DNA of 64,000 nucleotides from an uncultured Methanomicrobiales archaeon (GTDB taxonomy: Archaea; Halobacteriota; Methanomicrobia; Methanomicrobiales; Methanospirillaceae). The position numbers and the translations under genes were made by a program. The notes beneath the pieces are model-generated. The model was not told where the DNA came from. It saw only the letters and a list, made by a program, of their open reading frames with translations, and made no database searches. The DNA lies in contig OY969100.1 in the NCBI GenBank assembly GCA_963697895.1, forward strand, positions 576,001-640,000. Direction: 5' to 3'. Below, piece by piece: positions 1-64,000 of the stretch. Position 1 is the stretch's first letter; each line of letters opens with the position of its first letter.

Positions 1-443
1 CTGATAAGACCCCGTGAGAGGAGACACTGGATGCCATTGGTACCACTCGTCTCCTCATCACAGACAAATGCGAATCCGGCGTCCGGTTCTTCTCCCGTGT
101 CCAGCAGGGATCGATATGCCGTAAGGAAAGCCGCACATCCCCCTTTCATGTCGGTGGAACCCCGTCCCCATACATATCCGTCGTGAATTGTTCCTGAAAA
201 TGGAGGGAATTTCCACCCGTCGGTCATTGCCGGCACCACGTCGACATGGCCGCAGAGGAGGAGCCGGTATCCCTTTTCGGCACTTACCAGATTACACCTG
301 CCGCCGTGATTGGCGATGATCATCGTCCGGACCCCGAGGCCGTCGAGATATCCCATGATGAAATGGATGATCTCTTCCGTGTTACCGGGGGGGTTTTCAC
401 TCCGGATTCGCACCATTTCTGCGCAGAGGCGGTCGACATCCAT
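1..443 (-). CDS. M20-family metallopeptidase (ArgE/DapE-like), N-terminal part; runs off the window edge
   Basis: Hand translation from ATG at 443: MDVDRLCAEMVRIRSENPPG...LLCGHVDVVP...VWGRGSTDMKGG...CDEE, the M20 zinc-binding motifs. Not in the ORF track. Confidence 0.85.
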   Translation of the reverse strand, partial: MDVDRLCAEMVRIRSENPPGNTEEIIHFIMGYLDGLGVRTMIIANHGGRCNLVSAEKGYRLLLCGHVDVVPAMTDGWKFPPFSGTIHDGYVWGRGSTDMKGGCAAFLTAYRSLLDTGEEPDAGFAFVCDEETSGTNGIQCLLSRGLI

Positions 444-455
444 CGTTTTTGGCTC

Positions 456-965
456 CTAGGAAGTCTTCGATGAGAGATACTCGTGGAATTTCAGGGAAAG
501 CGATGCATCCCCATAGAGGCTCTTCAGGAACTCCTGATCAAAGAAATCCTCGATCATCCGGTAAAATATGGCCGGAGGGATAGGCTGGTTGCTTTCCGGA
601 TCGAGGACGATCCGGAAGCTCCGGTATTCCGCGGGATCTTCCCTGTCATAGACCCGTCTCCAGAGGAGAGGAAGTTTTCCAAACGTATCCGGATACCTGC
701 CCTTCAGCCAGGGAATAAAGGCCGGGAAGTGAACCCTCGCTCCCTTCTTCTCCTCATCGATCCGCCACCGGAGATATTCCCCGGCGAGAATTGTCTTCGG
801 GGACTGGTAACTGTAGGACATTACCCCCAGGGTATAGTCGATGTGTGCAAGTGCATCGATATAATAAAAATAGAGAACCGGGTGGAAGAGCGAGGTATCA
901 TGGAGGACGAGAGACTTCTCGTACAGGTGGGAGAGGATATGCTGGTATTCGCTACTGCCATTCAT
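456..965 (-). CDS. conserved hypothetical protein
   Basis: 169-aa ORF co-oriented and tightly packed between moaA and the M20 gene. Confidence 0.65.
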   Translation of the reverse strand: MNGSSEYQHILSHLYEKSLVLHDTSLFHPVLYFYYIDALAHIDYTLGVMSYSYQSPKTILAGEYLRWRIDEEKKGARVHFPAFIPWLKGRYPDTFGKLPLLWRRVYDREDPAEYRSFRIVLDPESNQPIPPAIFYRMIEDFFDQEFLKSLYGDASLSLKFHEYLSSKTS

Positions 966-1045
966 GCCCTCCTATACGCGAACGATAGGTAAAATGATTA
1001 TGATACCGGATATCCGGGTCGTCCCCGGGTTAAACCGGCCTTTTA

Positions 1046-1930
1046 TTATTCATGGAAATAGGGTCTCCGCCGGGAAATTGCTTCCCGGAAACATGCCTCG
1101 AGTCTCCGGTCCCCGCTTTCCACGGACATCCACATGATTATCCGACCGGAGGAGGCAGGGTTTCAGTTTTCCATCCGACGTGACCCGGAGCCGGTTGCAA
1201 TATGCGCAGAATTCCGTGTTATGAAGCGGCCGGACAACCTCTACCTCAGCGCCGTCCAGACAATATTTTTTCCGGTGGTGCATCCTCCGGGTGATGATCT
1301 GGTTCGATCTTGCCGAAAGTTCATCCTCGAGGGCGTTCAGCTCGCCGTGGTAGTCACATCCGCGAAACTCCATCAGTTCGATCAGCTGAAGGATCAGGTT
1401 CCGGTTCCCCCGGACAAACCGGAGAAACGCATCTATCTCCTGATCATTGATCCCCTTCAGCACAACCATATTCAACTTGATCGGAGTCAGTCCGGCGGTA
1501 AGAGCGGCCTCTATTCCTTCCAGCACATCCCCGAGCCGATCCTGCCCTGTTATCTTCCGGTATGTCTCCGGATTCAGACTGTCCAGGCTGACATTAACCC
1601 GGGAAAGTCCCGCCTCCCGGAGATCGCCACGCACATTCGGAGAGCAGCGTCCCGTTTGTCGTCATCGAGCCTCTCCATGCCGGGGGGTACCGAACGGATG
1701 ATATCGACGAGATCGGATCGTAATGCGGGTTCACCTCCGGTAAATTTTACGCTTCGTATGCCAAATTCAGCACCGATACGCATGATTTCTGCGATATCGG
1801 CAGCGCTGATCAGTCCATCGCCTGCTTCTTCACCTTCCGCATGACAGTATATGCACGAGAGATTGCATGCCGGAGTCAGGCTTATCCGGAGATTACTCAC
1901 CGGTCTGTTATACGGATCCTTCAGAACCAT
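1046..1930 (-). CDS. moaA: GTP 3',8-cyclase MoaA (radical SAM); frameshifted in this sequence, probably assembly error
   Basis: MVLKDPYNRPVSNLRISLTPACNLSCIYCH and KFTGGEP in ORF 1574..2050; RVNVSLDSL and FCAYCNRLRVTSDGKLKPCL in ORF 1050..1634. Extra bases near 1630-1670 and near 1100 break the frame. Confidence 0.85.
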
Positions 1931-2513
1931 AAGCCCGGATGCAGTTTTTTGCAATGATATAGATCTCTGCGCTTCCTTTCCGGGAAGCCCGGCAACGGTA
2001 CGTCCTGACGGAAAAAAAATGCTTTCTCGTCTCGTTGAGAAGTTCTCCAAAATCTTCTCCCTGAAATGACTTTACCACAAAATTCCCGCCGGGTTTAAGC
2101 ATTGTGGACGCAAATGCGAGGGCTTCCATACCGAGTCCGATTGCCCGTGCCTGATCATAACTCCGGTGTCCGGAGAGCCGGGGAGCGGCATCGGAGATGA
2201 TGACATTCACGACGGGAACGGTTGCTCCGACGGATTTCTGGATCTCAGGCTCTGTGAAATCACCTGAAATGGTCAGGACCCCCTCTAACGGCGGAACCGG
2301 CGAGAGATCGATCCCGAGAACTATCCCATCCGTCAGGTTCCGTATCACCTGCAGCCAGCTGCCAGGGGCCGATCCCAGGTCCACAACGTTGTCATTTCGC
2401 CGTATGATCGAATACCTGTCCTGGATCTCCATCAGCTTGATCGCAGCACGGGAACGGTAACCCTCCTTCATTGCCCTGATATAAACACTGTCTTTACTCC
2501 ACCGTGACCCCAT
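1908..2513 (-). CDS. rlmE: 23S rRNA 2'-O-methyltransferase RlmE/FtsJ
   Basis: GYRSRAAIKL, VVDLGSAPGSW, ISDAAP and SRKGSAEIY motifs. Confidence 0.92.
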   Translation of the reverse strand: MGSRWSKDSVYIRAMKEGYRSRAAIKLMEIQDRYSIIRRNDNVVDLGSAPGSWLQVIRNLTDGIVLGIDLSPVPPLEGVLTISGDFTEPEIQKSVGATVPVVNVIISDAAPRLSGHRSYDQARAIGLGMEALAFASTMLKPGGNFVVKSFQGEDFGELLNETRKHFFSVRTYRCRASRKGSAEIYIIAKNCIRAYGSEGSV

Positions 2514-2611
2514 ACGATAAATCCCCGTCCGGACTACAGGCTGTAAGTCGAATCAGATATTATTAAAAATATGACGATACAGTTAATTATAGCTGATTAT
2601 AGGGGTGTGAG

Positions 2612-3355
2612 ATGTTAAAAGCAACGATAGATGCAGATATTTTAAAGGAATCCGTCGATGCAATCTCCGCGCTCGTCACGGAGTGCCGGTTGCATACCGA
2701 CGAGAACGGGATCTATACCAGAGCGGTCGACACAGCAAACGTCGCCATGATTGCCGTGAACCTGCAAAAGGAAGCCTTCGATTCCTATGTTGCAACGAAA
2801 GGGGAGATCGGCCTGGATATTGCCAAAATGAAGAACATTTTCGGCATGATCGGGAGAGATCAGCCGCTGAATCTGGAGCTCCCCGACGACGGACAGAAAC
2901 TGAAGGTCAGTTTCGAAGGGTACCGGTATTCGATCACACTCCTTGACGCCAACACCATACGAAAAGAACCCAATCCGCCGAATATCGAACTCCCGGGCAA
3001 AGTGGTCCTCTCCGGCAATGAGCTCAATAATGCAATAAAAGCAGCAGCAGTGGTCTCCGACAAGATCGCGCTCGGCATCGACTCCAAAACCCAGATATTT
3101 TATATGGTTGCCGAGGGGGACACCGATCACATAAGGCGTGAATTTGGGAAAAATGAGATCAAATCCATCAATGGTGTCGAGGCACGCTCCCTCTTCTCCC
3201 TTGACTACCTGAAGGATATGGGGAAAGTGATGAGCAGGGCGGAAGAGGTCGAACTCAGCCTCGGAACCGATCATCCGGCAAAATTCTCCTTTGCAATCGC
3301 GGGAGGGAAGGGGCATGTCGAATACCTTCTCGCCCCCCGGATCGAGGCTGATTGA
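2612..3355 (+). CDS. pcn: DNA polymerase sliding clamp PCNA
   Basis: RAVDTANVAM, SLFSLDYL and C-terminal YLLAPRIE; 247 aa. Confidence 0.96.
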   Translation: MLKATIDADILKESVDAISALVTECRLHTDENGIYTRAVDTANVAMIAVNLQKEAFDSYVATKGEIGLDIAKMKNIFGMIGRDQPLNLELPDDGQKLKVSFEGYRYSITLLDANTIRKEPNPPNIELPGKVVLSGNELNNAIKAAAVVSDKIALGIDSKTQIFYMVAEGDTDHIRREFGKNEIKSINGVEARSLFSLDYLKDMGKVMSRAEEVELSLGTDHPAKFSFAIAGGKGHVEYLLAPRIEAD

Positions 3356-4377
3356 TGCGGGTTCAGCTCGACCTGCACGATCTTGTAAAATATCCTTTTT
3401 TAAAAGAATCCCAGTCATTCGTGGCGGATACGACGGGGTCACTCGAACAATTTCTCGGGACGCATACCGGGAAGATAGCGCTGAACCATGCAGTCACCCG
3501 GGTTGACCAGGCCATTCACCCCCAGAGAAGGAATGCAAGAGAGATTGCCGATTCCTCTATGACAGACAAATTCGGGGTGAAACTAGCGGTGACGAGTTAC
3601 GCGCTTGCACGCGTGCTCGTCTCCTGTATCCGGGATCGCGCCATGATCGACCGGCTCTGCCGTTACGAGGCACAACGGGCATTTGATCTCCTGAGTGAGG
3701 AAGATCCGGAGAAGAAGGAATATGTCGCAGAGAGTATGGGGATGACGACGGAGAAAGAAATCCCCCTGGTCGCGTATATCGAGCTGGTTGCCGGAATGCG
3801 CGAGGACAGGTGGCGGCTGGTAAACCGGACTCTCGTATCGGGGAAGGTGATCGTCCGCCCTGAAGAAGGCGATGAACTTCTCCGGGAGCGGATTCGTCTG
3901 GTCCTGCATCGCCAGCTTCCCCTGGTGATACCGGAGAATATCTGCACCCTGCTTTCTCCTGCCACCGATCGGATCCGTCAGGTCTACCAGCAACAGATGA
4001 TGGAGCAGTTCGGTGCCGTCGACGAGGCCCGTTTTCCGCCCTGTATGCAGGCCCTGATCACCGCAATCACGTCCGGGATGAACATAAGTCACGCGGGACG
4101 ATTTTCTCTTACGGCATTTCTCCACAACATCGGAATGGATTCAACGCAGATTGTGGAACTATTCTGCCGCGCTCCTGATTTCGATGTCGCAAAAACACTC
4201 TACCAGGTTGAGCACATCTCGGGGAGAGGGGGGACAGAGTATACCGCTCCGTCATGTGCGGCGATGCGAACGACGGGGCTCTGTGTCAGGCGCGATGCGC
4301 TGTGCGAGCGGATCGGGCACCCTTTGAGTTACTATAAAGGGAAAAAAAAGCAGGAAAAAGAAAACATCCTTACGTAA
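3352..4377 (+). CDS. priL: DNA primase large subunit PriL
   Basis: FPPCM, HAGRFSLTAFL, YQVEHI, YTAPSC and HPLSYY (Fe-S domain); overlaps the pcn stop. Confidence 0.93.
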   Translation: MMRVQLDLHDLVKYPFLKESQSFVADTTGSLEQFLGTHTGKIALNHAVTRVDQAIHPQRRNAREIADSSMTDKFGVKLAVTSYALARVLVSCIRDRAMIDRLCRYEAQRAFDLLSEEDPEKKEYVAESMGMTTEKEIPLVAYIELVAGMREDRWRLVNRTLVSGKVIVRPEEGDELLRERIRLVLHRQLPLVIPENICTLLSPATDRIRQVYQQQMMEQFGAVDEARFPPCMQALITAITSGMNISHAGRFSLTAFLHNIGMDSTQIVELFCRAPDFDVAKTLYQVEHISGRGGTEYTAPSCAAMRTTGLCVRRDALCERIGHPLSYYKGKKKQEKENILT

Positions 4378-4625
4378 TTTTGCCGGTGATCCTGAACCCC
4401 GCTACACTCATGATCATGATAAACCCGATGAGTGCGATGAGATACGCAATTCCCGGGTTCATCAGAAGGGGCAGGGTGATGAGCAGGATGACGAATACAA
4501 GGAAGCTTCCGATTGCCAGGACTATGTCGAGTGCCCGTGCGTTCATGCCCTGAATATATGCAACCGATCCTATATGGTACTATCCTCCACAGCCATTTTA
4601 TAGAAGAGCACCCGACCGTACGCGT

Positions 4626-5171
4626 ATGACCGCAGAGGAGCGCGAGCAGGTGCTGCACCAGCTGGGAGAAGCGGTCTCCCTGCTCATTGGTGGTATGCAT
4701 CCCTGTCTTATCCCTGAAGTCGGTTCCAATATCGTGTATGCGATCAGGGGGGCCCGCGATCCCAGGGATGTTGCCGCAGTAGCCGGCCGGATCGTGAAAC
4801 TGCAGGGGAAGCCCCACCCGGTCGGTCCGGTTGCTTTCGGTGCGAGCGACCATGTTGCGCGGGTCGTACTTACGGCGATGAAATGCGACCCGACCATCAG
4901 AAGTGCGGCAAACGTCCGTTATCACCCGTCAGTCATCAGAATCATCGAAGATCTTTTTTTTGACGTCCGTTCATTCGACCGCGGGAAGGAACCGCCGGGG
5001 ATCGCCACGATGGACTGGGGTGTGGCCTTCTGTTGTAAGGATGGCGTTCCAGATATCATCTTTGATCGCGGAGCGGTCGGGAAGGAGGCAATGATCCGTT
5101 TCCTCGGGGAGAACCCATCCGATGTGGCGAATAATATTATTAAGGTATCAACACGCATAATTCTAGAATAA
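4626..5171 (+). CDS. thiamine-phosphate synthase ThiN-family protein
   Basis: LIPEVGSNIVYA, AAVAGRIV, FGASDHVAR, RSAANVRY, PDIIFDRGAVGKEAMI. Confidence 0.85.
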   Translation: MTAEEREQVLHQLGEAVSLLIGGMHPCLIPEVGSNIVYAIRGARDPRDVAAVAGRIVKLQGKPHPVGPVAFGASDHVARVVLTAMKCDPTIRSAANVRYHPSVIRIIEDLFFDVRSFDRGKEPPGIATMDWGVAFCCKDGVPDIIFDRGAVGKEAMIRFLGENPSDVANNIIKVSTRIILE

Positions 5172-5187
5172 CCTGAGGAATATCTGC

Positions 5188-5379
5188 ATGGGAATTAAAC
5201 CTTCATACATCAAAACCATCGGCCTCGAGCTCATCGGAAGCTACGGCCACCGGTTTTCCCGCAACTTCGATGAGAACAAACTCGTCGTATCGGAAGTCAC
5301 GACGATAGAGAGTAAACGGGTACGAAACCGGGTTGCCGGATTTGTTACAAGAAAGATAAATACCGGAAGACATTCATAA
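5188..5379 (+). CDS. rps17e: 30S ribosomal protein S17e
   Basis: MGIKPSYIK...FDENK...SKRVRNRVAGFVT. Confidence 0.95.
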   Translation: MGIKPSYIKTIGLELIGSYGHRFSRNFDENKLVVSEVTTIESKRVRNRVAGFVTRKINTGRHS

Positions 5380-5387
5380 TCCTTCAT

Positions 5388-6263
5388 ATGTTCGAGGGAG
5401 TTCTTCCGGCAATCATCACTCCTTTTTTAAGGAATCCGTCCATTGACCTGGATGAAGACGGTCTGCGGGACAACATTGAATTCCTGGTCGGCCAGGGGGT
5501 CCATGGCATTGTACCCTGCGGTTCGACCGGGGAATCTGCGACACTGAGTTTCGAGGAACATGACCGGGTCATCGAGATTACCCTCGATGCGGTGAATGGA
5601 ACGGTGCCGGTCGTGGCTGGCACCGGTTCCAATAATACCGCCGAGGCGATCCGCCTGACGAAGGTTGCACGGGACCTTGGAGCCGACGGCGTCCTGGTTA
5701 TCAGCCCGTACTACAATAAACCGAACCGATCCGGCCTCATAAAGCATTACACAAAACTTGCTGATCTCGATATCCCGGTGATCATGTATAATGTTCCCGG
5801 GCGGACCGGCCAGAACCTCGATCCCGATCTTGTCGCGGAACTCGCGAAACACCCAGGTATCGTCGGTATTAAAGAAGCAAGCGGGAATATCAGCCAGATC
5901 TCACAGATCATTGAAATGACACTGGATGAAGACTTCCAGGTGATCTCGGGAGATGACAATATGACGCTTCCCATCATGGCACTCGGCGGGAGCGGGGTGA
6001 TCTCGGTTGCGGCCAATGTAGAACCTGCGAGAATGGTTGCGATGTTCGACAGTTTCTGTGACGCTGACCTTGAGACTGCCCTCGATCTTCATTTCGAGCT
6101 CTCCCCCCTGTTCCGCGCGATGTTCATCGATACGAACCCGATCCCGGTAAAGAAAGCGGTGGAAATCCGGGGGATGGCGGCAGGACCGGTCCGCCTCCCT
6201 CTCGACGAACTGGATGCAGCGAGGACCACAAAGCTTCGCGAGGTGCTTGCCTGCTATGATTAA
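5388..6263 (+). CDS. dapA: 4-hydroxy-tetrahydrodipicolinate synthase
   Basis: GSTGES, PYYNKP, YNVPGRTG, GIKEASG, TNPIPVK. Confidence 0.96.
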   Translation: MFEGVLPAIITPFLRNPSIDLDEDGLRDNIEFLVGQGVHGIVPCGSTGESATLSFEEHDRVIEITLDAVNGTVPVVAGTGSNNTAEAIRLTKVARDLGADGVLVISPYYNKPNRSGLIKHYTKLADLDIPVIMYNVPGRTGQNLDPDLVAELAKHPGIVGIKEASGNISQISQIIEMTLDEDFQVISGDDNMTLPIMALGGSGVISVAANVEPARMVAMFDSFCDADLETALDLHFELSPLFRAMFIDTNPIPVKKAVEIRGMAAGPVRLPLDELDAARTTKLREVLACYD

Positions 6264-7023
6264 CGTCGTCGTATGCGGCGCATTGGGGCGAATGGGAATG
6301 ACTATCGGGAGGATGGTGAACGAATCATCCGATCTTGCGCTTGTTGGGGGAGTCGACCTGAAGCCGGGCACATTCTTCGGGGTCGAGGTCGTGGAATCTT
6401 CACGAATCGATGACCTTCTTGCATCAAAAAAACCGGATATTATGATAGATTTTACCATCGCATCCGCAGCGGTCGAAAATATAAAGGCAGCCGCGCGAAA
6501 CAAGGCAGCCCTGGTGGTCGGTACAACCGGTTTCTCCCCGGAACAGAGAAAAGAGATAGATGCGGCGATCATTGGACAGGTACCCGCTGTCATATCGAGC
6601 AATTTCTCGATCGGGGTCAACATCTTCTGGCAACTCATCCGGGAAGCAGGGCGCCTGTTATCCGATTATGACATCGAGGTTCTCGAAGCCCATCACCGAT
6701 ACAAAAAGGATTCTCCGAGCGGTACGGCGAAGACCATTCTCCAGATCCTGGACGAAGAAGTCGGAGTACGCGAGAAAAAATATGGGCGCGAGGGGATGAT
6801 GGAACGCGGGAAAGAGATCGGTGTTCATGTCATTCGCGGGGGAGATATCGTCGGGGATCACGCTGTCCTGTTCTCGGGCAACTTCGAGACCATTCAGCTC
6901 TCGCATCGGGCATACGACCGCTCGGTCTTCGCACAGGGTGCCTTGAGGGCATGTCGGTTTGTCGTGGGACAAAAACCCGGGGTCTACGGGATGTCCGATG
7001 TGCTGCATCTCTCCCGGAAATAG
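6256..7023 (+). CDS. dapB: 4-hydroxy-tetrahydrodipicolinate reductase
   Basis: GALGRMG, IDFT, VGTTG, EAHHRYKKDSPSGTA; ATG at 6256 overlaps the dapA stop. Confidence 0.95.
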   Translation: MINVVVCGALGRMGMTIGRMVNESSDLALVGGVDLKPGTFFGVEVVESSRIDDLLASKKPDIMIDFTIASAAVENIKAAARNKAALVVGTTGFSPEQRKEIDAAIIGQVPAVISSNFSIGVNIFWQLIREAGRLLSDYDIEVLEAHHRYKKDSPSGTAKTILQILDEEVGVREKKYGREGMMERGKEIGVHVIRGGDIVGDHAVLFSGNFETIQLSHRAYDRSVFAQGALRACRFVVGQKPGVYGMSDVLHLSRK

Positions 7024-7092
7024 TCTTTGAAACAAGGCACAATGGAAACCTATTTTTATTTTTTTCGCATATTTACTAGGTGAAGTGATCAC

Positions 7093-7266
7093 ATGGTTGC
7101 AGTTATTGACAAAGAGAAGTGTACAGGGTGCGAAACATGTGTTGATGAATGTCCGGCCGTTGCGATCTGCATCGAAAAAGAAAAAGCACAGGTTGACAAG
7201 GATATTTGTGTCGATTGCGGTTCGTGCGTGGATATATGTCCCTCGGAAGCGATCTCCCTGGAATAA
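7093..7266 (+). CDS. 2x[4Fe-4S] ferredoxin (57 aa)
   Basis: Hand translation MVAVIDKEKCTGCETCVDECPAVAICIEKEKAQVDKDICVDCGSCVDICPSEAISLE, with two CxxCxxCxxxCP motifs; below the ORF-track cutoff. Confidence 0.93.
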   Translation: MVAVIDKEKCTGCETCVDECPAVAICIEKEKAQVDKDICVDCGSCVDICPSEAISLE

Positions 7267-7312
7267 GAATCCAACGCTTTAATTACTCAGATGATATCAG
7301 CTATTTTTGATT

Positions 7313-8329
7313 ATGATTAATGTTGGAGTCCTCGGCGCGACGGGTGCAGTGGGACAACGGTTCGTGCAACTTCTGTCCGATCACCCCTGGTTCAAACTCA
7401 CGACACTCACCGCTTCTGACCGGAGTGCGGGAAAACCATATGGTGATGTGGTAAACTGGCGTCTTGACGTGCCGTTTCCTGAAACGACCGCCCGGATAAA
7501 AGTCAGCCCAACCGCGATCGAAAATCTGAAGGACGTTGATCTCGTGTTTTCCGCGCTTCCAGCCGAGATTGCGGGGGAGATCGAAACCTCTTGTGCTGAT
7601 TTCGGGATCGGGGTTTGCAGCAATGCCAGTTCCCACCGTATGAAACATAACATTCCTCTCGTGATACCGGAGGTGAACCCCGATCACCTTGGCCTGATCG
7701 ATATCCAGCGTGATAAAGGAAGGGACGGGTTCATCGTTACCAATCCGAATTGTTCCACCATCATGTTGTGCATGTCCCTCGCTCCCTTCCGTGCCTACCC
7801 ATTCTCCGATCTCAGGGTGGCGACCATGCAGGCGATCTCCGGCGCAGGGTTCCAGGGGGTTCCGGCGATGGCGATCTATGATAACGTCATTCCCTATATT
7901 GGATCCGAGGAGCAGAAGATGGAGACAGAGACCCTGAAGATCATGGGCACGCTTGATGGGGCCAGTATCACCGATGCTTCATTTACGGTGAGCGCGAGCT
8001 GCCACCGGGTACCGGTACTGGATGGTCATACCCTGGCGGTCTGGGTGGATGCGAAGGCGTCCCTGGACGAGATGAAATCCGCGTTTAAAGGCTACCGGCC
8101 ACCAATAAAAGACCTGCCAAGTCAACCGGAGAAATCGGTTGAATATCTTGCGGACCAGGATCGGCCGCAGCCCCGTCTTGACCGACTCCGTGGAAAGGGT
8201 ATGACCGTCTCGATCGGACGACTCCGGGAGGGGTTCCGTTATATTGCCATGGGACATAATACCATACGGGGAGCGGCGGGGGCTTCCGTGCTGAATGCCG
8301 AGCTGATCTATTCAAAGAAGTATCTTTGA
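7313..8329 (+). CDS. asd: aspartate-semialdehyde dehydrogenase
   Basis: [41 protein letters not shown]. Confidence 0.96.
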
Positions 8330-8339
8330 GGGGTGCATC

Positions 8340-8618
8340 ATGCTGAAAGACAACACAGTATTCGTGGGAAACAAACCAGTCATGAACTATGTTCTCGCAG
8401 TCGTTACTCAATTCAATAATGGAGCGTCGGAAGTTGCAATTAAGGCTCGTGGTAAGGCGATCTCAAGGGCAGTAGACACAGCCGAGATAGCGCTGAACAG
8501 GTTCCTTGACGGAGTCAGTAAAAAAGAGATCATGACCTCGACGGAAGTAATCGATACTGACAGCGGGAAGACGAATGTTTCGAGCATCGAGATCGTTCTC
8601 ACCAATCTAAAGGAATGA
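8340..8618 (+). CDS. albA: DNA/RNA-binding protein Alba
   Basis: [33 protein letters not shown]. Confidence 0.95.
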
Positions 8619-8853
8619 ATCGGGTAAAACCGTATCGGGTCTTCGTTTATCTCTACGTGTAGAACCGGAAGTACCGTGGGAATTGAATTTACCTGTACAG
8701 AATTTTTTTGAGCGTGCCTTCCTGAACAACTCCGAAACTCCCTGTCTGGGGATCGATTATTTTATGCCGGAACCGCGTAGTTCGATGATCGGCATGCGTG
8801 GTTAATTGTATAACCAGAAAGGATATATCGGAATGCCTCAGATCCTAAAGTAG

Positions 8854-9309
8854 ATGAAAGGCCTGGTCATACCGATACTCATAGTTTTCATTATCGGTCT
8901 TTCAACGCCTGTTGTTGCGTTGAACGAGGAAAAATTCAGTTATGTAACGGTACAGCAAGTGGATGTCTTCCTCGACAATGCCACCGCCGACATTAAGATG
9001 AATTATACCATCGATGATGGTACGCAGTTTATTTTCGTTCTCCTGGGCAAACAGGACCTGAAGAGCAAGGTGCTCAAAATCCTGAATTTTGAAGACGCAA
9101 CGGTAAAGAGTATTGAGATGAACCACGCCGAGATACAGGTGAACGATGCCTCGTATACATACGGCCGGGGAATTTACTGGTTCCCCAGTCACGATTTTAA
9201 TGTGAACATCCCCGATTTGAACATTCATACGCCCCAGACAACCCGACATTTCTCAAATGTAAGCCAGTTTTCACAGGGAATCGGGTACTTCGATAGTTCC
9301 CGCCCATAG
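8854..9309 (+). CDS. hypothetical secreted protein
   Basis: 151 aa with an N-terminal signal peptide (MKGLVIPILIVFIIGLSTPVVA). Confidence 0.7.
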   Translation: MKGLVIPILIVFIIGLSTPVVALNEEKFSYVTVQQVDVFLDNATADIKMNYTIDDGTQFIFVLLGKQDLKSKVLKILNFEDATVKSIEMNHAEIQVNDASYTYGRGIYWFPSHDFNVNIPDLNIHTPQTTRHFSNVSQFSQGIGYFDSSRP

Positions 9310-9789
9310 GTGTTTGGCCCAGAAAGGATTTTATCAATTGATCTCCGGGGATCGGAGACACAGATACTCTTTCATACACGATTCATTCACGAAGCTGATG
9401 GAATTTTCAATTCCCGGAAATTCCCGGGGAATAATGATAATGAGTCGGCTTCCTCACCCATCTCTTTTCGTATTTCTTATAGCTCCCCTGACAGGTCTTG
9501 TATGAGAAAGGACGATATCGCTGCACTGTTTTTTCATGAAAGTCAGATAACTTGTCCATAGATCCCCGTGTATGAAATTGAGACAAAGCACTCCTTCCCG
9601 TATCCGTAAAGGTTGTGCTTTTCCAGGTAGCTTATTCATCAGATCTTCATGCACAGCATGGAGACTTGTTCCTGTCCTCCCCCTTCCCATGAAATCCTTT
9701 TCTGATCCCGCTGGTTGACACCTAAACTCCCGTTATCCGGCAGATAAAAGATCCCGAGAAATTTTCCACTCCCGTGGAGATGGAATCGC

Positions 9790-10923
9790 CTACATGACTT
9801 CGATTATCTGGGGTGGCCCGTGTTCCACGAGCCATTTGTCCATCAGGTGCTGAACCCCCATACCGGCGAACGCACAGATCAGCCCGCCGATGGTGACATA
9901 GACAAAAAACTGGAGGGCAGAATCCACGGTAAACGGGAAATCAGGGACATTACTCACGGCAATTACGTATACGCTCACTCCATAGAGAATGAGGCCGACT
10001 GCGCTGATAAAGAAGGGGAATACAATCACCTTGGCGAGTTCTTCCCTGTCGTAGAAGAAGTGATCGATGATGATGCCGATCGATGAGACGATACCTGCAA
10101 GTGTCATCCATAACACGGCACCATAAATGAAGGTGAGTAAATAGAGCAGTATTCCGAACGTGCCATCGGATGAATAATGGGTCAGCACACTCGTGAGACC
10201 CATGACGATTCCAACGATGACGAGCAGTATTCCCGCAATATAGGTGACAAACGAGATCCTCCCCCGTGTCAACGAGGTCTGTAATGCATTGATGAAGCCC
10301 CGCAGGCTATCGTCGAGGCCGATTCCCCGATAAAGGAAATACAAACCGATGGCTCCGACGACGAGGATAATCGCGACCTGCGGATAACCAAGGAGATAGG
10401 TAGCGGCATACAGGAGCATCGCGAGTCCGACGGGGATCAGGACAAGGCGGGCCACCTTCGGGTCGTTGAGAAATTTCTTGATTATATAATAGGTTCCCTC
10501 AAGATTCGGGATCTGTTTCACCACGACCCGCCGGATACTGGTCACCGGTAGCTTGGACTGGATGATGGGAACCACAAATTCGTCTTCAGCACCATCGGTG
10601 ACCACGATGCAGTTGGTGGAGCCCGTCTTCTGGATCACCTGCTCTAGGGATGCGCCGATCTTCCGGTCTCCTTCGAGCATATGCATATGATCGCCCGCGA
10701 TAACCGCAATTTCAACGTCCTCCCCCTGGGCAAGGAGTTCATCGTAGATCTTCACGGTCTGGAAGATAGCATTTACGTCAGAATCTTCCGGATCCGCTAA
10801 ACCCAGTGCATTTGCAGCATTCAGACACGCGGCGCGCCCAATCGCCGGGCTCACTATTTTGGCTTTAAAACCGATATCGTCGTCACGATCGACACTGAGC
10901 ACCAGTGTTCTACCCTGCTGCAT
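9790..10923 (-). CDS. DUF373-family membrane protein
   Basis: LVLSVDRDDDIG, LADPEDSDVN, VTDGAEDE, RRVVVKQ, then about six TM helices. Confidence 0.88.
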   Translation of the reverse strand: MQQGRTLVLSVDRDDDIGFKAKIVSPAIGRAACLNAANALGLADPEDSDVNAIFQTVKIYDELLAQGEDVEIAVIAGDHMHMLEGDRKIGASLEQVIQKTGSTNCIVVTDGAEDEFVVPIIQSKLPVTSIRRVVVKQIPNLEGTYYIIKKFLNDPKVARLVLIPVGLAMLLYAATYLLGYPQVAIILVVGAIGLYFLYRGIGLDDSLRGFINALQTSLTRGRISFVTYIAGILLVIVGIVMGLTSVLTHYSSDGTFGILLYLLTFIYGAVLWMTLAGIVSSIGIIIDHFFYDREELAKVIVFPFFISAVGLILYGVSVYVIAVSNVPDFPFTVDSALQFFVYVTIGGLICAFAGMGVQHLMDKWLVEHGPPQIIEVM

Positions 10924-10985
10924 CTATATAGAAATCGCGATGAATCTATTAAATTATTGCTTATCCCTGAAAGAGAAATGAGAGA

Positions 10986-11846
10986 TCAAATGAGTTTTGA
11001 GCGCTGAAGGAGGAGGATATCATCGGTGGTGAGCTTCTCGCCGGCCCGGAACATCTTGAAGAGATGTTCCGCTTCCTTCCGCACCGCTTTCTGTTCCTTG
11101 GTAACCTTTGTCTTCTTCGTCTTTTTACGAAGTCCGCTGATAACTTTATCGTAATCCCTCAGTTCCTTCTGGCAGGCTATAAAATATTTATGTTCTGCAT
11201 CGGCTGATTCCTGAGCTTCAACAAAACTTTTATGGGCGTTATCTGCTTCTTCCCGCGACTTGTCGGCTTTCCGGTAGGACTCGACCATCAGATCATGGTG
11301 CTTCTGCGCGAGCTCTGCCATCTCGGTCACTTTTGCATGAAGATCGGATGCCTCCTTCCGGAAGTCCCGCGCAAGCGTTATCTTATTCTTTATCTCTTTA
11401 TTCTGTTCGAGCTCCGCCTCCTGCTCGCGAACAGATGACTTCATTTGTTTTATCTTGTCGATCAGTTCCCGCTCTTTATCGGTACTGATAACCTCGGTCT
11501 GCTGCCGGAATTCCAGATGTTCGATCTGTTTCTGGAGCTCCTTGATCCCCCGGTTTTTTATTCCGCCATGTTCCTTTTTAAACGCCTCAATCTCATCAAA
11601 AAAAGAATTCGCCTGATCATTTATCTCGTTCCGCTTGTCCTTGAGTGCCTGTACTTCGTTATTAAAGGAGTCTCTCAGCTCCTTGTTCTTCTGTGCTTCT
11701 TCCACATATTCACGGGTCTGATTATTCAGCGTATTTCTCTCGCGGGCACATTTACTTGCAAGCGCATTCAGTTCATTTCGTCTGTTTTTATGCTGTTCGG
11801 ATTCGGCGAGAATCTTTTTTCGTTTTTCAATCAACTCATTCAACAT
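10986..11846 (-). CDS. archaeal coiled-coil protein (COG1340-like)
   Basis: Long heptad-rich sequence with LEFRQQT and C-terminal GEKLTTDDILLLQ; typical neighbour of DUF373. Confidence 0.85.
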   Translation of the reverse strand: MLNELIEKRKKILAESEQHKNRRNELNALASKCARERNTLNNQTREYVEEAQKNKELRDSFNNEVQALKDKRNEINDQANSFFDEIEAFKKEHGGIKNRGIKELQKQIEHLEFRQQTEVISTDKERELIDKIKQMKSSVREQEAELEQNKEIKNKITLARDFRKEASDLHAKVTEMAELAQKHHDLMVESYRKADKSREEADNAHKSFVEAQESADAEHKYFIACQKELRDYDKVISGLRKKTKKTKVTKEQKAVRKEAEHLFKMFRAGEKLTTDDILLLQRSKLI

Positions 11847-11884
11847 TCGTTACCTACCTGCCTGTTCTCTCACTGTACGATATC

Positions 11885-12110
11885 CCCCGGGCCGGAAGGG
11901 AGGATCATATGAACAGGAAACAATATCCAGGAATGAATCGATCCGGTGCAAATACCGGTATGCAGCATGACATTCCTGAACGGGTTTTTCTGGAAAAAGG
12001 TGGACAGACATGTTACGAATGTCTGTGGTCAGATGCCTGTTCATGTGTTCAACTCCCGGTACGAGTAAGGTCGCAGAAAATCTCTGCCGATGCGACCCCT
12101 TCACAAAGGA
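11885..12110. ncRNA. candidate structured RNA or long 5' leader upstream of the coiled-coil gene
   Basis: Nested stems: 11906-11917/12036-12047, 11928-11935/11971-11978, 11943-11947/11954-11958, 12004-12011/12019-12026, 12069-12075/12091-12097. Confidence 0.45.
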
Positions 12111-12248
12111 TTCCAGCGTGAGGGATAATCCAAAGACTTTCTATTATGTAGATGATATTTGAAATATTAAGCATTTCGCAGAAATAGAAAAGAGTATTTT
12201 GTATGGGGATTAGTATTTTGGTGGCGATTTACCTGTTTTATAGTCTTT

Positions 12249-13406
12249 TTATCCTACCCATTCCAGTTGTGCTCCTCCGCTCGTAAAATCACGAGACTTG
12301 CGTTTGTTCGGCAGTTCCGGTGCTTTCGGACTGATCTTTTTCTGTTCGAGCTCTTCGAGAACACTCTTGTATGACTGACGGTTACCGAGTAGCTGGTGGT
12401 TCTGCACACCGGTCATGATGGCAAGAACGCGCACCTTTCCCTCCATATCATTCCGAACCCGGGCGCCCCAGATTACATCTGCATGCGGATCGAGTTCGTA
12501 GGTCAGGGATGTGGCGATCTCTTCGGCATCGGTAAGGGTCAGATCGCTTCCTCCGGTGATGTGAATCAATGAGCCGGTGGCACCCCGGTAATCGATGTCG
12601 AGCATCGGGTTGCTGAGGCACTCGCGGACAACACTTTCGGCTTTGTTCTGCTGTTTGCTCTCTCCAACGAGCATAACTGCGACACCGCCCTTGCTCATGA
12701 TCGCGCGGACATCCGCGTAATCTATGTTGATCAGGGATGGCTCCGTGATCGTCTCGCTGATACCCTTGACCGTCTCACCGATGAGCTGGTCCATGACCGA
12801 AAAGGCCTGCCCCAGCGGGAGATTCGGAACAAAGTTCTTCAGACGGTTGTTGTCGAGAACGATAACCGAATCGGCCGCGGTGGAAAGTGATTCGAGCCCT
12901 TCTTCGGCCCGGATCAGGCGTGCTTTCTCGACCTGGAACGGATAACTGACCATCCCGACGACGATCGCTCCCTGCTCCTTCGCAATCTGGGCAACGACGG
13001 GTGCCGAACCGGTGCCGGTACCGCCTCCCATGCCTGCGGTGATGAAGACGAGGTCGGCGGACTCGAGGAGTGCTTCCAGTGTCGGACGGGCCATCTCAGC
13101 AGCCCGTTTCCCGACATCGGGATATCCTCCTGCACCGAGTCCCCGTGTAAGAGACTTCCCGATCAGTACACGTTTGTCAGCCTGGATCATGTCCAGGTGC
13201 TGCTTGTCCGTGTTGATCGCAATCGTCTCGGCACCCGACACACCCATATGGTGCATCCGGTTCACGGTGTTATTGCCTGCACCTCCGCATCCTATGATGA
13301 CGATCCGTGGCTGACCGCAGAAATCGTCATCGATTGGGTTACCGGAGTTTTTCATCTCCTTCTCAATCTCGGAATTTTTGAGAGCCTCGTTAATGATACT
13401 CTGCAC
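12249..13406 (-). CDS. ftsZ: cell division protein FtsZ (FtsZ2 type)
   Basis: [27 protein letters not shown] and NIDYAD; directly downstream of cdrS. Confidence 0.97.
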
Positions 13407-13419
13407 GTTCTTTTCCCTC

Positions 13420-13599
13420 CTAAACCTTGAATGAAACCTGGTCGCTGTCTTTCAAGACACGGCTGGCACGTTTCTCAATGAGTTGACGAACCGCATCCCT
13501 GACTGCCTCCGAGACGGTGGGGAACTCCCCAGCCTCCACCATCTGTTCGAGCATCTCTATCTGCTGTTCGGGCAATCTGAGTGTTATCCGTTTCATCAT
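13420..13599 (-). CDS. cdrS: ribbon-helix-helix cell-division regulator CdrS
   Basis: [38 protein letters not shown]; conserved cdrS-ftsZ2 gene order. Confidence 0.88.
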
Positions 13600-13626
13600 C
13601 CGTATCCCCCATATCCGACACATGCA

Positions 13627-13674
13627 TGACAATTGTCAGTCATATGTCAGACGCAGAGACTCCTTATGTCTGAC
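13627..13674. promoter_or_regulatory. putative RHH operator array upstream of cdrS
   Basis: Palindrome TGACAATTGTCA (13627-13638) and TGTCWGWC boxes at 13634, 13645 and 13667 (spacing 11 and 22 bp), between the AT-rich TATA region (~13700-13715) and the start codon. Confidence 0.45.
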
Positions 13675-13797
13675 TTAACCAGATAACACAAAATATAACA
13701 TAATTATATATATACTTTTCCCCGTATCTGCCTTTCTCCCCTGTTCAATTACCTTAATGAGCCACCATCGACCATCTCTGAAGGAGAGGTCTATTTC

Positions 13798-14796
13798 GTG
13801 AGAGGGGATATCAAAGAAAAAGTAATCCATGGAGGGATTGTTAAAAGAAGCCAGGAAATTATGGGAAAATGCATCCTGGATTTCAGCGCCAGCATCAATC
13901 CGTTCCCTCCCGCGGTGGTATGGGATGCTTCCCGCGCTTTACTGGACCGGTATCCCGACGACTCTTATGCCCGGCTAAAGGAAGTTATTGCCGCACGGTT
14001 CAGCCGCAATGTCGACGAGATCACCGTAGGGAACGGTTCCATCGAGCTGATCCGGGTTTTCTGTTCGGTTATGTGTAATGAAGGGACGAGGATCTGGAGA
14101 GAAGATCCGACATTCGGGGAATATGAGCTCTCTGCGTCACTCGCGGGAGCCCGGGTTGTACCTGGAATAAAGGATGCGGAGATCGCGTTCCTCTGTAACC
14201 CGAATAACCCCACCGGACTGCTCCGGACAAAGGTTGAAGTGCGGGAAATGCTGGGAGAATTCAGGCGATCCCTGAGGATGCTCTTTCTCGATGAAGCATT
14301 CATCGAGCTTGCGGATCCAGGTGAGAGCCTGGTAGATATCCGCGATGATCGCCTTTTCCTCATTCGCTCGCTCACCAAAAGTTTCGCTGTGCCCGGCATC
14401 CGGTTCGGGTATGGGTTTGGAGACCCGGAACTTATCACCCGGATGGAAGTCGCCCGACTGCCCTGGTCGATAAATGCATACGCAGAATCCTTCGCGATCG
14501 CCGCATTCCGCCATTACACGGATCTCGAGCAGTCACGGGCCCGTATCGCAGAGGAACGGGAATGGGTCTCCGGGGAGTGTACCCGCATTGGCCTCGTTGT
14601 CCACCCATCATCGGCAAATTTCCTCCTGCTCGATCTGAAAATTCCCGCCCCGGTCCTCTGCCAGCGACTCCTCGAACATGACATCCTTGTCCGCGATTGT
14701 TCATCATTCGGGTTGCCGTTTTGTGTGAGAGTGGCAGTACGAAGCCGTGAGGAAAATCGGCGGCTTATAGAAGCGCTGAGCATATGCTTGCACTGA
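13798..14796 (+). CDS. cobD: L-threonine-O-3-phosphate decarboxylase / class I-II PLP aminotransferase (CobD-like)
   Basis: HGG, DFSASINP, CNPNNPTG, DEAFIE, RSLTKSFAVPGIRFGY; adjacent to cobY. Confidence 0.8.
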   Translation: MRGDIKEKVIHGGIVKRSQEIMGKCILDFSASINPFPPAVVWDASRALLDRYPDDSYARLKEVIAARFSRNVDEITVGNGSIELIRVFCSVMCNEGTRIWREDPTFGEYELSASLAGARVVPGIKDAEIAFLCNPNNPTGLLRTKVEVREMLGEFRRSLRMLFLDEAFIELADPGESLVDIRDDRLFLIRSLTKSFAVPGIRFGYGFGDPELITRMEVARLPWSINAYAESFAIAAFRHYTDLEQSRARIAEEREWVSGECTRIGLVVHPSSANFLLLDLKIPAPVLCQRLLEHDILVRDCSSFGLPFCVRVAVRSREENRRLIEALSICLH

Positions 14797-15398
14797 TTAT
14801 GGCGGGCGGCTCAGGCAGCCGTCTGAATATGGGCGAAAAACCCCTTGTGCGGATTTTAGACCGGCCGATGATAGACTATGTGATCCAGGCCTTTGATCGT
14901 TCCGGGTGCACCGCCCTTGTGGTTGTTTCCCCCCATACTCCAGTCACCCGGAACTGGTGCAGGGCGCACGGGATCGATGTATGTACATCAGCAGGGGCGG
15001 GCTATATCCCGGATCTCATCGAGGCGGTAAATGAGCTTGGGGAGAAGTATCCGCTCTTCACCAGCGTATCGGACATCCCCTGCATCACCGCGCCAATTAT
15101 TCACAAGATTCGTGAAACATACCAGGCTTCAGGAAGGGACGCCTGTTCGACCTGGGTAACAGCGAGGCTCTGTGATCGATCCGGTTGCCGTACATCTATC
15201 CACGAAACGATAGACGGGGAACTGGCATCCCCTGCTGGTATCAATATACTCCGTGGTGATCTCATCCGGGAAGAACAGGATGAATTGAAGCTTTTGATGC
15301 ATGAAAAACAACTAGCTTTCAATATCAATACCCGCGAAGACCTCCGGATAGTGGACCGGCATTTCAGGAATCTGATGAATTCAGGTTCGATCGGGTGA
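14784..15398 (+). CDS. cobY: adenosylcobinamide-phosphate guanylyltransferase CobY
   Basis: ALIMAGGSGSRL, EKPL, GAGYIPDL, PAGINI, AFNINT. Confidence 0.85.
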   Translation: MLALIMAGGSGSRLNMGEKPLVRILDRPMIDYVIQAFDRSGCTALVVVSPHTPVTRNWCRAHGIDVCTSAGAGYIPDLIEAVNELGEKYPLFTSVSDIPCITAPIIHKIRETYQASGRDACSTWVTARLCDRSGCRTSIHETIDGELASPAGINILRGDLIREEQDELKLLMHEKQLAFNINTREDLRIVDRHFRNLMNSGSIG

Positions 15399-15537
15399 TC
15401 GATGCAATATGACAGAAGTCCGCCATCCGGGGATGGGAGTTTTACGCCCGAGAACCTGTTCCGATTCGGTGACGCAGAAATTTCCGCAGATATGGCGAGA
15501 AATAATATAAGCAATCATCGCCGACAATTGAGGTAAT

Positions 15538-16770
15538 ATGCTGGCATCGCGGGAGATCGAGCTCGAGGGTCATATTATAGACTCTGGAATAATGACGCTC
15601 ATCTTCGATAAGATCATGGACATGGGAGGAAATTTTGAGATCCTTGTCTTTGACATCGGAAAACGAAAAACCGATCCGAGCTATGCCCGGCTCCGTGTTA
15701 CTGCCGAACACGATGACAAACTCCAGGCGATCGTCTCTGAGCTCCACCGGTATGGTGCCCGCCTGCTGGAAGTGGGAGACGTCTGTATCGTGCCTGCAGA
15801 GGGGGACAGGATCGTCCCGAAAGGCTTCTATTCAACTACCAATCACCCGACATCGGTGAAATATTGTGGGGTCTGGCTTCCTGTACAGGAGATCGAGATG
15901 GACTGCCTGATCATTGTTGACCAGGATCGAAAGACGGCACGGTGTACACCACTCTCCAAACTGAAAGAAGGGGATACAGTCGTCGTGGGAGAGGCAGGTG
16001 TGCGTATCGTTCCCCCGGAACGCCCGCGTGAACAGTCCAATTTTGAATTTATGCACGGGACTGTCTCGCCTGAACGACCAAGCGAGACACTCATTGCAAA
16101 AATCGCTGCTGAGATGATCGATATCCGCCATAAGGGCGGAAAAATCGCCCTCGTCGGCGGTCCTGCCATCATTCACACCGGTGCAGCGAATGCACTTGCC
16201 GGAATTATCAGAAAGGGATACATCAACGTGCTGTTCGCAGGTAATGCGCTGGCAACGCATGACATCGAGTACAACCTGTTCGGCACGTCTCTCGGGATGG
16301 ATTTATCCACGGGTAAACCAGTTATCGGGGGACACAAACACCATATTTATGCAATATCAGAGATCATCCGCGCAGGTTCAATCCGGAAGGCTGTCGAACA
16401 GGGTATCATCACCGGGGGGATCATGTATGAATGTGTTAAAAATGATGTCCCGTTCATTCTCGCGGGATCCATCCGGGATGATGGTCCGCTTCCCGATGTG
16501 ATCACCGACGCGATGGAAGCGCAGGACAGGATCCGGGAACATGTGCAGGACTGCAGCATGGTGCTGATGGTGGCGACACTGCTCCACTCTATAGCGGTCG
16601 GAAACTGCCTTCCCTCCTTCATCAAGACTGTCTGCGTGGATATCAATCCGACATCGGTCACTAAACTGATGGACCGGGGCACGATGCAGGCGATCGGGGT
16701 CGTCAGTGACGCCGGCACGTTCTTCCCGCTCCTGGCGAAGCAGCTGGAGATTCAGGATCGCTGTCCCTAG
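15538..16770 (+). CDS. TIGR00300-family protein (ornithine cyclodeaminase, homologous to the ArgZ/AgrE C-terminal part)
   Basis: EGHIIDSG, FYSTTNHPT, EMDC, GNALATHDIE, AGSIRDDGPLP, KLMDRG. Confidence 0.88.
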   Translation: MLASREIELEGHIIDSGIMTLIFDKIMDMGGNFEILVFDIGKRKTDPSYARLRVTAEHDDKLQAIVSELHRYGARLLEVGDVCIVPAEGDRIVPKGFYSTTNHPTSVKYCGVWLPVQEIEMDCLIIVDQDRKTARCTPLSKLKEGDTVVVGEAGVRIVPPERPREQSNFEFMHGTVSPERPSETLIAKIAAEMIDIRHKGGKIALVGGPAIIHTGAANALAGIIRKGYINVLFAGNALATHDIEYNLFGTSLGMDLSTGKPVIGGHKHHIYAISEIIRAGSIRKAVEQGIITGGIMYECVKNDVPFILAGSIRDDGPLPDVITDAMEAQDRIREHVQDCSMVLMVATLLHSIAVGNCLPSFIKTVCVDINPTSVTKLMDRGTMQAIGVVSDAGTFFPLLAKQLEIQDRCP

Positions 16771-17741
16771 CGGGTCAGCGGCATGCAATATGGCATTTCC
16801 TGCTCCATGACATACTCCCATTCCCGTTTGCAGGAACAAGGGGTGAGAAGGAGTTCCTGGATCAGTGCCCGATCACCCGAGAGGCTGTAATCGCGGATTC
16901 CCCTGATAATCTCCCGGTCGCAACGGCCACAATTGTGCGGTCCGCGCGGATGTCCTCCCCCGATGGGATCCACCGTGATATGAACTGGAGCTTCCAGTAT
17001 CACGGAGAGGATACTCCACAGGTAGGGAGGTCGGTAGGCCCCCTGTTTCCAGTAAAATTCGAGTTCGGTCCTGCGTTGGACGGTGCAGGGGTTCATCGAT
17101 ATCAACTCTGCTGAGGATGTGAGAGCCCCGATCGATCGGTTCATATCCTCGACCGCTTCCCGCTCGGAGAGGAACAACGGCTTCATCAGGAGGTACCCTT
17201 TCACTCCTGCACCGGCCCGTTCCGCTTCGCGCGCCGCACCCTCGTACTGTTCATACGAAAACCCCTTGCATATGGATTTTTCCCTTATCTGATCGCTTGC
17301 GGTTTCTACACCGATGGCAACATACAATGGCGTTTTCCAGGTTCCGTCATCGATCCTGCCGATGAATTCTTCCAGCCCGTCTGCCTGAACGTACTCCGGG
17401 CGGGTCTCAACAATGACCAGTTTCCCCCGGAACAGATCTCCTGCGGCCTCTCTCACCCCGATTGGCACTTCGACCGGATCAAAAAAACTACCCGAGGTAT
17501 AGAGCTTCACGACCTGCCTGTCGCTGAGGTCGACATTCTCCCGCACCCACCTGATCTGCTGCATCATCCGTGCGGTGAGTTCCGGTTCCGACAACCCTCC
17601 ATACCGCTCATGCCGGTAACTGCACATCCTGCACCTGCTCCAGGCACACCCCCCGGTTTTCAGGATTATCGTCAAGGAATCGAGGACCTGGTCACGGATC
17701 CGATCCCGCCCGTTCCAGCAGGCAAGCGGTTTTTCTGTCAT
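16767..17741 (-). CDS. archaeosine biosynthesis radical SAM protein RaSEA (TIGR01210-like)
   Basis: ILKTGGCAWSRCRMCSY, KLYTSGSF, ETRPE, YRPPYLWS, GPHNCGRCD. Confidence 0.88.
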   Translation of the reverse strand: MTEKPLACWNGRDRIRDQVLDSLTIILKTGGCAWSRCRMCSYRHERYGGLSEPELTARMMQQIRWVRENVDLSDRQVVKLYTSGSFFDPVEVPIGVREAAGDLFRGKLVIVETRPEYVQADGLEEFIGRIDDGTWKTPLYVAIGVETASDQIREKSICKGFSYEQYEGAAREAERAGAGVKGYLLMKPLFLSEREAVEDMNRSIGALTSSAELISMNPCTVQRRTELEFYWKQGAYRPPYLWSILSVILEAPVHITVDPIGGGHPRGPHNCGRCDREIIRGIRDYSLSGDRALIQELLLTPCSCKREWEYVMEQEMPYCMPLTR

Positions 17742-17782
17742 ATCAGAAAGCATTTACATCAATATAGGCAACCTGTACCCTA

Positions 17783-18895
17783 ATGAAGAGGATCCTGATC
17801 CTGCTGGTATTCGTGTCGCTCCTGATAGGAACAGCTGCGGCGTATGAACTTTCCATCAGCGCTCCCTCAACCCTGCAGGTCGGCAAGCCCATCGTGGTCA
17901 ACGGTACATCCAACCTGAATGCGGGAACCACGGTCGATATCGTCCTCTCCCATTCGGATAATGTATATCACGAAATCGCCAGGAAGTCTGTTACCATCCA
18001 GAGCGTCCGGGACTTCAATATAACGTTCGATACGAAGGGGCTCGACAGGGGCGTGTATAAAATTGAAGTGCTCCCGGTAGCGGGTATCCAGTTCCTGGGT
18101 AACTCCACCACATTGCGTTCGATCGAACTCATCGATCGCTCCGATGAGATCAAGATCAAATCGCCGCTGGAACAGGAGTTTGATGGTATGCTGAGGCTTG
18201 ATGGATCCCTCGTCAATGCGAAGAACACGGGTGTCCAGATCGAGGTGAAAGACGCAGAGGGAAGTTCGATCTTCGGGCCGGAATATATCTCAACGACCCA
18301 TGAAGGTGCGTTCTCGAAGCAGATCCCCATCGAGAAGAGCGGTCTCTATGATGTCGAGTTCACAGACGACCGGGGCTTCATCGGGACGGTCACGTTCACG
18401 GTCAAAGAGCTCCCGGAGGTTACCACGACGGTTCCGACAACGGAACCGACACCGGTGGTTCCGATCGTATCCGCTACTGCCGAGGCCTCCCGCGACAACC
18501 CGGCATATTTCACCGTGACCACAAAAGGGGAACCGGTAACGATCTCTACCTCGACAGGGATCGACTGGGTGATCGAATACCCGGATGCACAGGGAAATAT
18601 CCAGAAGGTAAACAGTGGCGGTTCGGCAACGACAGAGGAGATTACACTCCCCGGTACCCCGGACACGGTCTATCTGATGGTGTACCCGTACCTGTATTCG
18701 GCCAGCGGGCCGGTCACCCTTAACGGCGAGAATGCAGAATCAGTGGAGGTATCGTCAACGGTACCCCCGGTCTTCTCCGGGACTCCCGGTTCAACTACAT
18801 CCCCTGCCCAGCAGGGACCACTCCCGCCGTACCTTCCTTTCCTTGCAATCGGGATCGGAATCGCGATATTCGCCCTCTTCCGGAAGAAACCATAA
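17783..18895 (+). CDS. cell-surface/S-layer-associated protein with C-terminal sorting anchor
   Basis: Signal peptide, beta-rich domains, Thr/Pro linker, C-terminal PLP-TM-RKK tail. Confidence 0.78.
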   Translation: MKRILILLVFVSLLIGTAAAYELSISAPSTLQVGKPIVVNGTSNLNAGTTVDIVLSHSDNVYHEIARKSVTIQSVRDFNITFDTKGLDRGVYKIEVLPVAGIQFLGNSTTLRSIELIDRSDEIKIKSPLEQEFDGMLRLDGSLVNAKNTGVQIEVKDAEGSSIFGPEYISTTHEGAFSKQIPIEKSGLYDVEFTDDRGFIGTVTFTVKELPEVTTTVPTTEPTPVVPIVSATAEASRDNPAYFTVTTKGEPVTISTSTGIDWVIEYPDAQGNIQKVNSGGSATTEEITLPGTPDTVYLMVYPYLYSASGPVTLNGENAESVEVSSTVPPVFSGTPGSTTSPAQQGPLPPYLPFLAIGIGIAIFALFRKKP

Positions 18896-18982
18896 TCCAT
18901 CACCCGATAACGAAAAATCTATTAATTTTGCCAGATAATGTGGATAAGTTTTTTACGATCCATCGCCAATCATATGACCGGA

Positions 18983-19067
18983 GCCGGGGTAGTCTAGTCC
19001 GGAAAGGCGGTGGCCTTGAAAGCCACTGGTGCCTGGCACCTCAGGAGTTCAAATCTCTTCCCCGGCG
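18983..19067 (+). tRNA. tRNA-Ser (anticodon TGA)
   Basis: Acceptor stem GCCGGGG/CCCCGGC, anticodon arm GTGGC-CTTGAAA-GCCAC, long variable arm, GTTCAAATC T-loop. Confidence 0.95.
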
Positions 19068-19350
19068 CTCTTATGAAAGATTAGCCAGTTTCTCATTGTT
19101 TTTCCTCTCAAAATTCTCAAACGAATCGACCGGAAAACACCTGTCGGATCATGGGGAATGTTTCCGTGTATATCCCTCCAATAGCGCGTTGAAGAGATTT
19201 TTCTCGATAAAACTCCAATCTGGGGGAGGCGATACATAGCGAAGCTTCGGCCTTGCCCCGGGAGGAAATATCAGCCCTCGTGGCCAACCTAAAGAGAAAA
19301 ATTATTTATACTGGTACATGAGTTAAGGTGTGAAGAAAAGAGGAAACGAT

Positions 19351-19659
19351 ATGGCATTTTTACGTGAGGGAGAGAAGGTCATCCTCCAGGACTCTGGGAA
19401 GTCAGACTTCTTTGGAAAAGGAACGCTTTATCTGACCAATGAACGGATCGTGTTCGAAGCGTTCGTAGGCGGCATATTTTCAAAGAGCTCGGAAGTAAAG
19501 ATCGATCAGGGAATGTCAACGATCAAGGCGGTCTCTGTTCCCGCCGGGAAAACGCTTCAGGTTCAATTCGAGGGAAACGTGGAACCGACGATTGTTTATG
19601 TGAGCAATCCGGAAAAATGGGAAGCTGCAATTAACAGTGCGCTGGCTGCACGCACGTAA
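19351..19659 (+). CDS. small PH/GRAM-like domain protein
   Basis: MAFLREGEKVIL...GTLYLTNERIVF, a pattern seen in prokaryotic PH/GRAM-like folds. Confidence 0.6.
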   Translation: MAFLREGEKVILQDSGKSDFFGKGTLYLTNERIVFEAFVGGIFSKSSEVKIDQGMSTIKAVSVPAGKTLQVQFEGNVEPTIVYVSNPEKWEAAINSALAART

Positions 19660-19789
19660 ATCCAGTGAGGATTACGGACGAGAACATCCGCATGAATCCG
19701 GTTTTCCTGGTTCACATCCGATTTTTTTATAATAAATACCTCAAAATGCAACATGGGGGAACGGGAAAGATCCTGCGGGTAAAATAGTA

Positions 19790-20596
19790 TCAGGGGATTA
19801 ATACCCCGTCGATGACCTGGATGTACCCGTTGCTTGCATTGATATCTGTCTGGACCACCGGTATCTCGTCGATCGTGATGACCCCGTTCAGATCATCGAC
19901 CGTGAGATCGATGCCCAGGAGCGTTTTTAAGCTTTTCACCTTAGTTATATCCGCCGCCGACAATTTTTCCGGTACCGTCTGATAGAGAAGTATATCCTTG
20001 AGCTGGCCCTCCGGGTCTTCAAGCAGCAGGTTCAGGCTTCCCGCAGGCAACGCTTTGAACGCGTCATTCGTGGGGGCGAAAAATGTATAGGGTCCCGGTC
20101 CGCTGAGGGTTCCGGTGAGGTTTGCCGCCCGAATCGCTGAAACGAGCGTAGCGAAACGACCATCAGCCGCGAGTGTATCGACGATATTTTTCTGCACGGG
20201 TGGGATAGGGGTTGTCGTCGAGGCGACCGGAGATGTCGTCGTTGTTATTGACACGGTGGGGGAGCTGACGGTCGTACCGGTCGCAGTCTGCGTCCGGGTG
20301 GTGACCGGGGTGGTCGTCGAAACCGGAGTACCCGTTGTTACGGTGGTTGTCCCGACCGGGGATGTCGTTACGGGGGTACCTGTTGTGGTATTGGGTATTA
20401 TTTCGGTCGGGGTACCTGTTGTTGTGTTTAGGGGAACTTCAGTCGGGGTACCTGTTCGTGCCTCGCTTCCCGTTACCGCTATGGTCCCGGTGACGCTCAC
20501 CATTCCCGGGGAACTTTCATTTGACGAGGGAGGCACCGTTTGCGTACAGCCGGCAGTGAGGAGGAAGAGCGCAAGAATTACCAGAATGATTGCCAT
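19790..20596 (-). CDS. fasciclin (FAS1)-domain lipoprotein with Thr/Pro-rich stalk
   Basis: Lipobox LTAGC, long T/P linker, GPYTFFAPTNDAF and ASNGYIQVIDGVLIP; start uncertain (up to 20671). Confidence 0.88.
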   Translation of the reverse strand: MAIILVILALFLLTAGCTQTVPPSSNESSPGMVSVTGTIAVTGSEARTGTPTEVPLNTTTGTPTEIIPNTTTGTPVTTSPVGTTTVTTGTPVSTTTPVTTRTQTATGTTVSSPTVSITTTTSPVASTTTPIPPVQKNIVDTLAADGRFATLVSAIRAANLTGTLSGPGPYTFFAPTNDAFKALPAGSLNLLLEDPEGQLKDILLYQTVPEKLSAADITKVKSLKTLLGIDLTVDDLNGVITIDEIPVVQTDINASNGYIQVIDGVLIP

Positions 20597-20904
20597 GAAA
20601 GAGATACGATCCATCAATTCACAACCCAGACATCTCTGAATTACTTCTTCAATTTTACTCCTTTTAACCATTTCTTTTCTTCACGGTCATCCGGATCGAA
20701 AATTCCCGGAACACCGGGTACCCGGAGTCAGGATGGAAGAATATCAATTCTCATCGGACCTACAGCAAATTCGTGGCATGAATTGAGCATTTTGCCGCGA
20801 TTACCGCTGATTTTCAACCATAACCGGTGTATCTTCTCGCGATTGTTGCCATCGTTCGTTTTATCTGAACGAATTGACCATGATATAACAGGAGAGGCAG
20901 CTCC

Positions 20905-21129
20905 ATGTGTATTGCAATTCCAGCCGAAGTCATCGAAAAGAAGGGAGAAAATATCGGGCTCGTTGACTATGGCGATCTCAGGCAGGAGATCCGTCTGGAT
21001 CTCGTGGATGTGGACGTCGGTGACTTTGTGCTGGTACATGTAGGGTTTGCGATCCAGAAACTGACCCGCGATGAAGCTCTGGAGACCCGGGAGATCTTCC
21101 GGCAGGTCTATGCCGCGATGGAAGAATAA
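20905..21129 (+). CDS. hypC: hydrogenase maturation chaperone HypC
   Basis: MCIAIPAEV...VGDFVLVHVGFAI. Confidence 0.95.
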   Translation: MCIAIPAEVIEKKGENIGLVDYGDLRQEIRLDLVDVDVGDFVLVHVGFAIQKLTRDEALETREIFRQVYAAMEE

Positions 21130-21328
21130 TAGTTTCCGCCATTTTTTAACCCGGTAATATCTGCATTCTTTTCTTCAAATTCTGCCATGTGCGGGAAATC
21201 GGGGAGAAACCCGGGAAATTCATGATCACATCCCCCGATCTTCCCAAAATAATCCATCAGGGTATTCAATACGCTTATCTATCTGGAATATGAGATAATA
21301 TGAAAACATCCAAAATGAGGTATGTTAC

Positions 21329-21508
21329 ATGGATAAAACAGGTGCTGGAAGTTTAATTGCTGGAGTAATACTCATTCTGCTGGGAATCTGGGGAGTGATC
21401 GTCTTTCTGCCAATGGTAATCACATTTATAGAAGGGGTAATCGGGATCCTTGGCATACTGGTCGGGATCTTCCTGGTGATCTTCGGCGCGATCATGCTAA
21501 AAGAATAG
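21329..21508 (+). CDS. small 2-TM membrane protein (59 aa)
   Basis: Hand translation MDKTGAGSLIAGVILILLGIWGVIVFLPMVITFIEGVIGILGILVGIFLVIFGAIMLKE with a GAGGT RBS; not in the ORF track. Confidence 0.75.
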   Translation: MDKTGAGSLIAGVILILLGIWGVIVFLPMVITFIEGVIGILGILVGIFLVIFGAIMLKE

Positions 21509-21521
21509 GGACGCCTCTGCT

Positions 21522-22760
21522 GTGGAATCGTATCAGGTCCTGATCATCGGAGCAGGACCTGCGGGGCTCTCCTGCGCCATTCATGCAGCGGGAGAGGACA
21601 CAAGCGTAGTGATCCTCGAAAAGAACCCCTCTCCGGGAAGAAAACTCCTGATCACTGGTTCCGGCCAGTGTAATATCACCCACGAGGGTGATGTAACTGA
21701 TTTTTCACTGCATTATGGTGACCATGGTCCGTTTTTACGTCCGGCACTGCGAAATTTTACCAACCGCGATCTAATCCGGTTTTTCGAGGGAAACGGGTGC
21801 CCGATGACCACGGAGGAGAACGGGAAAATATTTCCTGCTTCGAAAAAGGCGTCAGATATCCTTGAAATTCTGTTAAAAGAATGCAGGCTGAGATCTGTTG
21901 AGATACGGTGCAATGAAGCAGTGACCGGTGTGCAGAGAGAAAATGGCAGATTCAGGGTGGAGTCCCGGAAGTCAGTTTATTCTGTAGAAAAACTGGTTAT
22001 CGCAACCGGGGGCGCTTCTTATCCCGCAACGGGTTCATCCGGCGATGGGTATATTCTGGCAACAGGACTCGGGCAGCCGGTCACGGAGATTTCACCTGCC
22101 CTTTCTCCGGTATATATTACGGATTATCCTTTTACGGACCTGGCAGGAATATCCTTTGACGATCTCCCGATATCGCTTTTCCGGAACAGGAAAAGAATCC
22201 GCCAGGAGAAAGGCGACATTGTCTGCACTCATCACGGATTTTCAGGACCGGGAATCCTCGACCTCTCGAGATACATCAGACCCGGCGATGAACTGATGAT
22301 CGGATTCATTCCGGGGATAAGTCGGGAAGCAGTCACGGGCAGCCTGATCAGAAGCATCGAATCCCGGGGGAACCGGAAAGTGAAAACGATCCTGCAGGAG
22401 TTTTCCCTCCCCGAACGATTTATCCGGAGACTCCTGGAACTTGTCAGAGTCCCCGATGACCTTCCGGGCGCGCAACTCACCCGCAGTTCAAGAAATTTGA
22501 TTATCGGGGCACTCACCGGTTTTCCCTTCACCGTGGGGCGGCTGGGCGGTTTCGATGAGGCGATGGTCACCCGGGGTGGGATCGCCCTCCCGGAGATCGA
22601 CCCAAAAACCATGGAATCGCTCTCCATCCCCCATCTCTACTGTATTGGGGAAGTCCTCGATATCGATGGCGATACGGGAGGATATAATCTCCAGGCAGCC
22701 ATCTCCACGGGGGCGCTTGCTGCCCGGCATATCGACGCATCGACTACGGAAAAAGCATGA
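21522..22760 (+). CDS. HI0933/BaiN-family flavoprotein
   Basis: GAGPAG, GRKLLITGSGQCNITH, ATGGASYPATGSSGDGY, GEVLDIDGDTGGYNLQAA. Confidence 0.93.
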   Translation: MESYQVLIIGAGPAGLSCAIHAAGEDTSVVILEKNPSPGRKLLITGSGQCNITHEGDVTDFSLHYGDHGPFLRPALRNFTNRDLIRFFEGNGCPMTTEENGKIFPASKKASDILEILLKECRLRSVEIRCNEAVTGVQRENGRFRVESRKSVYSVEKLVIATGGASYPATGSSGDGYILATGLGQPVTEISPALSPVYITDYPFTDLAGISFDDLPISLFRNRKRIRQEKGDIVCTHHGFSGPGILDLSRYIRPGDELMIGFIPGISREAVTGSLIRSIESRGNRKVKTILQEFSLPERFIRRLLELVRVPDDLPGAQLTRSSRNLIIGALTGFPFTVGRLGGFDEAMVTRGGIALPEIDPKTMESLSIPHLYCIGEVLDIDGDTGGYNLQAAISTGALAARHIDASTTEKA

Positions 22761-22953
22761 AGTGCTCAGGGGTCCTCATTTTTTCCAAAATCCACAGTGA
22801 GGGGCATGAATCTTCCTAAACTGAGCAGGATCAGACGAGCACCCGGGAAACAAAAAGTCAGGTTAATAATTCTGTCAATCCTGAGTTCAGAATTTTTACC
22901 GGGAAATCTCCCTTCGATAGCATTTTCATTCCTCTCGTCCCATTTATGTATCT

Positions 22954-23592
22954 ATGAAGGCCACGAGGATCGTTCTCCCGGTGCTCTCTGTTTGTCTCCT
23001 GATCGGGTTTGCATGTATAGCCGGATGCATCTCGAACGCCCCCGAAAATCAGACCGTACCCACGTCCGTCCCGGGTGCTGCAATACTTCCCGAACAGTTT
23101 GTGCCGCCCACAATTGAGGGGTTTCAGACAGAAATGAAGGGGAATGGATCCATCATCCAGGGAGATTCCGGGTACTTGATCTGGATGATGGAAGGAGAAC
23201 TCCCGTCGAATCTTCCGGCACTCGGACCGGGATTTTTCGGGCTGTATATCCCCGGCAACGAGTCGGTATTCGATAATGCCCAGTATAAACTCGATTCGAT
23301 GGATATCCTTGCATTTTCCATCTCAAATGAGTCAGACGCGATGAAAGTATATACTCTATATACCCGTAACGCATCAGCGATCCAGATAGAAGGATTTGAC
23401 GGAGCGATCTCGCAGGAAGATGGATTATCGAGGATCATTTTCAGGACAGACAAGGTTATGGTGTTAACCGAGGCACGGGGATCTCTACAGGTTCCTCCGG
23501 ACACCCCGGAATTAAACAAGAGCGGAATTAAAAACGCATCCATCTTCGGGGCGGAGAATGCGATACGGTATTACCAGGCAAACAAAAGATAA
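22954..23592 (+). CDS. hypothetical lipoprotein
   Basis: Signal peptide with IAGC lipobox. Confidence 0.7.
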   Translation: MKATRIVLPVLSVCLLIGFACIAGCISNAPENQTVPTSVPGAAILPEQFVPPTIEGFQTEMKGNGSIIQGDSGYLIWMMEGELPSNLPALGPGFFGLYIPGNESVFDNAQYKLDSMDILAFSISNESDAMKVYTLYTRNASAIQIEGFDGAISQEDGLSRIIFRTDKVMVLTEARGSLQVPPDTPELNKSGIKNASIFGAENAIRYYQANKR

Positions 23593-23594
23593 AT

Positions 23595-24026
23595 TCATAC
23601 TATTCCTGAAGGGGACGATCCCCGGGAAAGCCGGGACCCCCTCTTTCCCGGATGAATCCTCCGATAACCCCCCGGGACCGTTTTCCCGGATATCCTGCTT
23701 TGAATACGCAAATCCACGGGAAATGAACGTCCACCTTCTCCGGTCACATCCGCGGGCGACGATCCGGATGCCGAACAGGTCAGGAAAATTGCAAGGACAT
23801 ATGGCCAGAAATTAAGCGGTTCCCGGATCAGCCCGATTCCGATCAGAATCATGAACATTCCGATGAGAATGGAAATCCAGCATGATCCGCCGCGGTCCGC
23901 GAAGATGTAGCGGTATCCGTTGATACGCGCCCATCGGGTTTTTCGAACGCAGAAGCCGGGATCTTGAAACCGGCACTGATGAGGATCCCCCCATCCTCGA
24001 TAGCCGACGAGCAGCCCTTCTCCCAA
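23595..24026 (-). pseudogene. possible degraded or frameshifted small membrane-protein gene
   Basis: Two hydrophobic segments (WISILIGMFMILIGIGLI, FWPYVLAIFLT) within otherwise implausible frames. Confidence 0.3.
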
Positions 24027-24210
24027 TCCGATCAGGATCCCGGGCCGGGATAAGGAAATATCTTCCTTTTCGTCTCCTCTGTTCCGGTTCCCGTATCAAC
24101 CCTCGGAACCTCAATTCGTTCTTCATCGAGCAATACCCATAACGAGGTTTTGACATTCCTGTGCGGTATCCTGATAAGACATCAGACCCGGTACCTATAG
24201 AGAGAAGAGT

Positions 24211-24984
24211 ATGGGAAGAGATACATTCGCTGTTCTCCGGCAGAATATTGATCGTCACCCTGTCAGGAGCGCAATATTATTCTGGGGACTACTGCTTCTC
24301 CTCAACATCCTTGCAGGTTTCGTCGCATTTATCCGCCAGCTGACACCGCTGCAACTGGTCACGTTTGCGGATATCATGGTCGGTATTGCCGGGATATTTC
24401 TTATTGCCGGTCTTTTGTGGTGGAAGCGTGCAGGGTTTACCACCTTTGGCAGGCGCTGGGATTTCGTCCTTTACCTGCTGCCGATCGGGATCGCGTTCCT
24501 CTCCCTGACGGAAGGAAGTGCAACCGCAGAGGTCTCGGTCATCCTGACCTTCGCCCTCTTCGCGCTGGTGGTTGGATTTGCAGAGGAGACATTTTTCCGC
24601 GGCCTGATCCTGCAATCATTACGACCTGTGGGGGTTTTTGGCGCGGTCCTCGGCTCTGCCGTCCTGTTCGGGCTCCCCCACCTGCTCAATGCAGTCGGCG
24701 GGATATGGGATCCCGTGTTCACGATCGCAGACACATTTGCGGCTTTTGGAATCGGGGTGACATTCGCCGCACTTGTCATTCGTACCGGTACCATATGGCC
24801 CGTCATCCTCATCCATGCGCTTATCGATTTCACCGCGCTGATCGCCCAGGGCACTCTGGTTGTTCAGGCCCAGTCGTTCGGCGAAATCATGGTGACCGTG
24901 GGAGTAGGGGTGGCCATGACCATATATGGGCTGTACCTCGTACGCGATCAAAAGACCGACAGGGTCGATCTTGCAGCCTCCTGA
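24211..24984 (+). CDS. CPBP (CAAX/Abi) family intramembrane metalloprotease
   Basis: EETFFRG, LFGLPH, ILIHALID motifs; multi-TM. Confidence 0.9.
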   Translation: MGRDTFAVLRQNIDRHPVRSAILFWGLLLLLNILAGFVAFIRQLTPLQLVTFADIMVGIAGIFLIAGLLWWKRAGFTTFGRRWDFVLYLLPIGIAFLSLTEGSATAEVSVILTFALFALVVGFAEETFFRGLILQSLRPVGVFGAVLGSAVLFGLPHLLNAVGGIWDPVFTIADTFAAFGIGVTFAALVIRTGTIWPVILIHALIDFTALIAQGTLVVQAQSFGEIMVTVGVGVAMTIYGLYLVRDQKTDRVDLAAS

Positions 24985-25187
24985 TCGACGGGTCCCGGTA
25001 CCGAATGGCGGTTTAACCAGACTCATCAGAAGGCAGGATGCCTATTTCTGAACCTGGAAATCTCTTAAAAAGGTTATCCGGGTCATAGCGTTCGCTCTCA
25101 GGTATAAAACACGAAAGACTAGTGCATTCAATGCAGATACAACGAGAGACTGGCTACGGAAATTCAAAGAAAAAAGGAAAAAGGTAT

Positions 25188-25355
25188 CTAATACCGGGGG
25201 CGCCTGTACTTGGGCAGGCACTCCTGACAATAAACCGGTCTTCCTTCCGTCGGCTTGAACGGTACTTCACATTCTTTTCCACAGTCTGAACAGACTACCT
25301 TCGTCATCTCGCGTGGACCGAAGTTTCTCGGGGTGCTATAATTTGATTTATACAT
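25188..25355 (-). CDS. CxxC-x17-CxxC zinc-ribbon protein (55 aa)
   Basis: Hand translation MYKSNYSTPRNFGPREMTKVVCSDCGKECEVPFKPTEGRPVYCQECLPKYRRPRY; not in the ORF track. Confidence 0.9.
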   Translation of the reverse strand: MYKSNYSTPRNFGPREMTKVVCSDCGKECEVPFKPTEGRPVYCQECLPKYRRPRY

Positions 25356-25617
25356 TATGTTGTCTCAAACAGTTATCAAAACTGTATTATAATAAAGAAC
25401 AGCCGTGCTTAAGAAGCTCTGGGTGGCTGCACTAATTTTGTTGCGAAGATGATCGATTCAACCGGGGCCCGTCGCGAGTCTTCACCGGAAAGAAAGGGAC
25501 AGATAAACATCTCCAGAGGGATATCCCGCCCATCCCCTAATCGCCCTTAAAAGAGCAGAATGAACGAATGTATACCTGTTCTTCAGTGAATTTTTTAAAT
25601 CTTAAAAAAACGCATCG

Positions 25618-25917
25618 TTGCCTATCCGGTATTTTGTCCGTCCGAACCAGCACATCCGGGTGGAATATCAGCCCGGCAACGCGCGAGATGAAAAGGGTGC
25701 AAAAGAATTCCATCTTGATACCGGGGAATCAACGTATTCGGATATATTTACGTATTTATGGGAAAAGAAGGGAGTATTCTTCAATCAGAAGAGCCCGGAT
25801 ACCTGGCCGAGAACGATCCGGACCGATCGCCCCCCTTGTGGTACCCGCGGTCTGATTTTATTCCAGGGGAGATACGCGGGGATACAGATTACTATCATGA
25901 GCTACTCTATCAGGTAA
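25618..25917 (+). CDS. hypothetical protein (uncertain)
   Basis: 99-aa ORF with plausible composition, TTG start, no motif recognised. Confidence 0.3.
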   Translation: MPIRYFVRPNQHIRVEYQPGNARDEKGAKEFHLDTGESTYSDIFTYLWEKKGVFFNQKSPDTWPRTIRTDRPPCGTRGLILFQGRYAGIQITIMSYSIR

Positions 25918-26477
25918 CAAACCTATTGATATAGGGGACTATACATGATTGCAAAAGAACCACGAGATCCACGAAGCGCCTGGCAGCAAGACTATAATAA
26001 ATGGTGGAATGAGAAAATGGGGACGCGTGTGGAAGAAAAAAAGCAGGAAAACACCCAGTCGGACGAATGAACGCTGCTCATCTGCAATAGATGAGACAAA
26101 AAATCATCTCATCCCTTCATATCTTCATCGCACAATTCTGTTCCTGTTTCCTTTAATCTTCAAGATATTTACCCGCTACCGGTATCGGTTTTTCGCTATA
26201 TGTCCTGTTTCGTATATCTTTTCAGGGCTATGCTCCCCGATTATCCCCCTGGAATGGCCATGTCAAGTGCACCGATCTCTTTCGCGTTCTCTTAAGAATA
26301 CGTGCGACGATTGTTTTCAGGAACAAACGTGTCCGGGGTATCCCGATCACCGGTCGATCCCGGAAAGAAAAGCCGATGTACCCGGCGATGTTTTACTCTA
26401 TCGGGTTAGCCCAATATTGGTTACATTCCTCCCGGCCCGGTTTACTCTCGTAATCGATGGACCTATGCTCCTCGGAT

Positions 26478-27635
26478 CTACTGTAGCATAATCCTGCGCA
26501 TTAAAGACAGTATTCCGGGCCGGGTGCTCCCCGCCCGGTGAGATCGAAGAGGGGGCCCTTCAATAAACGGTGATTCCATCATTTCCGTGTTCAACCGGTT
26601 CGTTATCTCGTCAAATATTTTCCGATACGCAATACAATGAGGGTCGACACCGGTAATTTCCCCGCCCGTCCGGGCGATGGCGTTATAGGGGCATCCTCCA
26701 CGGCAGTATCTGATGTGGCTGCACTCCCCGCATGCCGTGTCGACGTATTCTTTATATTGCTGCATCCGTATCGCCGGGGGAGAACAGGCGAGTTCTTCCT
26801 TTGTGGGATGGTCATACACATTCCCCATGACATAATCCGGCATTCCGATGAACCGGTAACAGGGGTATATGTTCCCGTCCGGTCCCACGGCAAACGTATT
26901 CCCCATACAATCCACGAAGGTGCAGACGGTACCCCGGCGCGTAAACACGCACCTGCAGACGTCATTGATATTCATTATCTCTATCTCGCCCATATGATCC
27001 AGATACTTGTCCAGGAGGAAGATCAACAGGTCTCCGTAGGTTTCCGGGTCAAGTGCCCATTTCTCAGGCCTGTTATCCCGTAAAGAGGGTAATGCAGGGT
27101 GTAACTTGAGAGGAAGCCCATTTTTCAGGAAAAATTGGAAGATATCTTCCCGGTGCTGAACGGATGCGCCCGTGAAGGTGCAGATGAACCTGACCGAAAG
27201 ACCGTGGTCCCGGGCAATTTCGTACCCCCGCAGGGTCTTGTCGTAATATCCCCTCCCCCGTTGCATATCATTCACCTCACGGGGGCCATCGAGACTGGTC
27301 CCGATGGGCACATTATACTCTGCCAGGACCCGGGCAATTTCCGGGGTAAGCAGCCAGAGATTGGTTTGCATTGCAAATTCCGGTCTCAGATGGCTTAAAC
27401 CTTCGGACAGTAACGGCAAGACCTTTCGATAGAAATCCGCGCCGGCGAGGAGCGGCTCCCCTCCATGAAACGTAAAGGTGACCCGATCATTCCTGAAGTT
27501 GTTAAGCCATTCAACCACTTCATTAACGGTGGAAACGCTCATGATCGGAGATCCCTCAGCAGAACTCCAGCAATAGCTGCAGCGGGAAGGACATCCTAAT
27601 GTCGGGATGAGCATAATATGAAAGGCATTTTTCAT
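26478..27635 (-). CDS. radical SAM/SPASM protein, TIGR04083 (Mhun_1560)-like putative peptide-modifying enzyme
   Basis: FHIMLIPTLGCPSRCSYC, FHGGEPL, MQTNL, SLDGP, and SPASM Cys array (YPC...CGECSHIRYCRGGC...HC). Confidence 0.88.
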   Translation of the reverse strand: MKNAFHIMLIPTLGCPSRCSYCWSSAEGSPIMSVSTVNEVVEWLNNFRNDRVTFTFHGGEPLLAGADFYRKVLPLLSEGLSHLRPEFAMQTNLWLLTPEIARVLAEYNVPIGTSLDGPREVNDMQRGRGYYDKTLRGYEIARDHGLSVRFICTFTGASVQHREDIFQFFLKNGLPLKLHPALPSLRDNRPEKWALDPETYGDLLIFLLDKYLDHMGEIEIMNINDVCRCVFTRRGTVCTFVDCMGNTFAVGPDGNIYPCYRFIGMPDYVMGNVYDHPTKEELACSPPAIRMQQYKEYVDTACGECSHIRYCRGGCPYNAIARTGGEITGVDPHCIAYRKIFDEITNRLNTEMMESPFIEGPPLRSHRAGSTRPGILSLMRRIMLQ

Positions 27636-28025
27636 ATTACAGATTTTTTCCTTTTTGAGACAATTATAGTTACTCTTTATCCCATCTCCTATCTCCTGCA
27701 AATAATAAATCCGTCTTCTGCGAAGATCTCCTCTGAAAACTCTTGTATTACAATAGATGCCGATTCCCGGTATTCCGTGCGACGAACCTCTCCGCTTCCG
27801 GGGATGGATAGGAACATTAAGGGAATTGTCCGGTACCGGGCACAGGAAGAACAGCTTGGGGTGAATGGCTGTGCTTTTTCGGTAGCATTATACCTCTGAA
27901 AGCGTATCCCAGTCCAGGACTTATCCCGGTTGGGGCTGAACCAACGGTGATTCTATGCGTTTCGGATCGATTATCCCGTGATAGAAACTGACGGGATACC
28001 CCCGCAGTTGCGGTACCTGGTGAAT

Positions 28026-28826
28026 CTATTTTATCGGTACATGATTTCTTCGTTCTTTTAATTCAGCGGACCGGTAATCCCATCCGGTCTCGTCAAGTTT
28101 TTTCATTACATCCACGATCGCATCTATGAGTATTTTTTTCATCTCGAGACCTTTTTTTCGCGACGCTTTTGTCGGATCCCCCGTTGCGCCGGTTGTAGTG
28201 AGTTCGGAAAATTTCCACTTCACATCGACTAACGATGGAAGATCCGGTACCATGCCTCGCGCATTCTCAGGTTCGCACAGTTCAGGAAATAAGGCCAGCG
28301 CTATCGACATCTCGCCTTCACCACCGTGACCAAGCCCTCGATATACCTCGAAAAAGTCCTTAGGGAGGAGGGATCCGAGAATGTTCCACCAGGCATCGAG
28401 CGAGATTATCATCATCTCAGGGTGCGCCATCTTCACCGAACGCGTTGCAATCTCGATCGAGGGGATGTTTCCATCATGCCCGTTCAGGATGAGTACTTTC
28501 CGTATCCCCTCCCGGAAAAGGGACTCGAGGATGTCACGAATGATGGCAGTCTCTGTTTCGGGCTGAAGAGAAACGGAGAATGGAAATTCCCGGTAATATT
28601 CGCTCATCCCATAATTAACCGGCGGGAGTATTGCAGTCTTCGGAAAATGTTTGGCGATCTCCCGGGCAAGGAGGTATGCGGTGAGCGCATCGGTCCCAAA
28701 GGGAAGATGTCCACCATGGCTCTCCAGCGATCCGAGGGGCAGGATAACTTTTTCAAACGGGTCGTCCCTGTAGTCTTCGGCGGTGAGATGTTGTATCTCC
28801 TGTGGATCCTTCTTCATAAAAGGCAT
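28026..28826 (-). CDS. creatininase/MftE-family amidohydrolase
   Basis: GSLESHGGHLPFGTD, NGHDGN, HGGEGE, GATGDP. Confidence 0.9.
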   Translation of the reverse strand: MPFMKKDPQEIQHLTAEDYRDDPFEKVILPLGSLESHGGHLPFGTDALTAYLLAREIAKHFPKTAILPPVNYGMSEYYREFPFSVSLQPETETAIIRDILESLFREGIRKVLILNGHDGNIPSIEIATRSVKMAHPEMMIISLDAWWNILGSLLPKDFFEVYRGLGHGGEGEMSIALALFPELCEPENARGMVPDLPSLVDVKWKFSELTTTGATGDPTKASRKKGLEMKKILIDAIVDVMKKLDETGWDYRSAELKERRNHVPIK

Positions 28827-29019
28827 GATCTCATGTTACGCAGGACAATTTTATACCTTTACGCATAGCGGGCCGCGTTTTCTCCCCTTTTAAGTTCACG
28901 CCTCCACTCTCCTGAGCATTGCCCTCCTTTATCCTCTCATTTTCCCCGGAAGATTGTCACATACGTTAAAAGGGAAGAACAGAGGCGGGCGAATATTATA
29001 CGAGGATCGAGATCCGCTC

Positions 29020-29709
29020 TCATACCCCTGGTTTCCTCCCCATGAACACCACAAACATTCGATTTTTGTATATCACATCAACATCGGAAAACCCGCTGTC
29101 CCGGAGCCAGTCCAGTTGGACATCGAGAAACTCGTTTCTGTCCAATGTTTCACGGCGCATCCGTATTTCCTCCCGCTCGTTTGGAGAGAGGGGGCCTCCC
29201 CGTACGAAATCATCCCAGTACTCCATGAACCGGTCATTGAGGTATGGGCTGTTTCCCCGCACCTGATCTGCGTTCACAAATACCCCGCCCTGGTTCAGGG
29301 CGTCAAAAATCCACCGGTATAACCGGTGTTTTTCTTCGGCTGAAAGATGATGGATGGAAAGGGCCGAACAGATCAGGTCATACTTCCCGAGTTCATCTTC
29401 ATCCTTACTATAATCCCCGACAACGTACCGGATGTCTTGCCTCCCTCTGAACCTCTCCCGCGCCAATGCGAGCATCTGTTCCGAGAAATCTACAAGAGTG
29501 ACTGATGCCCTTGGGTACCGGTCCAGGAGGAGGGCGGTGAGAAGGCCGGTACCGGCGCCGATATCGAGGACGACCGGCTTATCTCCCTCCCACTCCGCAG
29601 CCCAGACTGCCGCGGAATAGAACTTCTCCATCTCCGGGATGACGTGTCTTCTCTGCGAGTCATACCGTGATGCAGCTTCGTCGAATGCTTTCCGTACATG
29701 TTCCATCAT
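29020..29709 (-). CDS. class I SAM-dependent methyltransferase
   Basis: VLDIGAGTG, VDFSEQML, SALSIHHL, GGVFVNAD. Confidence 0.9.
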   Translation of the reverse strand: MMEHVRKAFDEAASRYDSQRRHVIPEMEKFYSAAVWAAEWEGDKPVVLDIGAGTGLLTALLLDRYPRASVTLVDFSEQMLALARERFRGRQDIRYVVGDYSKDEDELGKYDLICSALSIHHLSAEEKHRLYRWIFDALNQGGVFVNADQVRGNSPYLNDRFMEYWDDFVRGGPLSPNEREEIRMRRETLDRNEFLDVQLDWLRDSGFSDVDVIYKNRMFVVFMGRKPGV

Positions 29710-30104
29710 GTTTCACCGTCCTGATAGATTGGGATGCAGTCCCTGATCAACGAGAGCATGATTGCCATGCCATAGCATAGCAAGGTTAAATAGGTTTGAA
29801 ATGAAGATATGAATCGGGTAAACTCATGTCTGTTCCAAACCGGATTTATGCGAGCACCCGGGTGCAGATAACAGACACTTTTTTCTTCTTCTTTAGATAG
29901 GGGACCCGCCCGCAGCCGGATCCCCTGTAAAGGCACGATAAAAGAGTTTACCGGAAGGTGAATCACCATGTATGGACTCTCTCACAAACAGATCACGATC
30001 GGACGCGGGTTTATCATCAACCCAACCGGAGCCTGCGCCCTCATTGCACGGGGGCATCGGATGAACAGATCGGAAAAACGAGTCATCGGTATGGGGGGAT
30101 ATGA

Positions 30105-31424
30105 ATGAGATCGATCATGGGGATCGCCCTCATCCTGGCCATCGTCCTCGGTGCGGTCGTTATGACCGGATGCACAACCCTTCCCGCTTCTTCCACGAAG
30201 GAGATCAAGATCGGGGTCGTCGCCTCCATGACCGGCCCTTCGAGCACGACCGGAAAAGACATCTGGCAGTCTGCGGTGGTTGCAGCGGACGAGATAAATG
30301 CGCAGGGAGGCGTGTACGTGAAGGAACTAAATGCAAAGGTTCCGATCAAACTCGTCCAGGGTGACGACGAATCAACCCGCGAAGGAGGCCAGAAAGCGGT
30401 CTCACGGCTTATTACCGAGGATAAAGTCGACCTTCTGGTCGGGGGATTTTCGAGCGCCGTCACTTCGGCGCACCAGTCGATCGTCGCCGAAAATAACATT
30501 CCCTACATCATTACCGGTGCATCATCCCCGATCATAACTCACCGGACGGACATAAACACGAGTTACATGTTCCATCACTGCCCGACAACGGACGACTATG
30601 GCATGCAGACCATTCATTTCATCGACCAGGAGATACGGCCGGCGATAAATGCCAAATATAACTACTCCGCCGACAGACCTCTGCGACTGGCAATCCTGTA
30701 CCAGGACAGCCCGTACGGGAAGGGGGTCCTGGATGCGGCTGCCAACACGATCGCCTCCGAGGGCCTCAACATCCAGCTCGTCGACAACAGGAGTTTCAAG
30801 ATGGGGGAATCCGATTTCAGGACAATGCTTACCGGTCTGAAGTCATCGAACCCCGATGCGGTGTACAGCGCCGCATTCCTGAACGAGCAGATCCCGATGA
30901 TCACCCAGGCGCGGAGAGATGTGGGGCTGAACACGATCTTCCTTGTGGTGGAATGTAATGACGACCCCGATTACTACAAAGGACTCGGGTCCTTCGGTGA
31001 CTCCTCGATTATCGAATCGCGGTTCGGACCATATACCGATCTTCAGGGAACACTTGCCACGCCGAACAGCAATTTCAAGGCTAATTTCTCATCAAAGTGG
31101 GGAGGATTCCCCGGGATGATGGGAGCCTCGACATATGAAGGGGTCTATATCGCGGCAAAAGCGATCGAAAACGCCGGCACTTTCGATAAGTCGCAGGTGA
31201 GGAATGCACTCGATAATCTGAATATGCCCCAGGTAATCGAATACATGCAGGGTGGGACGATCAACTTCTCACAAGACTTCAGGGAGAGCAAATTTGATCT
31301 CTACATGTCGCAACTGGTCTGGAACGAAACGAGCCAGCAACTCCGGCCGAAAGTGGTATGGCCAGACCGGATAAAAGAGGCGGATTTCGTCCTTCCAGAT
31401 TGGTATTCCCCCGGGAAACCCTGA
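30105..31424 (+). CDS. ABC transporter substrate-binding lipoprotein, branched-chain amino acid (LivJ/K) family
   Basis: MTGC lipobox, IKIGVVASMTG, EINAQGG, GGFSS; no permease adjacent. T-tract terminator at ~31436-31443. Confidence 0.88.
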   Translation: MRSIMGIALILAIVLGAVVMTGCTTLPASSTKEIKIGVVASMTGPSSTTGKDIWQSAVVAADEINAQGGVYVKELNAKVPIKLVQGDDESTREGGQKAVSRLITEDKVDLLVGGFSSAVTSAHQSIVAENNIPYIITGASSPIITHRTDINTSYMFHHCPTTDDYGMQTIHFIDQEIRPAINAKYNYSADRPLRLAILYQDSPYGKGVLDAAANTIASEGLNIQLVDNRSFKMGESDFRTMLTGLKSSNPDAVYSAAFLNEQIPMITQARRDVGLNTIFLVVECNDDPDYYKGLGSFGDSSIIESRFGPYTDLQGTLATPNSNFKANFSSKWGGFPGMMGASTYEGVYIAAKAIENAGTFDKSQVRNALDNLNMPQVIEYMQGGTINFSQDFRESKFDLYMSQLVWNETSQQLRPKVVWPDRIKEADFVLPDWYSPGKP

Positions 31425-31842
31425 AAATACCCGTATTTTTTTTAGGTCTCTGTTTGCCTGGAGGAACCGATTCTCCGTTACTATGAAATGTGTCCTTATT
31501 TCGGGACCTCTTCCATAATATACGGCGAGTGAACGAGGGGCCCCTTATTTCATCAGTTTTCCCTCATCCGGGATAGTGCGACGATATCCTCATTGAGGAA
31601 AATTAATTTTTAAAAAAATGGGGATCTCCTGATAGACAGCGATACAGAGGATTATCATCGATTCGGAAAAACCCGATAATAACCAGACGAACAGCGCGTA
31701 TTCAATACCACGAAACCGTTTGGTGATGTACATTTGATGACGTACAGCGGGAAACATGAATACGGAATGAGGAAAGGTGAAGGGTCTGGTAATCCCCCAA
31801 CGGTTTGGCGATTGAGATCGTGTTTAACATGCCCGGGGATAC

Positions 31843-32637
31843 ATGCACGTTAAGAAAGGCATCCTGTCCGGGTTTATCCTTCTGATCATCGTTCTCGCAA
31901 TCGTTGCATCCGGGGTGATGCTCAGCCGGCAGGCCGGGTCACCGGAACGACGATATTCCTATACCGTTATCCACGGGTATCCGCATGACCGGACGGCCTG
32001 GACTGAGGGGCTGGTCTATAAGGATGGTCTCTTCTATGAGAGCACCGGAAGGCTTTCGCATTCTTCCCTTCGGATCGTCGAGCCCCTGACCGGGAAGATC
32101 CTGCGGGTGCAGAACCTTTCCCCGCTCTATTACGGCGAGGGGCTTTCAATCCTCGGGAACCGTATCTACCAGCTCACGTACAGGAACGGGATCTGTCTCG
32201 TGTACAATCTTTCGACATTCGAGCAGATCTCAACGTTCACCTACCCGACCGAAGGCTGGGGACTCACGAACAACGGTACGGTCCTGATCATGAGCGATGG
32301 ATCTGCGACCCTTTCTTTTATCGATCCGGACACCTTTCAGGTCGTGAAGCGGGTCACGGTGCGAAACGACGGGGTCCCGATCTCAAACCTGAACGAACTG
32401 GAATACATCAGGGGAAAGATATACGCGAACATCTGGCTTACGGATAATATCGCGATCATCGACCCGGAGACCGGGGATATCGAGGGGATGGTGAATATGA
32501 CGGGACTTCTCCCGCAGTCAGATCAGGAGGGAGTGGACGTCCTGAACGGGATCGCGTATGATCCCTCAGCTGACCGGATCTTTGTTACCGGGAAATGGTG
32601 GCCGGACCTCTTCGAGGTAAAGATCGTGAGTTTATGA
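31843..32637 (+). CDS. glutaminyl-peptide cyclotransferase (plant/bacterial type)
   Basis: YPHD, TEGL, ESTG, GEG, YQLT, EGWGL, NLNELE, VLNGIA, VTGKWWP; N-terminal TM anchor. Confidence 0.92.
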   Translation: MHVKKGILSGFILLIIVLAIVASGVMLSRQAGSPERRYSYTVIHGYPHDRTAWTEGLVYKDGLFYESTGRLSHSSLRIVEPLTGKILRVQNLSPLYYGEGLSILGNRIYQLTYRNGICLVYNLSTFEQISTFTYPTEGWGLTNNGTVLIMSDGSATLSFIDPDTFQVVKRVTVRNDGVPISNLNELEYIRGKIYANIWLTDNIAIIDPETGDIEGMVNMTGLLPQSDQEGVDVLNGIAYDPSADRIFVTGKWWPDLFEVKIVSL

Positions 32638-32807
32638 AGGGAAATTTCTCCTGCAACCGCAGAAAACGGTGCCGTTCCTCGAGGAAAGTTTTACCGGGTT
32701 CGAGAACCCCGGCACTCCCCGTAATGAATTAAAGCGGTCCCGTCCGGAATGAAAGACACTCCTGTCCGGGGAGCTCCCGGGTCCTCCCGGTTAGAAAATT
32801 ATTTCGG

Positions 32808-33026
32808 GTGCGGGTATTCCGGGGAAACTATTTTTACGTCCCTGATCCTCCATCTATTCAGGAGATCGTGAGTAAGTACCGGCTGGTCGAGGCGGAGACC
32901 GGGATCGTAATCCGGCATTATATCCGGACACTGCCCGGGGCTGAGCAGGAACGGAAATGGTATGAAGAGCAGACCGGGAGGGAGATCCGTATCGTGAAGC
33001 TCTTCCGGAGCGACGGGTATCCATAA
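32808..33026 (+). CDS. small hypothetical protein (uncertain)
   Basis: 72-aa ORF with protein-like composition, GTG start. Confidence 0.35.
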   Translation: MRVFRGNYFYVPDPPSIQEIVSKYRLVEAETGIVIRHYIRTLPGAEQERKWYEEQTGREIRIVKLFRSDGYP

Positions 33027-33098
33027 TGCTCTTTTATGCAGATACTTTCGGACCACTGATCAGGGGTATACTCCTCCGCTTCGGAAAAACCAAAAATT

Positions 33099-33611
33099 TT
33101 ACTCTTTTAATTTCTCCAGGGATGCGCGGATAAATGCCGGGATGTCCGGCGGGCCCCGGGAGAAGAGAAGGTTTCCATCCTCCACGACGTCCTCGTCCAC
33201 GAACTCCGCCCCCGCATTTTTGATGTCCTGGACGATGGAGACCCAGCCGGTGATCCTCCGTCCCTCCAGCACCTGTGCGGTGATGAGCAGCTGGGCTGCG
33301 TGGCAGATACCGAGCACCGGTTTTCCTGAGCGGACGAAATCCCGGACGAACGAGACCGCTTCGGAATGTGCCCGGAGCTTGTCCGGTGAATACCCGCCCG
33401 GGATGAAGAGGACATCGAAATCCTGGACTGAGACGTCTTTAATCGCCGCATCAATGTGAACCTTCGTGCCCCGGGCTTTTCCGGTCACGGTCACGCCCTT
33501 TTTAAGTCCGACCGTTATGACGGTGTGGCCCGCTGCCCTGAACGCTCCTGCAGGTTCATTGTATTCAACATCCTCAAACATGTCGGCGATGATTGCAGCG
33601 ATCTTCTTCAT
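33099..33611 (-). CDS. pfpI: PfpI/DJ-1 family (type 1 glutamine amidotransferase-like) protein
   Basis: FEDVE, IPGGYSPDKLR, ICHAAQLL, SRGPPD. Confidence 0.9.
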   Translation of the reverse strand: MKKIAAIIADMFEDVEYNEPAGAFRAAGHTVITVGLKKGVTVTGKARGTKVHIDAAIKDVSVQDFDVLFIPGGYSPDKLRAHSEAVSFVRDFVRSGKPVLGICHAAQLLITAQVLEGRRITGWVSIVQDIKNAGAEFVDEDVVEDGNLLFSRGPPDIPAFIRASLEKLKE

Positions 33612-33728
33612 GGTAGCCCCATATCGGCAATGGGGATAAGATGCCTTAAGGATTCCTGCCGATCTATATCGCGATACGGATTCCTGATCTCTGTTCCTGC
33701 ATATAATCGAGTGGCGATATAAAAAAAA

Positions 33729-34106
33729 TTAGAAAGGAATCATTACTATCTGGATCTCCGGTAATTTTTGTGCGCCCGGCACCGTCTCCGAAATATTTAC
33801 CGCGATGCAGACCAGCCGGGTTTTCATCGGATCGAGTCCTACCTCCCTTAATTCCTCAGATATCCGGGGGAACTGGAAATCTTCTGAAAGATCCGTTTTG
33901 ATGAGGATATACTCACCCGTTGCGACAAAGGTCCCGCGAATGAGAATATAAGTAATATTGCCATCCGTTATCGTAAAAAGACAGTATTCATACAGTTCAG
34001 TCCCGTCGAGTATATCTCGTGACTGGAAAGAGGCTGACTTACCCAACTTTAGTTCCCGGCGAAGGATATCCTGGATCTTTTTGCTGCGAAACTCGAGCGA
34101 TATCAT
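33729..34106 (-). CDS. hypothetical protein
   Basis: 125-aa ORF, co-oriented with neighbours. Confidence 0.55.
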   Translation of the reverse strand: MISLEFRSKKIQDILRRELKLGKSASFQSRDILDGTELYEYCLFTITDGNITYILIRGTFVATGEYILIKTDLSEDFQFPRISEELREVGLDPMKTRLVCIAVNISETVPGAQKLPEIQIVMIPF

Positions 34107-34352
34107 ATATGTTCCAGAATACCGCTGCGGGCAGATAAATTTTCGGATGAGAGAACTAATCTGTTAACTTGTCCCAGAGTATAAGGCTTAATCGATTCTG
34201 GCAAAAACGAATAAGATATTAGGTCCCATCCCTGCTGATAGGGTAGTTGTCAATCGGGAGCAGGTACCTGATCCCATTGCCGCATGGCACTTCCTCCGGT
34301 AGCTGAAAGTAAACGGGGGAATATGAACCGGTCTTGGAAACGATATCCCATT

Positions 34353-34652
34353 GAAGATCCCTGTCCATAATGGGTCAGGAATCCCCGAAATATCCGAGAT
34401 GTTCCGCCGGAAAAGACGTCCCGCCCCTGCGGTTTATGGGTCGGATCTTTTATCGGATGGGTTTAGGATATCCCTGATTTTGCCCAACTACTGGAGGGGC
34501 GCTATTAAGCACCTTTTTAACCGGCAGTTATCAATCCTATTCGTTAAAAAGCGGATTATATCGATATTTTTGAAGGCAGTGTTCAGGGTTTTCCCGACAT
34601 GATATGTTAATCTCTGCATTTTTGGAAAAATACAGTTAAAGAGGGGTTATTT
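34353..34652. repeat. ~300-bp dispersed non-coding element, copy 1 (behind histone 1)
   Basis: Anchors GGATGG 34455, GATATC 34467, AAGCAC 34507, GATTATATCGAT 34554, GTGTTCAGG 34579, GGGGTTATTT 34643. Confidence 0.9.
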
Positions 34653-34720
34653 CATGCGAATGGATCGACAAAAGAGGCGCATTGAAGTGAGAAAATAGGA
34701 AAGAGTAAAGAGGGATTGAT

Positions 34721-34927
34721 TTAAACGGATTTTGCCGCGAGCTCAACATCCTCTTTTTTAATCGTCTTTCGTCCTGCATGCATTGCATATTTATTGGCCT
34801 CTTTGGCCAGGGATGCAATGTAGTCTTCAGCCTTTGCCACGAGCGAGGCAGCTGCATCGTTACCGACGCGGTCTGCACCACTTTTCTTCGCAATTCGAAC
34901 AATTGCTGCAATAGGTAAATCTGCCAC
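34721..34927 (-). CDS. archaeal histone (HMfA/B family), paralog 1
   Basis: LPIAAIVRIAKKSGADRVG...AMHAGRKTIKKEDVELA; GTG start with GAGGT RBS. Confidence 0.96.
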   Translation of the reverse strand: MADLPIAAIVRIAKKSGADRVGNDAAASLVAKAEDYIASLAKEANKYAMHAGRKTIKKEDVELAAKSV

Positions 34928-35345
34928 CTTGATTACCTCAACAGATAGTTATTTATATTCTATTTATATCTTCCTGTCAAATTCACGATGGATCCTGCCG
35001 AAACCGAATTTTGAGTTTCCGAAATGCCACCGGGGTCGATCGGATTTTATATTTTTAAGGAAATTCACCGGGTAGGAAGGACGAAGGAATTTCTGCAATT
35101 CTTTGGAATCAAGGACATCCAGGCTCATCCAGATAGATCCCGAATCGAAGAGGAATACGAGAACTCTTCCGAACCTCGATCATTTAAGTCCATTTGTCGA
35201 AGAAAAGACAGAGGGGCCGGATTTGAGATTACCCGACCGAATAAATCATATCGGTTTTTCAGACAGCAAGAAGGGGCCACAGGCAGGAAGTCAAAAAGTT
35301 CGCCCCTCCCCAGCCGCCTTAAATTTCAGGTATCTTGTCAGCATA

Positions 35346-36751
35346 TCAGAAGCCGGTATAATCCCGTCCATCCCATTTTGCCCGGCCCTTCAGGTACAGC
35401 CACCAGGCAGGCAGGAGGAGAAGAGGGGCACCCATGAGAAAGATAATGCCTGATGCGGCAATGCCGGCGAGAAACAGAGTCGGTATTCCCAGGAGAATCA
35501 TATAAAGGAGGAATACCTTCGCATTGTACAACATAACCCCGGGAGAGAGTCCCATGAGGTAAACGGTAACCGCGAGGGCATAGAAGGAGACAGATCCCCA
35601 GACCACGAGGACAAACAGGAGGTAGCTGCCGTATCCCGTTATCAGGGAAACTGTGATGAGCAGAATGGCAGGGATCACCTGGAGAACGGAGTAGGTTGCA
35701 GCCTTGCTGGTGATCAGGCGGGCAACCCCGAGCGGGAGGCAGCTGTAGACGCCGGGCGTGTCAAACTCGGTTATCCACGTGAACATGGTGGATGAGATGA
35801 TCCCGGTGATCAGGGCAAAAAAAACGATCAATCCTCCCTCGAACAGCATGCCTGAAAGGAGCGAGAGGAAGAACCAGATGATTCCGAGGGGAAGGAGAAA
35901 GGAAAAGAGTGTATGGCCTATTCCATTCCCGCTCCGGTACAGATCAAGGAAGTCCTTTGTGGTCAGGGGGGCTCGGGGAAGATCCGGAGGTCGCGGGAAA
36001 CCGGCGTGAAGAGATCCGGGTAACATTTTTCCGTATCATGATACTCGGTGGTGAAGAGGCCGAAGGCGAGGAGAAAGGGAATAAAAATCAGCAACAGGGA
36101 AAGAACCAGTACGAGGGGGGAGAATGCAGCATACACAAGGAGCGGGGGGAAGAAGAGCAGCGGATTGATCCCGGTCGCGGCCCAGGCGATAACCCAGACG
36201 ACAATTCCTATGACAACGAGAACTGCCAGGACCAGCCGGGAACGGGTGTAAATGACCGAAAGAAGAAAGATTACGGAAAGACCACAGAGAAACGAAAGAG
36301 TGATCGAGAATAGGAAGAGCAGGGAGCCTGAAACTGGGATCCCGAGGAATGGTGAGGCTACCATGAAGCCGGCACCGAAGGGAAGGATCCAGAGGATGAA
36401 ATAATAGATGATATCCTTGATCACGAAGTTGAGAAAGATGAACCTCTCCGTGAACGGAAGCGTGCGGCCCGAATAGGAGAGGAGACTCGCATGCCCGAAC
36501 CTCCGGTTCATGACTTCTTTTCCCAGTAATCCGAATCCCCCGACCATCATGCCCATGACGACAAACAGCGCGACGGTGACAGAAAGGACACTCCCCCCCG
36601 GGATTGCCGCTCTTATGAGCGGGAGGAGGAGAGCGCTCATGACGGAGGCGGCAAATATCAGGATCGGGAACAGGGCGAAACTGACACTCCCAAAAAGGGT
36701 GGAGTGCAGCCGCCATTCCTCCTTCAGCATTGCGAAGAAGAGATCAAGCAC
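35346..36751 (-). CDS. multi-TM membrane protein, likely ABC exporter permease; one frameshift
   Basis: ORFs 35963..36889 and 35346..36026 join across the G/C homopolymer at ~35966-35971; follows the ABC ATPase. Confidence 0.75.
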
Positions 36752-37469
36752 CTGAACCGCCTGTGATAAGGGAGACAAAAAAGTCCTGAAGGTGCGTTCC
36801 GTTCTTACGCACCTCATCGATCGTTCCGCTGTACAGCAGATTTCCCCGGTGAAGGATGGCAATCTCAGAGCAGAGATCTTCCGCCACATCGAGGATGTGC
36901 GTTGAGAAGAATATGGTGTTGCCTGCGTGCACGTAATCCACGAGATATCTCTTCACCTTCTCCTGTACCAGGGGATCGAAATTGATCAACGGCTCATCGA
37001 TGACGGCAAGGACCGGGCGGTGGAGGAAGGCCTGGGCAAACATCAGTTTCTGCCGGGTCCCCCGGGAGAGGTCCTTGCAGAGCACATCCCTTTTTTCGGA
37101 GAAATCAAGGAAATCAAACCACCATGCGATCTGTTCGGCCGAATCGCCCAGGTTACGGACACTGCTCACAAAATGCAGATATTCTTTCGCGGTGAGAAAG
37201 CTCGGGGGTGATTCCTGTTCGGGGATAATGCCCACCCGCTCCCGCACCCGAATCGGATCCGTGGCAGGGTTGAAACCGAGAACCCGGGCCGAACCTCCCG
37301 TGGGCCGGATCTGACCGGTCAGCATTTTTATCATCGTGGTCTTGCCCGAACCATTGGGCCCCAGCAGGCCGAATAACGATCCTCTGGCGACTCCAATGCT
37401 GACCCCGTTCACCGCCCGGGTCTCTCCGTACTGCTTAGAAATTGTATCCGTGGCTATGACCTGTTCCAT
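36744..37469 (-). CDS. ABC transporter ATP-binding protein
   Basis: GPNGSGKT, LSRGTRQK, VIDEP, STH. Confidence 0.93.
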   Translation of the reverse strand: MEQVIATDTISKQYGETRAVNGVSIGVARGSLFGLLGPNGSGKTTMIKMLTGQIRPTGGSARVLGFNPATDPIRVRERVGIIPEQESPPSFLTAKEYLHFVSSVRNLGDSAEQIAWWFDFLDFSEKRDVLCKDLSRGTRQKLMFAQAFLHRPVLAVIDEPLINFDPLVQEKVKRYLVDYVHAGNTIFFSTHILDVAEDLCSEIAILHRGNLLYSGTIDEVRKNGTHLQDFFVSLITGGSGA

Positions 37470-37778
37470 GCTGCTCCTTCCTGTTGTTTATGCCAAAGGT
37501 CAGATGAACATTATTTTCACGTTCATGTACATTTTCGTAACGTATGAATTGGTGAGAACATGGAGAAAAATAATGTCATGCGTAAAATAAAATAAACAAT
37601 GGGGAGGATCAATACGCTCGAGAAAATTAGTGCGGGTGATCACGGCCCTTCTAAAATTACAATGGGCCGGTATTTTTCAAAATTTTAACGGGCCAAGTAG
37701 ACCCTGAACCCGCCTCTACAGAACTCTCCAGAGCCGCGTCGCATACCCTTTTCGTTGCCGGTGTCGAACAAGTCAGGA

Positions 37779-38588
37779 ATGATCCGTGAACGCTTCCCGG
37801 TAATCCTCGTACACGGGTGGAACAGCCACCCCGGGGTCTGGAAGAGACTGGTTCTCCGGCTCGAGGCACTTAAAATTCCCTGCCGGAACTTTGATCATAC
37901 GGGATTGTGCGATATGGCATTGCCGGAGATCTCCGGGGCACTCGGTGAATACCTGCGAGGAGTGCGGAACGAGAACGGCTGGTACGGGCCGGTCGATATC
38001 GTCTGCCATTCGATGGGGACATGCATCGTCCGGTACCTTCTTGAAGTGACAGACGGAACCGTACGAAGCCAGGCTGTCCGTCAGCTGATCGGCCTTGGAC
38101 CACCAAACAACGGCTCGGCACTTGCAGAACTCTTCAATGACCCGGTACGGGGTGAAGAGATCATCAACCGGCTCACCGGCGTCTTTGTCCCGCAGGGATT
38201 CGATCCGGTCTCCGACCGCATCGTTCAGGATGTACGACCGGGAAGCCCGGTCATGCGAACCCTTCGCACTGCCGGCTTACGACCAGACATCACCTACCGG
38301 ATAATCGTGACCACAAATCCCGAAGACATCCCCGGATTTTTCCCCTGGTTCGAGGGAAAGACCTGGGAGATTGACGGGGACGGAAGATACCGGGAGACCT
38401 TGGACGGGGACGGGGTGGTGCCGCACCGGGAGTCGGTTCTTCCGGGTATTTCTCTCGATATCCTGTCGGCATCCCATGAAAAGGAGGAGCATCTGCCGTC
38501 TCCTGAACGGTACTGCCATATCAACCTGCCGAAAAATCCCCTGGTCATCGACCGGATCATCCAGTATCTGACGAGTCAGGCGGGGTGA
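37779..38588 (+). CDS. alpha/beta-hydrolase (lipase/PGAP1-like)
   Basis: ILVHGW, nucleophile elbow CHSMG, GPPNNGS, DGVVP, C-terminal His. Confidence 0.85.
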   Translation: MIRERFPVILVHGWNSHPGVWKRLVLRLEALKIPCRNFDHTGLCDMALPEISGALGEYLRGVRNENGWYGPVDIVCHSMGTCIVRYLLEVTDGTVRSQAVRQLIGLGPPNNGSALAELFNDPVRGEEIINRLTGVFVPQGFDPVSDRIVQDVRPGSPVMRTLRTAGLRPDITYRIIVTTNPEDIPGFFPWFEGKTWEIDGDGRYRETLDGDGVVPHRESVLPGISLDILSASHEKEEHLPSPERYCHINLPKNPLVIDRIIQYLTSQAG

Positions 38589-38819
38589 GGGATAAACACA
38601 CAAACGGATAAAAATTTTCTACAACTCCGTAACCCGCCGGATAAATTGCCAAAACGGTATGAAATCTCATAACCCGATACCCGAGGGCGAAACTGTTCGT
38701 TCAGCTTTTAAGCCAGTAAGCCTGCCCGCTGGTCGCTGCCTGTTGGATTACCCTTATCTGATGGGATGTTCTACCTTATCCTGATAATCAGGAGTATCTA
38801 CAATCCGGAAGGAAATAAC

Positions 38820-39188
38820 ATGAGAATACACGCGATCGTTTTAATCCTGTTCATTCTCGCACTATCCATCGGTTGCGCCACGGCCAGCGGCGTCCAGATG
38901 GGCAGCTACATGGACGTTACTTATGTCAACGTCGTGACCGACACCAGCCTCCGGAGCTTCCCGGCATCCGCGGACGTCCCGGCCGAGGCATCGTACTCGA
39001 TCCAGGCGAAAGGTGTCCTTGTGCAGACCCCGACGGGATTCGTCCTGCAGCCGGCAACCGGCTCGATCACCGCATTCATGAATGTTCACACGCCGGACCT
39101 TGTATACTCGGAGACAACCACGGCCAGCGGGTACATCGACAACTTCGTCAAGAACATGTATTACCAGGACGGGGCATTCCGTATCTGA
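38820..39188 (+). CDS. hypothetical secreted protein
   Basis: Signal peptide MRIHAIVLILFILALSIGCATA; beta-rich mature part. Confidence 0.7.
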   Translation: MRIHAIVLILFILALSIGCATASGVQMGSYMDVTYVNVVTDTSLRSFPASADVPAEASYSIQAKGVLVQTPTGFVLQPATGSITAFMNVHTPDLVYSETTTASGYIDNFVKNMYYQDGAFRI

Positions 39189-39298
39189 ATGGTATATGAA
39201 CAGAGAGAGGAACGGTATCGATCTTTCCTTTTTCTCCTCTTTTATCAGCTCATTACCGGCAATGGCGGGAAGTTCAGATCATTCGCATGGCATAACCC

Positions 39299-40141
39299 AT
39301 GAATAGAATCACAAAAATCATAACGGTCTCTCCAGTCTGGATAGGGACATCGGTTGCGGTCTCCGTGCTGGTAACAGCATCCAGTCTCTCTGGGATCCTG
39401 CGGGAAAATACCTATACCCAAGAGACCTATCGCCGGGCGCTTCAGTCGACCGTTCAGGATTATGTTACCTTCACCGTAGTGATACTGCTCCTGGTCAGCA
39501 CCTGTTTTGTTGCGAACCATTCAATCAGGGGATATCTCGTCTGGCTGGGGGCCTGCCTGTACCTTCTCTATTCGTTTATGATCTCCTCCTTTGCTCTCCC
39601 CTTCTCGTTCCTGTTCCTCATGTACGTCCTGATCATAGGTCTGTCATTTTACACGCTGGTCGGCGGGATGATGGCGGCTGACTGGGATACGATCGCACCC
39701 GTCCTGCGGGGAAATCCGGTGGCAAAAGCGGCCGGCGCCCTGCTTCTGGTTATCGGCGTCGTCTTCTCCCTTTTTTGGCTGTCAGAGATCATTCTGAATC
39801 TTCCTGCTGCCATGAATTCAATGGTACCTTCAGATATGCAGATCCCGGTCAGCCCGGTGCATTTCCTGTTCCTGTGCATCCTGCTTCCGGGGATCATCAT
39901 CACCGCAGTCTTACTCTGGAAAGAGAATCTCCTTGGCTATTTCATGGCGGTGCCGTTGCTCGTTTTTGCCGCAGCTGTGGCGCTGGGGATAATTGGTCTG
40001 GTTATCTCTTCCGCCATCCACCACCTGCCGTACTCGGTGCCGGTACTCGTAATATCCGGAATAATTCTGGTATTTAGTACGTGCTTCTCCTGCCTGTTCT
40101 TAAAAGAGGTGAAACAGGATGGGAAAACCATCCGGCCATAA
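39299..40141 (+). CDS. multi-pass membrane protein
   Basis: About 8 TM helices; WLGACLYLLY motif. Confidence 0.75.
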   Translation: MNRITKIITVSPVWIGTSVAVSVLVTASSLSGILRENTYTQETYRRALQSTVQDYVTFTVVILLLVSTCFVANHSIRGYLVWLGACLYLLYSFMISSFALPFSFLFLMYVLIIGLSFYTLVGGMMAADWDTIAPVLRGNPVAKAAGALLLVIGVVFSLFWLSEIILNLPAAMNSMVPSDMQIPVSPVHFLFLCILLPGIIITAVLLWKENLLGYFMAVPLLVFAAAVALGIIGLVISSAIHHLPYSVPVLVISGIILVFSTCFSCLFLKEVKQDGKTIRP

Positions 40142-40262
40142 GCAGGTAAACACCCTGGGATGCGTACAGAACCCTCATGAATCTCCCTACCTGCACGTTC
40201 CCGGGTTCGGGATTCAGCAACGAGCGGGAATTTGCCAGATATTAATCGATTGAAGGGTCAAA

Positions 40263-40595
40263 TCAGGTCCGATCGCCTGATGAAAACGACCTCATGCGAT
40301 CATCTTTGTGCTGGTGGTATTCCACCATTCTCCTCGCCTCTTCGACCGCATGCGGTATTTCCGGGATTCCGGTGAAGAGAATGCGTATCCCGTCGATATC
40401 ATCCTTGAGATAGGCAGCTTCAGGATAGAGCAGGAGGGTGATCTCCCCTTCCGGCCCGAAATGATGCTCCTCAACCTCTCCCCGCATATACCGTTCCCGC
40501 TGCTGCGTTGTCGGTGCAGCATATTTATTCTCGAATCTGAAGATACCCACGATACTTCCTGGCCTGTCTGGCCCGATATACGTGAGGGTCTCCAT
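40263..40595 (-). CDS. hypothetical protein
   Basis: 110-aa ORF with normal codon usage. Confidence 0.6.
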   Translation of the reverse strand: METLTYIGPDRPGSIVGIFRFENKYAAPTTQQRERYMRGEVEEHHFGPEGEITLLLYPEAAYLKDDIDGIRILFTGIPEIPHAVEEARRMVEYHQHKDDRMRSFSSGDRT

Positions 40596-40687
40596 CAGGC
40601 GTTATTTAAGGTATGGCGGGCGGGCTGAAAATGAATCATTAAGCCCGGGTCATGCGTCAGTATATAGCGTGCCGGGAGAGATCGAAC

Positions 40688-40855
40688 TTATCTCCTTTTT
40701 TTATTCCTCTGGTTAGCAGCGATTTTTTCTTTGGACGTCATCGGGGCAGGGGTGTCCCTGGCCCCGGGACTCTTCCCTTCTGATCCTGCGGGTGCTTTTA
40801 CATCAGTGCTCTCCGGCCTGCGGCTTGAACCTTTCCTGTTGCCCTGATCTTTCAT
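40688..40855 (-). CDS. small basic, probably disordered protein (55 aa)
   Basis: Hand translation MKDQGNRKGSSRRPESTDVKAPAGSEGKSPGARDTPAPMTSKEKIAANQRNKKRR; not in the ORF track. Confidence 0.6.
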   Translation of the reverse strand: MKDQGNRKGSSRRPESTDVKAPAGSEGKSPGARDTPAPMTSKEKIAANQRNKKRR

Positions 40856-41103
40856 GATTACTCTTACGGTGCGTAATCACATAAACATGCTCTGAAAAAT
40901 AGCGAATTTAAACGGATGGAAAGCATATAATTCTCAATTTCACACTTGTTCCCCATAATTTATTCTGCTGGAGTATTATCCGGCCGCGGGTGTTTCAGAA
41001 AGACGAACGTGACCTAGATCCTCTGAAGAGGGCAGATCCCTGGAGCCGGGTAGATCTCGGGGACTTTCCGCGATTGGTGCCTTCGTGGGATCTTGTCCTC
41101 GGT

Positions 41104-41256
41104 TTATTTCTTTCTCTTCATCTTCGCCGCATTCTTATCCTTCAGGGAGTTGATCTTCTCCTTTGACAGGGTTTCTGCGGCCATGGATGGTGGAGGAGCT
41201 TTGGGATTATCCTTTGCCTTGTGGCCTTTTGCCTTTTGTTCGACCGGTTTTTTCAT
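41104..41256 (-). CDS. small Lys-rich, probably disordered protein (50 aa)
   Basis: MKKPVEQKAKGHKAKDNPKAPPPSMAAETLSKEKINSLKDKNAAKMKRKK; shares SKEKI and a basic tail with its neighbour. Confidence 0.6.
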   Translation of the reverse strand: MKKPVEQKAKGHKAKDNPKAPPPSMAAETLSKEKINSLKDKNAAKMKRKK

Positions 41257-41380
41257 GAGAATACGTGAATAGCTGGAAATATAAACATGTGCTTTGGAAA
41301 TCGTGATATCAACCTGCATTTGATATTAATCACCGCTGACTGGAGACCTTTAAAAATTCACCTTCCATCATTGAGAGCAT

Positions 41381-41728
41381 TCAATCAGGATATATACTAT
41401 CATGTCCGGGGCGATGAGCAGTCTTTGGGGCTTTTTTTGGAGGGATGGGGGTCAGGTCAAAGATGTACGTGCAGGAAAGGCATCTAAGTTTTTCTTCTGA
41501 TTCATCTATCAGAATAATATTCATACTATGACATTCCGGGCAGGTTATTCCCTCCGTGCCATCTTGTTTTCTGTATCCCCGGTCTAAGACGATCATATCT
41601 TCGGCGCATATAGGGCAGATATACCCAATCGCTACATATTGAGTGGTTATTCCCCCATTTTTACGCTGAAAGATGCGTTCAAGAATTGAATCACAAACCG
41701 GGCATTTTTTTGTCGGATGGTTTTCCAT
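41381..41728 (-). CDS. double zinc-ribbon protein
   Basis: CPVC, CPIC, CPEC and CLSC pairs. Confidence 0.7.
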   Translation of the reverse strand: MENHPTKKCPVCDSILERIFQRKNGGITTQYVAIGYICPICAEDMIVLDRGYRKQDGTEGITCPECHSMNIILIDESEEKLRCLSCTYIFDLTPIPPKKAPKTAHRPGHDSIYPD

Positions 41729-41871
41729 AGCAGATATTATGCATTCATACTTTTTTTTCCTACGCCTTTATTGCATATGTTCATGGGCCGCGGAATATCA
41801 TCACCCCGGTTTATGAATAATTTTCTCTATTTTCTTATCATCAAGGACAAAAATGAATTATACAAAAAAAA

Positions 41872-42762
41872 TTATCTCCTTACCATCATATTTCTGAGCC
41901 TGATCCCGTTAACGAGCAGCATAAGCCCCACTAAAAAGGCGATAACGCCAACAACTACCGTGAGCGCTTTCAATATACCGATCGGATTGAAGATTATGAG
42001 GACCCCGAGCACCAGCGAAATGATCGCAATGATGAGCCTGCTGGGAAAGCCCTCAGGAATTGCCCCACGACCTTTTTTTGCCCGGCCAAGCAGAACGATG
42101 GCACTTGCAAACATCCATACCGCGAGTATCGCGAGGATTACCGCCATCCACAGGACCAGGGGCAGGTAAAATGCGATAATTCCGACAACAATGATCCCGA
42201 TTCCCCGGTAAAAGGTATTACCGGGAAGCACCCTGAAGGGATGAAACGCTATCCCGTTCCATGTGATGATGATCCCGAGGCCGAGAATTGCCAGGGGAAT
42301 CAGGAGCTGTACGATGCCTTTAAACGTAAGCAAGGGGTTTAAGACAATAAATATCCCGAAAAGCAGAAGCAGAACCCCGACGAGGACCTGTTCTTTCCAG
42401 GACTTTTTCTGACCATCCAGGATCTCCTCTTCTTCACCCGTTTTTTTCCGGGTACCTGCTATCAGGGTAACCACGGTATCCCCGATCATGAGGAGGAGGG
42501 GGGCATCGTTGACGAGATGAAGGTAGGGGTGGACCTTCGGGTCATGGTTATCGCGGTGGACATGCCATTCTGTCTTCTGTTCGTGGGCATGGTACTGTCC
42601 CTTTCGGTAACTGGCGATGGTTCCCGGTGTGGGAACGTTGATCGGGGATTTCACCCAACCGGTGTCCAGGGGCTCAGTAACCGATTCTTTCGGCACGATC
42701 ACCTCCCATACCCCCTCATGAAGCGGGCCGAGGAATTCGTCCAATGTAGTTACGATCTGCAC
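41872..42762 (-). CDS. HdeD/DUF308-like membrane protein with a His-rich soluble N-terminal domain
   Basis: About 6 TM helices with repeated LLFG...NP pattern; N-terminal YHAH..WHVHRD.HDP..HP..HL. Confidence 0.72.
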   Translation of the reverse strand: MQIVTTLDEFLGPLHEGVWEVIVPKESVTEPLDTGWVKSPINVPTPGTIASYRKGQYHAHEQKTEWHVHRDNHDPKVHPYLHLVNDAPLLLMIGDTVVTLIAGTRKKTGEEEEILDGQKKSWKEQVLVGVLLLLFGIFIVLNPLLTFKGIVQLLIPLAILGLGIIITWNGIAFHPFRVLPGNTFYRGIGIIVVGIIAFYLPLVLWMAVILAILAVWMFASAIVLLGRAKKGRGAIPEGFPSRLIIAIISLVLGVLIIFNPIGILKALTVVVGVIAFLVGLMLLVNGIRLRNMMVRR

Positions 42763-43005
42763 CTTCCTGTCGTTATTCAGTAAGAGATTGTCCCTGGATT
42801 AATACCTCATCCATGATCGGATCCTGGGGAGATTTCAGTAAACTCTATTTTCTTTATAATGTGGCGTTGTGAGATAATTTATCCCTGATGAGTTCAATCG
42901 GGAGTGAATGAAAGGATTAAGTGAAGAGATGAATGCGAAGAATGTGGTTTTGGTGCATGGGGCGAGGGCAGCATATATCGACCGAAAGCGTGGTGGGGGT
43001 TTAAT

Positions 43006-43312
43006 GATCTTAGTAAGGTGCAGTCCCATGCCGTTTCAGGAAGTTACGGATCTCCGCGTCAATCTGCCCAAAAAGTCGCCCTGCCCATGCGATTCAGGGG
43101 CCGGATCTTTTATTGGATGGTTTCCGATATCCCAGATTTTGCCCAGGAGCTGGAGGGGCGCTGTTAAGCACCTTTTTTCCCGATAATTCTCGTTTTTTTC
43201 TGATAAAGAGTGGGTTATATCGATAATTTTGGACGCGGTGTTCAGGATTTATTTTGTAGCAGGATGACGATCCCGGTTTTATGGGGAAATACGCATAAAA
43301 TGGGGTTATTTT
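43006..43312. repeat. ~300-bp dispersed non-coding element, copy 2
   Basis: GGATGG 43115, GATATC 43126, AAGCAC 43166, GGTTATATCGAT 43213, GTGTTCAGG 43238, GGGGTTATTT 43302. Confidence 0.9.
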
Positions 43313-43541
43313 TGGACAAAGGGAGGGAGATTAACTGGGATCCAAGAAGAATTGTCCTTCTCATCACGATAAATGTGAATTAAGGAGATACATTATTCCC
43401 CATAAAATCTCCCCACGTGATGAATCCTACCAAAAATCCAATACCATGATCTGCCCGCCAGGGAGCAAGAAAATGAGTCGGGGACTATCGGATATATATG
43501 GCGGGCCTTAAAAAAATACACGGAAAATGATCGTTTGGCAC

Positions 43542-43934
43542 TCATCCCTCCTTTTTCATCGGTCCCCCATGGATCCGTACCAGATACATGCCGATTCCCA
43601 CCGGTATCAAGAATGTCAGGGCATAGTACACGAACACATCGGGGCCGTAATAGGTAGTCTGGAACAGGCGGACAATGAACAGGTAGTCGAGCACAACCGC
43701 GATCACAGTCCATGCCAGCCCGACTATTGCGTAATAGGTGAGGGGAAGGTTCCGTGCCCGAAACCACCACCAGGTAATCGCAATCGTGAATGGAGTGAAG
43801 ACGGCAGTGATGATCCAGCCCATGTTGCTCGCAAAAGGCGATAAGAACAGAAGAATCGATGCAAGGTACCCGAACGCCCAGAACAAAATGCCAAGCCCCA
43901 CTGTGTCTTTGATCCACTCCTTCATGCGAAACAT
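43542..43934 (-). CDS. small 4-TM membrane protein
   Basis: Four hydrophobic helices; WTVIAVVLDYLFIV..YY..DVFVYY. Confidence 0.75.
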   Translation of the reverse strand: MFRMKEWIKDTVGLGILFWAFGYLASILLFLSPFASNMGWIITAVFTPFTIAITWWWFRARNLPLTYYAIVGLAWTVIAVVLDYLFIVRLFQTTYYGPDVFVYYALTFLIPVGIGMYLVRIHGGPMKKEG

Positions 43935-44226
43935 CTTCGCCGTTTACCCTGTTATGATTTATGGAGAGGGATCAGAGGATGTCCTCATGACCTGTTTTCA
44001 AAATAAAGAACACTTGCATTATTCCCGCGATCTTTGTAAATCTCACCCATGAATCGGGCTTTGATTATTTTTTTCGATCTATCCTGATGGCGTCTGAACA
44101 TTATAAAAAAAAAGATTGCATCCTTTTTCTCAGGAGTCACCTGTTCGCATCGCGATCCTTGCTTCCGGATCAGGAGACTGACCGCCGGGTCTGTCCCCAC
44201 GCTGAACGGATTTCTCCGGCATGGGT

Positions 44227-45435
44227 TTACTCGTGCCGTAAGGCATCGATGGGGTTTAAGTTTGCCGCCTGCCATGCCGGGTATATCCCGCAGGCGAGAC
44301 AGATGAGGATCCCGAAGACAATCCCTTCCACAACCGGGAGCATACTTGAAACGGTGAACAGGAACCTGGTCGTGTCGAGCAGCAGGGCACTGATGGCATA
44401 TCCTGCAAGGATGCTTAAGCCTCCCCCGATTATGCCCCCGACGACCCCGATGATTGCGGCTTCGTAGATGAACATGCTCATCACTCCCTTCTTCCGGGTG
44501 CCGATGCTCCGCATGATGCCGATCTCCTTGATCCGTTCATTTACCGACATCATCATGACATTGAAGATTGATACCCCGGCGACAAGCATCGAGATTCCCC
44601 CGATAGCGGTCACAAATGTCGTGATGGTGCCGAACGTTTCATAGATGGTTGCGAGTGTCGCCTTGCTGTCGGTGACGGTCACCGTTTTTTCCCGGGGATT
44701 TCGGTTGAGCTGTTCCTCGATGGCCGTTTTTACATCGGCCGTATCGCCGGTTTTAACTTTCACCACTACTTCGTCAAACGCGTTGTTCCGGTCGTAGGTG
44801 GTCTCGAACCAGTTCTCGGTCACGACAACGGCATTATCGGTACTGACATCGAAACTCATCCCCCGCTCCTCGATGATACCGGTAACCCGGAGGGTACCTT
44901 TTTCGCCATTGATGCCGATCGAAATCCGCGATCCAACCTTGATATTATGATCGCTGGCAAAGGTGGATCCCACCAGGCAGCCGGATTCCCCGTTGTTGTA
45001 GTCCCCGGCCGAAAGTTTCAGCAGGTCGGGAACATTCTCCGGAGGAAGACCATAGATCACCGCCACGATGTCGTCGCCGTTGACCCCCACTTTCATATGT
45101 TCCGCAGTCTGGAGCACGGGGATGGCGACATTGGGGGAAACAATCCGTTGGATCTCCTGGTAGTCCTGATCGGAGAGTTTCATGGATGTGACGCCCCCGG
45201 AGCCTCCGCCGGGCGGTCCCATGCCGCCGGACCCGCTCCCGCTGTAGGGCGTGACGATCACGCTGTCCCCGACTGAAGAGAGGCTGTCTGAAACCGTCAA
45301 TACCACGCTGTTTCCAAGGATTCCCATCGACGCGATCGCGACGACACCGATCACGATACCGAGCATCGCAAGCGACGAGCGTAACATATGAAGGCGGATA
45401 TTCCGTTTCGAGATCTCCCAGAATATCGTGCTCAT
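44227..45435 (-). CDS. ABC transporter permease (MacB/FtsX family)
   Basis: RSSLAMLGIVIGV, SVNERIKEIGIMRSIG, YPAWQAANLNPIDALRHE. Confidence 0.93.
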   Translation of the reverse strand: MSTIFWEISKRNIRLHMLRSSLAMLGIVIGVVAIASMGILGNSVVLTVSDSLSSVGDSVIVTPYSGSGSGGMGPPGGGSGGVTSMKLSDQDYQEIQRIVSPNVAIPVLQTAEHMKVGVNGDDIVAVIYGLPPENVPDLLKLSAGDYNNGESGCLVGSTFASDHNIKVGSRISIGINGEKGTLRVTGIIEERGMSFDVSTDNAVVVTENWFETTYDRNNAFDEVVVKVKTGDTADVKTAIEEQLNRNPREKTVTVTDSKATLATIYETFGTITTFVTAIGGISMLVAGVSIFNVMMMSVNERIKEIGIMRSIGTRKKGVMSMFIYEAAIIGVVGGIIGGGLSILAGYAISALLLDTTRFLFTVSSMLPVVEGIVFGILICLACGIYPAWQAANLNPIDALRHE

Positions 45436-46103
45436 GACGCAATTCTCCCATCCACGATCCGGATGATCCGGTCGGTATATTCGGCGACCTCCGGATCGTG
45501 CGTGACGATGATGATCGTCGAGCCTTTTTTATTCAGGTCGGTCATGAGCTGCATGATACTCTTCCCGGTTTTGGAATCGAGGTTTCCTGTCGGTTCGTCA
45601 CAGAGCAGGATGTCGGGACTGTTGATGAGTGCCCGTGCAATCGCGACGCGCTGCTGCTGCCCGCCGGAAAGCTCGAGGGACGTATGGGTATAGAGCTGTT
45701 CTTCCAGCTGGACCGCCCTTAGCACTTCCTTCGCCTTTTTGGGATCTACGACCGTTCCGGATTTCAGCATCAGGGGAAAATTTACATTTTCAATCACGTT
45801 CAAGAGCGGAAACAGGTTGAAATACTGGAATACAAACCCGATCCGGTCTCTCCGGAGATCGGCGAGCTGGTCGTCGGACAGGTCGCGGATCCTGCTCCCG
45901 CTGATGAAAATCTCACCGGAGGTCGGGATGTCAAGGCACCCCATAAGGTTTAACAGGGTGGACTTCCCGGAACCGGATGGGCCCATGATTGCGATGAACT
46001 CGCCCCGCTCAACCTCAAACGAGATCTGATCCAGTGCGATCACATCTCCTGACCGGAGCGGGTAGATCTTCGCGACATCGGAGAACTGGATGACCGGTTG
46101 CAT
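45432..46103 (-). CDS. ABC transporter ATP-binding protein (LolD/MacB type)
   Basis: GPSGSGKS, LSGGQQQRVAIARA, CDEPTGNLD, VTHD. Confidence 0.95.
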   Translation of the reverse strand: MQPVIQFSDVAKIYPLRSGDVIALDQISFEVERGEFIAIMGPSGSGKSTLLNLMGCLDIPTSGEIFISGSRIRDLSDDQLADLRRDRIGFVFQYFNLFPLLNVIENVNFPLMLKSGTVVDPKKAKEVLRAVQLEEQLYTHTSLELSGGQQQRVAIARALINSPDILLCDEPTGNLDSKTGKSIMQLMTDLNKKGSTIIIVTHDPEVAEYTDRIIRIVDGRIAS

Positions 46104-46114
46104 ACTACCCTCCC

Positions 46115-47371
46115 TTACCGGTTCTTCCGTTTCTTCACGTACAGGTACCCGCCGCCTGCAAGGGCAGTGATGATGACAATGCCGCCGATCACCGGCAGAA
46201 TGCCCAGCTGTGCAGTATCCTGCGTTGCAGTGCTCGCTCCGGCGAGGCTTACCGGTTGCTGGGATGTGATCACGTTCCCATCTTTGTCCTTGTAGGAGAG
46301 CTGGAGGGGTACACTTGTGGTACCGTTATCTGTGGAAAATGTTACCTCGAAGCTGCCAAAGTCATCCGGTTTGAGCGCACCGATGATGTAACTCCGGAAC
46401 GGGTCCAGTGGAACCGCCGGAGAAAGGGAGGTGACCGAGACACCATTTGCGGTTACCAGGCCGGCATTCGTGATATCACCGGTAACGTGGTATATCCCGT
46501 TCTCTGTGGTGACTTTGATATTGGTGATCACCAGGTTCGCTTCCTTTTTATCGACCACGAACGTGACCGGCAGGGAGGTGCTCACGGTATGGACATTGTC
46601 TCCGTTATTGTAATTCACCTTCAGCGTCAGAGTCGTCGGTTGATCCGGAATAACCGTAAAGTTCACCGTAGTACTTTCGCCGGGTGCAAGTTTGCCGATA
46701 AAGTTCTTTACCGGCATGATGGTTGCATCGGTGCCGGAGACCTCAAGAATCACATTGTTCACCTCGTTCGTGCGGGGATTGGCAATCTGGACAGAGATGG
46801 TATCTTTGCTTCCCGGTGAAAATGTGTCCGGCTGGCCGGTTACGGTCAGCATAAGGGGAGTGTTGTCCACGTGAACATCCGCCTGCTGCCAGAGACTCAA
46901 TGTCCCGAAATTGGACAGGGAAAATGTCGGGTAGTATACCCCGTCTATGCCGTTCGCAATCACCGAAAAGGTATACGAACGTGTCTGCAGCGGCCCGATA
47001 ACAGAGGAAGCATCATATGTACCGCTGGTACGCTGGATGTTGTTGTCGCCGAATGATGCATGGTTGACCGATACCGTCTGATTATTATTCCCGTTCGTGA
47101 CGCAGGCGGTAACGGTACCCTTGTCACCGGTGAAAAAGACTGCAGGATTATAGGTAATACTGGAGACGTAGACATTCATCCCGGCAGGAGTAGCGGTCAC
47201 TGTTTCCGCGTACACTGACGTGACACAGAGGCTGATACCGAGGAGGAGAGCGAGGACCAGGATTAACCTTTGGACGTTCTTTCTGGTTCCCGGGGTAATC
47301 GGATCTCCTCGTTTTGTTTTCCGATTGACCGGTTTATTCTCTGTACCGGTCACGATTTCTCGTAGTTGCAT
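46115..47371 (-). CDS. COG1361-like S-layer/CARDB family protein
   Basis: Signal/TM segment, beta-sandwich repeats, IGALKPDDFGSFEVTF, C-terminal TM-KKRK; start uncertain. Confidence 0.8.
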   Translation of the reverse strand: MQLREIVTGTENKPVNRKTKRGDPITPGTRKNVQRLILVLALLLGISLCVTSVYAETVTATPAGMNVYVSSITYNPAVFFTGDKGTVTACVTNGNNNQTVSVNHASFGDNNIQRTSGTYDASSVIGPLQTRSYTFSVIANGIDGVYYPTFSLSNFGTLSLWQQADVHVDNTPLMLTVTGQPDTFSPGSKDTISVQIANPRTNEVNNVILEVSGTDATIMPVKNFIGKLAPGESTTVNFTVIPDQPTTLTLKVNYNNGDNVHTVSTSLPVTFVVDKKEANLVITNIKVTTENGIYHVTGDITNAGLVTANGVSVTSLSPAVPLDPFRSYIIGALKPDDFGSFEVTFSTDNGTTSVPLQLSYKDKDGNVITSQQPVSLAGASTATQDTAQLGILPVIGGIVIITALAGGGYLYVKKRKNR

Positions 47372-47501
47372 CCTGTTCTTTCTCCGGATTTTTGTTGTAA
47401 AAATATTTACAACAGATATCCCAAACCTATTCGATACGTGAACAATTAAATATATTTGTTGAGGTAGTAAATATTTTAACAACTGAAATAGATAATTAAT
47501 T

Positions 47502-48326
47502 ATGCAACATATTCCCGGAGCACTCATCGTCTCTCTTACCGATCTGGGATTATCGAATTACGAGGCACGCACGTACGCCGCCCTCGTCCTTTTCGACGCA
47601 ACAGAGGTAAAAGAACTGGTTGATTTTCTCGGGATCTCCAAACCCAGCGTCTATGAAAGTCTTGACAGGCTTACGGAAATGGGCCTTGCGGTAAAGAGAA
47701 ATTCAAAACCCGCAATGTACAGCCCGATACAGCCGGAAATAGCGATTAAAATCCTGATGGAACGCCACACGAACTCCGCGGAGATCGCCCGAAGCGAACT
47801 CAGCAAACTGGAGCAGGAAAAGATTCACACGGATCGTTCCGATGCAGTCTGGACCGTATACGGGGATTCAAATATCAATCATAAAATACAGTCCATGATC
47901 CGCAATGCCCGGCATAGTATTGAATGCACCATGGCTGAGCGATACCTGCCGTTGCTGGAAGGGGTCAGGCTCAAAAAGATCGACCTGAAGCTGACTGTCC
48001 TTTCGGAAGACCCTGATCTGATCGATACGCTGAAACAACAGTTCCCTGGCAAGAACCGGGTTATTACCGTTCGTTCTATAAAAACAATCCTGGAACACCT
48101 CCCCCGCTATCCCGGGATCGGCGATATCGGGAATTTCATCAAACTGGAAAATATCCTGGAACTGATCGTCGACGATGAAGAACTTCTCTCCATACCCCCG
48201 ATTCCTTCCATCCATATGATGGGCATGAACACCTCGAATAAAGCGCTGATCCTGCATTCACAAGCGATGAGCAGAGGGTTCTGGGCGATGACATTACAGT
48301 CGGGGGACCCTGACAAACAGAAATAA
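47502..48326 (+). CDS. TrmB-family transcriptional regulator
   Basis: LGLSNYEARTYAAL, ISKPSVYESLDRL, LIVDDEE; divergent from the ABC operon. Confidence 0.9.
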   Translation: MQHIPGALIVSLTDLGLSNYEARTYAALVLFDATEVKELVDFLGISKPSVYESLDRLTEMGLAVKRNSKPAMYSPIQPEIAIKILMERHTNSAEIARSELSKLEQEKIHTDRSDAVWTVYGDSNINHKIQSMIRNARHSIECTMAERYLPLLEGVRLKKIDLKLTVLSEDPDLIDTLKQQFPGKNRVITVRSIKTILEHLPRYPGIGDIGNFIKLENILELIVDDEELLSIPPIPSIHMMGMNTSNKALILHSQAMSRGFWAMTLQSGDPDKQK

Positions 48327-48505
48327 GATCCGCACCGGACCAGGCCGCTGCGATGCAGCTGAGGGATCATTGCCGGTTTCCATTTTTTTCTGGCAATTGT
48401 TGCAGTCCATCCGCATCTGCTCCGATGAATATATCCGACTGGCACAGTATCCCCGATGCCAATTATGATCGGGATATCACCGCATTTTTGGGAGAGAACC
48501 CCAAA

Positions 48506-48802
48506 GAAGATCCTTCTCCATCCTGTGTCAGGAAACCTCGTATATTACCGAATTCGGCCCAAAAAGAAGCCCCGGCCCTGATGTTTGGGGGGCGGATCTT
48601 TTCCGGGATGGTTGCTGATATCCATCATTTTACCCGTGTGCCGGAGAGGCGCTGTTAAGCACCCTTTTAATGCGTAATTCTCACTCTTATTTTCGAAAGA
48701 GCAGATTATATCGATAATTTCAGAGGCGGTGTTCAGGATTTAGTTCGGAGGGGAATGGCGATGCCTGTTTCATGGAGAAATATGCTCAAACAGGGATTAT
48801 CT
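48506..48802. repeat. ~300-bp dispersed non-coding element, copy 3 (behind histone 2)
   Basis: GAAGATCC 48506, GGATGG 48606, GATATC 48617, AAGCAC 48657, GATTATATCGAT 48704, GTGTTCAGG 48729. Confidence 0.9.
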
Positions 48803-48843
48803 GGGGATGTTTAAAAGTACAGAAAGGAAAAAAAGAGATCGAT

Positions 48844-49050
48844 TCAGGCGGACTTTGCCGCGAGCTCGACATCCTCTTCCTTGATCGTCTTTCGTCCTGC
48901 ATGCATTGCAAGTTTATTGGCCCCTTTGGCCAGGTTTGCAATGTAGTCTTCTGCTTTCGATACCAGTGCAACAGCCGCTTCGCTTCCGACGCGTTCTGCA
49001 CCACTTTTCTTTGCAATTCGTACAACTGCAGCAATAGGTAATTCTGCCAC
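48844..49050 (-). CDS. archaeal histone (HMfA/B family), paralog 2
   Basis: MAELPIAAVVRIAKKSGAERVG...LAMHAGRKTIKEEDVELA; 55/68 residues identical to paralog 1. Confidence 0.96.
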   Translation of the reverse strand: MAELPIAAVVRIAKKSGAERVGSEAAVALVSKAEDYIANLAKGANKLAMHAGRKTIKEEDVELAAKSA

Positions 49051-49612
49051 CTTGATTACCTCAACAAATAGTTATTTAAAGAGTATTTATAACTTCCTGT
49101 CAAAAACGCGTTGGATCCGGCCGAAACACGAGTGATTTGCACCTATACCGGAATGCTGCCTGTTCGATTGAATTATTTTATTTTCATACACTCAGCAACG
49201 AGGGAGGATAGAAAGCCTGTATTATGCGGTTTTTCGCATTGTATCGGTTGACTTCCCGGACCGGGCAGAGAGACGAGACCCGGGAACATCCTGAACTGAT
49301 ACATGCACAACAGGCAGATTCGTTCATTGTCACCCACTCGCTGCAGCCTTCCGGGATTGGGAATACTCGCTGCCTGAACCAGTAAATAGTCCGCCTCCCG
49401 CGACAGAGTCGTTACCCCCTATAAATACGTGATGAAACGAATTCCCGGAAGGTCGGAATCGGTATTAAACCAGGATTTTATCCGGCCGAAGAAGAACCAC
49501 CATGACATCACATACCATCCTGTTCCACTCTCGAAGAACAATCAAGGGTTAAACGAGAACAGTATTAAGATCATCACGTGTATGGTTTCACAACAGAGAG
49601 CGAACGGGTGAC

Positions 49613-51148
49613 ATGATGCGGGCGGATTTCTGGTTCATTTTATGCATTTTCGTAACGATTTTTACCCTCGCATGCGGGTGTCTTTCGACCAACCAGGAAA
49701 TAATAGCAGAACAGGTCGGGGTTACACCGGCACCGTTAACAGACGCAGGGCTGCAGATCATTACCGAAGAGTTCCCCCCATTCAGCTATGCAGATGCGAA
49801 CGGGCAGGCAGCCGGGCAGGCGACCGACGTTGTCAACGGGATCCTTACCCGTCTGAACCAGTCGGCTGAAATCGGGATCCTCCCCTGGAGCGAGGGGTAC
49901 AGCCGTGCGCTTGCCGGGCCGGACGTGGTACTCTATTCGACCGCCCGAACGGATGAGCGGGAGCACCTCTTCAAATGGGTCGGATCCATCGCATCCTTTG
50001 ATTACATGCTCTACGCAAAAAACGGGTCCGCTCCGCAGATCAACAGCCTGGAGGCAGCGAAAAAGGTCGGGAAGATCGGGGTCGTGAAAGATGACGCCCG
50101 TTATCAGTTCCTCCTGCAAAACCGGTTCGATAATATCGTTACCTGCGAAACGGATACGGAATGCCTCCGTGATCTCCTCGCGGGTAACACCGATCTCTGG
50201 CTGGGCAGTACGGCAAATGCGGCAACCATTGCAGAAAAAGCGGGGATCGATCCATCCTCGTTTACGGAAGTCTACCCGGTCAGAACCGTTCAGATGTATA
50301 TTGCATTCAGCAATGACACCCCCGATACTATCGTACAGAACTGGCAGGATGCCCTTGATGCAATGAAACGGGACGGGACATTTGATGCAATACGGCAGAA
50401 TTATGGCTTGAGTGCCAGTGCAGGAACGGAAGTACCTGCATCGGCGGGATCTGAAGCCGACCTCGCCCTGTCTGCCATGATTGCAGAAACCGACGGTCGG
50501 TTACAGTCGGTTCTCCGTACGTTCGAAGTGCTGGCCGGAACATCCGAGGTAAAATCCCGGGACTGGCAGAATATCAGACCGCTCCTTGCCATCTATGAAC
50601 AACATGAGCCGGATTCCCGGGTATGGTACGCGATGCCGAACGGTTCATATTACACGGTTGTCGACGGGTTGACAACGGGCAACCTCATGAGCAGATCCTA
50701 TTTCCCTGCCGTGCTTGCCGGCAATGAATCGGTCGGGACGGTCGTCGTGAGCCTCTCAACGGGCAGGAATGCCGCCGTTGTTGCCGTCCCGGTGAAGGAC
50801 CACCAGGATACGGTCACCGGGGTACTGGGAGCATCGGTTTACCTCGATACGCTGACGCAGACCCTCCGGGACGAAGTGCCGGACCCCTTTATCTTTTATG
50901 CGATCGATAAAGAAGGTAAATTCGCCATTCATTCAGATATGGGCCAGATATCCAGGGACATCGCAACGATCGATACCGGCTCATCCTATGGGCAGGCTCT
51001 CCAACAGATCCGTACGGAAGACCGTGGCGAAGTGACGTATGAGGATGCGGGGGTCCAATATCAAGCACGTTTCCGCACATCACCGCTGACCGGGTGGCGG
51101 TTTGTTGTTGCATGGCCGCAGGTCGGCAACGAAACGGGAGCGGGCTAG
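49613..51148 (+). CDS. lipoprotein: family-3 substrate-binding domain fused to a Cache domain
   Basis: LACGC lipobox; TEEFPPFSY, ILPW, ARTDEREHLFKWVG; C-terminal RSYF..VLAG, VVAVPV, GVLGASV, TGWRFVV. Confidence 0.82.
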   Translation: MMRADFWFILCIFVTIFTLACGCLSTNQEIIAEQVGVTPAPLTDAGLQIITEEFPPFSYADANGQAAGQATDVVNGILTRLNQSAEIGILPWSEGYSRALAGPDVVLYSTARTDEREHLFKWVGSIASFDYMLYAKNGSAPQINSLEAAKKVGKIGVVKDDARYQFLLQNRFDNIVTCETDTECLRDLLAGNTDLWLGSTANAATIAEKAGIDPSSFTEVYPVRTVQMYIAFSNDTPDTIVQNWQDALDAMKRDGTFDAIRQNYGLSASAGTEVPASAGSEADLALSAMIAETDGRLQSVLRTFEVLAGTSEVKSRDWQNIRPLLAIYEQHEPDSRVWYAMPNGSYYTVVDGLTTGNLMSRSYFPAVLAGNESVGTVVVSLSTGRNAAVVAVPVKDHQDTVTGVLGASVYLDTLTQTLRDEVPDPFIFYAIDKEGKFAIHSDMGQISRDIATIDTGSSYGQALQQIRTEDRGEVTYEDAGVQYQARFRTSPLTGWRFVVAWPQVGNETGAG

Positions 51149-51200
51149 CAGGGAAATTGATGGGAATAAGATCAAGCGGATGATCCAGGTGGGCGCGGGT

Positions 51201-51243
51201 TCCGTGCAAATGACGTAACGGGATAATCTGTTAACCCGTACAC
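51201..51243. repeat. ~45-bp imperfect direct repeat, left copy (flanks APC permease)
   Basis: TCCGTGCAAATgAcGTAacGGGATAAT--CtGTTAAC matches 52767-52810. Confidence 0.5.
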
Positions 51244-51372
51244 TATTCGGAAGTACATGCCCTCAGGGAGTGGAAGTAGCGACTCTTCCCATGAGTACAT
51301 TCTTTTTCAAGATTTTTTTCTCCGTGAGCGTTGGAAATTTTTTTCCCCATTGTGTTCAAGCTATAGTATCCG

Positions 51373-52534
51373 ATGGAAGAAGGAACATACAGGCAGTCTC
51401 TCGGGCAGGTCGAGCTGGTAAGCCTCGGTATCGGGGGCACCATAGGATCCGGGATCTTCGTTGTGCCAGGCATTGCAGCCGGCATCATGGGACCGGCATC
51501 GCTTATCGCCTGGATTATCGTGGCCATATCTGCCACTCTGGTCATGATCTCCCTTTCCTGGGCCTCGGCAAAGTTCGGCAGGAAAGGAACCTTCTTTGCC
51601 ATATTCAATTCGGTGTTCGGAAGGAATACATCGACCGCCCTCATTCTACTCTACATTGTTTCGGCCATTTTCGGGGTGGCCACTATCGCCGCCGGTATCG
51701 GGCAGTACATTTCATTCTTCGGCATCGGGAACCTCCTGATCATCGAAATCCTGATCATCGCTGCTTTATGCATCATAAACCTCATCGGCATATCCATGTC
51801 CAGCCTTACAGAAAATACCCTGACTCTCCTGAAGATCCTTCCCCTGATTGTCATCACGCTGATCCTCCTCCCGTTCATAAAACCGGAAAATCTTGCCCCC
51901 ACCGTCCCTTTCACCTTTCTTGGCCTGTTTTCGACGATCATTATCGTCTACTGGCCATTTACTGGATTCGAGATCAGTGCGTTACCGGTCGAGGAGATGC
52001 GGGATCCGCGGATGATCGCTAAATCTCTGGGGATCGTCATGATCACCGTTGCCGCGATCTATCTCCTCCTCAACCTTGCCCTTATCGGCAGCGTGGGGAG
52101 TGAGGCTCTCGGAGCCTCACCGGCTCCCATTGCCACGGCGACCGCACTCCTGTTACCGACTTCAGGCTACCTGGTTGCGATCATTGGGATCTTTGCTATG
52201 CTTTCGGCCATGAACGCATACATTATTGCCTCTTCCCGGGTCATGCACAACCTTGCCTCCGAATATCATCTCGGGAGGCTCAGCCGACTGAACATGAAAG
52301 GAACTCCGGGACTGCCGCTCGTGATCTGTGGTATCCTGACCATCGGGATGCTGTTCTTCTCAAACGAATTCAGCACCCTCGCGATCTTATCGGTCATCAC
52401 CATACTGCTGCCCTATATTTTCTTTTGCATCGTTGCCTTCGTCTTATTCCACGAAATGGGGCGGAGACTTGTTTCAGGTATGGGTGCGATTATGACAGAC
52501 TGTGATTCTTATTCTGTTCTTCATATACCACTAA
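51373..52534 (+). CDS. APC-family amino acid permease; probable single-base insertion near the C-terminus
   Basis: GGTIGSGIF, FTGFE, EEMRDP, SSRV. Removing one base near 52497 gives TM end TVILILFFIYH-stop (52534) instead of the odd tail to 52611. Confidence 0.85.
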
Positions 52535-52766
52535 AATTTGCTCCGATGAAAGATATCCAGAATCAGAATTTAAAAATGGGAAATAAATTGATAAGACTGC
52601 ATTTAGTTTGAAAAGAAAACCAGGTGATTTAAAGACTCATTTAATAAAATTGGGTTAACGAAGGAGGATACATAACTTGTGCCTATGACAGGAGGCACCA
52701 AGGACACGACAGAGCGAGTGCATACAATAGGACGCAACAGGTGCAGGATATTCAAACGTGACAATA

Positions 52767-52810
52767 TCCGTGCAAATTATGTATTGGGATAATATCCGTT
52801 AACTTGCACG
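52767..52810. repeat. ~45-bp imperfect direct repeat, right copy; itself bounded by CGTGCAA/TTGCACG
   Basis: TCCGTGCAAATTATGTATTGGGATAATATCCGTTAACTTGCACG. Confidence 0.5.
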
Positions 52811-52834
52811 ATTAATCGGTATCCTCGCCCTGTG

Positions 52835-55177
52835 TCACACCGGTTCACTCTCCTCTTTGGGAATAACGGATGCAGTGCTATCAGCATCATGTTTAGGCTT
52901 TTCAAATCTCCCGATCACTGACAGGACTGCCGGCATTACGAATATGGCGCCGATGAGAGAGAAACCGACCGCAATCAGGGTTGTAATCCCGAAGTTGCTG
53001 ATGATGGGGAATGTGGCAAGGAGGAGTGCCGAGAACCCGAAAAAAGTCGCAAGACCGGAGACGGTGATTGCAGTGCCAATTTTCTGGACACTCTCATGGA
53101 TAGCGGAAAGGTTGTCCTGCAGGCGCTCCTTCTCTTCAGAGTAACGCTCCATCACGAGGATGGTATACTCGGCCGCGACACCAATCGTCATGGACCCCAG
53201 TGTTGCCGTAAGAGGGGTGTAAGGAATTTTTAAAAGGAACATGATCACGGCATTCCATCCCACGACAAAAATAATGGGAATCATGGGAGAGACTGCGTGG
53301 AGATGCCGGTATACCAGGATCAGGAAGATAAAGACAAGGAAAAATCCCAGGTAGGTCATCATTTCTTTCGATTTTGTCAGTGATGAGAGCATCCCGGTGA
53401 ACAGATCGAAACTGCCGGTTGGCGTTACCGTCATCCCGGCCGGGGGTTCGAGGAAGGCGATATCCCGGATCATCTGTTGCTTTAAGGAATCCATCCCCGT
53501 CATTTCGAGGTCGATGGTGCTGAATTTAATGACTGCAGTCATCGAACCGGTCATGTACTGTTTCCTGATATTCTCGGGGATCTTTTCCAGAGCCGCATCG
53601 AGTGATGCCTGATTTTCCGGCATCGTGCCGCCGTTATACGCACGGATATATGTGATAATACTGGTGGCCCCGGTCAGTTCATCATGATGTGAGAGTTCGT
53701 AATCCTGGAACTCATCAATCCACCTCACCGTATCGAGATCCGATACCGGGCCCTGGACATAGAAGTCTGCTGTACTGGTCGCTCCCAGGATACGGGTCAC
53801 CTTGTCGATATTGATCTTGGCCGGCATATCGGAGGGCACAAATGCGTTCTCGTTGGTCTGGACCGGGATGAGGGGATCGATCTGGAAACCGACGAATGCG
53901 ATGCATCCCGCAATAACGAGCAGAGGTATCGGATTTTTTGCAATCTTTACCGACATATCCGTGAGAAACTGCCCGTAGGAAAAGGATTTATTTTTCCTTT
54001 TTTTGCTATTCCGGCTCTTTTTCGGAGGATCCACGATTGAATCGCAGGCTTCCGTCCCTACTGCGTAACACTGGCCGGTTGCAGGTTCCTTGGGCTTATA
54101 TTTCAGGAGGAGGCCGAGCGTGGGCATGCCGATGCAGGAGACCCAGTAGGTGGTAAATATGCCGATAATGGCCACCAGGCCGAACGATCGGATCATGGGG
54201 ACGTCCGAGATGAACATTGCTAAAAATCCCATGCACGTGGCAAGCATCGCGTACAGGACGGCGGGGCCGGTCCGGGTAACGGTCTTGAACACCGCATCCT
54301 CAAGCGTTCCCTTCCGTGCCTCTTCGTCAAACCGGGCATGGAACTGGATCGCATAATCGATGCCGAGCCCGATCAGGACCGGAAAAGCGCCGATCACCGC
54401 CATATTCAACCCTACCCCGAAAAGGCCCATCAGTCCGAGGGACGTCGTGAGCCCGATTCCCACGAGCAGGACCGGCATGAACCGGTACCGGACATAGGCA
54501 AAGAGAATCCCCATCACGATGATCATCAGGATCATCGCCCCACCGATGAGCAGTCCCATATTCGCCACCAGGCCTTCCTGCATCTGCTGGGAAAACGCAG
54601 GCGAGCCGGATATTTCCACCTTTACTCCGGGAGGCCCTGGCGAGTAATCCACGATCGAATTCACATTGTCCAGTGCGGACTGCTTTGCCCCGGTCGACAG
54701 GCCTTCATCGAGCTGGATCTGGACGAGGGTCATAATATTCGACGGCACTACCATGGCGCGGATATCGGGGGGGAGCGAGGCGACGATCCGATCGACTTCT
54801 GCCGATGATGCAGGAAGCGTTCCTCCATTGGCGCTTTTTAAGACATCGACAATGCTGTTGGTCCCTTTGATATTTTGCTGCTGCCTGAAATCCGTTTCGA
54901 GATTGTCGATATATGCGAGGGTATCCGGGTTGAGCGGATCGGATGTTTCGATGATGAGGATGATCGAATCGGCCTGGAACTGATCCGAGTATTCGGAATA
55001 GATGATCCCTTTTTGTGAATTTTTATCAAGGTAGGTCTCCGATCCGGTCTGCATGGAGAGCTGAGTCATGCCAAAGACGGCGACACAGAAGATGACACAA
55101 ACCAGCGCTGCAACCAGCAGCGGCCTCCGGTTGATCGTTCGCGCGATGCCTTCAAAGATGGTTGCTATGATTCCCAT
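52835..55177 (-). CDS. RND/MMPL-superfamily exporter (archaeal HAE3 type)
   Basis: Two TM repeats, GLGIDYAIQF and TIGVAAEY motifs, large extracytoplasmic loops. Confidence 0.9.
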   Translation of the reverse strand: MGIIATIFEGIARTINRRPLLVAALVCVIFCVAVFGMTQLSMQTGSETYLDKNSQKGIIYSEYSDQFQADSIILIIETSDPLNPDTLAYIDNLETDFRQQQNIKGTNSIVDVLKSANGGTLPASSAEVDRIVASLPPDIRAMVVPSNIMTLVQIQLDEGLSTGAKQSALDNVNSIVDYSPGPPGVKVEISGSPAFSQQMQEGLVANMGLLIGGAMILMIIVMGILFAYVRYRFMPVLLVGIGLTTSLGLMGLFGVGLNMAVIGAFPVLIGLGIDYAIQFHARFDEEARKGTLEDAVFKTVTRTGPAVLYAMLATCMGFLAMFISDVPMIRSFGLVAIIGIFTTYWVSCIGMPTLGLLLKYKPKEPATGQCYAVGTEACDSIVDPPKKSRNSKKRKNKSFSYGQFLTDMSVKIAKNPIPLLVIAGCIAFVGFQIDPLIPVQTNENAFVPSDMPAKINIDKVTRILGATSTADFYVQGPVSDLDTVRWIDEFQDYELSHHDELTGATSIITYIRAYNGGTMPENQASLDAALEKIPENIRKQYMTGSMTAVIKFSTIDLEMTGMDSLKQQMIRDIAFLEPPAGMTVTPTGSFDLFTGMLSSLTKSKEMMTYLGFFLVFIFLILVYRHLHAVSPMIPIIFVVGWNAVIMFLLKIPYTPLTATLGSMTIGVAAEYTILVMERYSEEKERLQDNLSAIHESVQKIGTAITVSGLATFFGFSALLLATFPIISNFGITTLIAVGFSLIGAIFVMPAVLSVIGRFEKPKHDADSTASVIPKEESEPV

Positions 55178-55273
55178 TCATGAGTCCCCTGCTGTATGTA
55201 TCGCTCGCGTTTTATCTTATTTGAGCACCATAGTATTCAGATTTAAATTTCCGCCCGGATGGGCGGCATTTAT

Positions 55274-56650
55274 CTAGGAGCGATCCCGACGCCGCCGCCA
55301 GAGCCAGTACCCGCTTCCCAGGATACCTACTGCTATAATGCCCAGGACAAGAGGATTTACCAGTATCGTCGCAATACCGGAATCTTTGACCACGGTTATC
55401 CGGAGTTTGAAGGGGTCGGATACCACGCTGTTGTCCAGGGCGTCCCTGAACCGTACCTCCGAATCAAGCCCGTATTCCTTTGGGGTCGCCGCTCCATCGA
55501 CAGAGATATCAAAGGACGCCTCCTTCGTCTCCCCCGGTGCGAGGGTGCCCAGATATGCGGTGTCATCACTGCTGGTGAACGGGTCGACGGCACTGATGCG
55601 GGCCTGGGCGCTGTAGACGGTGGCACCGCCGGTGTTCTGGTATTGAACGGTAATTATCTTTTTCTGGCCCGGCGAGACTTCAATAGGACCGGAAAGGACG
55701 GTAAATGCCACCTTTTCACCGACCGGAATTCCGATGGTCGTTGGGTCGGTATCGACCACATCTCCTTCCCCATTCTCGTAGTTGATGTATACATCAAGCG
55801 GATAGGTTTTGCTCTCGGCATCCTTGTTCACGGAGATCTTAAATTGAGTCGTTACCTCCGCCCCTTGCGGGAAATCACCGATATACGTGCTGCTGTCCGT
55901 CGGGATGACAGGGCTGTTGTCATTGCGGGCGATCTTCAGGATTGCTTTTTTCCCGTCTTCCTGCCCGGTGTTTTGTATCACGAGGTTCAGGTACCCTTCC
56001 GTTCCTGCATTCATATATTCTGTATCGGATGATATAATGGAGAACTGAAGTTCCTGCCTGATTTTGACCGGGAGCAGGAGCGTCTCATTCACTGTCCGGT
56101 ACATATACTGGATGCTGTCCGTCCCGTACTGATCTGCCTCCCACAGGTAGGTGTACCGGATGTTAAGGGGAAGATCATAGGTGCCGAATGTCGCATTCCG
56201 GGGGATTTTTACATCAAACTTCACCAGGGTGCTGCTTCCACCCGTGATGTCTCCTATCATCTGGGGATCGCTTTTTATGACGAGTGGGGAGTCTCCTGAA
56301 CCCAACGCCAGGGTTACCAGCTTGGCAGTATTCGGCAGGTCATCCCGGTCGATTATACCTGACTGGACGAATTTAAATTCGTTGAGTCCGTTATTCTGGA
56401 GCCGCACCGAGATGACCGCATCGTCGCCCGGCACGAATTCATTCGTTCCCGAGACGGCTGCAGTAGACTCGGGTGAGCCGGCCATGTATTTTACACCGGC
56501 ACTTGCGGGGGAGATCACGATGAATGCAAGTACGATCGAGATGAGGATTCCGAACCCCAAAAGTCTGTACCGTGAACCTGGTCTGGTGTTGCCGGGAAAT
56601 AAAGTCTGATTGAGGGCATTTGATCCCGTTGTTTTCTCTTTTCTGAACAT
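55274..56650 (-). CDS. COG1361 S-layer family protein
   Basis: Signal peptide, three beta-sandwich repeats (QNTG, YLGTLAPGE), C-terminal TM-RRRR; upstream of the RND exporter. Confidence 0.85.
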   Translation of the reverse strand: MFRKEKTTGSNALNQTLFPGNTRPGSRYRLLGFGILISIVLAFIVISPASAGVKYMAGSPESTAAVSGTNEFVPGDDAVISVRLQNNGLNEFKFVQSGIIDRDDLPNTAKLVTLALGSGDSPLVIKSDPQMIGDITGGSSTLVKFDVKIPRNATFGTYDLPLNIRYTYLWEADQYGTDSIQYMYRTVNETLLLPVKIRQELQFSIISSDTEYMNAGTEGYLNLVIQNTGQEDGKKAILKIARNDNSPVIPTDSSTYIGDFPQGAEVTTQFKISVNKDAESKTYPLDVYINYENGEGDVVDTDPTTIGIPVGEKVAFTVLSGPIEVSPGQKKIITVQYQNTGGATVYSAQARISAVDPFTSSDDTAYLGTLAPGETKEASFDISVDGAATPKEYGLDSEVRFRDALDNSVVSDPFKLRITVVKDSGIATILVNPLVLGIIAVGILGSGYWLWRRRRDRS

Positions 56651-56785
56651 CTTTGCATCCTCTTGGAGTAATAAAAATTTTTACTACTAATGTATCTACC
56701 CATGTTTGCTGGGAACTTTAAAAAAAGTATCTGTGGTTAAAGTAAAAGTTATCAATCTGATCAGGATGGAGATGAGGATCTTACT

Positions 56786-57080
56786 GAAGATCCTTTTCGT
56801 GCTGCGCCAGGAACCCTGTATCTCCCCGAAAACGGCCCCAAAAGACGCCTCGCCCCTGTGGTATCGGGGGTATATCTTTTATCGGATGGTCTGCGATATC
56901 CCCGATTTTATCCTCGTGCTGAAGGGGCGCTATTTAGCACGTTTTTGGGCGGCGATTATCGTTTATTTTCGTTAAAGGGCGGATTGTATCGATGATTTTG
57001 AGGGCGGTGTTCAGGGGTTTTCTGAGAGGGGGATAGAGACTCCATATTTTCGGGAAAATACGCCCGAATCTGGGTTATTT
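56786..57080. repeat. ~300-bp dispersed non-coding element, copy 4 (left border of the AT-rich island)
   Basis: GAAGATCC 56786, GGATGG 56884, GATATC 56895, TAGCAC 56935, GATTGTATCGAT 56982, GTGTTCAGG 57007, GGGTTATTT 57072. Confidence 0.9.
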
Positions 57081-57211
57081 GGATATAATAAGAGCAATAT
57101 CTATTAAGAAGTGAGGGTTCCTATTAAAGCTGTTTAGAAGTTTTTTGTTGAAGAAGAAGAGGAAAATCGTACAAAATAAAATAATAAATGCGATGATATT
57201 ACATTCTTATG

Positions 57212-57712
57212 TCATTTACTCTTTCCGTTTGTTGATTTTAATAAGTTATTCAGTTCTTTTTCTATTATTTCATCAGTTACTCCATATTGCCTTTCCAAAT
57301 TACGACATATTTCTGTGAGTTGAGTGTCAACACTTTCAAGTGATAAATTTATTTCTTCAAGTTCTTCTACCATAAATTCTCGTCCATCTTCAGTATTCAT
57401 CTGGATTGCTCGATCCCAAAAATAATGATGTGTAAGCCAATTTCTTTTGTCCAAAGCTTCTCGTATTGTTACTTCAAATTTATCGGAAATCTCTATTTTT
57501 TGGGTTAAATGTTTAATTAAATGACCTAATGTTTTATGGAAATAAGAATTTAGTAAAATATCATATGAGAGGTGAATCTCTTTGTCGCGTTCTTGAAAAT
57601 CTAATATTATTAAAAGAATCCCCAGCTGACGTTCAATACATTGGTTAAAATAGATTGCACTACCGAATAGAGCATAAATTTCTTTTATTTCCTCTTCAAC
57701 ATGGGAATTCAT
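57212..57712 (-). CDS. hypothetical helical protein with HEPN-like RxxxxH motif
   Basis: TLGHLI...ALDKRNWLTHHYF. Confidence 0.65.
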   Translation of the reverse strand: MNSHVEEEIKEIYALFGSAIYFNQCIERQLGILLIILDFQERDKEIHLSYDILLNSYFHKTLGHLIKHLTQKIEISDKFEVTIREALDKRNWLTHHYFWDRAIQMNTEDGREFMVEELEEINLSLESVDTQLTEICRNLERQYGVTDEIIEKELNNLLKSTNGKSK

Positions 57713-57910
57713 GAATATTAGAGTATTATGGCAGACTAATATTTTTTTGGGTGATGCTTACTTATGGGATTCATATCTTAATCGAAACGAACCCGTCTGT
57801 ATTATTTCACCAATCGAAAGTAAGTTTAGGGTATTATTGATTGGCAAGATCTGATCCATTTTTTTCTCAACCTGAATTCTTTTGTAAATACGAGATTACA
57901 TTTTGTTTAT

Positions 57911-59575
57911 TCATCTCGATCGTAGTTTGTCAATTGTTTTTTTGATTTCTTTCGGGATACAGTTTGTTTTAATCATTTCCTTTGCAACATACTTTCCTAT
58001 TCGGGGTTTACTATTACCAACTACTTTTTGAGCATCTTGCCGGAGGGTTTCTGGAAGGATTGCCTCAAAGTCTTGTTTTAAAATATAAGTTTTTTCTCTC
58101 CGATATTTGATTGGAATTTTTCTTAATTCTTCTTCTGCATCGCCATCTGCAAGCATTAAATATGGAATTTGAAAACTCTCACACAATTGTGCAAAAATGG
58201 AAAAGTTCGATTTTCCATTTACGTTTATAATACTGATTCCATTTTCATCAAATGGATACCACAATTTTTTTGCAAAAATAGGGATTGCTCCATACTCAGT
58301 TGGTCCCTCAACAAGCAAAACTTTTCGAGCAAAAAACAATTCTCTACTATCAACATCTAATAAATGTTCAAATTTTAAATAATCAATATCATTGAAAAAT
58401 TTATCCGGCAATGTAAAGATTTTTGTTTGAGCATTTTCCTGAACGAATCTAAATATTTTATGGGTCTTATCAATCTTTATAAAATAGGGTGAGTGAGTTA
58501 TGAGTATTATTTGCATATCTTTAGATTCATCGATAACTGCTGCCAAACTTCGCGCCGCATGAGGATGCAAATGGAGCTCCGGATGATCTACAATGATTAT
58601 CTTTCCCTTATGTGCGATTATATGCGTTATCAGGAGTAAGGATTCCAATATCCCTGCACCAATAAAATACGTTGTCGATTCCACACCGGATTTTTGTGTA
58701 TGGATTTTAATTTCATCATTTTCTTTTATGACATCTAATTCGAGATTTGAGAATATTTTGTGAAATTTTTCTCGTATCTTTTCAAATTTTTGTTTGTCTT
58801 TGGGGCGTCCGTTTTTTAAATTAAATAAGATGCTTGCTAGACTTCCGCCTGTTGGCGACACCAATGACGGATTCAATTCTTGATCGGGTTTTTCACGATA
58901 CTCATCGATAGAAATAATATTTTCCTTTAGAAAATTAAGAAACAATTTAGGAATGGGTTTTTCAAATAAGATTTGGACAGATGATATATCAATTTTTGAT
59001 GCGATTCGATCCTCCTCCAATTTTTTAGATTCTTCCCACTTCAAAAAAAATAGATCTCTAATTGATTTTTCGAATGATTCAATTCTTCCAAGATTAACTA
59101 ATTCTCTCCAAATAACACCATACTGAGCTTTGACGACTTCCGCATCACCTACAGTACCAGAGTTATTTATTATACGCATTTTTCCGAGAATAAAATGCGA
59201 GTCTGGTCGATCCGTTGGAGTCTTAATCAATATCTTATAAAATAATTGATTAGAGAATAATTTTTTAAATTCTTCATTTGATACGTTTATCGGCTCAAAA
59301 AAGGTTTTAATCTTAGATATTTCGTCATCGTTAAAAAGAATATTTAAGGAAAATTCAATGGTCTTGTTTTGATCGCTTTTATACCAATTTTCAGCATCCC
59401 ATGGAATTGACGAATCGACATCCAAATTTATCATCATTTTAATTGCTTCAAAAATGGATGATTTTCCTACATTGTTTTCCCCAATAAAAATTGTAGAGCC
59501 TAAGGGTAATGAAAATTCCAGTCCTTTCTCCCCAATCGATCGAAAATTTTTAATGAATATCTTTTGTATTTGCAT
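57911..59575 (-). CDS. OLD-family ATP-dependent nuclease (ABC-type ATPase plus TOPRIM)
   Basis: IKNFRSI, Walker A GENNVGKS, Walker B region IIIVDHPELHLHP, ITHSP, TOPRIM LLVEGPTE...GK...ADGD. Confidence 0.88.
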   Translation of the reverse strand: MQIQKIFIKNFRSIGEKGLEFSLPLGSTIFIGENNVGKSSIFEAIKMMINLDVDSSIPWDAENWYKSDQNKTIEFSLNILFNDDEISKIKTFFEPINVSNEEFKKLFSNQLFYKILIKTPTDRPDSHFILGKMRIINNSGTVGDAEVVKAQYGVIWRELVNLGRIESFEKSIRDLFFLKWEESKKLEEDRIASKIDISSVQILFEKPIPKLFLNFLKENIISIDEYREKPDQELNPSLVSPTGGSLASILFNLKNGRPKDKQKFEKIREKFHKIFSNLELDVIKENDEIKIHTQKSGVESTTYFIGAGILESLLLITHIIAHKGKIIIVDHPELHLHPHAARSLAAVIDESKDMQIILITHSPYFIKIDKTHKIFRFVQENAQTKIFTLPDKFFNDIDYLKFEHLLDVDSRELFFARKVLLVEGPTEYGAIPIFAKKLWYPFDENGISIINVNGKSNFSIFAQLCESFQIPYLMLADGDAEEELRKIPIKYRREKTYILKQDFEAILPETLRQDAQKVVGNSKPRIGKYVAKEMIKTNCIPKEIKKTIDKLRSR

Positions 59576-59749
59576 TAAACGTCGTTTCCCTGTTCAGTTA
59601 TTGCTTCGTCATTCCTTATTTTTATTTGCCTGCCTGGACTGTCGCCATCCGATAGCAATTGTATTTGTAGAACACCATTTTACAAAAGAATCAGAAATAC
59701 ATTAAATAATAAAAAAATGGATAGAAATGATAAATAATGAAAGTTATCG

Positions 59750-61024
59750 GTGATTTTGATGGGGGTTAAACGTGATGATTTAGTAAAGGAACTATTATCT
59801 ACCTTGGAATTTAGTGCGAAAGGTGTAATAATCAAAGGAGCTGAAAATGTAGCATCATATCAAATACTGTCGAATTCTCTAATGTCTGAATTAATTAGGG
59901 ATGGTTATGATGGAAAATTAAATAGAATTCGTTACAAACTACCAGTACCTCGGGGATCTAATATTTCTTTTCCCTTTATATCTTCTTTGAGAAAGTTGCA
60001 TGAAAGTGGCAATCAATCTTATTCTCATCTTAAGGGTTTAATTGATGAGGAAATCTCACAAATCGAAGTTAATGTTCCTATTGAAAAATTCTCTATTTAT
60101 TTTCAAATTGGAGTTACTTTCGATACAAAATTAAAACCGGTAATAATTCAGGACACTTCATTCAATATTTTACAGTTCCAAGATCTTGAACAATTAATGA
60201 AAGATCCAGAATTAATAAGCAAAACAGCAGAAATTATGAAGTCAGAAGGATTCGATATCATCTTTAAGGACTTTTCATATCTGTTTACGGAAATCTATGC
60301 AAGAAATGAAGATTATGCAATTGCACATACTCTTGAAAATGCAAATTCATTAGTATCAATTTTAACATATCAGAAATATTGGAATCAAGAATCAATCACT
60401 GCTTTAGGAATTCCTTCTTCGTATACAAATTTAGATATAAATGCGATTTTCGTTTTTAAAGATTCGAAGTTCATTAATATTCATTATACACCCTCTACTT
60501 CAAAAATGACCAACATATCATTTAACAACAGTGAAATTAAAAAAATAGAGGAATTTAATAATAGATTACAAAATGCTCATGACAAAAATAAAGATATTAT
60601 CCTTCAAGCTTTGAATGTTTATCATATAGGTCTAACCGAAGAACGCATGGGGATCGCTCTTTTTAATTTCTGGGTTGCCATTGAGAAGATATGCCTTAAA
60701 AATGAAAGCATAACGGAAAATGAAGTTAAAAAACGTGTCTCCACCTTTTTAAATCCTGATGATGAATACCCATTAGACCGACTTTATGAACTTCGGAATC
60801 AAATTGCGCATCACTCTGCTTATGAATTGGTAAATCAATATGATCGAAATTTAATAAAGCTAATATCTGGTATCTCAATTCATTTCTTTTTAATATATTT
60901 GGCACAATTTCATCCACAGGAAATACAAAAAATATTTGTTTTTTTAAAGGATGATAATTCTCAACTTATTAGAGATAAAGAATATATTGATTATATTTTA
61001 AAAATTAGAAAAAACCATCGATAA
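59750..61024 (+). CDS. C-terminal HEPN-domain protein (ApeA-like architecture)
   Basis: ALFNFWVAIEKIC helix followed by LYELRNQIAHH (RxxxxH). Confidence 0.7.
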   Translation: MILMGVKRDDLVKELLSTLEFSAKGVIIKGAENVASYQILSNSLMSELIRDGYDGKLNRIRYKLPVPRGSNISFPFISSLRKLHESGNQSYSHLKGLIDEEISQIEVNVPIEKFSIYFQIGVTFDTKLKPVIIQDTSFNILQFQDLEQLMKDPELISKTAEIMKSEGFDIIFKDFSYLFTEIYARNEDYAIAHTLENANSLVSILTYQKYWNQESITALGIPSSYTNLDINAIFVFKDSKFINIHYTPSTSKMTNISFNNSEIKKIEEFNNRLQNAHDKNKDIILQALNVYHIGLTEERMGIALFNFWVAIEKICLKNESITENEVKKRVSTFLNPDDEYPLDRLYELRNQIAHHSAYELVNQYDRNLIKLISGISIHFFLIYLAQFHPQEIQKIFVFLKDDNSQLIRDKEYIDYILKIRKNHR

Positions 61025-61171
61025 AAAGTTTTCTTTTGCGATTAATATTATTCAAAATTGAGTATGTTGTTAGAAAGATGTCTCGAAGTAATAAAGGGCA
61101 GGCATGTCATTTTTTATTCATATTTAATGGAGCATAAAAATATTGGATTATACATAAATAATACGTATAAA

Positions 61172-61440
61172 CGGGATCATTCGGATTATCCCGAATCGGC
61201 CTAAACAATCCTTCTTTGCGGTTTTGGAGGCCGTAATTTTTATCGGATGTTCTATGATATTCCTGATTTCACCCTCGTGCTGGAGGAGCGCTAGTAAGCA
61301 CCTTTTTAGGCAGCGATTGTCATTCTTTTTGGTTAAAGGAAGGATTATATCGTTGATTTTGAGAGCGTGTTCAGGGGTTTCCGGGTAGAGGCAAGGTAAT
61401 ACCCATTTTTTGGAAAAATACGGTGAAAAAAGCATTTCGG
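61172..61440. repeat. ~300-bp dispersed non-coding element, copy 5 (inside the island, ends more diverged)
   Basis: GGATGT 61245, GATATT 61256, AAGCAC 61296, GATTATATCGTT 61343, GTGTTCAGG 61367, TTTTTGGAAAAATAC ~61407. Confidence 0.85.
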
Positions 61441-61471
61441 ATTTGATGAGGGGGTTAGCCCGTCACTAAAT

Positions 61472-61969
61472 TTAATTAATAATATATACTATTATTGATA
61501 TTAATAAAATACCCATCCAAAATATTGGGAGGATCGATGAAAAAATCAGAATCGAATCTCTAACAGAAACATACCCCTCTTTTTTCCATTTCATTTTTAT
61601 ATTTGGATCCGTCGAAGAATGCTCGCGGAAAATATTTATATCCCCAATTGCGGATTCTTCTATTATTGCCAAGTCCTTTTCCCAATGAGATACCCACCAA
61701 CTGCCTCCTTTAGCGATAATATAGAGTATAATTGAAGAGAAAATGCCAAAAAAAATGATCATTAAATAAAGAATGAAATATTGCATAAGCAGTTCTCTAA
61801 ATGCACCAGCCACTACTGCTAACAATACACTTTGAAAAACCAAAAGCAAGTTTATTCGTGTCCACATCAACGTATTGTCCAAGTCTCGAAGTTGGAGCAA
61901 TTTATCATAAGCGAATCGGGCGTCTTTATGGTTATTTTCATTTAAATTATCAGAATTTTCTGTACTCAT
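61472..61969 (-). CDS. small 3-TM membrane protein
   Basis: WTRINLLLVFQSVLL TM1, TM2, amphipathic WVSHWEKDLAIIE, TM3. Confidence 0.7.
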   Translation of the reverse strand: MSTENSDNLNENNHKDARFAYDKLLQLRDLDNTLMWTRINLLLVFQSVLLAVVAGAFRELLMQYFILYLMIIFFGIFSSIILYIIAKGGSWWVSHWEKDLAIIEESAIGDINIFREHSSTDPNIKMKWKKEGYVSVRDSILIFSSILPIFWMGILLISIIVYIIN

Positions 61970-61985
61970 ATTTTTTAATCATTCA

Positions 61986-62371
61986 TTATCCCATTAATTT
62001 TATCGTATTATTCTCAATAAGGAACGGAGTTCGTAATCCCGAAGCTCGGGGAAAGGAAAGGAACGCGCCTGATTTAGATTTCTTTCCCCAAGAGAAACAA
62101 CATTTTCTTTCGAACTTCAGAATCGTCATTACTGCTTTTAATAAATTAAAAGCCCTTTGAATAATCATTTAAGCATTTTTTCATGTTTGAATATATCCGT
62201 TAAACTTTTTGCTGAAAATTCATCTTTCTTATTAATAATCGTTATTTGACTTATATTATAAGAATTGAAATTTGAGATATAAGTATTATTTCCGCAGGTG
62301 CAATTGACATTTTCATTTATTGTTGGGGCGTTATATAGCACTTCAAAATTATATAGACTATACCCAACCAA
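61986..62371 (-). pseudogene. fragmented AT-rich ORF(s)
   Basis: Two short overlapping ORFs (62165..62371 and 61986..62168), no recognisable motif. Confidence 0.3.
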
Positions 62372-62538
62372 AACCAGAAGTACTAATAGATGATTTGATT
62401 TGGTGGTATTCTGGTGAAACTGAATTTGAACATAAATCTATGCCAGAACGCGAAAGATATGGTATTTGGGAGAAGCACTTCATACCTGCATGGATGCCTT
62501 TAAGGGAAAATCTTTTGAATTAAAGCAATAAAATATTA

Positions 62539-62766
62539 TTAAAAAAATTCGTCTTTTTGTAAAACAAAAATTGAATAAATTATTGTTACGCTTGGTATTG
62601 TGGCAATAAGGGTCAAGGCCAAAAGAATTCTCGCAAATTCAGGATCGAAGTCACTAAAATAATAAGAAAACAATCCGAAAAATACGCCTAATATTGGAAT
62701 TGCAGCTAAAATATAAAAAGAATTGTTAAATTGATGCTCTCTTGGGGTCATCCTGATTATCGTCAT
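62539..62766 (-). CDS. small 2-TM membrane protein (possibly the continuation of the upstream gene)
   Basis: Two hydrophobic helices; overlaps the end of 62726..63616. Confidence 0.45.
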   Translation of the reverse strand: MTIIRMTPREHQFNNSFYILAAIPILGVFFGLFSYYFSDFDPEFARILLALTLIATIPSVTIIYSIFVLQKDEFF

Positions 62767-63616
62767 AGCAGACTACAATTACTGTTAGACTAATTGAACA
62801 AACAATTATACAAATATTTGATAAATTTCTACAAATATCTGCGATATTGTCATTAATTGAATTATTGTATATTATTGAAAGGCCAACTACAATGCCAACG
62901 ATTACAAAAAAAGAATTAAATAAATATGGTAACCATCGACTCATAGTTGCTCTCTTACAATATTTGTTAATATAATATCCTGAAAACAATGGTTTATAGG
63001 TTTCTAATTTTTGTGAAAAGATATTATAATGGTGGGCGATTTTTTCACCATGATATTCATACTCTTCCCATATTTTAGCAATATTGTCGCTTAAATCAGT
63101 TCTATGTTCATCCAAACTGTGATTAATTTCGGGTTCGTGCCTTCTGCTAAGTCGAAGATTATGATTCATGAAAATGGCTCTTTCAAGATTCTGAGAACTA
63201 TGGCTAAAACTCTCACAATAGTAATAAAATTCAAGTATGCTATCGAGGATTTTGTCTAATTTTACAAAGTAGCCATTATTTATAAAATTTTTAATTTCAT
63301 TGGTCGATAAATATTGATAATCATCTTTATATTCATTCGAATTGTCATGGATAACCCAAATATCAATTAATTTTCCGAAACCTATCCATTTTCTTTCTTG
63401 AATGGGTCGTTGTAGGTTATTTTCAAAAGTATTATTCATTTGTTCAATTTCATTTTGAATATTTTCTCTTTTAATTTTATCCCAATTATCATGAATTTCA
63501 CAATATAATCGTGCAAAATGTTTACAATATTTCAAGTATTCATAAAAAAAAATTGTGAAAATTGATGTCAATAACCCGATAAATAGTGAAGCAATAATCG
63601 CATATGGATCGATCAT
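62726..63616 (-). CDS. membrane-anchored hypothetical protein
   Basis: N-terminal TM, helical middle, two C-terminal TM segments; 296 aa. Confidence 0.65.
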   Translation of the reverse strand: MIDPYAIIASLFIGLLTSIFTIFFYEYLKYCKHFARLYCEIHDNWDKIKRENIQNEIEQMNNTFENNLQRPIQERKWIGFGKLIDIWVIHDNSNEYKDDYQYLSTNEIKNFINNGYFVKLDKILDSILEFYYYCESFSHSSQNLERAIFMNHNLRLSRRHEPEINHSLDEHRTDLSDNIAKIWEEYEYHGEKIAHHYNIFSQKLETYKPLFSGYYINKYCKRATMSRWLPYLFNSFFVIVGIVVGLSIIYNNSINDNIADICRNLSNICIIVCSISLTVIVVCYDDNQDDPKRASI

Positions 63617-63700
63617 TAAAAACTACTGTCTTTTACCAATGATATAATAAAAGTGTGCCGTGTCAATATAGAATAAGGAATCGCACCATCACCGAAGAAG

Positions 63701-63775
<75 letters not shown>

Positions 63776-63855
63776 AAACGTGCTCTCTTTCATTTATTTT
63801 ACTGATAAAAATAGGTTGGGGTTCCGTCCCCCGGGAGATGTTTTATCCGGTTTCT

Positions 63856-64000
63856 TCAGTATATCGGGGTCCCTTCGCGCTCGGTGACCGTCTTGAAGGC
63901 CCCCATCAGCTGGCGGGTGATGGGGCCGGGTTTACCGGACCCGATGCTCCGGCCGTCGATGAGGACGATCGGGGCGACCTCTGCGGCGGTTCCGGTGACG
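63856..64000 (-). CDS. ilvE: branched-chain amino acid aminotransferase, C-terminal part (one apparent frameshift)
   Basis: [20 protein letters not shown] / [26 protein letters not shown]-stop. Confidence 0.8.

Follow-up and report, generated by a model that had tools for sequence, protein, structure and literature searches.

We found that the five non-coding units in the window (a 64-kb stretch of genomic DNA, whose coordinates are genome coordinates minus 576000) share a rigidly spaced, promoter-like core with helically phased A/T tracts and probably act as protein-binding sites on DNA. Our preferred explanation, which is put forward tentatively, is that they are ~300-bp cis-acting modules specific to the Methanoregulaceae, vertically inherited and maintained by selection, each forming a protein-DNA assembly site with the anatomy of a promoter or an insulator. 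The original prediction had described five co-oriented copies of about 300 bp. All five were recovered on the + strand of the window by nhmmer and their non-coding nature was confirmed, but the unit is ~340 bp rather than 300 bp long. When aligned, the five copies show 68% mean column identity. Their positions, and those of two neighbouring histone genes given as context only, are as follows.

34353–34697, + strand: unit copy 1 (nhmmer E 2.6e-93), left part plus core; core by the profile model 34499–34652, TATA-like block 34554–34565, predicted start ~34585
34721–34927, − strand: archaeal histone gene (PF00808, E 3.4e-15), convergent with copy 1
43015–43355, + strand: unit copy 2 (E 6.8e-97); core 43158–43311, TATA-like block 43213–43224, predicted start ~43244
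48506–48846, + strand: unit copy 3 (E 1.4e-95); core 48649–48804, TATA-like block 48704–48715, predicted start ~48735
48844–49050, − strand: archaeal histone gene (PF00808, E 1.7e-14), convergent with copy 3
56787–57124, + strand: unit copy 4 (E 4.9e-96), at the left edge of a low-GC island; core 56927–57082, TATA-like block 56982–56993, predicted start ~57013
61166–61479, + strand: unit copy 5 (E 8.5e-78), the most diverged, within the low-GC island; core 61288–61436, TATA-like block 61343–61354, predicted start ~61373

The motif spacing that had been read by eye was reproduced exactly: measured from GGATGG, the motifs fall at +11, +51, +98 and +123 in copies 2 to 4, and within 1 bp of these offsets in copy 1 (+12, +52, +99 and +124) and copy 5 (+11, +51, +98 and +122). 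The count of 101 identical bases out of 132 in an ungapped comparison of copies 2 and 4 was likewise obtained again. The TATA-like block varies slightly, with G for A in copy 2 and TTTAGCAC in copy 4. As had been stated, no nhmmer match was present in the first 34 kb of the window, and for each of the five copies there is a minus-strand ORF whose end lies no more than ~90 bp to the right. The one beside copy 2, of 174 aa, matched no family and may not be a gene. Across copy 4 the GC content falls from 0.53 to 0.31; the low-GC island that this copy borders, and that holds copy 5, adjoins a tRNA gene.

A profile search of the 2.09-Mb genome yielded 16 copies, 11 of them outside the window, so that the family is not limited to this region. 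Of 150 other Methanoregulaceae genomes sampled, 52 also had the ~160-bp core, and by genus it was present in 9 of 19, counting the genus of this genome. Exact matches to the signature among the genomes of 185,579 species numbered seven, all seven (7/7) in Methanoregula or Methanoregulaceae. A metagenome scan for the element gave 60 loci; the metagenome search with the signature type of this genome gave no match, and none of 67 loci came from its close kin. Full units are at most 69% identical in pairwise comparison, yet their blocks are invariant. At one pair of orthologous loci, with flanks 75–78% identical, the units share 58.7% identity with 10 gap columns, and at other orthologous pairs across species unit identity is 77–89%. 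Since the blocks stay intact at orthologous loci, neutral decay is disfavoured, and selection appears to maintain the module in this methanogen and its relatives. Some copies are paired head-to-tail, with periods of 304, 306 and 397 bp. This extent, across the genome and across the Methanoregulaceae, was missed by the original prediction, as was the promoter-like anatomy of the core.

The 16 cores align over 161 almost gapless columns with 66% mean column identity and contain invariant blocks. Read from the left, the core shows a dyad, a GC-flanked A/T hexamer (GCTAWWTWGCA), which is followed by A/T tracts phased at ~10.25 bp and, 42 bp after the dyad, by a BRE/TATA-like box. An invariant GTGKWCA block lies 16 bp beyond the box and places a C-A step at the position expected for an archaeal transcription start. 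The left part of the unit, ~140 bp located 5' of the core, evolves faster than the core. In the WW profile, about seven consecutive A/T tracts span ~65 bp between dyad and box. The ~10-bp phasing reported earlier is borne out: WW power at 9.75–11 bp exceeds the 95th percentile of the 300-bp windows of the window in all five copies, and dinucleotide shuffling gave p values of 0.000–0.020, although these five tests are not independent because the copies are homologous. The column-mean WW profile of the 16 own units peaks at 10.25 bp, as does that of 53 divergent units from other genomes, a set ascertained by a pattern fixing three of the blocks (4-column block permutation, p<0.001 in both sets). 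Column conservation is itself periodic at ~10 bp. With the rigid spacing of the ~160-bp core, the 10.25-bp phasing, which is conserved between genera, and the lack of any coding or fold signal (see below), these results uphold the idea that the target of selection is DNA geometry and not a protein or RNA product. That part of the earlier interpretation therefore stands, but its specific proposals of histone nucleation and of a recombination platform are not supported.

Within the units, a BRE/TATA matrix trained on the 46 tRNA upstream regions of this genome recurs only at the TATA-like block and on the + strand. Seven of the 16 copies carry a + strand box of at least 7 bits, against 0.16 expected, while the other nine (9/16) score lower, with copy 4 at 0.0. 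As a promoter model the matrix is weak, and conserved A/T blocks in general look like a TATA box. Among the 53 foreign units the same box scores in 31 on the + strand and in 42 on the − strand; as the box of the relatives is palindromic and scores better leftward, it may be just a symmetric binding site and not a promoter. The unit resembles an archaeal basal promoter in i) the A-rich, BRE-like stretch preceding a TTAWAT-type box, which in some of the copies matches the tRNA promoters of this genome, and ii) the pyrimidine-purine step at the expected distance. It also resembles archaeal promoters with activator or operator sites in having dyads upstream and, in the relatives, just downstream as well. 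Unlike a basal promoter, however, it is conserved over ~160 bp, far beyond basal need, lies mostly elsewhere than 5' of a gene, is rare in divergent regions, and has a box that is symmetric in the relatives.

The nearest downstream gene is co-directional at 8 of the 16 copies in this genome and at 15 of 36 loci in relatives (convergent at the other 21), so the module is not a conventional gene promoter. No common family was found among the downstream co-directional genes, and hence no regulon is evident. In the window, the ORF ahead of each of the five copies is convergent. In the relatives and metagenomes (n=33), 13 loci are convergent (21% expected, p 0.015) and 2 divergent (27% expected, p 0.003), these statistics including orthologous, non-independent loci. 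We infer protein binding, transcription and an effect on neighbouring genes. In the mechanism that we propose, the phased tracts would bend the DNA or permit its wrapping toward one face, the dyad and the box would dock a sequence-specific factor together with TBP/TFB, and the assembled complex would serve as a stand-alone promoter and/or insulator sited at gene ends. A transcript from any window copy would then enter the 3' end of its convergent neighbour in the antisense direction, both histone genes included. The units are dense in runs of five or more T (5.6 per kb on the + strand and 2.8–4.9 per kb on the − strand, compared with 1.35 per kb genome-wide), which may also halt read-through.

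To our knowledge, conserved non-coding DNA elements of archaea are almost undescribed beyond origins, promoters and CRISPR loci. A ~300-bp family with 16 copies here, found in about a third of the sampled family genomes and orthologously retained, provides a concrete, testable substrate for the questions of how archaea read helically phased DNA through their chromatin or basal transcription machinery, and whether they place dedicated insulators or antisense promoters at the ends of genes. Should the module be a portable regulated promoter, it would define a new regulator and regulon in environmentally important methanogens.

Several other readings were weighed against this protein-DNA assembly site. 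The units do not encode a protein: as had been noted, they share no ORF, stops occurring in all six frames of every copy, and no period-3 signal was detected (p 0.98 for the 16 cores and 0.70 for 7 units), which speaks against a coding or decayed gene. A CRISPR leader was rejected on the basis of our own k-mer scan: the tandem repeats in it were all short, with six units or fewer and mostly with periods divisible by 3, and none of them adjoins a unit of the family. A structured non-coding RNA was rejected as well. The Rfam search gave no match to the unit with an E value under 0.9, its matches in the window being two tRNAs only, and RNAalifold detected essentially no conserved fold on either strand in the 16 cores, the 16 units, the 7 full units or the 53 foreign units. 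The energies for the 16 copies were −1.2 to −1.9 kcal/mol, the covariation terms for the 7 full copies were positive, and the 53 units from other genomes gave only short local dyads. A small RNA gene whose function does not depend on folding, such as one for a cis-antisense RNA or for an RNA that acts in trans and has a variable middle of ~35 nt between conserved ends, would account for the conserved promoter if the whole gene had been duplicated, and would fit the promoter-like box, the conserved block that coincides with the predicted start, the conserved patches that reach ~+70 to +95 past the start on either side of the variable ~35-nt segment, and the free-standing placement independent of neighbouring genes. 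We consider such a gene very unlikely. Besides the Rfam and RNAalifold results, the units have no common terminator position, the first T5 run ranging from +5 to +629 after the predicted start; a putative terminal stem, present in 8 of 16 copies versus 5.7 ± 1.7 in shuffled controls, does not exceed these controls; the best target of the variable segments has an E value of 0.04, equal to that of shuffled controls; and the upstream, untranscribed half is better conserved than the putative RNA body. It is also quite unlikely that the units descend from a selfish non-autonomous repeat of MITE-like type, which would have spread in an ancestral member of the Methanoregulaceae and now survive as a relic in safe intergenic havens, its conserved blocks being former binding sites of a transposase or recombinase. 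Such a history would agree with a dispersed multi-copy family that includes head-to-tail pairs, with convergent enrichment and divergent depletion as for tolerated insertions, and with the location of copies 4 and 5 at and in the island by the tRNA gene. MITE-type repeats and the units are alike in size, copy number and non-coding intergenic location. However, the ends of the units are fuzzy and the interior is most conserved; near-identical copies are absent (≤69%), no target duplications could be identified, and orthologous loci of different species retain their copies with the blocks intact. In agreement with the original prediction, there are no conserved terminal inverted repeats (weak pairs differ from copy to copy, and the sole common inverted pair, GAAGATCC/GGATCTT in copies 1 and 3, is internal) and no partner transposase. 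The genome is nearly free of transposase and recombinase genes with respect to three Pfam families: PF00589 (tyrosine recombinase) has one match, at 32 kb of the genome and far from the copies, PF07282 (TnpB-like) one weak match at 1.55 Mb, and PF01548 (IS110) none. As for the suggested recombination platform, no copy has a recombinase gene close to it. The unit had no match among IMG/VR viral contigs, plasmids and phages. A MITE or IS end was accordingly disfavoured, there being no terminal inverted repeats, no cognate enzyme among the three Pfam families and no match to mobile DNA. The bacterial REP/BIME, ERIC and Correia families are short, non-coding, multi-copy intergenic repeats, often at gene 3' ends or in convergent gaps, for which binding of architectural proteins or promoter/terminator activity has been reported; their hallmarks are palindromes, hairpins or terminal inverted repeats. 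The units, by contrast, lack a conserved hairpin or terminal inverted repeat, are defined by rigid linear spacing and helical A/T phasing, and occur as few, old copies in an archaeal host.

A closer competitor, which we regard as somewhat unlikely, is chromatin positioning, in which the phased tracts place a wrapped particle, either an archaeal histone tetramer or another oligomeric architectural protein, for instance one of the Lrp type, at gene ends, where it serves as a boundary, capstone or roadblock and the sequence blocks are secondary. It overlaps with the protein-DNA assembly site and differs only in the bound protein and in whether transcription starts there. The 10.25-bp phasing as top spectral peak in the 16 own and 53 foreign units (p<0.001), the approximately seven consecutive tracts over ~65 bp from dyad to box, the ~10-bp periodicity of conservation and the preference of the copies for gene ends all argue for it, as do the five histone loci encoded by the genome, although WW periodicity and out-of-phase G/C are non-independent measures. 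The invariant non-A/T blocks, namely GTGTTCAGG and the GC clamps of the dyad, require an explanation beyond phasing. The two histone genes said to lie behind copies are both genuine (PF00808) and their products are 82% identical to each other, but linkage to histones is not a family trait: only 2 of the 16 own copies adjoin histone genes, and no histone gene was present in 488 kb of sequence from relatives and metagenomes, comprising 92 loci with the element. The linkage is local to this genome. Work on HMfA/B (PMC10151503) argues against the idea that the units nucleate hypernucleosomes: it concludes that a positioning sequence of high affinity, to which a closed tetramer binds, "is unable to act as a nucleation site". 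According to the same paper, natural counterparts of positioning sequences of the Clone20 (HMfA/B) and 601 (eukaryotic nucleosomes) type have not yet been found in genomes; by its description, these sequences resemble the units in alternating A/T with G/C about once per helical turn, whereas the units add specific, invariant blocks that go beyond the needs of positioning. It is unlikely that the units are natural chromatin-organising elements, that is, wrapped-particle sites at gene ends and island borders that bound hypernucleosome spread or read-through; if they were, they would be the natural counterparts of Clone20/601-type sequences, and if their phasing reflects wrapping by histones or architectural proteins, they would be the first examples of such positioning elements in nature. 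It is extremely improbable that the units are origin-like or Orc1/Cdc6-binding sites consisting of an A/T-rich, unwinding-type region and an ORB-type dyad. The copies of relatives and metagenomes do have a TTCC-NN-TGGAA dyad at a constant distance of 5 nt after GTGKWCA, and the dyad of the relatives matches the arms and spacing of the four ORBs at the origin of this genome, sharing with them the conserved 'TTCC' and 'GAA' core motifs given in PMC1904270. However, the copies of this genome lack the dyad: the window has 26 matches, where 26.7 are expected, and not one of them is in a core. These copies also have neither a G-string at ORB spacing nor an inverted ORB pair, and no orc1/cdc6 gene adjoins them. 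PMC1904270 also indicates that Pyrococcus Cdc6/Orc1 does not bind isolated 13-bp mini-ORBs outside oriC in vivo. A replication origin or ORB cluster was rejected: the real origin of this genome has ORB dyads with a G-string, arranged as inverted pairs about an A/T-rich region beside orc1/cdc6, and the window units have no ORB dyad. The two orc1/cdc6 genes of this genome lie at 1.71 and 2.07 Mb, and its own origin, upstream of orc1, carries four matches to the ORB TTCCAGTGGAAA-N5-GGGGTC, compared with 0.13 expected.

The module is a real, lineage-specific piece of non-coding DNA that appears to be kept by selection. An nhmmer profile built from its five copies and run over the genome (G000, a single contig, C1, of 2,091,725 bp) recovered all of them on the + strand, confirming their common orientation, and gave no match in positions 1-34 kb of the window, from which copies had been said to be absent.

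Copies of the module in the window (nhmmer profile matches, window coordinates)
34353-34697, + strand, copy 1
43015-43355, + strand, copy 2
48506-48846, + strand, copy 3
56787-57124, + strand, copy 4
61166-61479, + strand, copy 5

These five align with a mean column identity of 68%. Their rigid spacing was reproduced: with the GGATGG anchor as zero point, copies 2-4 have the four motifs at +11/+51/+98/+123, copy 1 has each of them one base later, and in copy 5 the last motif stands at +122, within the 1 bp originally noted; copies 2 and 4 agree at exactly the hand-counted 101 of 132 ungapped bases. Genome-wide, the profile found 16 copies, located at 72, 243, 467, 610-637, 735, 1356, 1485, 1609 and 1840 kb. 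Six are full-length (copies 1-5 and one at 735 kb on the opposite strand), one, at 1.61 Mb, is intermediate, and nine match over the ~160-bp core only, six of the latter standing head to tail in three pairs, whose periods are 304, 306 and 397 bp.

Head-to-tail pairs of units in the genome
G000:C1:72519-72975, 432 bp upstream of a UDP-GlcNAc 2-epimerase gene
G000:C1:1485191-1485648, between two PKD/SdrD-type surface-protein genes
G000:C1:1839793-1840342

Since the short-type copies have the ~140-bp left part in a diverged version of their own, every copy is a ~300-bp unit. The 16 cores align over 161 columns, almost gap-free, with 66% mean column identity; the left parts of the 16 copies also look gap-free when aligned, which is in part an effect of their extraction at equal length. 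The analysis rests on the core and on landmarks inside each subfamily.

A sequence-only profile of the core matched 52 of the 150 further genomes sampled from this family, spread over 9 of 19 genera (that of G000 counted). In an earlier sample of 16 genomes from the order's other families it matched one, weakly. In a collection representing 185,579 species by one genome each, the fixed-spacing signature (dyad, N42, TATA-like block, N16, GTGKWCA) had seven exact matches, every one in Methanoregula/Methanoregulaceae; it also occurred at 60 metagenomic loci. A literature search returned no description of such an element in Methanoregula/Methanoregulaceae, which does not prove that none exists.

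Within G000 the copies are 50-69% identical, no two units exceeding 69%, yet they hardly vary in the blocks GCTATTAAGCACC and GTGTTCA. Other lineages have copies at orthologous loci. In one orthologous pair the flanks are 75-78% identical and the unit 58.7%, with only 10 gap columns; in the other pairs the flanks are 75-92% and the units 77-89% identical. Judged from these alignments, the divergence pattern is that of old, vertically inherited, constrained DNA and not of recent transposition or neutral decay. No close relative of G000 for an empty-site comparison was found: the G000-type signature had no match in the metagenomes, and none of 67 loci proved closely related to G000.

The reported ~10-bp phasing of A/T tracts was borne out. 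Each of copies 1-5 exceeds the 95th percentile of 300-bp windows in the power of A/T (WW) dinucleotides near 10 bp; as the copies are homologous, the column-mean WW profile is a stronger test than the power of each copy. The strongest period of that profile is 10.25 bp, both in the 16 G000 units and, independently, in 53 unique units of relatives and metagenomes (4-column block-permutation p <0.001 in both sets). Column conservation is likewise periodic at ~10 bp, and the ~65 bp from the dyad to the TATA-like box hold about seven consecutive A/T tracts. The A/T phasing is thus a conserved property of the element family.

When a 16-nt BRE/TATA matrix learned from the upstream regions of the 46 tRNA genes of G000 was used to scan both strands of the 16 units, a single position recurred, on the + strand at the GATTATATCG block (at least 7 bits in 7 of 16 copies versus 0.16 expected; individual scores 0 to 10). 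The implied start is predicted at a C-A step within the invariant GTGTTCAGG block, and a GC-clamped A/T dyad, GCTAWWTWGCA, lies upstream of the box. Of the 53 units of other genomes, 31 have a scoring match to this box in rightward and 42 in leftward orientation. Inverted GAAAAT arms flank the box there and turn it into a ~30-bp palindrome, so that it may be either a promoter with symmetry or no more than a symmetric binding site. On both strands T5+ runs are ~4-fold enriched. Copies 1 and 3 have in common an internal inverted repeat, GAAGATCC ... GGATCTTTT, with arms ~80 bp apart (window 34345-34360 / 34443-34458 and 48500-48513 / 48594-48607), which encloses the GC hairpin in the left part.

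In the window, each of copies 1-5 is directed towards a convergent ORF and its 3' end, as the claim that each lies downstream of a minus-strand stop codon implied. Among 36 loci of relatives and metagenomes, the closest ORF downstream runs in the same direction as the module at 15 and is convergent at 21, and the upstream neighbour presents its gene end at 25 of 33. Jointly, the 33 loci, not all of them independent, comprise 13 convergent (21% expected), 2 divergent (27% expected) and 18 tandem contexts. Where the downstream gene is co-directional, its family differs from locus to locus (sugar-nucleotide enzymes, surface proteins, a hydrolase, a GTPase), and no shared gene family or regulon was found. 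The module is not a conventional gene promoter. Outside the window cluster, where the ±100-kb GC skew is ~0, orientation tracks the sign of that skew ('+' at 72 and 1840 kb; '-' at 243-467 kb and 735-1609 kb); as the values are tiny (0.000 to 0.024), the polarity relative to replication is suggestive and not significant.

Rigid spacing, A/T phasing conserved at ~10.25 bp and a core of promoter-like or palindromic form characterise the module. We tentatively regard it as a putative protein-DNA assembly site that would, at gene ends, act as an insulator or stand-alone promoter. An overlapping reading, as a putative wrapping or positioning site, appears less likely. Two copies had been noted directly behind histone genes, both of which are real (PF00808); G000 has five histone loci. 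The proposed linkage did not hold beyond these: histone genes neighbour only 2 of the 16 copies (copies 1 and 3), and none occurs in 92 element-bearing loci of other genomes (488 kb). The flanking genes are mutually unrelated except for the two histones (82% identical). Co-duplication of a histone-element segment was rejected, copies 1 and 3 being just 65% identical and not mutually nearest. Erkelens et al. 2023 (PMC10151503) conclude that the closed tetramer which binds a high-affinity site is unable to start a hypernucleosome but might serve as a barrier, and that Clone20-like sequences have not been identified in genomes. The suggested nucleation site is therefore disfavoured; a boundary role may apply.

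That the units are relics of a selfish repeat is unlikely, given their orthologous retention with constraint, identities of at most 69% and the absence, as first noted, of conserved terminal repeats. A classical mobile element was rejected on the latter two grounds and on the near absence from G000 of matches to the three recombinase and transposase Pfam families searched (one distant tyrosine recombinase match, one weak TnpB-like match, no IS110), and a mobile origin because viral contigs lacked the fixed-spacing signature and plasmid and phage collections any match. The suggested recombination platform, integron-like or otherwise, fell with the absence of an integrase near the copies, and a CRISPR leader with that of arrays in a k-mer scan of our own. 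A coding unit was discarded; there is no common reading frame, in line with the original observation, nor a three-base periodicity of substitutions. An unstructured small-RNA gene is quite improbable: no common oligo-T end follows the predicted start, and the variable segment has no more antisense targets than shuffled controls. A conserved RNA fold was sought in six ways and rejected. Rfam searches, run with gathering thresholds and by E-value, matched only two tRNAs in the window and had no meaningful match within a unit; RNAalifold gave -1.2 to -1.9 kcal/mol for 16 cores or 16 units on either strand; seven full copies gave weak folds with positive covariation terms, 53 divergent units short local dyads only, and a candidate terminal stem was no better than shuffled controls.

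Least probable by far is an origin-like site. Its basis lies in relatives: Methanoregula-type copies have a TTCC-NN-TGGAA dyad behind the start block, always 5 nt past GTGKWCA (e.g. L074:1048-1058 and L082:2974-2984, two element-bearing loci), whose centre in 15 loci matches the ORB core form on both strands. Its arms and their spacing equal those of the four ORBs (TTCCAGTGGAAA-N5-GGGGTC; 4 matches versus 0.13 expected), two per orientation around an A/T-rich centre, of the probable replication origin of G000 upstream of orc1/cdc6 (G000:C1 ~1710515-1711325; L136:1516-2325 in the stretch around that gene). However, the window units lack this dyad, so that the reading fails for the copies of G000, and isolated mini-ORBs are, according to a Pyrococcus study (PMC1904270), not bound by Cdc6/Orc1 in vivo. 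A second, weaker cdc6-like gene is present at 2.074 Mb.

Several neighbours of the units are worth recording. A TrmB-family transcriptional regulator gene (window 47502-48326, +) ends 180 bp upstream of copy 3, probably by coincidence, since it occurs at one locus only. The sixth full copy adjoins a 166-aa ORF (G000:C1:735607-736107, minus strand) with a signal-peptide-like N-terminus and 72-nt (24-aa) tandem repeats. At L053, an element-bearing locus, the downstream ORF (L053:1935-2618) matches an NAD-epimerase profile only from position 89 of 240, and the 286-bp gap between ORF and element would hold the missing N-terminus; the gene may be frameshifted or broken, or the sequence in error. 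Finally, a ~6.7-kb low-GC island (window 57000-63700, GC ~0.30 versus ~0.53) ends at a minus-strand tRNA gene (63701-63775; tRNA-Glu by aragorn) and encodes an OLD-family AAA/TOPRIM nuclease (57911-59575), an 8xMP membrane protein (61472-61969) and ORFs without family match, with no integrase gene within it; copy 4 lies exactly at its left edge and copy 5 inside it.
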